Origin: Lingula anatina
Lineage: Eukaryota; Animalia; Brachiopoda
Length of the DNA stretch: 64,000 nt
Reading direction: 5' to 3'
NCBI GenBank assembly: GCA_051362555.1
Contig: CM120640.1
Coordinates: 33,065,967 to 33,129,966, forward strand
A program made the translations under genes and the position numbers. Under the pieces are notes generated by a model that made no database searches, was not told the DNA's origin, and saw nothing but the letters and a program-made list of their open reading frames with translations. Below, in pieces: positions 1 to 64,000 of this stretch. Position 1 is the first letter of the stretch. The number at the start of each line of letters is the position of its first letter.

Positions 1-3000
1 AGACTACTCTTCAGATCAACAATTTAAGGTTAGAAAATTTTATTTTTTTGGAGTTGATAGAAAAATTGCAAAAATTCTAATCTAGTTTTATTTCTTTTTA
101 CTGGACATAGATGATGATTAGCAACTCTACCTAGACATTGACTTCACACGTCTATATAAGTTAAGGTTAATAAACTTTTTTTTTGTTTGGGGGGGGGGGG
201 GGAGACATAGGTAAATTGCAAAAAGATCTAATCTCTTTCTTATTTCTTTTTACAGGACATGGAAGATGACAAGTGCCTACCATGGAACATAGACTACTCT
301 TCGGATCAACAATTTATGGTTAGTAAATTTTATTTTTTTGGAGGGGATAGAAAAATTGAAAAAATCTATTCTAGTTTAATTTCTTATAACTGGACAAAGA
401 ATATAATGAGTAACTCTACCCAGACATTGACTTCACACGTCTATATAAGTTAAGATTAATAAACTTGATTAATTCTTTGGGGGGGGGGGGGGGCGGCACA
501 GGGGACTGGGGGATGTAGGCAAATTGCAAAAAGATCTAATCTCATTCTTATTTCTTTTTACAGGACATGGAAGATGACTAGTGCTTACCATCAAACATAG
601 ACTACTCTACGGATCAACAATTTATGGTTAGTAAATTTTATTTTTTTGGAGGGGATAGAAAAATTTTTACAAAATCTAATGTAGTTTTATTTCTTTTTAT
701 GGGATATAGAATATGATAAGTAACATTACCTATACATTGACTTCACATGTCGATATAAGTTGAGGTTAATAAACTCTTTTTTTTGTTGGGGGTTGGGGGG
801 GTGAAGACGGGGGGCGGTGGACGGGGGGGGGGGAGTAGGTAAATAGCAAAAAGATCTAATCTCTTTCTTATTTCTTTTTACAGGACATAGAAGATGACAA
901 GTACCTACCATGGGACATAGACTATTCTTCGGATCAACAATTTAAGGTTAGTAAATTTTATATTTTGGAGAGGATAAAAAATTTTTTACAAAATCTGATT
1001 TAGTTTTATTTCATTTTACAGGACATAGAAGATGATGAGGAACTCTAGAAGATGACAAGTGTCTACCACCGAACATAGACTACTCTTCAGATCAACAATT
1101 TAAGGTTAGAAAATTTTATTTTTTTGGAGTTGATAGAAAAATTGTAAAAATTCTTATCTAGTTTTATTTCTTTTTACTGTACATAGATGATGATTAGCAA
1201 CTCTACCTAGACATTGACTTCACACGTCTATATAAGTTAAGGTTAATAAACTTTTTTTTTGTTTGGGGGGGGGGGGGGGGAGACATAGGTAAATTGCAAA
1301 AAGATCTAATCTCTTTCTTATTTCTTTTTACAGGACATGGAAGATGACAAGTGCCTACCATGGAACATAGACTACTCTTCGGATCAACAATTAATGGTTA
1401 GTAAATTTTATTTTTTTGGAGGGGATAAAAAAATTGAAAAAAATCTATTCTAGTTTAATTTCTTATAACTGGACAAAGAATATAATGAGTAACTCTACCC
1501 AGACATTGACTTCACACGTCTATATAAGTTAAGATTAATAAACTTTATTAATTCTTTTTTTTTTTTTTTTGGGGGGGGGCGCAGGGGAATGGGGGATGTA
1601 GGCAAATTGTTAAAAGATCTAATCTCATTCTTATTTCTTTTTACAGGACATGGAAGATGACTAGTGCTTACCATCAAACATAGACTACTCTACGGATCAA
1701 CAATTTATGGTTAGTAAATTTCATTTTTTTGGAGTGGATAGAAAAATTGAAAAAAATCTATTCTAGTTTTATTTCTTATTACTGGACAAAAGAAAAATTA
1801 TTAACTCTACCCAGACATTGACTGCACATGTCTATATAAGTTAAGGTTAATAAACTTTATTAATTCTTTTTTTTTTGGGGGGGGGGGGGGGGGCACAGGG
1901 GACTGGGGGATGTAGGTAAATTGCAAAAAGATCTAATCTCATTCTTATTTCTTTTCACAGGACATGGAAGATGACAAGTGCCTACAATGGAACATAGACT
2001 ACTCTTTGGATCAACAATTTATGGTTAGTAAATTTTATTTTTTTGGAGGGGATAAAAAAATTGAAAAAAATCTATTCTAGTTTTATTTCTTATTACTGGA
2101 CAAAAATATAATGAGTGACTCTACCCAGACATTGACTTCACACGTCTATATAAGTTAAGATTAATAAACTTTATTAATTCTTTGGGGGGGGGGGGGGGGG
2201 GGGGGGGGCGGCGGCACAGGGGACTGGGGGATGTAGGCAAATTGCAAAAAGATCTAATCTCATTCTTATTTCTTTTTACAGGACATGGAAGATGACTAGT
2301 GCTTACCATCAAACATAGACTACTCTACGGATCAACAATTTATGGTTAGTAAATTTTATTTTTTTGGAGGGGATAGAAAAATTTTTACAAAATCTAATGT
2401 AGTTTTATTTCTTTTTATGGGACATAGAATATGATAAGTAACATTACCTATACATTGACTTCACAGGTCGATATAAGTTAAGATTAATAAACTTTCATTT
2501 TATTTTTTTTTTGGGGGGGGGGGGGTGTGGACGGGGGGCGGTGGACGGGGGGGGGGGGGGGATGTAGGTAAATAGAAAAAGATCTAATCTCTTTCTAATT
2601 TCTTTTTACAGGACATAGAAGATGACAAGTACCTACCATTGGACATAGACTATTCTTCGGATCAACAATTTAAGGTTAGTAAATTTTATATTTTGGAGAG
2701 GATAAAAATTTTTTTACAAAATGTGATCTAGTTTTATTTCATTTTACAGGACATAGAAGATGATGAGGAACTCTAGAAGATGACAAGTGTCTACCACCGA
2801 ACATAGACTACTCTTCGGATCAACAATTTAAGGTTAGAAAATTTTATTTTTTTGGAGTTGATAGAAAAATTGCAAAAATTCTAATCTAGTTTTATTTCTT
2901 TTTACTGGACATAGATGATGATTAGCAACTCTACCTAGACATTAACTTCAGACGTCTATATAAGTTAAATTTAATAAACTTTTTTTTTGTTTGGGGGGGG

Positions 3001-6000
3001 GGGGAGACATAGGTAAATTGCAAAAAGATCTAATCTCTTTCTTATTTCTTTTTACAGGACATGGAAGATGACAAGTGCCTACCATGGAACATAGACTACT
3101 CTTTGGATCAACAATTTATGGTTAGTAAATTTTATTTTTTTGGAGGGGATAAAAAAATTGAAAAAAATCTATTTTAGTTTTATTTCTTATTACTGGACAA
3201 AAATATAATGAGTAACTCTACCCAGACATTGACTTCACACGTCTATATAAGTTAAGATTAATAAACTTTATTAATTCTTTGGGGGGGGGGGGGGGGGGGG
3301 CGGCACAGGGGACTGGGGGATGTAGGCAAATTGCAAAAAGATCTAATCTCATTCTTATTTCTTTTTACAGGACATGGAAGATGACTAGTGCTTACCATCA
3401 AACATAGACTACTCTACGGATCAACAATTTATGGTTAGTAAATTTTATTTTTTTGGAGGGGATAGAAAAATTTTTACAAAATCTAATGTAGTTTTATTTC
3501 TTTTTATGGGATATAGAATATGATAAGTAACATTACCTATACATTGACTTCACATGTCGATATAAGTTGAGGTTAATAAACTCTTTTTTTTGTTGGGGGT
3601 TGGGGGGGTGAAGACGGGGGGGTGGTGGACGGGGGGGGGGGGGGGAGTAGGTAAATAGCAAAAAGATCTAATCTCTTTCTTATTTCTTTTTACAGGACAT
3701 AGAAGATGACAAGTACCTACCATGGGACATAGACTATTCTTCGGATCAACAATTTAAGGTTAGTAAATTTTATATTTTGGAGAGGATAAAAAATTTTTTA
3801 CAAAATCTGATTTAGTTTTATTTCATTTTACAGGACATAGAAGATGATGAGGAACTCTAGAAGATGACAAGTGTCTACCACCGAACATAGACTACTCTTC
3901 AGATCAACAATTTAAGGTTAGAAAATTTTATTTTTTTGGAGTTGATAGAAAAATTGCAAAAATTCTAATCTAGTTTTATTTCTTTTTACTGGACATAGAT
4001 GATGATTAGCAACTCTACCTAGACATTGACTTCACACGTCTATATAAGTTAAGGTTAATAAACTTTTTTTTTGTTTGGGGGGGGGGGGGGGAGACATAGG
4101 TAAATTGCAAAAAGATCTAATCTCTTTCTTATTTCTTTTTACAGGACATGGAAGATGACAAGTGCCTACCATGGAACATAGACTACTCTTTGGATCAACA
4201 ATTTATGGTTAGTAAATTTTATTTTTTTGGAGGGGATAAAAAAATTGAAAAAAATCTATTCTAGTTTAATTTCTTATAACTGGACAAAGAATATAATGAG
4301 TAACTCTACCCAGACATTGACTTCACAGGTCGATATAAGTTAAAATTAATAAACTTTCATTTTATTTTGGGGGGGGGGGGGGGGTGAAGACGGGGGGCGG
4401 TGGATGGGGGGGGATGTAGGTAAATAGCAAAAAGACCTAATCTCATTCTTATTTCTTTTTACAGGACATGGAAGATGACTAGTGCTTACAATCAAACATA
4501 GACTACTCTACGGATCAACAATTTATGGTTAGTAAATTTTATTTTTTTGGAGGGGATAGAAAAATTTTTACAAAATCTAATGTAGTTTTATTTCTTTTTA
4601 TGGGATATAGAATATGATAAGTAACATTACCTATACATTGACTTCACATGTCGATATAAGTTGAGGTTAATAAACTCTTTTTTTGTTGGGGGGGGGGGGG
4701 GGTGAAGACGGGGGGCGGTGGACGGGGGGGGGGGGGGTGAGGTAGGTAAATAGCAAAAAGATCTAATCTCTTTCTTATTTCTTTTTACAGGATATAGAAG
4801 ATGACAAGTACCTACCATCAGACATAGACTATTCTTCGGATCAACAATTTAAGGTTAGTAAATTTTATATTTTGGAGAGGATAAAAAATTTTTTACAAAA
4901 TCTGATTTAGTTTTATTTCATTTTACAGGACATAGAAGATGATGAGGAACTCTAGAAGATGACAAGTGTCTACCACTGAACATAGACTACTCTTCGGATC
5001 AACAATTTAAGGTTAGAAAATTTTATTTTTTTGGAGTTGATAGAAAAATTGCAAAAATTCTAATCTAGTTTTATTTTTTTTTACTGGACATAGATGATGA
5101 TTAGCAACTCTACCTAGACATTGACTTCACACGTCTATATAAGTTAAGGTTAATAAACTTTTTTTTTGTTTGGGGGGGGGGGGGGGGAGACATAGGTAAA
5201 TTGCAAAAAGGTCTAATCTCTTTCTTATTTCTTTTTACAGGACATGGAAGATGACAAGTGCCTACCATGGAACATAGACTACTCTTCGGATCAACAATTT
5301 ATGGTTAGTAAATTTTATTTTTTTGGAGGGGATAAAAAAATTGAAAAAAATCTATTCTAGTTTAATTTCTTATAACTGGACAAAGAATATAATGAGTAAC
5401 TCTACCCAGACTTTGACTTCACACGTCTATATAAGTTAAGATTAATAAACTTTATTAATTCTTTTTTTTTGTGGGGGGGGGGGGGCGCAGGGGAATGGGG
5501 GATGTAGTTAAATTTAAAAAGATCTAATATCATTCTTATTTCTTTTTACAGGACATGGAAGATGACAATTGCCTACCATCGAACATAGACCACTCTTCGG
5601 ATCATCATTTTAAGGTTAGTAAATTTTATTTTTTTAGAGGGGATAGAAAAATTTTTACAAAATCTAATGTAGTTTTATTTCTTTTTATGGGACATAGAAT
5701 ATGATAAGTAACATTACCTATACATTGACTTCACAGGTCGATATAAGTTAAGATTAATAAACTTTCATTTTATTTTGGGGGGGGGGCGGTGGACGGGGGG
5801 GGGGGGGGGGATGTAGTTAAATAGAAAAAGATCTAATCTCTTTCTTATTTCTTTTTACAGGACATAGAAGATGACAAGAACCTACCATTGGACATAGACT
5901 ATTCTTCGGATCAACAATTTAAGGTTAGTAAATTTTATATTTTGGAGAGGATAAAAATTTTTTTACAAAATCTGATCTAGTTTTATTTCATTTTACAGGA

Positions 6001-9000
6001 CATAGAAGATGATGAGGAACTCTAGAAGATGACAAGTGTCTTCCACCGAACATAGACTACTCTTCGGATCAACAATTTAAGGTTAGAAAATTTTATTTTT
6101 TTGGAGTTGATAGAAAAATTTCAAAAATTCTAATCTAGTTTTATTTCTTTTTACTGGACATAGATGATGATTAGCAACTCTACCTAGACATTAACTTCAC
6201 ACGTCTATATAAGTTAAATTTAATAAACTTTTTTTTTGTTTGGGGGGGGGGAGACATAGGTAAATTGCAAAAAGATCTAATCTCTTTCTTTTTTCTTTTT
6301 ACAGGACATGGAAGATGAGAAGTGCGTACCATAGAACATAGAATATTCTTCATATCAACAATTTAAGGTTAGTAAATTTTATTTTTTTGGAGGGGATAAA
6401 AAAATTGAAAAAAATCTATTCTAGTTTAATTTCTTATAACTGGACAAAGAATATAATGAGTGACTCTACCCAGACATTGACTTCACACGTCTATATAAGT
6501 TAAGATTAATAAACTTTATTAATTCTTTTTTTTTTGGGGGGGGGCGCAGGGGAATGGGGGATGTAGGCAAATTGTTAAAAGATCTAATCTCATTCTTATT
6601 TCTTTTTACAGGACATGGAAGATGACTAGTGCTTACCATCAAACATAGACTACTCTTCGGATCATCAATTTATGGTTAGTAAATTTTAGTTTTTTGGAGT
6701 GGATAGAAAAATTGAAAAAAATCTATTCTAGTTTTATTTCTTATTACTGGACAAAGAATATAATGAGTAACTCTACCCAGACATTGACTGCACACGTCTA
6801 TATAAGTTAAGGTTGATAAACTTTATTATTTCTTTTTGGGTGGGGGTGCGCAGGAGACTGGGGGATGTAGTTAAATTTAAAAAGATCTAATATCATTCTT
6901 ATTTCTTTTTACAGGACATGGAAGATGACAATTGCCTACCATCGAACATAGACCACTCTTCGGATCATCAATTTAAGGTTAGTAAATTTTATTTTTTTAG
7001 AGGGGATAGAAAAATTTTTACAAAATCTAATGTAGTTTTATTTCTTTTTATGGGACATAGAATATGATAAGTAACATTACCTATACATTGACTTCACAGG
7101 TCGATATAAGTTAAGATTAATAAACTTTCATTTTATTTTTTGGGGGGGGGGGGGGGGGGCGGTGGACGGGGGGGGGGGGGATGTAGGTAAATAGAAAAAG
7201 ATCTAATCTCTTTCTTATTTCTTTTTACAGGACATAGAAGATGACAAGTACCTACCATTGGACATAGACTATTCTTCGGATCAACAATTTAAGGTTAGTA
7301 AATTTTATATTTTGGAGAGGATAAAAATTTTTTTACAAAATCTGATCTAGTTTTATTTCATTTTACAGGACATAGAAGATGATGAGGAACTCTAGAAGAT
7401 GACAAGTGTCTACCACCGAACATAGACTACTCTTCGGATCAACAATTTAAGGTTAGAAAATTTTATTTTTTTGGAGTTGATAGAAAAATTGCAAAAATTC
7501 TAATCTAGTTTTATTTCTTTTTACTGGACATAGATGATGATTAGCAACTCTACCTAGACATTAACTTCACACGTCTATATAAGTTAAATTTAATAAACTT
7601 TTTTTTGTTTGGGGGGGGGGGGGAGACATAGGTAAATTGCAAAAAGATCTAATCTCTTTCTTATTTCTTTTTACAGGACATGGAAGATGACAAGTGCCTA
7701 CCATGGAACATAGACTACTCTTTGGATCAACAATTTATGGTTAGTAAATTTTATTTTTTTGGAGGGGATAAAAAAATTGAAAAAAATCTATTCTAGTTTT
7801 ATTTCTTATTACTGGACAAAGAATAAAATGAGTAACTCTACCCAGACATTGACTTCACACGTCTATATAAGTTAAGATTAATAAACTTTCATTTTATTTT
7901 GGGGGGGGGGGGGGGTGAAGACGGGGGGCGGTGGACGGGGGGGGATGTAGGTAAATAGCAAAAAGATCTAATCTCTTTCTTATTTCTTTTTACAGGACAT
8001 GGAAGATGACAAGTGCCTACCATGGAACATAGACTACTCTTCGGATCAACAATTTATGGTTAGTAAATTTTATTTTTTTGGAGGGGATAAAAAAATTGAA
8101 AAAAATCTATTCTAGTTTAATTTCTTATAACTGGACAAAGAATATAATGAGTAACTCTACCCAGACATTGACTTCACAGGTCGATATAAGTTAAGATTAA
8201 TAAACTTTATTAATTCTTTTTTTTTTGGGGCGGGGGGGGGGGGGCGCGCAGGGGAATGGGGGATGTAGGCAAATTGTTAAAAGATCTAATCTCATTCTTA
8301 TTTCTTTTTACAGGACATGGAAGATGACTAGTGCTTACCATCAAACATAGACTACTCTATGGATCAACAATTTATGGTTAGTAAATTTCATTTTTTTGGA
8401 GTGGATAGCAAAATTGAAAAAATCTATTCTAGTTTTATTTCTTATTACTGGACAAAAGAAAAATTATTAACTCTACCCAGACATTGACTGCACATGTCTA
8501 TATAAGTTAAGGTTAATAAACTTTATTAATTCTTTTGGGGGGGAGGGGCACAGGGGACTGGGGGATGTAGGTAAATTGCAAAAAGATCTAATCTCATTCT
8601 TATTTCTTTTTACAGGACATGGAAGATGACAAGTGCCTACCATGGAACATAGACTACTCTTCGGATCAACAATTTATGGTTAGTAAATTTTAGTTTTTTG
8701 GAGTGGATAGAAAAATTGAAAAAAATATATTCTAGTTTTATTTCTTATTACTGGACAAAGAATATAATGAGTAACTCTACCCAGACATTGACTGCACACG
8801 TCTATATAAGTTAAGGTTAATAAACTTTATTGTTTCTTTTTGGGTGGGGGTGCGCAGGAGACTGGGGGATGTAGTTAAATTAAAAAAGATCTAATATCAT
8901 TCTTATTTCTTTTTACAGGACATGGAAGATGACAATTGCCTACCATCGAACATAGACCACTCTTCGGATCATCAATTTAAGGTTAGTAAATTTTATTTTT

Positions 9001-12000
9001 TTGGAGGGGATAGAAAATTTTTTACAAAATCTAATGTAGTTTTATTTCTTTTTATGGGACATAGAATATGATAAGTAACATTACCTATACATTGACTTCA
9101 CATGTCGATATAAGCTGAGGTTAATAAACTCTTTTTTTTGTTGGGGGGGGGGGCGGTGGACGGGGGGGGGGATGTAGGTAAATAGCAAAAAGATCTAATC
9201 TCTTTCTTATTTCTTTTTACAGGACATAGAAGATGACAAGTACCTACCATTCGGCATAGACTATTCTTCGGATCAACAATTTAAGGTTAGTTAATTTTAT
9301 ATTTTGGAGAGGATAAAAAATTTTTTATAAAATCTGATCTAGTTTTATTTAATTTTACAGGACATAGAAGATGATGAGGAACTCTAGAAGATTACAAGTG
9401 TCTACCACCGAACATAGACTACTCTTCGGATCAACAATTTAAGGTTAGAAAATTTTATTTTTTTGGAGTTGATAGAAAAATTGTAAAAATTCTAATCTAG
9501 TTTTATTTCTTTTTACTGGACATAGATGATGATTAGCAACTCTACCTAGACATTGACTTCACACGTCTATATAAGTTAAGGTTAATAAACTTTTTTTTTG
9601 TTTGGGGGGGGGGGGGGAGACATAGGTAAATTGCAAAAAGATCTAATCTCTTTCTTATTTCTTTTTACAGGACATGGAAGATGACAAGTGCCTACCATCA
9701 AACATAGACTACTCTTCGGATCAACAATTTATGGTTAGTAAATTTTATTTTTTTGAAGGGGATAAAAAAATTGAAAAAAAAATCTATTCTAGTTTTATTT
9801 CTTATTACTGGACAAAGTATATAATGAGTAACTCTACCCAGGCATTGACTTCACACGTCTATATAAGTTAAGATTAATAAACTATTAATTCTTTTGGGGG
9901 GGGGCGCAGGGGACTGGGGGATGTAGGCAAATTGCAAAAAGATCTAATCTCATTCTTATTTCTTTTTACAGGACATGGAAGATGACTAGTGCCTACCATC
10001 AAACATAGACTACTCTACGGATCAACAATTTATGGTTAGTAAATTTTAGTTTTTTGGAGTGGATAGAAAAATTGAAAAAAATCTATTCTAGTTTTATTTC
10101 TTATTACTGGACAAAGAATATAATGAGTAACTCTACCCAGACATTGACTGCACACGTCTATATAAGTTAAGGTTAATAAACTTTATTATTTCTTTTTGGG
10201 TGGGGGTGCGCAGGAGACTGGGGGATGTAGTTAAATTAAAAAAGATCTAATATCATTCTTATTTCTTTTTACAGGACATGGAAGATGACAATTGCCTACC
10301 ATCGAACATAGACCACTCTTCGGATCATCAATTTAAGGTTAGTAAATTTTATTTTTTTGGAGGGGATAGAAAATTTTTTACAAAATCTAATGTAGTTTTA
10401 TTTCTTTTTATGGGACATAGAATATGATAAGTAACATTACTTAGACATTGACTTCACATGTCGATATAAGCTGAGGTTAATAAACCTTCTTTTTTTTGTT
10501 GGGGGGGGGGGGTGAGGACGGGGGGCGGTGGACGGGGGGGGGGGATGTAGGTAAATAGCAAAAAGATCTAATCTCTTTCTTATTTCCTTTTACAGGACAT
10601 AGAAGATGACAAGTACCTACCATTGGACATAGACTATTCTTCGGATCAACAATTTAAGGTTAGTAAATTTTATTTTTTGGAGGGGATAAAAATTTTTTTA
10701 CAAAATCTGATCTAGTTTTATTTCTTTTTACAGGACATAGAAGATGATGAGCAACTCTAGAAGATGACAAGTGTCTACCACCGAACATAGACTACTCTTC
10801 GGATCAACAATTTAAGGTTAGAACATTTTATTTTTTTTGGAGTTGATAGAAAAATTGCAAAAATTCTAATCTAGTTTTATTTCTTTTTACTGGACATAGA
10901 TGATGATTAGCAACTCTACCTAGACATTGACTTCACACGTCTATATAAGTTAAGGTTAATAAACTTTTTTTTTGTTTGGGGGGGGGGGGGAGACATAGGT
11001 AAATTGCAAAAAGATCTAATCTCTTTCTTATTTCTTTTTACAGGACATGGAAGATGACAAGTGCCTACCATCAAACATAGACTACTCTTCGGATCAACAA
11101 TTTATGGTTAGTAAATTTTATTTTTTTGAAGGGGATAAAAAAATTGAAAAAAAAAATCTATTCTAGTTTTATTTCTTATTACTGGACAAAGTATATAATG
11201 AGTAACTCTACCCAGGCATTGACTTCACACGTCTATATAAGTTAAGATTAATAAACTTTATTAATTCTTTTGGGGGGGGGCGCAGGGGACTGGGGGATGT
11301 AGGCAAATTGCAAAAAGATCTAATCTCATTCTTATTTCTTTTTACAGGACATGGAAGATGACTAGTGCCTACCATCAAACATAGACTACTCTTTGGATCA
11401 ACAATTTATGGTTAGTAAATTTCATTTTTTTGAAGGGGATAAAAAAATTGAAAAAAAAATCTATTCTAGTTTTATTTCTTATTACTGGACAAAGAATATA
11501 ATGAGTAACTCTACCCAGACATTGACTTCACACGTCTATATAAGTTAAGATTAATAAACTTTATTAATTCTTTTGGGGGGGGGGGCGCAGGGGACTCGGG
11601 GATGTAGGCAAATTGCAAAAAGATCTAATCTCATTCTTATTTCTTTTTACAGGACATAGAAGATGACAAGTGCCTACCATCAAACATAGACTACTCTACG
11701 GATCAACAATTTATGGTTAGTAAATTTTAGTTTTTTGGAGTGGATAGAAAAATTGAAAAAAATCTATTCTAGTTTTATTTCTTATTACTGGACAAAGAAT
11801 ATAATGAGTAACTCTACCCAGACATTGACTGCACACGTCTATATAAGTTAAGGTTAATAAACTTTATTATTTCTTTTTGGGTGGGGGTGCGCAGGAGACT
11901 GGGGGATGTAGTTAAATTAAAAAAGATCTAATATCATTCTTATTTCTTTTTACAGGACATGGAAGATGACAATTGCCTACCATCGAACATAGACCACTCT

Positions 12001-15000
12001 TCGGATCATCAATTTAAGGTTAGTAAATTTTATTTTTTTGGAGGGGATAGAAAATTTTTTACAAAATCTAATGTAGTTTTATTTCTTTTTATGGGACATA
12101 GAATATGATAAGTAACATTACTTAGACATTGACTTCACATGTCGATATAAGCTGAGGTTAATAAACCTTCTTTTTTTTGTTGGGGGGGGGGGGGTGAGGA
12201 CGGGGGGCGGTGGACGGGGGGGGGGGGATGTAGGTAAATAGCAAAAAGATCTAATCTCTTTCTTATTTCCTTTTACAGGACATAGAAGATGACAAGTACC
12301 TACCATTGGACATAGACTATTCTTCGGATCAACAATTTAAGGTTAGTAAATTTTATTTTTTGGAGGGGATAAAAATTTTTTTACAAAATCTGATCTAGTT
12401 TTATTTCTTTTTACAGGACATAGAAGATGATGAGCAACTCTAGAAGATGACAAGTGTCTACCACCGAACATAGACTACTCTTCGGATCAACAATTTAAGG
12501 TTAGAACATTTTATTTTTTTTGGAGTTGATAGAAAAATTGCAAAAATTCTAATCTAGTTTTATTTCTTTTTACTGGACATAGATGATGATTAGCAACTCT
12601 ACCTAGACATTGACTTCACACGTCTATATAAGTTAAGGTTAATAAACTTTTTTTTTGTTTGGGGGGGGGGGGGAGACATAGGTAAATTGCAAAAAGATCT
12701 AATCTCTTTCTTATTTCTTTTTACAGGACATGGAAGATGACAAGTGCCTACCATCAAACATAGACTACTCTTCGGATCAACAATTTATGGTTAGTAAATT
12801 TTATTTTTTTGAAGGGGATAAAAAAATTGAAAAAAAAAATCTATTCTAGTTTTATTTCTTATTACTGGACAAAGTATATAATGAGTAACTCTACCCAGGC
12901 ATTGACTTCACACGTCTATATAAGTTAAGATTAATAAACTTTATTAATTCTTTTGGGGGGGGGGCGCAGGGGACTGGGGGATGTAGGCAAATTGCAAAAA
13001 GATCTAATCTCATTCTTATTTCTTTTTACAGGACATGGAAGATGACTAGTGCCTACCATCAAACATAGACTACTCTTTGGATCAACAATTTATGGTTAGT
13101 AAATTTCATTTTTTTGAAGGGGATAAAAAAATTGAAAAAAAAAATCTATTCTAGTTTTATTTCTTATTACTGGACAAAGAATATAATGAGTAACTCTACC
13201 CAGACATTGACTTCACACGTCTATATAAGTTAAGATTAATAAACTTTATTAATTCTTTTGGGGGGGGGGCGCAGGGGACTCGGGGATGTAGGCAAATTGC
13301 AAAAAGATCTAATCTCATTCTTATTTCTTTTTACAGGACATAGAAGATGACAAGTGCCTACCATCAAACATAGACTACTCTACGGATCAACAATTTATGG
13401 TTAGTAAATTTTAGTTTTTTGGAGTGGATAGAAAAATTGAAAAAAATCTATTCTAGTTTTATTTCTTATTACTGGACAAAGAATATAATGAGTAAGTCTA
13501 CCCAGACATTGACTTCACACGTCTATATAAGTTAAGATTAATAAACTTTATTAATTCTTTTGGGGGGGGGTGCAGGGGACTCGGGGATGTAGGCAAATTG
13601 CAAAAAGATCTAATCTCATTCTTATTTCTTTTTACAGGACATAGAAGATGACTAGTGCCTACCATCAAACATAGACTACTCTACGGATCAACAATTTATG
13701 GTTAGTAAATTTTAGTTTTTTGGAGTGGATAGAAAAATTGAAAAAAATCTATTCTAGTTTTATTTCTTATTACTGGACAAAGAATATAATGAGTAACTCT
13801 ACCCAGACATTGACTGCACACCTCTATATAAGTTAAGGTTAATAAACTTTATTATTTCTTTTTGGGTGGGGGTGCGCAGGAGACTGGGGGATGTAGTTAA
13901 ATTAAAAAAGATCTAATATCATTCTTATTTCTTTTTACAGGACATGGAAGATGACAATTGCCTACCATCGAACATAGACCACTCTTCGGATCATCAATTT
14001 AAGGTTAGTAAATTTTATTTTTTTGGAGGGGATAGAAAATTTTTTACAAAATCTAATGTAGTTTTATTTCTTTTTATGGGACATAGAATATGATAAGTAA
14101 CATTACTTAGACATTGACTTCACATGTCGATATAAGCTGAGGTTAATAAACCTTCTTTTTTTTGTTGGGGGGGGGGGTGAGGACGGGGGGCGGTGGACGG
14201 GGGGGGGGGATGTAGGTAAATAGCAAAAAGATCTAATCTCTTTCTTATTTCCTTTTACAGGACATAGAAGATGACAAGTACCTACCATTGGACATAGACT
14301 ATTCTTCGGATCAACAATTTAAGGTTAGTAAATTTTATTTTTTGGAGGGGATAAAAATTTTTTTACAAAATCTGATCTAGTTTTATTTCTTTTTACAGGA
14401 CATAGAAGATGATGAGCAACTCTAGAAGATGACAAGTGTCTACCACCGAACATAGACTACTCTTCGGATCAACAATTTAAGGTTAGAACATTTTATTTTT
14501 TTTGGAGTTGATAGAAAAATTGCAAAAATTCTAATCTAGTTTTATTTCTTTTTACTGGACATAGATGATGATTAGCAACTCTACCTAGACATTGACTTCA
14601 CACGTCTATATAAGTTAAGGTTAATAAACTTTTTTTTTGTTTGGGTGGGGGGAGACATAGGTAAATTGCAAAAAGATCTAATCTCTTTCTTATTTCTTTT
14701 TACAGGACATGGAAGATGACAAGTGCCTACCATGGAACATAGACTACTCTTTGGATCAACAATTTATGGTTAGTAAATTTTATTTTTTTGGAGGGGATAA
14801 AAAAATTGAAAAAAATCTATTCTAGTTTTATTTCTTATTACTGGACAAAAATATAATGAGTAACTCTACCCAGACATTGACTTCACACGTCTATATAAGT
14901 TAAGATTAATAAACTATTAATTCTTTTGGGGGGGGGGGGGGGGGGGGGCGGCACAGGGGACTGGGGGATGTAGGCAAATTGCAAAAAGATCTAATCTCAT

Positions 15001-18000
15001 TCTTATTTCTTTTTACAGGACATGGAAGATGACTAGTGCTTACCATCAAACATAGACTACTCTACGGATCAACAATTTATGGTTAGTAAATTTTATTTTT
15101 TTGGAGGGGATAGAAAATTTTTTACAAAATCTAATGTAGTTTTATTTCTTTTTATGGGATATAGAATATGATAAGTAACATTACCTATACATTTACTTCA
15201 CATGTCGATATAAGTTGAGGTTAATAAACTCTTTCTTTTGTTTGGGGGGGGGGGGGGTGAAGACGGGGGGCGGTGGACGGGGGGGGGGGGGAAGTAAGTA
15301 AATAGCAAAAAGATCTAATCTCTTTCTTATTTCTTTTTACAGGACATAGAAGATGACAAGTACCTACCATCGGACATAGACTATTCTTTGGATCAACAAT
15401 TTAAGGTTAGTAAATTTTATATTTTGGAGAGGATAAAAATTTTTTTACAAAATCTGATTTAGTTTTATTTCATTTTACAGGACATAGAAGATGATGAGGA
15501 ACTCTAGAAGATGACACAAGTGTGTACCACCGAACATAGACTACTCTTCGGATCAACAATTTAAGGTTAGAAAATTTTATTTTTTTGGAGTTGATAGAAA
15601 AATTGCAAAAATTCTAATCTAGTTTTATTTCTTTTTACTGGACATAGATGATGATTAGCAACTCTACCTAGACATTGACTTCACACGTCTATATAAGTTA
15701 AGGTTAATAAACTTTTTTTTTGTTTGGGGGGGGGGGGAGACATAGGTATTTGCAAAAAGATCTAATCTCTTTCTTATTTCTTTTTACAGGACATGGAAGA
15801 TGACTAGTGCCTACCATCAAACATAGACTACTCTACGGATCAACAATTTATGGTTAGTAAATTTCATTTTTTGGAGTGGATAGAAAAATTGAAAAAAATC
15901 TATTCTAGTTTTATTTCTTATTACTGGACAAAGAATATAATTAGTAACTCTACCCAGACATTGACTGCACACTTCTATATAAGTTACGGTTAATAAACTT
16001 TATTATTTCTTTTGGGGGGGTGGGGGGTGGGGGGCGCTGGGGACTGGGGGATGTAGGTAAATTGCAAAAAGAGCTAATCTCATTCTTATTTCTTTTTACA
16101 GGACATAGAAGATGACAAGTTCCTACCATCAAACATAGACTACTCTTTGGATCAACAATTTATGGTAAGTAAATTTCATTTTTTTGAAGGGGATAAAAAA
16201 ATTGAAAAAAAAATCTATTCTAGTTTTATTTCTTATTACTGGACAAAGAATATAATGAGTAAGTCTACCCAGACATTGACTTCACACTTCTATATAAGTT
16301 AAGATTAATAAACTTTATTAATTCTTTTTGGGGGGGGGGAGGGGGGCGCAGGGGACTGGGGGATGTAGGCAAATTGCAAAAAGATCTAATCTCATTCTTA
16401 TTTCTTTTTACAGGACATAGAAGATGACTAGTGCCTACCATCAAACATAGACTACTCTACAGATCAACAATTTATGGTTAGTAAATTTCATTTTTTGGAG
16501 TGTTTAGAAAAATTGAAAAAAATCTATTCTAGTTTTATTTCTTATTACTGGACAAAGAATATAATTAGTAACTCTACCCAGACATTGACTGCACACGTCT
16601 ATATAAGTTACGGTTAATAAACTTTATTATTTCTTTTGGGGGGGTGGGGGGTGGGGGGCGCTGGGGACTGGGGGATGTAGGTAAATTGCAAAAAGAGCTA
16701 ATCTCATTCTTATTTCTTTTTACAGGACATAGAAGATGACAAGTTCCTACCATCAAACATAGACTACTCTTTGGATCAACAATTTATGGTTAGTAAATTT
16801 CATTTTTTTGAAGGGGATAAAAAAATTGAAAAAAAAATCTATTCTAGTTTTATTTCTTATTACTGGACAAAGAATATAATGAGTAAGTCTACCCAGACAT
16901 TGACTTCACACGTCTATATAAGTTAAGATTAATAAACTTTATTAATTCTTTTGGGGGGGGTGCAGGGGACTCGGGGATGTAAGCAAATTGCAAAAAGATC
17001 TAATCTCATTCTTATTTCTTTTTACAGGACATAGAAGATGACTAGTGCCTACCATCAAACATAGACTACTCTACGGATCAACAATTTATGGTTAGTAAAT
17101 TTTAGTTTTTTGGAGTGGATAGAAAAATTGAAAAAAATCTATTCTAGTTTTATTTCTTATTACTGGACAAAGAATATAATGAGTAACTCTACCCAGACAT
17201 TGACTGCACACGTCTAGACAGGTTAATAAACTTTCTTTTTTTTGTTGAGGGGGGGGGGGTGAGGACGGGGGGGCGGTGGACAGGGGGGGGGATGTAGGTA
17301 AATAGCAAAAAGATCTAATCTCTTTCTTATTTCTTTTTACAGGACATAGAAGATGACAAGTACCTACCATTGGGCATAGACTATTCTTCGGATCAACAAT
17401 TTAAGGTTAGCAAATTTTATATTTTGGAGAGGATAAAAAATTTTTTACAAAATCTGATCTAGTTTTATTTCATTTTACAGGACATAGAAGATGATGAGGA
17501 ACTCTAGAAGATGACAAGTGTCTACCACCGAACATAGACTACTCTTCGGATCAACAATTTAAGGTTAGAAAATTTTATTTTTTTGGAGTTGATAGAAAAA
17601 TTGCAAAAATTCTAATCTAGTTTTATTTCTTTTTACTGGACATAGATGATTAGCAACTCTACCTAGACATTGACTTCACACATCTATATAAGTTAAGGTT
17701 AATAAACTTTTTTTTTGTTTGGGGGGGGGGGAGACATAGGTAAATTGCAAAAAGATCTAATCTCTTTCTTATTTCTTTTTACAGGACATGGAAGATGACA
17801 AGTGCCTACCATGGAACATAGACTACTCTTCGGATCAACAATTTATGGTTAGTAAATTTTATTTTTTTGGAGGGGATAAAAAAATTGAAAAAAATCTATT
17901 CTAGTTTAATTTCTTATAACTGGACAAAGAATATAATGAGTAACTCTACCCAGACATTGACTTCACACATCTATATAAGTTAAGATTAATAAACTTTATT

Positions 18001-21000
18001 AATTCTTTTTTTTTTGGGGGGGGGGGGCGCAGGGGAATGGGGGATGTAGGCAAATTGCAAAAAGATCTTATCTCATTCTTATTTCTTTTTACAGGACATG
18101 GAAGATGACTAGTGCTTACCATCAAACATAGACTACTCTACGGATCAACAATTTATGGTTAGTAAATTTCATTTTTTTGTAGTGGATAGAAAAATTGAAA
18201 AAAATCTATTCTAGTTTTATTTCTTATTACTGGACAAAAGAAAAATTATTAACTCTACCCAGACATTGACTGCACACTTCTATATAAGTTACGGTTAATA
18301 AACTTTATTATTTCTTTTGGGGGGGTGGGGGGTGGGGGGCGCTGGGGACTGGGGGATGTAGGTAAATTGCAAAAAGAGCTAATCTCATTCTTATTTCTTT
18401 TAACAGGACATAGAAGATGACAAGTTCCTACCATCAAACATAGACTACTCTTTGGATCAACAATTTATGGTTAGTAAATTTCATTTTTTTGAAGCGGATA
18501 AAAAAATTGAAAAAAAAATCTATTCTAGTTTTATTTCTTATTACTGGACAAAGAATATAATGAGTAAGTCTACCCAGACATTGACTTCACACTTCTATAT
18601 AAGTTAAGATTAATAAACTTTATTAATTCTTTTGGGGGGGGGGGGGAGGGGGGCGCAGGGGACTGGGGGATGTAGGCAAATTGCAAAAAGATCTAATCTC
18701 ATTCTTATTTCTTTTTACAGGACATAGAAGATGACTAGTGCCTACCATCAAACATAGACTACTCTACAGATCAACAATTTATGGTTAGTAAATTTCATTT
18801 TTTGGAGTGGATAGAAAAATTGAAAAAAATCTATTCTAGTTTTATTTCTTATTACTGGACAAAGAATATAATTAGTAACTCTACCCAGACATTGACTGCA
18901 CACGTCTATATAAGTTACGGTTAATAAACTTTATTATTTCTTTTGGGGGGGTGGGGGGTGGGGGGCGCTGGGGACTGGGGGATGTAGGTAAATTGCAAAA
19001 AGATCTAATCTCATTCTTATTTCTTTTTACAGGACATAGAAGATGACAAGTTCCTACCATCAAACATAGACTACTCTTTGGATCAACAATTTATGGTTAG
19101 TAAATTTCATTTTTTTGAAGGGGATAAAAAAATTGAAAAAAAAATCTATTCTAGTTTTATTTCTTATTACTGGACAAAGAATATAATGAGTAAGTCTACC
19201 CAGACATTGACTTCACACGTCTATATAAGTTAAGATTAATAAACTTTATTAATTCTTTTGGGGGGGGGGGGTGCAGGGGACTCGGGGATGTAGGCAAATT
19301 GCAAAAAGATCTAATCTCATTCTTATTTCTTTTTACAGGACATAGAAGATGACTAGTGCCTACCATCAAACATAGACTACTCTACGGATCAACAATTTAT
19401 GGTTAGTAAATTTTAGTTTTTTGGAGTGGATAGAAAAATTGAAAAAAATCTATTCTAGTTTTATTTCTTATTACTGGACAAAGAATATAATGAGTAACTC
19501 TACCCAGACATTGACTGCACACGTCTAGACAGGTTAATAAACTTTCTTTTTTTTGTTGAGGGGGGGGGGGTGAGGACGGGGGGGCGGTGGACAGGGGGGG
19601 GGATGTAGGTAAATAGCAAAAAGATCTAATCTCTTTCTTATTTCTTTTTACAGGACATAGAAGATGACAAGTACCTACCATTGGGCATAGACTATTCTTC
19701 GGATCAACAATTTAAGGTTAGCAAATTTTATATTTTGGAGAGGATAAAAAATTTTTTACAAAATCTGATCTAGTTTTATTTCATTTTACAGGACATAGAA
19801 GATGATGAGGAACTCTAGAAGATGACAAGTGTCTACCACCGAACATAGACTACTCTTCGGATCAACAATTTAAGGTTAGAAAATTTTATTTTTTTGGAGT
19901 TGATAGAAAAATTGCAAAAATTCTAATCTAGTTTTATTTCTTTTTACTGGACATAGATGATTAGCAACTCTACCTAGACATTGACTTCACACATCTATAT
20001 AAGTTAAGGTTAATAAACTTTTTTTTTGTTTGGGGGGGGGGGAGACATAGGTAAATTGCAAAAAGATCTAATCTCTTTCTTATTTCTTTTTACAGGACAT
20101 GGAAGATGACAAGTGCCTACCATGGAACATAGACTACTCTTCGGATCAACAATTTATGGTTAGTAAATTTTATTTTTTTGGAGGGGATAAAAAAATTGAA
20201 AAAAATCTATTCTAGTTTAATTTCTTATAACTGGACAAAGAATATAATGAGTAACTCTACCCAGACATTGACTTCACACGTCTATATAAGTTAAGATTAA
20301 TAAACTTTATTAATTCTTTTTTTTTTGGGGGGGGGGGGGCGCAGGGGAATGGGGGATGTAGGCAAATTGCAAAAAGATCTTATCTCATTCTTATTTCTTT
20401 TTACAGGACATGGAAGATGACTAGTGCTTACCATCAAACATAGACTACTCTACGGATCAACAATTTATGGTTAGTAAATTTCATTTTTTTGTAGTGGATA
20501 GAAAAATTGAAAAAAATCTATTCTAGTTTTATTTCTTATTACTGGACAAAAGAAAAATTATTAACTCTACCCAGACATTGACTGCACACTTCTATATAAG
20601 TTACGGTTAATAAACTTTATTATTTCTTTTGGGGGGGTGGGGGGTGGGGGGCGCTGGGGACTGGGGGATGTAGGTAAATTGCAAAAAGAGCTAATCTCAT
20701 TCTTATTTCTTTTAACAGGACATAGAAGATGACAAGTTCCTACCATCAAACATAGACTACTCTTTGGATCAACAATTTATGGTTAGTAAATTTCATTTTT
20801 TTGAAGCGGATAAAAAAATTGAAAAAAAAATCTATTCTAGTTTTATTTCTTATTACTGGACAAAGAATATAATGAGTAAGTCTACCCAGACATTGACTTC
20901 ACACTTCTATATAAGTTAAGATTAATAAACTTTATTAATTCTTTGGGGGGGGGGGGAGGGGGGCGCAGGGGACTGGGGGATGTAGGCAAATTGCAAAAAG

Positions 21001-24000
21001 ATCTAATCTCATTCTTATTTCTTTTTACAGGACATAGAAGATGACTAGTGCCTACCATCAAACATAGACTACTCTACAGATCAACAATTTATGGTTAGTA
21101 AATTTCATTTTTTGGAGTGGATAGAAAAATTGAAAAAAATCTATTCTAGTTTTATTTCTTATTACTGGACAAAGAATATAATTAGTAACTCTACCCAGAC
21201 ATTGACTGCACACGTCTATATAAGTTACGGTTAATAAACTTTATTATTTCTTTTGGGGGGGTGGGGGGTGGGGGGCGCTGGGGACTGGGGGATGTAGGTA
21301 AATTGCAAAAAGATCTAATCTCATTCTTATTTCTTTTTACAGGACATAGAAGATGACAAGTTCCTACCATCAAACATAGACTACTCTTTGGATCAACAAT
21401 TTATGGTTAGTAAATTTCATTTTTTTGAAGGGGATAAAAAAATTGAAAAAAAAATCTATTCTAGTTTTATTTCTTATTACTGGACAAAGAATATAATGAG
21501 TAAGTCTACCCAGACATTGACTTCACACGTCTATATAAGTTAAGATTAATAAACTTTATTAATTCTTTTGGGGGGGGGGGGGGGTGCAGGGGACTCGGGG
21601 ATGTAGGCAAATTGCAAAAAGATCTAATCTCATTCTTATTTCTTTTTACAGGACATAGAAGATGACTAGTGCCTACCATCAAACATAGACTACTCTACGG
21701 ATCAACAATTTATGGTTAGTAAATTTTAGTTTTTTGGAGTGGATAGAAAAATTGAAAAAAATCTATTCTAGTTTTATTTCTTATTACTGGACAAAGAATA
21801 TAATGAGTAACTCTACCCAGACATTGACTGCACACCTCTATATAAGTTAAGGTTAATAAACTTTATTATTTCTTTTTGGGTGGGGGTGCGCAGGAGACTG
21901 GGGGATGTAGTTAAATTTAAAAAGATCTAATATCATTCTTATTTCTTTTTACAGGACATGGAAGATGACAATTGCCTACCATCGAACATAGACCACTCTT
22001 CGGATCATCAATTTTATGGTTAGTAAATTTTATTTTTTTGGAGGGGATAAAAAAATTGAAAAAAATCTATTCTAGTTTTATTTCTTATTACTGGACAAAA
22101 ATATAATGAGTAACTCTACCCAGACATTGACTTCACACGTCTATATAAGTTAAGATTAATAAACTATTAATTCTTTTGGGGGGGGGGGGGGGGGGGCGGC
22201 ACAGGGGACTGGGGGATGTAGGCAAATTGCAAAAAGATCTAATCTCATTCTTATTTCTTTTTACAGGACATGGAAGATTACTAGTGCTTACCATCAAACA
22301 TAGACTACTCTACGGATCAACAATTTATGGTTAGTAAATTTTATTTTTTTGGAGGGGATAGAAAATTTTTTACAAAATCTAATGTAGTTTTATTTCTTTT
22401 TATGGGATATAGAATATGATAAGTAACATTACCTATACATTTACTTCACATGTCGATATAAGTTGAGGTTAATAAACTCTTTCTTTTGTTTGGGGGGGGG
22501 GGGGTGAAGACGGGGGGCGGTGGACGGGGGGGGGGGGGAAGTAAGTAAATAGCAAAAAGATCTAATCTCTTTCTTATTTCTTTTTACAGGACATAGAAGA
22601 TGACAAGTACCTACCATCGGACATAGACTATTCTTTGGATCAACAATTTAAGGTTAGTAAATTTTATATTTTGGAGAGGATAAAAATTTTTTTACAAAAT
22701 CTGATTTAGTTTTATTTCATTTTACAGGACATAGAAGATGATGAGGAACTCTAGAAGATGACACAAGTGTGTACCACCGAACATAGACTACTCTTCGGAT
22801 CAACAATTTAAGGTTAGAAAATTTTATTTTTTTGGAGTTGATAGAAAAATTGCAAAAATTCTAATCTAGTTTTATTTCTTTTTACTGGACATAGATGATG
22901 ATTAGCAACTCTACCTAGACATTGACTTCACACGTCTATATAAGTTAAGGTTAATAAACTTTTTTTTTGTTTGGGGGGGGGGGAGACATAGGTATTTGCA
23001 AAAAGATCTAATCTCTTTCTTATTTCTTTTTACAGGACATGGAAGATGACTAGTGCCTACCATCAAACATAGACTACTCTACGGATCAACAATTTATGGT
23101 TAGTAAATTTCATTTTTTGGAGTGGATAGAAAAATTGAAAAAAATCTATTCTAGTTTTATTTCTTATTACTGGACAAAGAATATAATTAGTAACTCTACC
23201 CAGACATTGACTGCACACTTCTATATAAGTTACGGTTAATAAACTTTATTATTTCTTTTGGGGGGGTGGGGGGTGGGGGGCGCTGGGGACTGGGGGATGT
23301 AGGTAAATTGCAAAAAGAGCTAATCTCATTCTTATTTCTTTTTACAGGACATAGAAGATGACAAGTTCCTACCATCAAACATAGACTACTCTTTGGATCA
23401 ACAATTTATGGTTAGTAAATTTCATTTTTTTGAAGGGGATAAAAAAATTGAAAAAAAAATCTATTCTAGTTTTATTTCTTATTACTGGACAAAGAATATA
23501 ATGAGTAAGTCTACCCAGACATTGACTTCACACGTCTATATAAGTTAAGATTAATAAACTTTATTAATTCTTTTGGGGGGGGGGGTGCAGGGGACTCGGG
23601 GATGTAGGCAAATTGCAAAAAGATCTAATCTCATTCTTATTTCTTTTTACAGGACATAGAAGATGACTAGTGCCTACCATCAAACATAGACTACTCTACG
23701 GATCAACAATTTATGGTTAGTAAATTTTAGTTTTTTGGAGTGGATAGAAAAATTGAAAAAAATCTATTCTAGTTTTATTTCTTATTACTGGACAAAGAAT
23801 ATAATGAGTAACTCTACCCAGACATTGACTGCACACGTCTAGACAGGTTAATAAACTTTCTTTTTTTTGTTGAGGGGGGGGGGGTGAGGACGGGGGGGCG
23901 GTGGACAGGGGGGGGGATGTAGGTAAATAGCAAAAAGATCTAATCTCTTTCTTATTTCTTTTTACAGGACATAGAAGATGACAAGTACCTACCATTGGGC

Positions 24001-27000
24001 ATAGACTATTCTTCGGATCAACAATTTAAGGTTAGCAAATTTTATATTTTGGAGAGGATAAAAAATTTTTTACAAAATCTGATCTAGTTTTATTTCATTT
24101 TACAGGACATAGAAGATGATGAGGAACTCTAGAAGATGACAAGTGTCTACCACCGAACATAGACTACTCTTCGGATCAACAATTTAAGTTTAGAAAATTT
24201 TATTTTTTTGGAGTTGATAGAAAAATTGCAAAAATTCTAATCTAGTTTTATTTCTTTTTACTGGACATAGATGATTAGCAACTCTACCTAGACATTGACT
24301 TCACACATCTATATAAGTTAAGGTTAATAAACTTTTTTTTTGTTTGGGGGGGGGGAGACATAGGTAAATTGCAAAAAGATCTAATCTCTTTCTTATTTCT
24401 TTTTACAGGACATGGAAGATGACAAGTGCCTACCATGGAACATAGACTACTCTTCGGATCAACAATTTATGGTTAGTAAATTTTATTTTTTTGGAGGGGA
24501 TAAAAAAATTGAAAAAAATCTATTCTAGTTTAATTTCTTATAACTGGACAAAGAATATAATGAGTAACTCTACCCAGACATTGACTTCACACGTCTATAT
24601 AAGTTAAGATTAATAAACTTTATTAATTCTTTTTTTTTTGGGGGGGGGGGGGCGCAGGGGAATGGGGGATGTAGGCAAATTGCAAAAAGATCTTATCTCA
24701 TTCTTATTTCTTTTTACAGGACATGGAAGATGACTAGTGCTTACCATCAAACATAGACTACTCTACGGATCAACAATTTATGGTTAGTAAATTTCATTTT
24801 TTTGTAGTGGATAGAAAAATTGAAAAAAATCTATTCTAGTTTTATTTCTTATTACTGGACAAAAGAAAAATTATTAACTCTACCCAGACATTGACTGCAC
24901 ACTTCTATATAAGTTACGGTTAATAAACTTTATTATTTCTTTTGGGGGGGTGGGGGGTGGGGGGCGCTGGGGACTGGGGGATGTAGGTAAATTGCAAAAA
25001 GAGCTAATCTCATTCTTATTTCTTTTTACAGGACATAGAAGATGACAAGTTCCTACCATCAAACATAGACTACTCTTTGGATCAACAATTTATGGTTAGT
25101 AAATTTCATTCTTTTGAAGCGGATAAAAAAATTGAAAAAAAAATCTATTCTAGTTTTATTTCTTATTACTGGACAAAGAATATAATGAGTAAGTCTACCC
25201 AGACATTGACTGCACACTTCTATATAAGTTAAGATTAATATACTTTATTAATTCTTTTGGGGGGGGGGGGGAGGGGGGCGCAGGGGACTGGGGGATGTAG
25301 GCAAATTGCAAAAAGATCTAATCTCATTCTTATTTCTTTTTACAGGACATAGAAGATGACTAGTGCCTACCATCAAACATAGACTACTCTACAGATCAAC
25401 AATTTATGGTTAGTAAATTTCATTTTTTGGAGTGGATAGAAAAATTGAAAAAAATCTATTCTAGTTTTATTTCTTATTACTGGACAAAGAATATAATTAG
25501 TAACTCTACCCAGACATTGACTGCACACGTCTATATAAGTTACGGTTAATAAACTTTATTATTTCTTTTGGGGGGGTGGGGGGTGGGGGGCGCTGGGGAC
25601 TGGGGGATGTAGGTAAATTGCAAAAAGAGCTAATCTCATTCTTATTTCTTTTTACAGGACATAGAAGATGACAAGTTCCTACCATCAAACATAGACTACT
25701 CTTTGGATCAACAATTTATGGTTAGTAAATTTCATTTTTTTGAAGGGGATAAAAAAATTGAAAAAAAAATCTATTCTAGTTTTATTTCTTATTACTGGAC
25801 AAAGAATATAATGAGTAAGTCTACCCAGACATTGACTTCACACGTCTATATAAGTTAAGATTAATAAACTTTATTAATTCTTTTGGGGGGGGGGGGGTGC
25901 AGGGGACTCGGGGATGTAGGCAAATTGCAAAAAGATCTAATCTCATTCTTATTTCTTTTTACAGGACATAGAAGATGACTAGTGCCTACCATCAAACATA
26001 GACTACTCTACGGATCAACAATTTATGGTTAGTAAATTTTAGTTTTTTGGAGTGGATAGAAAAATTGAAAAAAATCTATTCTAGTTTTATTTCTTATTAC
26101 TGGACAAAGAATATAATGAGTAACTCTACCCAGACATTGACTGCACACCTCTATATAAGTTAAGGTTAATAAACTTTATTATTTCTTTTTGGGTGGGGGT
26201 GCGCAGGAGACTGGGGGATGTAGTTAAATTTAAAAAGATCTAATATCATTCTTATTTCTTTTTACAGGACATGGAAGATGACAATTGCCTACCATCGAAC
26301 ATAGACCACTCTTCGGATCATCAATTTTAGGTTAGTAAATTTTATTTTTTTGGAGGGGATAGAAAAATTTTTACAAAATCTAATGTAGTTTTATTTCTTT
26401 TTATGGGACATAGAATATGATAAGTAACATTACCTAGACATTGACTTCACATGTCGATATAAGCTGAGGTTAATAAACCTTCTTTTTTTTGTTGGGGGGG
26501 GGGGGTGAGGACGGGGGGCGGTGGACGGGGGGGGGGGGGGGGATGTAGGTAAATAGCAAAAAGATCTAATCTCTTTCTTATTTCTTTTTACAGGACATAG
26601 AAGATGACAAGTACCTACCATTGGACATAGACTATTCTTCGGATCAACAATTTAAGGTTAGTAAATTTTATTTTTTGGAGGGGATAAAAATTTTTTTACA
26701 AAATCTGATCTAGTTTTATTTCTTTTTACAGGACATAGAAGATGATGAGGAACTCTAGAAGATGACACAAGTGTGTACCACCGAACATAGACTACTCTTC
26801 GGATCAACAATTTAAGGTTAGAAAATTTTATTTTTTTGGAGTTGATAGAAAAATTGCAAAAATTCTAATCTAGTTTTATTTCTTTTTACTGGACATAGAT
26901 GATGATTAGCAACTCTACCTAGACATTGACTTCACACGTCTATATAAGTTAAGGTTAATAAACTTTTTTTTTGTTTGGGTGGGGGGAGACATAGGTAAAT

Positions 27001-30000
27001 TGCAAAAAGATCTAATCTCTTTCTTATTTCTTTTTACAGGACATGGAAGATGACAAGTGCCTACCATGGAACATAGACTACTCTTTGGATCAACAATTTA
27101 TGGTTAGTAAATTTTATTTTTTTGGAGGGGATAAAAAAATTGAAAAAAATCTATTCTAGTTTTATTTCTTATTACTGGACAAAAATATAATGAGTAACTC
27201 TACCCAGACATTGACTTCACACGTCTATATAAGTTAAGATTAATAAACTATTAATTCTTTTGGGGGGGGGGCGGCACAGGGGACTGGGGGATGTAGGCAA
27301 ATTGCAAAAAGATCTAATCTCATTCTTATTTCTTTTTACAGGACATGGAAGATGACTAGTGCTTACCATCAAACATAGACTACTCTACGGATCAACAATT
27401 TATGGTTAGTAAATTTTATTTTTTTGGAGGGGATAGAAAATTTTTTACAAAATCTAATGTAGTTTTATTTCTTTTTATGGGATATAGAATATGATAAGTA
27501 ACATTACCTATACATTTACTTCACATGTCGATATAAGTTGAGGTTAATAAACTCTTTCTTTTGTTTGGGGGGGGGGGGGTGAAGACGGGGGGCGGTGGAC
27601 GGGGGGGGGGGGAAGTAAGTAAATAGCAAAAAGATCTAATCTCTTTCTTATTTCTTTTTACAGGACATAGAAGATGACAAGTACCTACCATCGGACATAG
27701 ACTATTCTTCGGATCAACAATTTAAGGTTAGTAAATTTTATATTTTGGAGAGGATAAAAAATTTTTTACAAAATCTGATTTAGTTTTATTTCATTTTACA
27801 GGACATAGAAGATGATGAGGAACTCTAGAAGATGACACAAGTGTGTACCACCGAACATAGACTACTCTTCGGATCAACAATTTAAGGTTAGAAAATTTTA
27901 TTTTTTTGGAGTTGATAGAAAAATTGCAAAAATTCTAATCTAGTTTTATTTCTTTTTACTGGACATAGATGATGATTAGCAACTCTACCTAGACATTGAC
28001 TTCACACGTCTATATAAGTTAAGGTTAATAAACTTTTTTTTTGTTTGGGGGGGGGGGGAGACATAGGTATTTGCAAAAAGATCTAATCTCTTTCTTATTT
28101 CTTTTTACAGGACATGGAAGATGACTAGTGCCTACCATCAAACATAGACTACTCTACGGATCAACAATTTATGGTTAGTAAATTTCATTTTTTGGAGTGG
28201 ATAGAAAAATTGAAAAAAATCTATTCTAGTTTTATTTCTTATTACTGGACAAAGAATATAATTAGTAACTCTACCCAGACATTGACTGCACACTTCTATA
28301 TAAGTTAAGATTAATAAACTTTATTAATTCTTTTGGGGGGGGGGAGGGGGGCGCAGGGGACTGGGGGATGTAGGCAAATTGCAAAAAGATCTAATCTCAT
28401 TCTTATTTCTTTTTACAGGACATAGAAGATGACTAGTGCCTACCATCAAACATAGACTACTCTACAGATCAACAATTTATGGTTAGTAAATTTCATTTTT
28501 TGGAGTGGATAGAAAAATTGAAAAAAATCTATTCTAGTTTTATTTCTTATTACTGGACAAAGAATATAATTAGTAACTCTACCCAGACATTGACTGCACA
28601 CGTCTATATAAGTTACGGTTAATAAACTTTATTATTTCTTTTGGGGGGGTGGGGGGTGGGGGGCGCTGGGGACTGGGGGATGTAGGTAAATTGCAAAAAG
28701 AGCTAATCTCATTCTTATTTCTTTTTACAGGACATAGAAGATGACAAGTTCCTACCATCAAACATAGACTACTCTTTGGATCAACAATTTATGGTTAGTA
28801 AATTTCATTTTTTTGAAGGGGATAAAAAAATTGAAAAAAAAATCTATTCTAGTTTTATTTCTTATTACTGGACAAAGAATATAATGAGTAAGTCTACCCA
28901 GACATTGACTTCACACGTCTATATAAGTTAAGATTAATAAACTTTATTAATTCTTTTGGGGGGGGGGGTGCAGGGGACTCGGGGATGTAGGCAAATTGCA
29001 AAAAGATCTAATCTCATTCTTATTTCTTTTTACAGGACATAGAAGATGACTAGTGCCTACCATCAAACATAGACTACTCTACGGATCAACAATTTATGGT
29101 TAGTAAATTTTAGTTTTTTGGAGTGGATAGAAAAATTGAAAAAAATCTATTCTAGTTTTATTTCTTATTACTGGACAAAGAATATAATGAGTAACTCTAC
29201 CCAGACATTGACTGCACACGTCTATATAAGTTAAGGTTAATAAACTTTATTATTTCTTTTTGGGTGGGGGTGCGCAGGAGACTGGGGGATGTAGTTAAAT
29301 TTAAAAAGATCTAATATCATTCTTATTTCTTTTTACAGGACATGGAAGATGACAATTGCCTACCATCGAACATAGACCACTCTTCGGATCATCAATTTTA
29401 GGTTAGTAAATTTTATTTTTTTGGAGGGGATAGAAAAATTTTTACAAAATCTAATGTAGTTTTATTTCTTTTTATGGGACATAGAATATGATAAGTAACA
29501 TTACCTAGACATTGACTTCACATGTCGATATAAGCTGAGGTTAATAAACCTTCTTTTTTTTGTTGGGGGGGGGGGGGTGAGGACGGGGGGCGGTGGACGG
29601 GGGGGGGGGGGGGGATGTAGGTAAATAGCAAAAAGATCTAATCTCTTTCTTATTTCTTTTAACAGGACGTAGAAGATGACAAGTACCTACCATTGGACAT
29701 AGACTATTCTTCGGATCAACAATTTAAGGTTAGTAAATTTTATTTTTTGGAGGGGATAAAAATTTTTTTACAAAATCTGATCTAGTTTTATTTCTTTTTA
29801 CAGGACATAGAAGATGATGAGGAACTCTAGAAGATGACACAAGTGTGTACCACCGAACATAGACTACTCTTCGGATCAACAATTTAAGGTTAGAAAATTT
29901 TATTTTTTTGGAGTTGATAGAAAAATTGCAAAAATTCTAATCTAGTTTTATTTCTTTTTACTGGACATAGATGATGATTAGCAACTCTACCTAGACATTG

Positions 30001-33000
30001 ACTTCACACGTCTATATAAGTTAAGGTTAATAAACTTTTTTTTTGTTTGGGTGGGGGGAGACATAGGTAAATTGCAAAAAGATCTAATCTCTTTCTTATT
30101 TCTTTTTACAGGACATGGAAGATGACAAGTGCCTACCATGGAACATAGACTACTCTTTGGATCAACAATTTATGGTTAGTAAATTTTATTTTTTTGGAGG
30201 GGATAAAAAAATTGAAAAAAATCTATTCTAGTTTTATTTCTTATTACTGGACAAAAATATAATGAGTAACTCTACCCAGACATTGACTTCACACGTCTAT
30301 ATAAGTTAAGATTAATAAACTATTAATTCTTTTGGGGGGGGGGGCGGCACAGGGGACTGGGGGATGTAGGCAAATTGCAAAAAGATCTAATCTCATTCTT
30401 ATTTCTTTTTACAGGACATGGAAGATGACTAGTGCTTACCATCAAACATAGACTACTCTACGGATCAACAATTTATGGTTAGTAAATTTTATTTTTTTGG
30501 AGGGGATAGAAAATTTTTTACAAAATCTAATGTAGTTTTATTTCTTTTTATGGGATATAGAATATGATAAGTAACATTACCTATACATTTACTTCACATG
30601 TCGATATAAGTTGAGGTTAATAAACTCTTTCTTTTGTTTGGGGGGGGGGGGGGGTGAAGACGGGGGGCGGTGGACGGGGGGGGGGGGGAAGTAAGTAAAT
30701 AGCAAAAAGATCTAATCTCTTTCTTATTTCTTTTTACAGGACATAGAAGATGACAAGTACCTACCATCGGACATAGACTATTCTTCGGATCAACAATTTA
30801 AGGTTAGTAAATTTTATATTTTGGAGAGGATAAAAAATTTTTTACAAAATCTGATTTAGTTTTATTTCATTTTACAGGACATAGAAGATGATGAGGAACT
30901 CTAGAAGATGACACAAGTGTGTACCACCGAACATAGACTACTCTTCGGATCAACAATTTAAGGTTAGAAAATTTTATTTTTTTGGAGTTGATAGAAAAAT
31001 TGCAAAAATTCTAATCTAGTTTTATTTCTTTTTACTGGACATAGATGATGATTAGCAACTCTACCTAGACATTGACTTCACACGTCTATATAAGTTAAGG
31101 TTAATAAACTTTTTTTTTGTTTGGGGGGGGGGGGGGAGACATAGGTATTTGCAAAAAGATCTAATCTCTTTCTTATTTCTTTTTACAGGACATGGAAGAT
31201 GACTAGTGCCTACCATCAAACATAGACTACTCTACGGATCAACAATTTATGGTTAGTAAATTTCATTTTTTGGAGTGGATAGAAAAATTGAAAAAAATCT
31301 ATTCTAGTTTTATTTCTTATTACTGGACAAAGAATATAATTAGTAACTCTACCCAGACATTGACTGCACACTTCTATATAAGTTAAGATTAATAAACTTT
31401 ATTAATTCTTTTGGGGGGGGGGAGGGGGGCGCAGGGGACTGGGGGATGTAGGCAAATTGCAAAAAGATCTAATCTCATTCTTATTTCTTTTTACAGGACA
31501 TAGAAGATGACTAGTGCCTACCATCAAACATAGACTACTCTTTGGATCAACAATTTATGGTTAGTAAATTTCATTTTTTTGAAGGGGATAAAAAAATTGA
31601 AAAAAAAATCTATTCTAGTTTTATTTCTTATTACTGGACAAAGAATATAATGAGTAAGTCTACCCAGACATTGACTTCACACGTCTATATAAGTTAAGAT
31701 TAATAAACTTTATTAATTCTTTTGGGGGGGGGGGTGCAGGGGACTCGGGGATGTAGGCAAATTGCAAAAAGATCTAATCTCATTCTTATTTCTTTTTACA
31801 GGACATAGAAGATGACTAGTGCCTACCATCAAACATAGACTACTCTACGGATCAACAATTTATGGTTAGTAAATTTTAGTTTTTTGGAGTGGATAGAAAA
31901 ATTGAAAAAAATCTATTCTAGTTTTATTTCTTATTACTGGACAAAGAATATAATGAGTAACTCTACCCAGACATTGACTGCACACGTCTATATAAGTTAA
32001 GGTTAATAAACTTTATTATTTCTTTTTGGGTGGGGGTGCGCAGGAGACTGGGGGATGTAGTTAAATTTAAAAAGATCTAATATCATTCTTATTTCTTTTT
32101 ACAGGACATGGAAGATGACAATTGCCTACCATCGAACATAGACCACTCTTCGGATCATCAATTTTAGGTTAGTAAATTTTATTTTTTTGGAGGGGATGGA
32201 AAAATTTTTACAAAATCTAATGTAGTTTTATTTCTTTTTATGGGACATAGAATATGATAAGTAACATTACCTATACATTGACTTCACAGGTCGATATAAG
32301 TTAAGATTAATAAACTTTCATTTTATTTGGGGGGGGGGGGGGGGGGGGACGGGGGGGGGGATGTAGTTAAATAGAAAAAGATCTAATCTCTTTCTTATTT
32401 CTTTTTACAGGACATAGAAGATGACAAGTACCTACCATTGGACATAGACTATTCTTCGGATCAACAATTTAAGGTTAGTAAATTTTACATTTTGGAGAGG
32501 ACAAAAATTTTTTTACAAAATCTGATCTAGTTTTATTTCATTTTACAGGACATAGAAGATGATGAGGAACTCTAGAAGATGACAAGTGTCTACCACCGAA
32601 CATAGACTACTCTTCGGATCAACAATTTAAGGTTAGAAAATTTTATTTTTTTGGAGTTGATAGAAAAATTGCAAAAATTCTAATCTAGTTTTATTTCTTT
32701 TTACTGGACATAGATGATGATTAGCAACTCTACCTAGACATTAACTTCACACGTCTATATAAGTTAAATTTAATAAACTTTTTTTTTGTTTGGGGGGGGG
32801 GGGGAGACATAGGTAAATTGCAAAAAGATCTAATCTCTTTCTTATTTCTTTTAACAGGACATGGAAGATGACAAGTGCCTACCATGGAACATAGACTACT
32901 CTTCGGATCAACAATTTATGGTTAGTAAATTTTATTTTTTTGGAGGGGATAAAAAAATTGAAAAAAATCTATTCTAGTTTAATTTCTTATAACTGGACAA

Positions 33001-34761
33001 AGAATATAATGAGTAACTCTACCCAGACTGACTTCACACGTCTATATAAGTTAAGATTAATAAACTTTATTAATTCTTTTTTTTTTGGGGGGGGGGGGGG
33101 GCGCAGGGGAATGGGGGATGTAGGCAAATTGTAAAAAGATCTTATCTCATTCTTATTTCTTTTTACAGGACATGGAAGATGACTAGTGCTTACCATCAAA
33201 CATAGACTACTCTACGGATCAACAATTTATGGTTAGTAAATTTCATTTTTTTGGAGTGGATAGAAAAATTGAAAAAAATCTATTCTAGTTTTATTTCTTA
33301 TTACTGGACAAAAGAAAAATTATTAACTCTACCCAGACATTGACTGCACATGTCTATATAAGTTAAGGTTAATAAACTTTATTAATTCTTTTGGGGGGGA
33401 GGGGCACAGGGGACTGGGGGATGTAGGTAAATTGCAAAAAGATCTAATCTCATTCTTATTTCTTTTTACAGGACATGGAAGATGACAAGTGCCTACCATG
33501 GAACATAGACTACTCTTCGGATCAACAATTTATGGTTAGTAAATTTTAGTTTTTTGGAGTGGATAGAAAAATTGAAAAAAATCTATTCTAGTTTTATTTC
33601 TTATTACTGGACAAAGAATATAATGAGTAAGTCTACCCAGAGATTGACTGCACACGTCTATATAAGTTAAGGTGAATAAACTTTATTGTTTCTTTTTGGG
33701 TGGGGGTGCGCAGGAGACTGGGGGATGTAGTTAAATTTAAAAAGATCTAATATTCTTATTTCTTTTTACAGGACATGAAAGATGACAATTGCCTACCATC
33801 GAACATAGACCACTCTTCGGATCATCAATTTAAGGTTAGTAAATTTTATTTTTTTGGAGGGGATAGAAAAATTTTTACAAAATCTAATGTAGTTTTATTT
33901 CTTTTTATGGGACATAGAATATGATAAGTAACATTACCTAGACATTGACTTCACATGTCGATATAAGCTGAGGTTAATAAACCTTCTTTTTTTTGTTGGG
34001 GGGGGGGGGGGTGAGGACGGGGGGCGGTGGACGGGGGGGGGGGGATGTAGGTAAATAGCAAAAAGATCTAATCTCTTTCTTATTTCTTTTTACAGGACAT
34101 AGAAGATGACAAGTACCTACCATTGGACATAGACTATTCTTCGGATCAACAATTTAAGGTTAGTAAATTTTATTTTTTGGAGGCGATAAAAATTTTTTTA
34201 CAAAATCTGATCTAGTTTTATTTCTTTTTACAGGACATAGAAGATGATGAGCAACTCTAGAAGATGACAAGTGTCTACCACCGAACATAGACTACTCTTC
34301 GGATCAACAATTTAAGGTTAGAACATTTTATTTTTTTTGGAGTTGATAGAAAAATTGCAAAAATTCTAATCTAGTTTTATTTCTTTTTACTGGACATAGA
34401 TGATGATTAGCAACTCTACCTAGACATTGACTTCACACGTCTATATAAGTTAAGGTTAATAAACTTTTTTTTGTTTGGGTGGGGGGAGACATAGGTAAAT
34501 TGCAAAAAGATCTAATCTCTTTCTTATTTCTTTTTACAGGACATGGAAGATGACAAGTGCCTACCATGGAACATAGACTACTCTTTGGATCAACAATTTA
34601 TGGTTAGTAAATTTTATTTTTTTGGAGGGGATAAAAAAATTGAAAAAAATCTATTCTAGTTTTATTTCTTATTACTGGACAAAAATATAATGAGTAACTC
34701 TACCCAGACATTGACTTCACACGTCTATATAAGTTAAGATTAATAAACTTTATTAATTCTT

Positions 34762-34795
<34 letters not shown>

Positions 34796-37700
34796 CGGCA
34801 CAGGGGACTGGGGGATGTAGGCAAATTGCAAAAAGATCTAATCTCATTCTTATTTCTTTTTACAGGACATGGAAGATGACTAGTGCTTACCATCAAACAT
34901 AGACTACTCTACGGATCAACAATTTATGGTTAGTAAATTATATTTTTTTGGAGGGGATAGAAAAATTTTTACAAAATCTAATGTAGTTTTATTTCTTTTT
35001 ATGGGATATAGAATATGATAAGTAACATTACCTAAACATTTACTTCACATGTCGATATAAGTTGAGGTTAATAAACTCTTTCTTTTGTTTGGGGGGGGGG
35101 GGGGGGGGGTGAAGACGGGGGGCGGTGGACGGGGGGGGGGGAGTAAGTAAATAGCAAAAAGATCTAATCTCTTTCTTATTTCTTTTTACAGGACATAGAA
35201 GATGACAAGTACCTACCATCGGACATAGACTATTCTTCGGATCAACAATTTAAGGTTAGTAAATTTTATATTTTGGAGAGGATAAAAAATTTTTTACAAA
35301 ATCTGATTTAGTTTTATTTCATTTTACAGGACATAGAAGATGATGAGGAACTCTAGAAGATGACACAAGTGTGTACCACCGAACATAGACTACTCTTCGG
35401 ATCAACAATTTAAGGTTAGAAAATTTTATTTTTTTGGAGTTGATAGAAAAATTGCAAAAATTCTAATCTAGTTTTATTTCTTTTTACTGGACATAGATGA
35501 TGATTAGCAACTCTACCTAGACATTGACTTCACACGTCTATATAAGTTAAGGTTAATAAACTTTTTTTTTGTTTGGGGGGGGGGGGAGACATAGGTATTT
35601 GCAAAAAGATCTAATCTCTTTCTTATTTCTTTTTACAGGACATGGAAGATGACTAGTGCCTACCATCAAACATAGACTACTCTACGGATCAACAATTTAT
35701 GGTTAGTAAATTTCATTTTTTGGAGTGGATAGAAAAATTGAAAAAAATCTATTCTAGTTTTATTTCTTATTACTGGACAAAGAATATAATTAGTAACTCT
35801 ACCCAGACATTGACTGCACACTTCTATATAAGTTAAGATTAATAAACTTTATTAATTCTTTTGGGGGGGGGGAGGGGGGCGCAGGGGACTGGGGGATGTA
35901 GGCAAATTGCAAAAAGATCTAATCTCATTCTTATTTCTTTTTACAGGACATAGAAGATGACTAGTGCCTACCATCAAACATAGACTACTCTACAGATCAA
36001 CAATTTATGGTTAGTAAATTTCATTTTTTTGAAGGGGATAAAAAAATTGAAAAAAAAATCTATTCTAGTTTTATTTCTTATTACTGGACAAAGAATATAA
36101 TGAGTAAGTCTACCCAGACATTGACTTCACACGTCTATATAAGTTAAGATTAATAAACTTTATTAATTCTTTTGGGGGGGGGGGCGCAGGGGACTCGGGG
36201 ATGTAGGCAAATTGCAAAAAGATCTAATCTCATTCTTATTTCTTTTTACAGGACATAGAAGATGACTAGTGCCTACCATCAAACATAGACTACTCTACGG
36301 ATCAACAATTTATGGTTAGTAAATTTCATTTTTTGGAGTGGATAGAAAAATTGAAAAAAATCTATTCTAGTTTTATTTCTTATTACTGGACAAAGAATAT
36401 AATTAGTAACTCTACCCAGACATTGACTGCACACGTCTATATAAGTTACGGTTAATAAACTTTATTATTTCTTTTGGGGGGGTGGGGGGTGGGGGGCGCT
36501 GGGGACTGGGGGATGTAGGTAAATTGCAAAAAGAGCTAATCTCATTCTTATTTCTTTTTACAGGACATAGAAGATGACAAGTTCCTACCATCAAACATAG
36601 ACTACTCTTTGGATCAACAATTTATGGTTAGTAAATTTCATTTTTTTGAAGGGGATAAAAAAATTGAAAAAAAAATCTATTCTAGTTTTATTTCTTATTA
36701 CTGGACAAAGAATATAATGAGTAACTCTACCCAGACATTGACTTCACACGTCTATATAAGTTAAGATTAATAAACTTTATTAATTCTTTTGGGGGGGGGG
36801 GGGGGGCGCAGGGGACTCGGGGATGTAGGCAAATTGCAAAAAGATCTAATCTCATTCTTATTTCTTTTTACAGGACATAGAAGATGACAAGTGCCTACCA
36901 TCAAACATAGACTACTCTACGGATCAACAATTTATGGTTAGTAAATTTTAGTTTTTTGGAGTGGATAGAAAAATTGAAAAAAATCTATTCTAGTTTTATT
37001 TCTTATTACTGGACAAAGAATATAATGAGTAACTCTACCCAGACATTGACTGCACACGTCTATATAAGTTAAGGTTAATAAACTTTATTATTCCTTTATG
37101 GGTGGGGGTGCGCAGGAGACTGGGGGATGTAGTTAAATTAAAAAAGATCTAATATCATTCTTATTTCTTTTTACAGGACATGGAAGATGACAATTGCCTA
37201 CCATCGAACATAGACCACTCTTCGGATCATCAATTTAAGGTTAGTAAATTTTATTTTTTTGGAGGGGATAGAAAATTTTTTACAAAATCTAATGTAGTTT
37301 TATTTCTTTTTATGGGACATAGAATATGATAAGTAACATTACCTAGACATTGACTTCACATGTCGATATAAGCTGAGGTTAATAAACCTTCTTTTTTTTG
37401 TTGGGGGGGGGGGGGGTGAGGACGGGGGGCGGTGGACGGGGGGGGGGGATGTAGGTAAATAGCAAAAAGATCTAATCTCTTTCTTATTTCTTTTTACAGG
37501 ACATAGAAGATGACAAGTACCTACCATTGGACATAGACTATTCTTCGGATCAACAATTTAAGGTTAGTAAATTTTATTTTTTGGAGGGGATAAAAATTTT
37601 TTTACAAAATCTGATCTAGTTTTATTTCTTTTTACAGGACATAGAAGATGATGAGGAACTCTAGAAGATGACACAAGTGTGTACCACCGAACATAGACTA

Positions 37701-40700
37701 CTCTTCGGATCAACAATTTAAGGTTAGAAAATTTTATTTTTTTGGAGTTGATAGAAAAATTGCAAAAATTCTAATCTAGTTTTATTTCTTTTTACTGGAC
37801 ATAGATGATGATTAGCAACTCTACCTAGACATTGACTTCACACGTCTATATAAGTTAAGGTTAATAAATTTTTTTTTGTTTGGGTGGGGGGAGACATAGG
37901 TAAATTGCAAAAAGATCTAATCTCTTTCTTATTTCTTTTTACAGGACATGGAAGATGACAAGTGCCTACCATGGAACATAGACTACTCTTTGGATCAACA
38001 ATTTATGGTTAGTAAATTTTATTTTTTTGGAGGGGATAAAAAAATTGAAAAAAATCTATTCTAGTTTTATTTCTTATTACTGGACAAAGAATATAATGAG
38101 TAAGTCTACCCAGACATTGACTTCACACGTCTATATAAGTTAAGATTAATAAACTTTATTAATTCTTTTTTTTGGGGGGGGGGGGGGGGGGGGGCGCAGG
38201 GGACTGGGGGATGTAGGCAAATTGCAAAAAGATCTTATCTCATTCTTATTTCTTTTTACAGGACATAGAAGATGACTAGTGCCTACCATCAAACATAGAC
38301 TACTCTACGGATCAACAATTTATGGTTAGTAAATTTCATTTTTTGGAGTGGATAGAAAAATTGAAAAAAATCTATTCTAGTTTTATTTCTTATTACTGGA
38401 CAAAGAATATAATTAGTAACTCTACCCAGACATTGACTGCACACGTCTATATAAGTTACGGTTAATAAACTTTATTATTTCTTTTGGGGGGGTGGGGGGT
38501 GGGGGGCGCTGGGGACTGGGGGATGTAGGTAAATTGCAAAAAGAGCTAATCTCATTCTTATTTCTTTTTACAGGACATAGAAGATGACAAGTTCCTACCA
38601 TCAAACATAGACTACTCTTTGGATCAACAATTTATGGTTAGTAAATTTCATTTTTTTGAAGGGGATAAAAAAATTGAAAAAAAAATCTATTCTAGTTTTA
38701 TTTCTTATTACTGGACAAAGAATATAATGAGTAAGTCCTAGACATTGACTTCACACGTCTATATAAGTTAAGGTTAATAAACTTTTTTTTTGTTTGGGTG
38801 GGGGGAGACATAGGTAAATTGCAAAAAGATCTAATCTCTTTCTTATTTCTTTTTACAGGACATGGAAGATGACAAGTGCCTACCATGGAACATAGACTAC
38901 TCTTTGGATCAACAATTTATGGTTAGTAAATTTTATTTTTTTGGAGGGGATAAAAAAATTGAAAAAAATCTATTCTAGTTTTATTTCTTATTACTGGACA
39001 AAGAATATAATGAGAAACTCTACCCAGACATTGACTGCACACGTCTAGACAGGTTAATAAACTTTCTTTTTTTTGTTGGGGGGGGGGGGGGGGGGGGGGT
39101 GAGGACGGGGGGGGCGGTGGACAGGGGGGGGGGATGTAGGTAAATAGCAAAAAGATCTAATCTCTTTCTTATTTATTTTTACAGGACATAGAAGATGACA
39201 AGTACCTACCATTGGGGATAGACTATTTTTCGGATCAACAATTTAAGGTTAGTAAATTTTATATTTTGGAGAGGATAAAAAATTTTTTACAAAATCTGAT
39301 CTAGTTTTATTTCATTTTACAGGACATAGAAGATGATGAGGAACTCTAGAAGATGACAAGTGTCTACCACCGAACATAGACTACTCTTCGGATCAACAAT
39401 TTAAGGTTAGAAAATTTTATTTTTTTGGAGTTGATAGAAAAATTGCAAAAATTCTAATCTAGTTTTATTTCTTTTTACTGGACATAGATGATGATTAGCA
39501 ACTCTACCTAGACATTGACTTCACATGTCTGTATAAGTTAAGGTTAATAAACTTTTTTTTTGTTTGGGGGGGGGGAGACATAGGTAAATTGCAAAAAGAT
39601 CTAATCTCTTTCTTATTTCTTTTTACAGGACATGGAAGATGACAAGTGCCTACCATGGAACATAGACTACTCTTCGGATCAACAATTTATGGTTAGTAAA
39701 TTTTATTTTTTTGGAGGGGATAAAAAAATTGAAAAAAATCTATTCTAGTTTAATTTCTTATAACTGGACAAAGAATATAATGAGTAACTCTACCCAGACA
39801 TTGACTTCACACGTCTATATAAGTTAAGATTAATAAACTTTATTAATTCTTTTTTTTTTTGGGGGGGGGGGGGCGCAGGGGAATGGGGGATGTAGGCAAA
39901 TTGCAAAAAGATCTTATCTCATTCTTATTTCTTTTTACAGGACATGGAAGATGACTAGTGCTTACCATCAAACATAGACTACTCTACGGATCAACAATTT
40001 ATGGTTAGTAAATTTCATTTTTTTGGAGTGGATAGAAAAATTGAAAAAAATCTATTCTAGTTTTATTTCTTATTACTGGACAAAAGAAAAATTATTAACT
40101 CTACCCAGACATTGACTGCACATGTCTATATAAGTTAAGGTTAATAAACTTTATTAATTCTTTTTTTTGGGGGGGAGAGGGGGGGCACAGGGGACTGGGG
40201 GATGTAGGTAAATTGCAAAAATTCTAATCTAGTTTTATTTCTTTTTACTGGACATAGATGATGATTAGCAACTCTACCTAGACATTGACTTCACACGTCT
40301 GTATAAGTTAAGGTTAATAAACTTTTTTTTTGTTTGGGGGGGGGGAGACATAGGTAAATTGCAAAAAGATCTAATCTCTTTCTTATTTCTTTTTACAGGA
40401 CATGGAAGATGACAAGTGCCTACCATGGAACATAGACTACTCTTCGGATCAACAATTTATGGTTAGTAAATTTTATTTTTTTGGAGGGGATAAAAAAATT
40501 GAAAAAAATCTATTCTAGTTTAATTTCTTATAACTGGACAAAGAATATAATGAGTAACTCTACCCAGACATTGACTTCACACATCTATATAAGTTAAGAT
40601 TAATAAACTTTATTAATTCTTTTTTTTTTGGGGGGGGGCGCAGGGGAATGGGGGATGTAGGCAAATTGCAAAAAGATCTTATCTCATTCTTATTTCTTTT

Positions 40701-43030
40701 TACAGGACATGGAAGATGACAAGTGCCTACCATGGAACATAGACTACTCTTCGGATCAACAATTTATGGTTAGTAAATTTTAGTTTTTTGGAGTGGATAG
40801 AAAAATTGAAAAAAATCTATTCTAGTTTTATTTCTTATTACTGGACAAAGAATATAATGAGTAACTCTACCCAGACATTGACTGCACACGTCTATATAAG
40901 TTAAGGTTAATAAACTTTATTATTTCTTTTTGGGTGGGGGTGCGCAGGAGACTGGGGGATGTAGTTAAATTTAAAAAGATCTAATATCATTCTTATTTCT
41001 TTTTACAGGACATGGAAGATGACAATTGCCTACCATCGAACATAGACCACTCTTCGGATCATCAATTTAAGGTTAGTAAATTTTATTTTTTTGGAGGGGA
41101 TAGAAAATTTTTTTACAAAATCTAATGTAGTTTTATTTCTTTTTATGGGACATAGAATATGATAAGTAACATTACCTATACATTGACTTCACATGTCGAT
41201 ATAAGCTGAGGTTAATAAACTCTTTTTTTTGTTGGGGGGGGGGGGTGAGGACGGGGGGCGGTGGACGGGGGGGGGGATGTAGGTTAATAGCAAAAAGATC
41301 TAATCTCTTTCTTATTTCTTTTTACAGGACATAGAAGATGACAAGTACCTACCATTGGGCATAGACTATTCTTCGGATCAACAATTTAAGGTTAGTAAAT
41401 TTTATATTTTGGAGAGGATAAAAAATTTTTTACAAAATCTGATCTAGTTTTATTTCATTTTACAGGACATAGAAGATGATGAGGAACTCTAGAAGATGAC
41501 AAGTGTCTACCACCGAACATAGACTACTCTTCGGATCAACAATTTAAGGTTAGAAAATTTTATTTTTTTGGAGTTGATAGAAAAATTGCAAAAATTCTAA
41601 TCTAGTTTTATTTCTTTTTACTGGACATAGATGATGATTAGGAACTCTACCTAGACATTAACTTCACACGTCTATATAAGTTAAATTTAATAAACTTTTT
41701 TTTTGTTTGGGGGGGGGGGGGAGACATAGGTAAATTGCAAAAAGATCTAATCTCATTCTTATTTCTTTTTACAGGACATGGAAGATGACAAGTGCCTACC
41801 ATCAAACATAGACTACTCTTCGGAGCAACAATTTATGGTTAGTAAATTTCATTTTTTGGAGTGGATAGAAAAATTGAAAAAAATCTATTCTAGTTTTATT
41901 TCTTATTACTGGACAAAGAATATAATTAGTAACTCTACCCAGACATTGACTGTACACGTCTATATAAGTTACGGTTAATAAACTTTATTATTTCTTTTGG
42001 GGGGGGTGGGGGGTGGGGGGTGGGGGGCGCTGGGGACCGGGGGATGTAGGTAAATTGTAAAAAGAGCTAATCTCATTCTTATTTCTTTTTACAGGACATA
42101 GAAGATGACAAGTTCCTACCATCAAACATAGACTACTCTTTGGATCAACAATTTCAGGTTAGTCAATTTTTTTTTTTTTTTGGAGGGGATAGAAAAATTT
42201 TTACAAAATCTAATATAGTTTTATTTCTTTTTATAGGACATAGAACATGATAAGAAACATTATCCAGACATTGACTTCACATGTCGATATAAGTTGAGGT
42301 TAATAAACTTTCCTTTTTTGGTGGGGGGGGGGGGAGGACGGGGGGCGGTGGGATGTAGGTAAATTGTAAAAAGATCTAATCTCTTTCTTATTTCTTTTTA
42401 CAGGACATAGAAGATGACAAGTACCTATCATTGGACATAGACTATTCTTCGGATCAACAATTTAAGGTTAGTAAATTTTATATTTTATACAGGATAACAA
42501 TTTTTTTACAAAATCTGATCTAGTTTTATTTCATTTTACAGGACATAGAAGATGATGAGCAACTCTAGAAGATGACAAGTGTCTACCATTGAACATAGAC
42601 TACTCTTCGGATCAATAATTTAAGGTAAGAAAATTTTATTTTTTTGGAGTTGATAGAAAAATTGAATAAAATTTTATCTAGTTTTATTTCTTTTTACAGG
42701 ACATAGAATATGATAAGCAACTCTACCTAGACATTGACTCCTGTCTCCAGGTGTCGATATAAGTTAAGGTTAATAAACTTTCTTATTTTTGTTGGGGGGG
42801 TGTGGACGGGGGGGGGGATGTTGATTAATTGCAAAAAGATCTAATCTCATTCTTATTTCTTTTTACAGGACATAGAAGGTGATGAGCATCTCCACTCAAA
42901 CATTGACTAATCTTCGGATCACCAATTAAAGGTTAGTAAATTTTATATTTTTAGGGGGGGGGATAGGTAAATTGAAAAAATCTAATCTCATTCTTAATTT
43001 CTTTTTACGGGACATAGATGATGAGTGCCA
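1..43030. repeat. Tandem satellite/macrosatellite array, ~290-320 bp monomers (dimer of two homologous ~140-170 bp subunits) in variable higher-order repeats; left end outside window
   Basis: The motif AGACTA(C/T)TCT recurs at 1, 291, 599, 919, 1077 and onward to ~42,900. The two halves share TAAGGTTA(G/A)TAAA(T/C)TTT and TTATTTCTTTTTAC(A/T)GGACAT(A/G)GA. A ~158 bp half-unit (GATGATGAG(G/C)AACTCTAGAAG) recurs about 26 times by hand count. Similarity decays from ~42,100 and is lost after ~43,030. Roughly 125 full monomers, estimated from lengths. Confidence 0.98.
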
Positions 43031-44390
43031 CATATTTGACTTCGACTGTACTCCTTGGACGAACAACGTCAGGTTATTTGCCACATGTATGAGACAACCC
43101 ACTTCTACGACATGTCTTGACTACACTTCTGGGATAGACGGACAGCCTCTCTTAGGAGCTTGAGCTGCTTGCTCACACTCCTGGGATAAAAGAAGGTTAG
43201 TAAACTGTAAGTGGGGAAGAGGGGAGCAAGAAAAAAATATTTTTCATTTCTACCTGGAGTAAACATATTATTACGTGAACAATAATTAAGAGTGTCATGC
43301 CCCCGGAGTGCGATGACAAATGCAATTTTAAAAAATCCCTACCCCTATTCACGATGCAACCGATTTTCACAAAATAGGATAACTGTCGTGCCAGGTGGGA
43401 GTCGTAAAATTCTAGCATATACTGCACATATATTACTAGTACTTTAATTATTTCATTTTGCAAGGTTCAATTCCATTTCCTTTCATAGTTTTTTTGGTAA
43501 ACGTACAATTTGATTTTTAGGCTATAGTAAAGCTACACAAGACGTCCAAAGGATAATGGCAACTCTCCAAGATGAAAAGCTCTAATGGCACACACATGTT
43601 TAGGAATACTTTGTAATAGAAGCAGACGGCCTTCCACCAGCTCATTACCACAACACTGGAAAAGAATGTTTCAAGGCAAGTACGTGAGAAAAAAAATGGT
43701 TACGTACATTATTGCTAGTTATTGAAAATAATATTTTAAAAATGATATTAACTGCGCCTGCTACCAGTAGGTCTGATAAACCTCTAGCATTTACAGGTTG
43801 ACTTACGAAGTGTCCATATTTGTTTATACATGTTATAACTTTTCTTATGCTCTCAATGCTCTATGACGAAGATTTAATTTGAACTTGTAGGCTACCAAAA
43901 GTGTTGACAACAACGTTATGAATAAGGCAGCAACTGAATTTAAGCCTTCAGCCTCCAATGATAATTCAGGAATTTCCATACACCTAATGGTATGTTTTCA
44001 TGTTTACCCACTAAATCTTTCCATAATGTCAAATATAATTAAACTGAATGTTGACTGTAATAATTGCAGCATATGTAATAAGATATAGAACTTCACAAAA
44101 ATCTTGACTTAGTTTTGATATCTATTTCAGAACTGAATATGTGGGATGGGCGTCATCTTTACTGTCTACGTTTTAGAGACATTTCTCATAACATGCAAAA
44201 CACCAAATATAAGAAATGCGTCGAATAATGTACCCAGATCATATCCATATAGAGAATAGCTGAAACATTTTGGACCATGGCTAATGAGTACGGAGAATCA
44301 CAATACATGTTATAACAAACCCAGTGCACCGAATGGATCTAACTCTTTGTTGGAAAATATTGTTAATACACGCGTACGTACAAGTACGTA
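43010..44390 (+). pseudogene. Degenerate exon-like segments continuing from the array (possible remnant of the host gene or a lncRNA)
   Basis: 43010-43195 starts like a repeat exon (DIDDEC...) and ends AAG|GTTAGTAAA. 43521-43675 (ttttag...AAG|gcaagt) reads YSKATQDVQRIMATLQDEKL*WHTHV*EYFVIEADGLPPAHYHNTGKECFK. 43891-43989 (ttgtag...ATG|gtatgt) is an open 99-nt segment. A further acceptor (tttcag) ends at 44130. No family recognised; stops present. Confidence 0.3.
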
Positions 44391-45485
44391 AACAGGTTTC
44401 ACAGATAATTGCAAATGCAGGCTATTTTATTTTGTTTATGGTTTACTTAAAAGGTTAGTTAGATGTGGTTTTATCGAGATGAATTAGATATTTTTTTCAC
44501 TTGTGCGTTTGAACGTACTTTGATATCTTATCTGACTTAAGTGGGATAGTCCTCATTTCATATGTATATAATTAATTTATTATATATTTAATTGGTTAAT
44601 CTGCACTTCACGTAACTATAGGTATTGGATCTATATGAGAAATGTGCAGGGTTAATTTCTCATGAGAAACATTGGTATTGTCTACAGTTATTATTGTCCA
44701 CATTTCAGCCAATCGTTTGGGATTAGTATTTATAAAATATTTGCCTCTGACGGGGAATTGTTTAGCATTGCATTTGAGAAAATCATAATACCTTTTCGTT
44801 ACCCTTACTAATTCTAATCCTTTTCCTCCTGAAGAATGCTGGGTGCACACAGTCATTCTTCGAGGGAGGTTCGCATGTCACTGTTTTTCCGATTTTCTCA
44901 AGTGTGGTTGAACAATAACCAGTTACACGGGTACCTTTTATTCTCTAAATCAAAATTGAACTTAAAATCGGAAGTGGACAGTTACTTGAGATATACCAAT
45001 GACCCAAACGATTTCAAAGCAAGCTTGCTTTATTCCTTACTTGTTGTTCCACATTTCATGTTAAGTAAAGAGCAATAAAAGTATTGATGTTAAACTGTAT
45101 ATTTTTGTTATAACATTTGTTACAAAGGTGGGCAGTTTTCCTTAAAGATGTTTTCCTAATTATTCATTATAGAATTATTTGTTCCTGGGATGTTGAAAAA
45201 AAATCCAGAATGAAGTTATTGGAGAGTATTGATTACATATTGATCAGACAATCTGCACCAATTTTATTATTTGTAATTTTATCATTTACAATAAAAATAA
45301 ACAATAAAGCAGGTTTATGTTAATTCTGTATTTGATTTTTGTAACATTTAATTAGAAATAATCCTTTAGAAATAATTGCTGAAAGGATTAGAAATAAAGT
45401 TTAAAGTTTTCTGGTATCTTATCGTCTAGTTTGTATTAATTGCTAGTAATAGGCAAACATACTACGGTTGTAGGCCTACCCTCCC

Positions 45486-45497
<12 letters not shown>

Positions 45498-45535
<38 letters not shown>
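45498..45535. repeat. (CA)n microsatellite preceded by (CG)n
   Basis: Directly visible; explains the spurious THTHTH ORF at 45440. Confidence 0.95.
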
Positions 45536-45538
<3 letters not shown>

Positions 45539-46024
45539 TGTATTGGGTTGAAACTAGACAGAATGCTTTTTTATCCCTGGGCCTTACACAGTAAATTATC
45601 TATGTATGCTTTACAAAATGTTTCTTTTTTGTGCCCCCTCCCCTTTTAGAAAAATCATTAGTGTGCCTGTGTCACGTCTGCTACAAATGCCACTGATCAA
45701 AGCAAAGGAATACCTACAAAGTGGACGAAAGGGGTCCGCCATATAGATAAACGTCCCAATAAAATATTCGTCCCGATAGATACGTCTCTATGCATACACG
45801 TCTCAATAGATTTACGTCTCGTTAAATTTTCGTTCCGATAGAACCACCAACATATTCCTATAAACCCACGTATCTTTAGATCCAGGTACCGCTAGATCCT
45901 TCTATCTGACATCGTATAATCGGCTAAAATGCCGATATCAACTTGAGATACAGGTATGGCTTTCGAGTGATAGTCTGGCTGCGAGTACTGTCCCACTTAG
46001 TGATCTGACTTAATTACAACCTGA

Positions 46025-46027
46025 TAT

Positions 46028-46066
<39 letters not shown>

Positions 46067-46068
46067 TT
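46025..46068. repeat. (TTTA)n microsatellite
   Basis: About 11 direct TATT units. Confidence 0.95.
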
Positions 46069-46425
46069 AGGTTTTCAAACAAGACATACATGTACGTTCG
46101 CGTCTACACGTCTACCATTTACTATCGTTTACTATCATTTACTCCATTCCGCAATGTACGCACGTAACTTCATCAATGTAAACTACTCGTAAATTCGTTA
46201 TTATGTCCAAGATGTAAAATAACGCTGATTTTTGCCTGCAAACTTTGGGTATGTTTGTCAACCATACAGTTATGATTTCTATCAAGTATACAAGACAGTT
46301 ATAAGGCAGAATCATTCATGAAATGCCCAAATAAATCATACACAGTATAAAACAAGAAGGGTTTACTTGTAAAACTCTTAACATTATTTCATAAACTTTT
46401 CCGAGTTGTTTGACGGGCCGGGGGT

Positions 46426-46426
<1 letters not shown>

Positions 46427-46459
<33 letters not shown>

Positions 46460-46520
46460 CGTGTGTGTGTGTGTGTGTGTGTATGCGTGCGTGCGTGCGT
46501 GCGTGCGTGCGTGTGTGTGT
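46427..46520. repeat. Compound (TG)n/(TGCG)n microsatellite
   Basis: Directly visible. Confidence 0.95.
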
Positions 46521-47149
46521 TTTTTCTGGGATTAATCGCTATGAAAAAAAATATATAATCTTAAGTTCCTGTCAGAAGCCTTTGTAATCAAAACTAAATG
46601 AATGTAACATGAAAATAACAAAACATCTAGTGAAATCATAAAATTCTGTCAGATAATGCAATAGTAGGCCTAATGTAAATTACCCCAGTATTGCGTAAAA
46701 ACGATCTAGTAGAATAATAAATTGCTGAAAGGATTAATATGTGTACTGTCGTTTTAAAAAAAGTGCATTTTATGTACTGAGTAGTATATCAACCATTTTG
46801 AGCAATAGTGTACCTGTAATGGATCTATCGGTATTTGGATCTAAAAATATCTATAGGTATGCGGATTTAAAGGACGTGGGTTTATGAGGACGTCGTATCT
46901 ATAGGAACGCAAATATATAGGACGGTGGTAAAAATCGGATCTATCGGTTTTAAAATCTAGAAAGACGTTTTTCCAGTTTAGGGACGTGTAATATTTAGGG
47001 ATTAAATTTTATCCGTACGTACCCTCTGAGAAGAGGCTTAAATAAGCCTGATGTTATTTAGGCCCTACACATTCATAAAGATCAAATAGATGGTAGGATA
47101 TCAATTCAAATGGCTTTGTAAACAAGTGTAAATACACAAACTACAAAAT

Positions 47150-47466
47150 AAGGGGCCGAAAATAAGAATGTTGGTTAATCTTGGCTTTTTATAGCTTTTT
47201 AGGAAAATTACCAGTTTTTCCTGTGACATAAAAACAGTGGTCCCCCCTTTGATTTCTGAAAAAAATCACACCAAATTTTCCCTCTTCAAATAAGAATGTT
47301 GACTACATGTAGCTGAATTATAGTTCTAAACCGTATTAAATGGCACCGTTCACCCTCTAAAATACCAAAAATTTTCGCTGACCCCCCCCCCCCTCAGCAG
47401 GCCCCGAACCCCACGCCAGGTGAGGGGGGGGGGGAAGGTCGGCTTCAAATAATCCATCCGCCCCTG
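47150..47466. mobile_element. Fragment of a MITE-like interspersed repeat
   Basis: GC-rich patch with C/G runs ending ATCCATCCGCCCCTG, resembling the GGATCCGCCCCTG terminus I recall from non-autonomous elements of marine invertebrates; internal duplication of AAATAAGAATGTTG. Left boundary uncertain. Confidence 0.35.
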
Positions 47467-48053
47467 AGTAAAGAGGCTACGCCAAGTAACAAAATGACGA
47501 CAATGGGTGTTTTCAAATGGACGTTATGCTAACAGTAAGAATAAGATATATAAGATCAAATTTACATGCATGTGATGCTCGAGCCTGTTCCAGTGAATGA
47601 TGAAAAAAAAATGCACTTTTGCTTCGACCTTGGCTCGTCTTATCATTCTACATGTATATGCACACTTTTTATACAAAATCGGACTATAACGTTTACAACA
47701 ATAGGAATAGACATTCAAAAGCCCCCGAGGTAGAAAAAATATCAGTAGGCCTACGCTTGAAATGTGCATAAGAAACATAACCTCAGTGTATTAACCTGTA
47801 GGGCCTACATATAACCATAGAAGTAGTACTGTATGATACCTTAACGATGTACCTCGGAAAAACGGAAACAAATTTGTCAAAATTGTTGCAAATTTTGTGT
47901 TACTCAGTAGTTGTGAAAATGCACTGCGCAACCACTTGTCAGCACAACCACAATGTTCTGCCAGCGTTTTGGACGTGGATTTTATGCCTGTTTTGAAGAC
48001 TTATTCTGAATCGTTTTCTAGAGGCAGTTGCTGGAAGTAATACTTTTCATGAT

Positions 48054-51000
48054 ATGGGAGCAAACGCAAGTACCTCTAAATGCAGAGTTAAATCTTCTGT
48101 GACAATCCCTACATCATCTGAGGATATTTTAAGAAAAACTTATCAGGTGACGTGTTCACATTCAGGACATTATGTTCACTTTCTACTGAACTCTTCATGT
48201 TAACGCTAATCTTCATGATAATGGGTATTATGAAGGAAGTTGACGTAATTTCAGCATATAATTCCATAAAATAAACAACTTTATTTGAAAAGCAACAACA
48301 ATTTCACAGATAAATGCAGATTTAAAATGACTTTCTTTCAGTTTCTGAGATGGATTCCTGTCAGTGAAGAATTTGACTTAGAATCTGTTGCACAAAATAT
48401 CGCCCAGCAAGCACAGGTAATCAAGTACAGTGAAAGCACAGTTATAATACAGAAAGGTAAGGTCTATTTTCTCACTTTACTATTCATTCATTTATTTATT
48501 TCACCTAAAATGTAGCATCTAATTTATGTTGACTTGTATTACAGTTTTTAAATTGCCAAGATAGTGGGAATTCAAATATGGTACGTTGGTTACTTAAATT
48601 TGATGTGTTTATATGTTTAGTTACAGAAAGTACATTGGTACAAAACTAATTAAGTATACAGAACTTCCTGCAGACCTTTTTACAAAGAACAAGTAAATTT
48701 TACAGCGCTTTTGAACAGTTCCCACCCAATTTTGCCATACTTTTTAACTGTTCTTCCTGTCATTTATAATATTGATTTTGCTATACAGTTCTGACATTTT
48801 CATTAATTTTATTGTTTTAGGTACAGTTGGTGAAGGTATTTACATAATTTTGTCTGGGGAAGCAGTGGTTTTGTCAGAGGGAGAGGAGCAACAGGCAATC
48901 GCACACATAATGGAGGGGGAGTTTTTTGGAGAGGTGTCCTGTTTTTTTGGAAACCTGTGCACTGCTACTGTGATGACAGTAGCAAAGTAAGAATCTGAAA
49001 GAATATCCAGTATGCTTGTAATAAATACAATAAAAAATTACAAAAATTTGAAAATATTTGTAGAATAAAAATGATGATGATGGTGATGATGTTGATATAA
49101 CAGTGATGGTGATCATGCAGACAATAATGATGAAAATAATGATAATGGATATACTGGCATTTTGGTATACTCTTCTGAAATTTTAGCTGAATATTGTAAT
49201 TATCAGCTTATATCAGTTAGTCTAATAAGGCTAATGCATTTCAGTATTTCACTTCTGAAAGATTTTGTATTATTGTTTTTTTTTAAATCTCTGCCCTGTA
49301 ATATTTCAGGGCAAAACTTCTTTTTCTTCGAAAAGATATGCTTGCAACAGTGCTGCAGCTTAGAGTAGATCCTGGAAACAAAGAGGAACAACTGAAATGG
49401 TTTGTAGCAAGACGATATCTCCCAACAACAGATATGGTACAGAAAGATCTCCTAGAATTTCAGATAATTGTAGAGTGTTTAAAAACAGTTAAGTGACATC
49501 ATGTAATGGTATTACATAAATTTATTAATTTGTCAGTTTTATAAATTATAGTTTTCCATGGTACTTTAAATAACCATACAATATAATTTTTTTATAAAGA
49601 TTTGGCAGAATTTTTAAATAAAAATGATTTATTACCTGAAGGAACTAGAAATATTCAATTACCACAAGGTTGTAAGTGCAGTTTTAAACAAATATTTTTT
49701 TGTAAAAAAAAAAAAAAAAAATTCTTCAGGTTCCATTATTCTCTGTCTGGCCCGATGAAGCCCTGGAATCTGTAGCTTTGAACATGGCAGAGCCTATGAT
49801 AATTGTGTATCCTCCAGGAGCATGTATACTTAGGAAAGGGGATCCTGCCGACCCTCTGTTAGTATTACTCCGAGGAAGGTACATGTACAAACCTTTTAAA
49901 TCATGCAATTTATGGTTCTTATTGCTTGGTTTGGGGAATTCTTCACAGCTTCGTAATTTTTCTATTCAAAATGTTTTTGCCAATCTTTTAAAACTTTTCT
50001 CAGTGTATTTCTGCTCTTTTTAACATTACTCTTGGATTATGATTTTTTGTCAAACTTGGCAACAGGCCAGCAGAAGATTCTGCAGTGCATCTTGTTTGAT
50101 ACTGGTAGTTTAGTGGTTTGTTTCTTGTCATGCTGGTCACTTTTCGTAATACATTCTAGGGTTATGATAATGGAAGATGAGAAAAATTTTCAGGAAGTGA
50201 AGTCCAGAAGATTGGCTTTTACATTTGGAGAAGAAGGTAATTTTTTTTGTTTTTGTTAAGTAAAAAATGTTTCAAATAATATCAGAAATGTGGCATTGTG
50301 CATTTTATTTGTGCATTTGTCCAACCCAAAGTAACCCTACCCCAGTAGCTAATAGTTGGTGTCACTTTTACTTTTTTTCTACCAATGTCATTTTATTCCA
50401 TGTAGGCCATACCATAAAATTTAAAACAAACAGCAGAATACAGCATAAAACAGCACAAAATTAATTTAAAGGTATTTTCTACATTAGGTTTGTTTACTGG
50501 TAGTGAAAAAATGTTAACAGTTAAAGCTGTTACCTGTTGTCAAGTAATACAACTGAGACGACATTTACTTTTCAAAGTTGTAAGACAGGTAAATCTTCCA
50601 TTTAATGGTTTGGATATTATTAGGCTGTTATAATGTAGCAGCTAATTGGTGCTGTAGATAGTTGCTTAATGATGATAATACTAACCACATTTCTAATATC
50701 AATGCAAAATGTAACTCACAGTGCTATGTAGTAGCTGGGTTTCAAAGTTTTAAGAAATGCCAATTGAATTTCTCTTTTAAGAGTTTTTACAAAAACTTTT
50801 AATGTCATTGGTACACGAAATGAGTATTTCTTAACTGACAATTATGATAAGATGTATGCCATATACAATATTTGTTTAATTTAAGCATCCAGTTACTTTA
50901 GAAAGGGCTTGGTCAAAGATGGACAAAAGCTGGAGAGAATTTTCTGAAAAGAAAAATTCAGAACTACAGAGTACATATCCAGCTGCATGTTTGCAGTTTG

Positions 51001-52250
51001 AGGTACAGAATCAGATGCAATGGTAAAATGGCCTCATGCTCAAAATTAAAAAAAAAATAGATGTTCTTGGGTTAGAATATTAATTTTAATGGGGATAAAA
51101 TCAGTGTCAGTTATGCAACATCCACTAATAAACATGTGTTCTTAAAAGCAGAATGTCACCTCTATGAGACCCATCTTTCACTTCAGACTATTTACCAAAG
51201 ATTATGTCAGGCAGAGGAATTGCTGAAATTTCCAAGAAGTTTCATCTATGAGCTGGCCTTGGGGTGTGAAGTTGTGGCAGTTCACAGAAAACTGCAAAAG
51301 GAATCGACTAGTAAATATTGATTCAAAGGGGCAGTATGCATTTAGATATATAGGTTTATTGTTATCAAATACACAATGGCCAGTGTGATTTACAATAATA
51401 CAGAAAAAAAATATGGTAAAAAAGGGCTAAAATATGATAACATAATGAACAGGGTTTTTGTTATAATAAATCAACCCAAACCCAAAATACATCCTGTGTA
51501 AATTAAAGATGACAACACATGGAAATGGTGTAAATGCAGTGTGAAAACATAAGGGATGAAACTCTCCAGTAAGCTTCAATCAACAGAAAGAAAAGGTTAT
51601 TCTTATACTTGTAATGGTTAAGAAGTGCTAGATAACTAAGAACACCAGAAATATTGATAATGTTATAAATATACGCCTAGGAATTATTTTATTTTTTGTA
51701 GACGAAACATGTGGTTTGTTCATCTTAAAGGGAGAGATTTCAGTCATTCAGCAGGAACAATCAAAAACATACAGAGCTGGAAGCCTGATAGGTAAGACAT
51801 AAATTAGAAATGACATGTAATTCATTCTAGTTTTGGAATAAATCTCCCTTTATCTGGGCGAGATTGATTTTTTTGTTAGATATATACAGATGTCTCTGGC
51901 TTATTCTGTATGCTTTTCTCTACTAGAGTATTTTTGCATGACATTAACATCACCACTCTGCTGGCCTTATGTGTACAGTAGCATAAATTCATTTTAAATA
52001 TTACCTTCCCTTTTCTCCCCATAGAGATAGGTTCAAAAATGTATTAATTTAATATTTTTATTTTGGTTTTATTTGCAACTTTGTTTTCTCTTCAGGTATG
52101 GATAACACAAATGGAAATAAAGAATTCCAGATGGTTGCCAAAGAAATGTCAGCAGTAGTCAAGTTAACTAAGCAATCCATGAAACATGCCCTGGAAAGTC
52201 ATCCAGAATGTGAATTATTGATTTCAAACAACTTTTTCAAAACAAACTGA
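48054..52250 (+). CDS. Cyclic nucleotide-binding (CNB/CAP_ED) domain protein, ~454 aa, 11 exons, N-terminal MGANAS myristoylation motif, three tandem CNB-like domains
   Basis: Exons 48054-48146, 48342-48456, 48821-48986, 49310-49487, 49730-49878, 50160-50236, 50488-50588, 50886-51002, 51187-51310, 51702-51791, 52096-52250. All GT-AG with consistent phases; total 1365 nt ending TGA. CNB motifs: IIQKGTVGEGIYIILSGEAVV...GEFFGEVS...TATV; VPLFS...ILRKGDPADPLLVLLRGRV...FGEEGLF...LTVKA; degenerate third GLFILKGEISV...YRAGSLIG. The exon 9 donor is the weakest junction. Confidence 0.85.
49071..49150. repeat. Imperfect (GAT)n low-complexity tract, intronic
   Basis: ATGATGATGATGGTGATGATGTTGAT...AATGATGAAAATAATGATAATG. 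Confidence 0.7.
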
Positions 52251-52482
52251 TAATGGTAGCAACAACAATTACCTAAATGTTTTTAAAACCCTTTAGTAAT
52301 TGAATCAGAAGTCATGTTTTTAAAGTAAAAATTATAGGCTCAGGCCTTCTGTAAATACAACTGTTTGCTGATCATCAGGAAAAAATGTTTGCAATTTAAA
52401 CCAAATCTATTAACGAACTAAATTACAGACAGAAAGTCTATGTTCACTACAAATTTGTAAGAACGTGTCTCCTTTTTGACTA

Positions 52483-52488
52483 AATAAA
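52483..52488 (+). terminator. Candidate polyadenylation signal (AATAAA) of the CNB-domain gene
   Basis: First AATAAA downstream of the stop at 52250, followed by a GT/T-rich stretch (CTTGTGTGTTTT). Confidence 0.55.
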
Positions 52489-52600
52489 GTAAACATTTGT
52501 AAGAACAAAACTTGTGTGTTTTAACATTTGTGAGGACTTTCTCACTTTTCTATGAACAAAACTGTTTTTGGCACACAATGCTCCAATACCATCCTCCACC

Positions 52601-54832
52601 TCAGCCTAATTTATTCCTTTTTCCATGACTAGGTGAGGGCATTGGAGAATCTGCTTTAGTTTTTCTGCTGTTTGGCTGTGAAACGCCATTGGAGTTTTTC
52701 CGAACCAATGGTGCAACTGCTTGTGTATTGTTACTTGGAAGTTGTGATGCCTCGACACCTGGGTCAGGAGGGGCTAATGATTCCAAGTAGCTGACTCTGT
52801 GATTCAAGGCAACAAGAATGCCCTGCATCTGAAATAAAATAATGAAATATTTAAACCAACACATTGTTTCAAGTGTTTATATTTATTTTTTTTGCACCTG
52901 TTATAACCATACATAAGTAGTATCCACTGAATAACATCCAATTTAAATAATAAAATTTAACAATATAAAACATTGCACTTAGTGAATTTTAATGTGTGCT
53001 AAGCAGCTATATGCATTTGAAAATCTCCCAAAGTCGTATTTCCTGTCTTCTTGATAATTTGACTGAAGATACATCAAATCAAGTCCAAGAGTAGGGACAG
53101 GTCAAACAAACTCAGGAGTAGCAGTTGTTAAGTAAAAGATAGACTTTTTTTATCAAGAAATTTTTTCTTAAAAATCTGAGATAGGATACCTTTTAACATA
53201 ACTTGATTTGTAATGCCAGCAGTATACAAAGGCTTAGGTAATAATTCTTATACGTGTTCTTAAAAAGAACACCATTTTTCTATTTCAAACTTATACCAGG
53301 CATGAAACCAGTCCTCGCTGAAAAAGTAGGATTTACACGATTCACAAGAATGACCCTGAAAAAGTCTGAATTCCAACAAAAGTCGGACAAGTCTCATCAA
53401 TGTTATACGTACCTTTTGAAGTTGTTGCACTACAACATGGAAGGAGGGCAAGGACAAGGTGCTCTCATGACTTCCAGAAACAGATGGTGGATTGCCACTT
53501 CCCACTTCATAGCTAATAAAAAAACAATACATATTAACATGCAATTAGCATTTAGCTTTTTTGTTAAAGATGAGCCAGATAATTTAATACTAATACAACT
53601 ATCACATTGTGAATGAGTTGTGTGCCCAAAAGGCCAGGGGTAAAACTGAACACATCAAAAGAAAAAAGTTAGGTACACGTTAAAAGTTTGTGATAAATAT
53701 TTAAAATAAACCATTTCAGATAATATTTAGATATCACCTCAAAAGCAAAATGATGCTTTTCCCCCAAGTTCATGTCTCTTTAAAAACCTGTTTACCTTTT
53801 GATTTTATTGGCATCAAAACCAAATTTCTCTCTGATACTGTCCAGACTCTTGTGTGTTGTTTGATACATCTTACCAAGGAGTTCCTTGCAACTCAAACAT
53901 CTCAGTCTGACAAATGTGCTAAAAAATGTGCAATGAAGATTATTTTTTACAGACTGCCATCATAAATAAACAATAAAGAACAAATATTCAGTAACTATGT
54001 ATTTTGATTCAGAATAACAAAAGTCTTGAAAAGATATTCAAAATAATGAGAACAGGTTTTTCTTTAAAGCTACCTATTAAACAAAAAGATTCCCAGTAAT
54101 GCATATAAACAAATTTTACTATAGTTTCTTATATGAATAAAATAAAGTCAACATGCCAAGTCATTAACCAAATTAATCCCTCGTGCAGCTAAAAAATAGC
54201 TGTATAACTGCACCTTCTTCAAATTTCTGGTATTGCACAATCATTCCATTTGTATGGATGCAATTGCATGCACAATTGCAAACTTATTCAAATGCGTTGC
54301 ACAGAAAGAAAGCATAAATATCCTTTCAAGTATCATTTTTCCAGATTTATTAAACAATGCCCTTAGATATTCCCCTAAAATACTACTAAACTATTTGAAA
54401 CTATGCTGGCATTTGGTCAGGTTTTTGCAGCAAAAAAAATTGTCAAAATTGACTTCAAATGCAGTTATTTAATTAAAGGGTCAAAAGCAATGATAAACAT
54501 TTGCCAACCTTCCTACATCTGCACCTTCTGTTGAAGTTATCAGGGTGCTACCTTGGTACACATTTATAGCCGCTGAAATGTTGATAATGTCAAAATTATA
54601 ACATGCATAGTGACAGGTACTGAAGAATAAATTAAGGCATTTAACTTTTAAGCCATTGAAATTGGAAAATGTTGAACTTTGAGGTGAACTTACAGCCCAA
54701 AATCATGATCCTCAGGTCTTGATTTATTCCCATCCAAGAGGATGAGTCGCCGATTATTACGTTACAATTTTCACACTGGAATACTACGACTCCTGTATCT
54801 TCTATTTCTTGAAGAGTATCGACAGTTCCCAT
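52601..54832 (-). CDS. MIS18A: Mis18 (Mis18-alpha-like; Yippee-Mis18 zinc domain plus C-terminal helix), CENP-A deposition licensing factor, ~217 aa, 5 exons
   Basis: Exons 54832-54694, 54572-54509, 53918-53796, 53512-53413, 52828-52601; GT-AG, phases consistent, 654 nt. Protein has VFQCENCNVIIGDSSSW...STFVRLRCLSCKELLGKMYQTTHKSLDSIREKFGFDANKIKSYEVGS (two CxxC, GDS.SW, Y.T...LD..R..F, SY..GS as in Mis18) and helical QQLQKMQGILVALNHRVSYLE. Alpha versus beta (OIP5) orthology is not certain. Confidence 0.9.
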
Positions 54833-55103
54833 GTTCTGCGTGATACAAACGGTAGCGATGTTCGACTTTCCCGCTTCCGTTCCTCCGATTGACGTTAGTT
54901 TCGTATTTTGATTTGTGAAATAATAGTAAAAGTCTGGTAAATAACAATAATTTTATAACATAGTATATGTTAATTTTGTTTTTAAATTATTATATGTCTA
55001 TTTGATTGAAAATAAAATCCAATCAAAATGAAAATATTTAATCGAGACAAATGTTTTAACAACATTTAAGCTCCGTGTGTCCGCTTTATTTCCGGTGAAA
55101 GTA
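54833..55103. promoter_or_regulatory. Putative bidirectional promoter shared by Mis18 and MTRES1
   Basis: Only 271 bp separate the divergent start codons. ETS-like CTTCCG (~54875) and TTTCCGGT (~55090) flank an AT-rich core, and a TGACGT half-CRE lies at ~54890. Confidence 0.7.
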
Positions 55104-56512
55104 ATGGCATCTGTGTGCCATGCAGTTTTGAAACGACAATGTCTAAGAAATAATCCTTACAACCGGCCTCAGTGGTTGTTGGGAGCAACCACTGTTTATG
55201 CACAGAAAGACAAACGCATGTTATGTTGTGCCAGTGCAAAGTTTCATAGAAAGCATCAATTTCAAACACCGTCTTTTGATAAATCTAACTGCAAAATATT
55301 TTGTTTAGGTAATTTTTATTGCTATTTCAACCATGTGCAAAGTAATAGATTTATACACACTTCAAGAAATTTACATTTACCTAAAAGCAAGAGGAAGGAT
55401 ACACACCGGTATCAGGTACAGATACAGTGTCTTAATATTGAATTTAAAATAAAAAATGAATAAAATTTCTGAAAAAAAGTAAAAATAAATAAGTAAATTA
55501 ATTAAATAAATAAATAAATAAGTTAATATACAGATGAAAAAATAAAGTAATTCATTGCTATTTTTTACTGAAATAAAATAAGTACTTGCAAGATAAGTGA
55601 TAATAAAAAATGAATACTAGTAAGTGAATAAACTAGAGAAAGGCTAGTTAATGGTATTTGAAGGTTCATGAATCTAATGGTTTAATTGATATGAAGTTAA
55701 CAGATTTGATAGTTACTTAAAAGAGGCCTTCTCATTAACAAAATTAAATGGAACATGTTTCATTGTCAGAAACGGTGCCTGTTATCTAGGCAAATCTCTT
55801 AACAATTAAAATGCCTTTGAGATGTGAACGACCAAGTTTTTCATCTATAGATTGTTTTCTGCAATCATACTGTACATTTAGTATGTGAATTTATTTTGTT
55901 CTATAAATAAGAAATGTGGCCCTGCTGGCTAGTAAGCATTTCTGGACACAAAATCTTGGCAATATTTAGCTATCTGATCAGCATCAAGGAATTTTCAAAT
56001 GTTTAACATGCACAAGAAGAAGAGGGAATGGGATTGAGGATATATTTAATTATATAATACTTTTTTGGGATAACTAATTATATTTTTCTTCCTGTGTAGA
56101 AGGATGATGCAGAATTACTAGGAGAAGATAATGATGAGTCTGATGAAGAACTGGATTCTGATGATGATGATGATGAAGTGGAGCTTGGTGGTGATGTTGA
56201 GGAAGAGACAGATGGCCCAGAAGACTATAGAACAATGAACATTACAGTGAAAACTGTGAGAGTAGATTCCTTGGTGGCACATGGTCTTGGCATTTCAAAC
56301 AAGTAAGATATGCTTGTTTCGATGTCTCTTTTGACAATTTACCAGTCTTTGGACTTTTCATCAGAATATTCCAATACTTACGAGTAACACATTTATGATC
56401 CCATTTAGTCAAGACTTAATTACATGACATGACCTGATCCAACATAGCACTTGTGGGGCTTTAAAAATTGAAAATTGTGATGAAAAAATTCTGTCACATA
56501 TGGACACATAAG

Positions 56513-56547
<35 letters not shown>

Positions 56548-57681
56548 AAGCAGGGTCTGTATACAAAGCTCTCACCTGTATCTATCAGCTGAAGCTGATG
56601 CTTCTAGTATCTGAATCAAATGTGGAAATTCTTTAGGAGGTTCTGTATGATTTGTAGTGGGATAATATCAAATATATTTCAGAATCTATTTATTATACAA
56701 AATGATACATTTCCATTTGTTTCTTTCCTCTTTGCATATATGGCATATAACAATGCTTTGTCAGAAAAAGTTTTATAATTTTTTACAGAACTTATAACAT
56801 TTTTTGATTGTATCCTGTATACATACAAAATATCCTTAAGTTCAAAGTATAAATTTTGTTGAATACCCTTTTGCCCTAAATTTTTGTAATACTATTGTAC
56901 CACAAGAGTGAGTGCTGAGGTACATATATCAAGATTTTGTCTCCAAACTGCCGAGTTTTCTATGACTGCTGCGACAGCTGCATGTCTGCAGATACAGGTC
57001 TCCATTACTGCGTCTCCTTGTAGGCTTCTACAAGTATTGTCTCTTTGTTCCTGTAGTTATTAATTGGTAGGTGCTGCAATTTGGTAATTTGCTGGCTTTG
57101 CCGATAAGATTTTACAACTAATTGCTGCTTGTTGTAGACAAAGAGTTCTCTTCTTCTTTGTTTTAGGCAAACAGAGGCACTGTTTTTAGGAACAAAAATC
57201 CCTATCAATGGTGAGAAAATTCGGAAGAAAGCTAGAAGAGTAGGTGGTTTTTAGAAGTTTTCCTCTTTGTAACTGAACTGAATGATATTAAGGTGTGCAT
57301 ATTTTCTGTTGAAGTTATGTCTACTATGATTTCAGTTTCATTAAATTTAACAAAAATGATGAGAAAAGAAGATGGACATATAAAACTGTACAATTGCTGT
57401 GGTAGTTTAAAACATTTGAAAGTTAAGTGTAGCTGTAGTATTTGGAATATTGATTAATAATGACATGATTTGGGTTGCTTATAACCTAGAATTAAATGTT
57501 TTTTTTTCTTTTTTTTTTGTAATTTTAGGTTAAAGTGGGTGATATTCTAGATGTAATTGGAGAAGGGCAGGAAAGTAATAAAAAAAGAAGAGTAAAAGTT
57601 CTTTCAATTGACACTGAAAACGTAACTAAAAAAGGGAGAGCACGAGTCACAATAAGAGCTTGGAGAAATCCTTTTGAGTAG
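55104..57681 (+). CDS. MTRES1: Mitochondrial transcription rescue factor 1 (C6orf203; S4-like RNA-binding domain), ~246 aa, 4 exons
   Basis: Exons 55104-55415, 56100-56302, 57167-57239, 57529-57681; GT-AG, 741 nt ending TAG. Basic presequence-like N-terminus (RFIHTS), acidic D/E tract, then DYRTMNITVKTVRVDSLVAHGLGISNKQTEALFLGTKIPINGEKIRKKARRVKVGDILDVI...RVTIRAWR, matching the MTRES1 pattern (R.D...GL.I...E..F....NGEK..KK.R.VKVGD.LD...R.W). Confidence 0.92.
56512..56547. repeat. (TG)n microsatellite, intronic
   Basis: Directly visible. Confidence 0.9.
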
Positions 57682-58322
57682 TTTCTTTTCCTGATGCAGG
57701 AAAGAAAGCGTGAGGACCTGAATAAGCATTTGGTTGCCAAGCAGCATCTTTAAATTTTCGAAAACATGAATGGGGAAATGTTTTTGCCCAATTTATTACA
57801 GAATTATAATTAGTGCAGGGAATTTAATCTGAAAACTTTTAAAATATAAAAAAAATTCATTGTGATGGATAAATGTTTTTTTATTATTATTTATAAAAGT
57901 TATACAAATATTGAAGATATAAAAACTGTATCCTTTTGTCACTAGCATTGATACATGGACGGATTTATACAATAGCTGCAATGCAACACTTTAAAACAGT
58001 TAAATTTTACTTTAATTATACAAATTATTTGCAAATATCAGTGAATAATAATGTCTTTTCCCAAACCAGTCTTTGCTTAGTTATTTCAGCAATTCACTGG
58101 ATTATTCACCAATTCATCTAAAACACTCAGCAGTTGAAATGCATTGTTGCATGAAAATCTTGTAGCAATTGTCCTTTTTGTACATGAGTGTACTTTGTGT
58201 AAGTTAATCACTTTTCCTGATTTTTTAATGAATGCTAATCAAACTGTTTGAATTACCATAACCACCTAAGCTTACAGTTTAAAGTTGTAAAGCTAAAAGA
58301 GTCAAATTTGATTTGATTTAGA

Positions 58323-58335
58323 TTTATTGAATAAA
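58323..58335. terminator. Palindromic bidirectional polyadenylation signal TTTATT-G-AATAAA between convergent MTRES1 and IQCH
   Basis: AATAAA on + at 58330-58335 is the first canonical signal I find after the MTRES1 stop. AATAAA on - at 58328-58323 lies ~60 nt after the IQCH stop. Confidence 0.5.
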
Positions 58336-58386
58336 AAACCAGTTTGAGCCTCTATGCTTTTCTTGTAAAGGATCACATCCTAAATG

Positions 58387-60993
58387 CTATGACTGTGTTT
58401 GTGAATGTGTACCCTGCTGACTGCTACTGTCCTCTTGGTCTTCGTGCCTGGTCTGTTCATCTGCATTGAGGACTGTGGTCCCCAGAATGCTCTCAATGTC
58501 TTGAATGACAGCCTAAGCAGAAAAAGTGTAGATAATGAGGCACAACTTCTCTCTCTGTATCCAGTACTTTACATCACTTGCATTTATTATATAATACAAT
58601 TTTATTTTTTTATATATATAGTTGCGATGTTTCTTTATTTTCTGACTATACTATACCTTAAAATTTGATTCTCCCTGCATGTTAGGTGCTGAGATCTCTT
58701 GATGTATCACAGATAGATTTCTGGCAAATGCTCCAAGAGTGCCTTGCAAGTTGTCACCAACAGTTCTGCAATATACACATGTAGAGTGATAATTGTGTAA
58801 ATTCTCAAAATCTCAAGAACTGTCAGTGGGTCATTCAGTAATTTCATGATTCATCTCTATGAAATTCTGAACCAGTCACATTCCACTGAGAGCCAGTACC
58901 TTCTTTCTGTCACATATATTAAAAGTTGCTTTGGTCAACTTTTTGCTTTCAATTAAATTCTTCATTTTGAAAATTTTATAACAGTGGTCTTGTTTATTTA
59001 TAAAACTTCTACTTAAAAAATCACAGAAACTTACATCATGCCAAGATTTTCCCTGTTGAAACTGTCTATTAAGGTAAATATGGACCCCTGCTTTTCCTGG
59101 AAAATTTAAAATTGAGAATAGTTATATTTTCTGAAACTATAAAATTCACACAAAAAAGGATGTGTGTGTGTGTGTGTGTGTGACTAGTTATGCCTTGTGA
59201 TATTCATGCCAAAATATGAACTTGTGTGGAGAGGGGTAGCGAGAGTCTATATCATTGGTAACGAAGCCAAGTTCTAATGCTAAAGGGCAGAGAACATTTA
59301 GGGCCATTTTCCATGAATTCTCACATATGGATTTTAAAATATTCCGGTCATATTTCTAGAGACTGTTCATTGCTTTACGTGGTGCCTTACCTTGATATCA
59401 AAGCCAATTCCATGAGCTCTACACATTTGGAAGAAGACACTATAATGGACCACTGCCAAATTGGAATGGACAAGCTGAGTGCTCATAACAGCAAACCTGT
59501 TTGTGTTTGGTGGAACCTCTTCCTATTAAAAATTGTAAGGCCTCTTTTTTAATATGGGTTTACTTTTGTCACAGAAAGGTTCAACTGTGCCATTTAAATT
59601 ATGACAAAAATAAGTTTAAAATAAATAGCCAACTAAAACTGTTTAATCTACAGGCAACCTGTTTCAGTTAAAATAAGTTTGTGTCTGAACATTAAAATTA
59701 CATTTTAAACTAAAAGTGATTACATTACCACATGCAGAGTGTACCAATGCAATCACATTCTTCCCAAGTAAGTTATTTTATAAAGCTTGTTACACATGAT
59801 GCCTATCTAAGGACAAATAAATAAATATATATATTGTTACACTGAGAATTTGGTATGGGTAAATTTTACAATAATCCTTGTACGCACTTCTTCTCTTCCT
59901 TTAGGCCTCCTCTTTTTTGGTTCCTTCTTTGGAGGTGGAATGTTATAGATATGAGTGTTAATGTCCAACTTTCCACCAGCCACAAACTGCAGCAGATTGT
60001 TCATGGTAGTAGAGTCACTGTAGGACAGGCTGAGGTCCACTGCCCACAGTACCTGGTCATCCTTCAACAAAAAATAATCAACATGTATGAGTTTATGTAA
60101 ATGCACAGACCAGTCTCCAAGAAACATATTTCAAAGGCAGTTCTGCCACATGCTCTTTCTATTTGAGCACGTTCAGAAATGAACTTTGCAGATATTATGT
60201 GTTATACACAAAATGAAAGATTAACCATATTTCTCTGTAAAATTCAACTTACAGTTTTGGGGTCTATAAAAGTAACAAAGTCTATGGTGAAGTAGCCAAC
60301 GACACCCCTGGCCTTGCAAGCTTCAGCTATCCTCATGCATGCATCGTTGAGCTGGGCTGGCTCCACTGAAGACTGTGGCACTGACAGACCCCAGCATTTA
60401 TAGGGGGTCTCTGCATGGATCTGATCCCCAAGGGATACTATACTGATTTTCCCATTGGGCTCCAGTAACATGTCCGCTGTTAGGGCCGTTATGTCTTCTG
60501 CAGGAGGACGCGCTTCAATAATACCACCTGTCAAGGCAAAATTGTTTTTTCATTAGTTAGAAGATACTGTAGCATCTCTCATTGATATGACAATTGAATA
60601 TGTAAGAAAAATTCAACAGAAATCTTTGAATAAGCAATTGAATTTTAATGTCTTTTATACAACCAATTCTGCTTTCTTAAAAGATTTAAAATGACGACTG
60701 TGACAGTATTTTACTGATAATTGATGTGAAAAAAATGTATTAAGGACTGAATACAGAACTGACAGTTGAATTGTTGCTTATAAACAATCTACTACAGACA
60801 GAGTTTACAGAGGTCAATCAGTGTTATGATTATGATGTTTGATTTTTTAAAATTAAAGAAAAGAGGCCATACCTTTGGCTAGGAAAGCATCTAAAAATGC
60901 TGGCCATGTTGGATATACTTTTGAATCCACTGGAAAACACCAGTGCTCTAGAATGTCTGGAATTTCTGACTGTATCTTCATGAAGACTTGTTC
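58387..60993 (-). CDS. IQCH: IQ motif-containing protein H, C-terminal 7 coding exons (5' part lies beyond the window)
   Basis: Exons 60993-60873, 60527-60253, 60061-59888, 59522-59391, 59096-59035, 58765-58657, 58512-58387; GT-AG, phases consistent. Peptides [72 protein letters not shown]...[19 protein letters not shown] and [17 protein letters not shown] closely match the IQCH C-terminus as I recall it. Confidence 0.93.
59161..59182. repeat. (TG)11 microsatellite, intronic
   Basis: Directly visible. Confidence 0.9.
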
Positions 60994-61060
60994 CTGTAAA
61001 AGACAAATGACATTCACAGATATCAACATTACCTAACTGTTAAGATGTCATTTTGACGAA

Positions 61061-64000
61061 TTGTACCACCAGCGTAGGCGCTGGCGGTACACATGGTTTT
61101 AGTCCCGACCCGTATGTTCCGCCGGCTCCTGCGGCTCCTGCGGCTCCTGCGGCTCCGCCGCCAAGTCACCGTTACCGCTTCTCCTCCTAGACGGTAAGGG
61201 CCTCCATACCCATCTCTTGGATTTAGGTCACCTATAATCTCAACTCGTTCCATGTAAAATTTGGGCTTTGTCGGTATTGGGGTCTAGGTGTGGCACTCAT
61301 TGCAATGCACCCTTGTCCAAAAATGGCAAAATTAAATGCTAATTATCTCCCCTACAGAAGGAATTATGGGAAAAATTTCTACAGACAGCTTTCCAAAAGT
61401 CATATGTGTAGATTTCAAATATGCCCTTGGATTTGACCTTTGACCTTTATTTTAAGGTCAAACGGGCCAAAATTTTCAAAAAAACAAAATTTTTGCCGAA
61501 AAAAAAATTATTTGCGGCCTTATTCAGACACCACACAGACTTAACTAATAATATTAATGGAAAGTGTTACCCTTCAGGTCATCTTTCATCTCCGTGAATT
61601 TGGGGTCAATCGGTGCATTTTCATGGGAGTAGCGGCCATAAGATATCGAAACTGAAAACTGTCTCTAATTCGGGAACCGTTAATGCTAGACACCCATTCT
61701 TTTTTGCATTTTGTAGAGCATGTAAAGCCCAACACTGGGGGTGGTCTCCATTTTTTTGTATTCCATACGGTTTTCGAGTTACGCTGTATCAAAAAGTACA
61801 TATTGGTGGTGAAAGCAAAATGTTCAGTATGGTAATGGATAATAAATTTTGAACTCCGGAAAAATAAAACATAAGGCTTGGCAAAGCAGACAACTTGTGG
61901 TCAAAAATGACATTATTTCATCAAATTTGAACATCTGGAACTTCAGAGCACCTCCCATTTCAAGAATTTTGACCAAAATGACCTTTTCTTTATTTTAATT
62001 AATTTTTTTTGTAGGAAATTTATGGCACATTATGGTAACTCCAAAATTATAACATTTAGTCCCTTATATCTCCAAAACTGGCAGAGATACGTCCATAGTT
62101 ACTATTGAACTTGAATAGGAAGTCATACACTGGCAATCTAAATGTGACCTTAAAATTGACCTTTGACCTACTTTTCACCATGAACTGAACTTTGCAAATT
62201 TTGCTTCCCTTTTATCTCCAAAACTGGCAGAGATAGGTCCATAGTTACTATTGAAGTTGAATAGGAAGTCATATACTGGCAATCTAAATGTGACTGTAAA
62301 ATTGACCTTTGACCTACTTTTCACCATGAACTGAACTTTGCAAATTTTGCTTCCCTTTTATCTCCAAAACTGGCAGAGATAGGTCCATAGTTACTATTGA
62401 ACTTGAATAGGAAGTCATATACTGGCAATCTAAATGTGACCTTAAAATTGACCTTTGACCTACTTTTCACCATGAACTGAACTTTGCAAATTTTGATTCC
62501 CTTTTATCTCCAAAACTGGCAGAGATAGGTCCATAGTTACTATTGAAGTTGAATAGGAAGTCATATACTGGCAATCCAAATGTGACCTTAAAATAGACCT
62601 TTGACCTACTTTTCACCAAGAACTGAACTTTGCAAATTTTGCTTCCCTTTTATCTCCAAAGTTACGCTGTATCAAAAAGTCATATTGGTGGTGAAAGCAA
62701 AATGTGCAGTACGGTAATGGATAATAAATTTTGAACTCCGGAAAAATAAAACATAAGGCTTGGCAAAGCAGACAACTTGTGGTCAAAAATGACATTTCAT
62801 CAAATTTGAACATCTGGAACTTCAGAGCACCTCCCATTTCAAGAATTTTGACCAAAATGACCTTTTCTTTATTTTAATTAATTTTTTCTGTAGGAAATAT
62901 ATGGCACATTATGGTAACTCCAAAATTATAACATTTAGTCCCTTATATCTCCAAAACTGGCAGAGATACGTCCATAGTTACTATTGAAGTTGAATAGGAA
63001 GACATATACTGGCAATCTAAATGTGACCTTAAAATTGACCTTTGACCTACTTTTCACCATGAACTGAACTTTGCAAATTTTGCTTCCCTTTTATCTCCAA
63101 AACTGGCAGAGATAGGTCTATAGTCTCTATTGAACTTGAACAGGAAGTCATATACTGGCAATCTACATGTGACCTTAAAATTGACCTTTGACCTACTTTT
63201 CACCATGAACTGAACTTTGCAAATTTTGCTTCCCTTTTATCTCCAAAACTGGCAGAGATAGGTCCATAGTCTCTATTGAAGTTGAATAGGAAGTCATATA
63301 CTGGCAATCTTAAAGTGACCTTAAAATTGACCTTTGACCTACTTTTCACCATGAACTGAACTTTGCAAATTTTGCTTCCCTTTTATCTCCAAAGTTACGC
63401 TGTATCAAAAAGTCATATTGGTGGTGAAAGCAAAATGTGCAGTACGGTAATGGATAATAAATTTTGAACTCCGGAAAAATAAAACATAAGGCTTGGCAAA
63501 GCAGACAACTTGTGGTCAAAAATGACATTTCATCAAATTTGAACATCTGGAACTTCAGAGCACCTCCCATTTCAAGAATTTTGACCAAAATGACCTTTTC
63601 TTTATTTTAATTAATTTTTTCTGTAGGAAATATATGGCACATTATGGTAACTCCAAAATTATAACATTTAGTCCCTTATATCTCCAAAACTGGCAGAGAT
63701 ACGTCCATAGTTACTATTGAAGTTGAATAGGAAGACATATACTGGCAATCTAAATGTGACCTTAAAATTGACCTTTGACCTACTTTTCACCATGAACTGA
63801 ACTTTGCAAATTTTGCTTCCCTTTTATCTCCAAAACTGGCAGAGATAGGTCCATAGTCTCTATTGAACTTGAACAGGAAGTCATATACTGGCAATCTACA
63901 TGTGACCTTAAAATTGACCTTTGACCTACTTTTCACCATGAACTGAACTTTGCAAATTTTGCTTCCCTTTTATCTCCAAAACTGGCAGAGATAGGTCCAT
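61061..64000 (+). mobile_element. Non-autonomous Helentron/Helitron-type (DINE-1/HINE-like) element inserted in an IQCH intron; right end outside window
   Basis: Begins next to TT with a GC-rich hairpin TGTACCACCAGCG-TAGG-CGCTGGCGGTACA (61062-61091). A short (CGGCTCCTG)n microsatellite follows (61123-61157), then TGACCTTTGACCTT...AAGGTCA motifs and an internal tandem array. This layout is typical of Helentron-associated elements of marine invertebrates. No RepHel ORF. Confidence 0.65.
61778..64000. repeat. Nested tandem repeat: [~295-299 bp spacer + (146 bp)n], n = 4, 3, >=2
   Basis: TATCTCCAAA recurs at 62067, 62213, 62359, 62505 and 62651 (period 146). The spacer start GTTACGCTGTATCAAAAAGT lies at 61778, 62661 and 63394 (883 and 733 bp units). 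Identical ORFs at 62613 and 63346 are 733 apart. Confidence 0.96.

Follow-up and report, generated by a model that had tools for sequence, protein, structure and literature searches.

A tandem satellite of at least 43 kb in Lingula anatina built from an exon-and-intron unit, probably derived from a spliced non-coding gene

A tandem satellite occupies positions 1-43030 of the forward strand in the window, that is, the whole stretch of 64,000 nucleotides of Lingula anatina DNA analyzed here (assembly GCA_051362555.1, contig CM120640.1, positions 33,065,967 to 33,129,966). It consists of 280 subunits of ∼155 bp each, which belong to types A, B and C and are arranged in higher-order blocks. The left end of the window cuts the array, so that 43 kb is a minimum length; the window does not reach the 5' end of the unit. 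At the other edge the most diverged units (at 42700, 42869 and 43011, within 42700-43072) pass gradually into single-copy exons that span 43.0-45.3 kb. The genes beside the array match L. anatina proteins and lie ∼5 kb from its end; the next of them is a cNMP-binding gene with its own ATG at 48054, and Mis18 is another neighbor. The array was considered as the 5' part of this gene and rejected as such, because the named L. anatina protein begins at 48054. For 42001-47900, no matching protein was found among those fetched.

The ∼310-nt repeat unit implied in an earlier note on this DNA proved to be a dimer of two mutually homologous ∼155-bp subunits, and types A, B and C are all homologous to each other. 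Type A (n = 126) has intact splice sites and is 63 nt long in 125 copies; the exon at 256-318, with a CAG acceptor, a GTTAGT donor and an open frame 0, is an example, and the one at 564-626 carries an in-frame TAG. Type B (n = 127) is mostly 61-62 nt long, with an acceptor that is dead in 125 copies (CTG in 104, TGG in 21) and a donor that is dead in 52; at 393-454, for instance, a 62-nt homologous exon remnant has a dead CTG acceptor and a dead AT donor. Type C (n = 26) measures 83 or 85 nt and keeps AG...GT in 25 copies with a shifted frame, as at 1022-1104, where an 83-nt subunit with 20 nt extra at its start has intact splice sites. The introns of the array units are 75-400 nt long. The earlier note had described roughly 150 tandem mini-exons, mostly of 63 nt and in phase 0. 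The number and the length hold, with AG...GT present in 153 of the 280 subunits and 125 A exons of 63 nt. Of the 153 units with intact sites, however, just 78 combine an open sequence with a kept frame, the remaining 75 would break a protein, and the longest succession of open intact-site units is four. Frame 0 is the sole open frame of the A copies (frame 1 is closed in 126 of 126 and frame 2 in 125 of 126), and 47 of the 125 63-nt cassettes contain a stop codon, 42 of them through the same TAG change. The five exons that had been given as examples translate as claimed, with TTTTTACAG before them and GTTAGT after them (GTAAGT at 16165), and a branch-point-like CTAAT stands upstream of 118 of the 125 63-nt cassettes.

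The types recur in repeated order, and multi-unit blocks have been copied as wholes. These higher-order blocks of ∼1-3 kb are irregular and without a single fixed period; the recurrence of 40-mers peaks at about 1.65, 1.05, 2.3, 1.35, 0.6 and 3.05 kb, exact repeats reach 986 bp at most, and a megablast search for blocks of >1200 bp at 97% gave no match. An identical twin exists for 106 of the 125 cassettes, which comprise 36 distinct sequences and 34 peptides. No inverted copies occur in the array, and its signals are one-stranded, with TTTACAGG found 148 times on the forward strand and 0 times on the reverse. Length variation is located in homopolymer runs, as had been noted, including 203 G-runs of 6-32 nt that are likewise confined to one strand. 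The locus is thus a head-to-tail array of a short monomer with multi-monomer blocks that resemble each other more than adjacent monomers do, as expected of a satellite.

RNA reads were compared with the window using four of nine runs, which were chosen by species label and sampled at 6-25% each; the comparison omitted 42157-42191 (one cassette donor), and the joints, loose ends and differences given here are those listed, with 2 joints, 52 loose ends and 54 differences lying beyond the listing. On the forward strand, a degenerate unit-like exon end at 43073-43195, with a GTTAGT donor at 43196, is spliced to 43521 (two reads, one run). The unique exon at 43521-43675, which has stops in all three frames, is in turn joined through a GC-AG intron to 43891 (five reads, two runs). 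There follow a unique 99-nt exon at 43891-43989 (AG...GTATGT, open in frame 0 only), with a read-supported acceptor and a predicted donor, and a predicted last exon or 3' region with putative boundaries at 44131-45310, with AATAAA at 45074 and 45290-45303 and sparse coverage in all four runs. The splice signals in the unit are therefore genuine, since these reads use a unit-type donor. In other reads (4 + 3), the start of one unit is followed by the start of another after 36 intervening letters of different sequence, and successive unit exons appear to be joined in this way.

The expressed source is a diverged relative of the array, which yields poly(A)-type RNA from the forward strand that is partly spliced. 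Six short motifs typical of its reads have no occurrence in the window, and just 41 of the 909 aligned reads are at least 95% alike to the window; reads of at least 99% identity are sparse, with five in run X2. The acceptor at 43011 reads CGG in the window and CAG in the relative's reads, and the unit copy at 42869 differs from its nearest copy at 14 of 63 nt. Judged by its sequence differences, the relative looks non-coding: in the downstream exons, a single one of the 11 listed differences is synonymous, and the frame is disrupted where the lengths differ by 5 nt. A spliced, stranded transcript with no conserved frame was thus observed for the relative. No constitutive coding exons were found on the downstream side, where the exons contain stops and the frame is not conserved relative to the relative; the 5' side lies outside the window.

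In the four sampled fractions, hardly any reads covered the cassettes of the array itself, and the junction reads that the earlier note had proposed to look for gave no cassette-to-cassette joint among those listed, which is a weak test at 6-25% of four of the nine runs. After subtraction of the relative's block, the leftover depth in the bin 42382-42495 was 53 (X1) and 141 (X2) letters, and the depth at 42154-42267 was at most 0.42. In X4 and X7, most reads accumulated at 42316-42353, a pile that was discarded as a poly-G artefact. With so few reads at least 95% alike, the sampled animals may not carry the array, and its apparent silence is not proven.

The exons are neutral-looking, and their sequence carries no sign of coding constraint. 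Diversity is 0.093 in the exon, compared with 0.075 upstream and 0.039 downstream, so that in the exon-intron comparison suggested earlier the exons vary as much as the introns. Diversity by codon position is 0.088/0.094/0.098, synonymous changes make up 11 of 48 distinct changes (16% expected, P = 0.24), and pN/pS is 1.04-1.08 (1.08 over the 78 open copies). A profile of 12 unit peptides matched none of 147 candidate proteins at E ≤ 10, and four profile matches in 1.84 billion sequences were rejected as unrelated tandem repeats sharing 3-5 residues per repeat. Pfam assigned no family to either of two cassette peptides or to the ORFs that begin at 42930 and 43891 at the array edge, Rfam gave no match across the 64 kb, the ESM Atlas no usable match and metagenome contigs no match to a 29-nt array word. 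Five peptide words were absent from one supplement of PMC13425148, a file that may hold no sequences. The literature searched, which took in passages of the two Lingula genome papers, contains no description of this repeat or of a brachiopod exon-intron satellite.

The explanation that we favor, and consider reasonably probable, is that the array is a tandem higher-order satellite with an exon plus a short intron as its monomer, that it was copied from a spliced non-coding Lingula gene, and that it now probably drifts and yields few spliced products or none. The origins proposed earlier had included amplification of an exon-intron unit, and this one is supported; the relative's RNA shows the splice sites of the unit to be genuine. 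The source gene was probably once coding. Its few exon-intron repeats may have become part of a non-coding transcript as the gene decayed, after which an A-B dimer with the B acceptor already dead would have been amplified by unequal crossing-over into blocks of 1-3 kb. The TAG mutation would have been carried along with this amplification to 42 copies, and slippage of the homopolymer runs may have produced the length variation. In the sampled tissues, the array would be mostly skipped as an intron or left untranscribed.

One result speaks against pure drift: in the splice cores of type A (CAG|G and G|GT), the number of changes is 0 where 4.9 are expected (Poisson P = 0.008), which drift alone does not predict. 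The same observation keeps alive a reading, akin to the heavily spliced lncRNA suggested in the earlier note, that we regard as possible although unlikely, in which the locus is a living lncRNA gene with >150 tiny exons, with the A and C cassettes spliced into the 43.5-45.3 kb exons, a promoter to the left of the window, expression in an unsampled tissue or stage, and selection on splicing itself. The dead B units, in contrast, lose donors and show 7 changes at the equivalent positions (4.0 expected). The strict confinement of the signals and G-runs to one strand is consistent with a living gene, as is the same-strand, partially spliced poly(A)-type RNA of the relative, and in human lincRNAs selection is chiefly related to splicing, according to the part of PMC4245815 consulted. 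However, the core test depends on few independent events and on seven columns picked by the analyst, its four-column version (AG and GT alone) is not significant (P = 0.068), and a core base is changed in 1 of 18 83-nt C copies. Furthermore, no cassette joint is listed, and the cassette bodies have almost no depth, even though reads from as many as 152 A and C copies would accumulate on the few cassettes in the region compared. It is doubtful that the satellite is the gene itself, i.e. a lncRNA whose >150 tiny exons arose by satellite-type amplification, whose splice sites but not protein are selected, and whose transcripts would form a 63-nt/83-nt ladder in an unsampled tissue or stage.

The earlier proposal of an acidic repeat protein encoded by a library of combinatorially spliced exons, with stop-bearing and frame-shifting copies skipped or used as poison exons, is largely refuted and now very improbable. 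It would account for the symmetric 63-nt length and for frame 0 as the sole open frame, as well as for the weaker ATG|GT donor of most stop-bearing copies (42 of 47, compared with 42 of the 78 open copies); this association, however, reflects one lineage and not 42 events. A ratio near 1 does not by itself speak against function, as functional schistosome micro-exon (MEG) genes tolerate dN/dS near 1 and also show pN/pS near 1 (PMC4350168, in part). Against the library stand the in-frame stops, the 25 frame-shifting intact units, the half of the intact-site units that break the protein with a cleanest run of four, the twinned cassettes whose near-identity leaves 34 peptides, and the lack of any related protein among those searched and of junction reads among the joints listed. 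In addition, the Lingula shell matrix has no secreted acidic proteins according to Luo et al. (PMC4595640, in the portion available).

It is equally improbable that this is an ordinary AT-rich satellite in which splice-like motifs arose by chance and one lucky monomer was multiplied. The splice matrix was built on just 17 donors and 19 acceptors from the neighboring genes, with boundaries set by eye; by this measure, 226 of 2000 dinucleotide shuffles of one monomer (11%) equal its acceptor and donor scores, the most frequent A donor reaches a score of 3.2, whereas real donors have a leave-one-out median of 7.1, and the copies are not independent. However, adding the branch motif leaves 30 of 2000 shuffles, and the full cassette with an open exon of 3n length is reached in 5 of 2000 and in none of three units from a second satellite, so that the cassette exceeds shuffled sequence. 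The same anatomy is also present in both homologous halves of the dimer, and the unit-type donor is used in reads. Least likely of all is that a shorter repeat was mis-assembled into an array of inflated length: assembly is difficult where near-identical blocks and G-runs are long, but the window contains no N, the longest exact repeat stays below 1 kb, and the 36 distinct cassettes in irregular block order are unlike one collapsed or duplicated read.

To our knowledge, the source sequence of most satellites is untraceable. Here the probable origin is visible at the array edge, where the units merge into the exons of a transcript that is spliced, and splicing persists in a relative that has unit variants of its own; how duplicated exons turn into a satellite is thus directly testable across Lingula populations. 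The 126 intact A copies beside 127 dead or decaying B copies also provide a natural test of selection on splice sites without coding. Should the array prove to be spliced, it would represent an extreme case of a non-coding RNA with many exons.

NBPF/Olduvai, the titin PEVK exons and Chironomus BR3 likewise grew by tandem exon-intron duplication; their reading frames are kept open and proteins are made, whereas the array has neither kept frames nor a protein. The MEG genes of schistosomes (PMC4350168 and PMC10526429, both in part) share very small symmetric exons, with 63 nt lying within their range of 3-81 bp and found in 125 A exons, and dN/dS near 1. Their products are secreted and carry signal peptides, their introns are long and they are apparently restricted to flatworms, whereas the exons here are copies of one unit with short introns and many stops, and neither a protein nor exon skipping that yields protein variants was found in the data examined. 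The exon clusters of Drosophila Dscam1 (PMC8042237 and PMC6071210, from the sections available) are also tandem homologous exon-like units on one strand; they are alternative coding exons chosen through pairing of a docking site with selectors. In the present array, half of the units break the frame, the copies hardly differ from one another, and a search of the 2.3 kb downstream gave no clear docking partner: the best docking duplexes against 43073-45400 (−22.6 and −27.8 kcal/mol) lie within the range of 12 shuffles, and that of the A-B intron reaches −19.4 kcal/mol against a minimum of −19.1 kcal/mol in 12 shuffles, all on the downstream side. The Drosophila hsr-omega lncRNA (10.1101/695486, in part) is likewise non-coding and combines a long tandem repeat with splice junctions that are conserved; its repeat occupies the distal part of a gene of two exons and one intron, whereas every monomer here is an exon-intron unit and the unique exons lie downstream of the repeat. 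The array also resembles higher-order satellites such as primate alpha satellite and those of Tribolium (PMC5737470, in part), with which it shares head-to-tail monomers (∼155 bp here), diverged subunit types, block copying and edge copies that are the most diverged. It differs from them in that its monomer is an exon with an intron, its splice sites work in a relative, and its edge passes gradually into exons that belong to a spliced transcript.

The satellite array (1–43030, + strand) runs past the left window end and was segmented over its whole length into 280 subunits of ~155 bp each (126 type A, 127 type B and 26 type C units plus a single unit at the edge), with homology among A, B and C that covers the acceptor, exon and donor parts. 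The exon-like piece of A is preceded by CAG and followed by GT in 126 of 126 units, and CTAAT lies upstream in 118 of the 125 units of 63 nt, as an earlier note had described for these splice cassettes. Among the 127 B units, the acceptor is gone in 125 and the donor GT in 52; the C pieces are 83 or 85 nt long and keep AG...GT in 25 of 26. Both splice sites are present in 153 units, in agreement with the ~150 estimated in that note, and the five example exons previously quoted are all correct. The description of the cassettes as 63-nt and in frame holds for length in 125 of the 126 A units, but only 78 of the 153 units with intact sites are open and in frame, frame 0 being the sole open frame of the cassette. 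The longer intron-like spacers contain G-runs (203 in 1–43030, 6–32 nt) and 93 G-quadruplex-type motifs, every one on the + strand; no C-runs occur in 1–43030.

The array is probably a satellite amplified from a decayed non-coding spliced exon–intron gene, which we take as the most likely origin; amplification of an exon–intron unit was among the options that the earlier note had listed. A gene with few exon–short-intron repeats would have decayed into a non-coding spliced transcript, an A–B dimer with a dead B acceptor would have been spread by unequal exchange into blocks of 1–3 kb, and the amplified array would now be drifting, mostly unspliced or silent. The commonest 40-mer recurrence distances are ~1.65, 1.05, 2.3, 1.35, 0.6 and 3.05 kb. 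Exact repeats reach 986 bp in length, and none of the array's copies is inverted. An identical twin exists for 106 of 125 cassettes, and 36 cassettes are distinct, with the most diverged of them at the right edge.

A search for sequencing runs that contain the stretch listed none. RNA was examined in four (X1, X2, X4 and X7; 6% of three runs and 25% of one) of nine raw-read runs selected by species label, ~45 million reads being screened against 42040–45450 at 85% likeness with the stretch 42157–42191 left out. Among 909 matched reads, 41 reached ≥95% likeness and 47 lay wholly within 42040–45450. A read pile at 42316–42353 was rejected as a poly-G artefact. The pile at 42374–42417 (depth 97 in X1 and 118 in X2, ≤10 in X4 and X7) consists of sense-strand RNA from a diverged relative, the reads of which pass from a retained array-like intron through the same exon start into a different exon body, and in 4 + 3 reads directly into another unit start. 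This joint between RNA segments is most simply read as splicing; judged by eye, it would give the relative a unit exon of 52 nt that is closed in three frames and ends like the array exons. The relative's RNA retains the unit intron in ~84–102 reads of X1 and X2 and is itself nearly missing from X4 and X7; expression of the relative is sample-specific, with heavy intron retention. Furthermore, reads skip 43676–43890 (a GC–AG intron, five reads in two runs) and 43196–43520 (a GT–AG intron, two reads), and the donor of the latter coincides with a degenerate unit's end, which supports amplification of an exon–intron unit. In the downstream exons, one of 11 listed differences between window and relative leaves the amino acid unchanged, and a length difference of 5 nt puts the frame out of register; the relative therefore looks non-coding. 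Six motifs typical of its reads are not in the window, and it may represent either a paralogous locus or this very locus in diverged animals without the array. In the literature, L. anatina is described as having high heterozygosity (1.6%; PMC4595640) and as showing divergence among localities (PMC8146825), both of which bear on the interpretation of the RNA data.

In the main rival reading, which is less likely, the array would be a functioning lncRNA with over 150 exons and with splice sites under selection. Across the seven core splice positions of the A units, no change is seen where 4.9 would be expected (P = 0.008), which runs counter to otherwise neutral-looking variation; for AG and GT alone the deficit has P = 0.068, and the same core positions in B carry 7 changes against 4.0 expected. 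Splice-site selection is reported for human lincRNAs (PMC4245815). However, the array's own cassettes within 42040–45450 are nearly without read cover in the four runs (in the bin over the cassette at 42404, 53 depth letters in X1 and 141 in X2 are left after subtraction of the relative's block), and the cassette-to-cassette junctions that had been proposed as a check are absent from the joints listed for these runs. Exon and intron variation, likewise proposed for comparison, is 0.093 in the cassette, not below the 0.075 of the 45 nt upstream or the 0.039 of the 14 nt downstream.

A combinatorial protein library, as also offered by the earlier note, is very unlikely. A single TAG change is common to 42 cassette copies, pN/pS comes to 1.08 in the 78 open copies, 1.04 among their 23 distinct forms and 0.70 for all copies, the three codon positions vary similarly, and of 48 distinct changes 11 are synonymous (expected 16%, P = 0.24). 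The longest open run would be four consecutive units if all intact units were used. No related protein emerged: array peptides gave no Pfam family, Rfam gave none, a profile of 12 unit peptides matched 0 of 147 candidate proteins and an ESM Atlas search gave no match, such searches being weak for a 21-residue motif, although the word-indexed database includes L. anatina proteins and the neighbours' matches were recovered. Four matches among 1.84 billion proteins were rejected as unrelated repeats. A frame continues for ~35 residues across the read-supported 43195–43521 joint before a stop, which, together with frame 0 alone being open, hints at a coding ancestor.

Coincidental splice-like motifs are similarly improbable. 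Under a small weight matrix derived from splice sites of neighbouring genes (17 donors, 19 acceptors), the observed acceptor and donor scores were reached by 226 of 2000 dinucleotide-shuffled monomers, by 30 when the branch motif was included and by only five with a 3n open exon in addition; this outcome of the proposed shuffle check is good but not overwhelming evidence when taken alone, because the monomer counts once. None of three second-satellite units passed the same test. Mis-assembly as the source of the array length is the least credible reading.

The array is followed by a cNMP-binding protein gene (+, 48054 to ~52250; exon 98–100% identical to L. anatina protein) that encodes two or more cNMP-binding domains; the named L. 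anatina proteins, one of 169 aa and one of 237 aa, reach only ~50630, and more exon-like pieces follow up to ~52250. Membership of the array in this gene was rejected because the protein begins at its own methionine and no fetched protein matches 42001–47900. Mis18-alpha (−, 52604–54832), which acts in centromere licensing, sits between the two satellites, probably by coincidence, and head to head with a small gene (+, 55100–57620) that has an acidic stretch and presumably resembles MTRES1; two pieces of it gave no Pfam family. IQCH lies downstream of the array (−; exon 97% against L. anatina protein, 72% in the next species); with the cNMP match, this places the window in L. anatina or a close relative. 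The unrelated second satellite (61777–64000; 146-bp unit, 441-bp period) starts just past its last exon in the window and runs past the right end. In the window, the four-gene block is thus flanked by two different arrays. Public L. anatina data contain the gene block two times, once on a 64,933-bp contig and once on a contig of 1.89 Mb (paired entries P0001/P0044, P0042/P0043 and P0047/P0049); two haplotypes or a recent duplication could explain this, and either could have yielded the diverged RNA reads.

This is a real, unusual feature: a satellite with a traceable exon–intron origin and RNA evidence from a relative. In the features tested, it matches a higher-order satellite, and NBPF, titin PEVK and BR3 are analogues. 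No description of the repeat was found in the literature searched; in the text of the Lingula genome papers the word 'satellite' appears a single time, in a figure legend (10.1101/2024.05.28.596352), and PMC13121700 contains no passage on centromeres or lncRNA. The array does not share the open-frame feature of Dscam arrays (PMC8042237, PMC6071210). MEGs (PMC4350168) resemble it in having short, symmetric exons and a dN/dS close to 1, whereas their protein variants have no counterpart here. The lncRNA hsr-omega (10.1101/695486) also contains a tandem repeat, but its monomer is not described there as an exon–intron unit.
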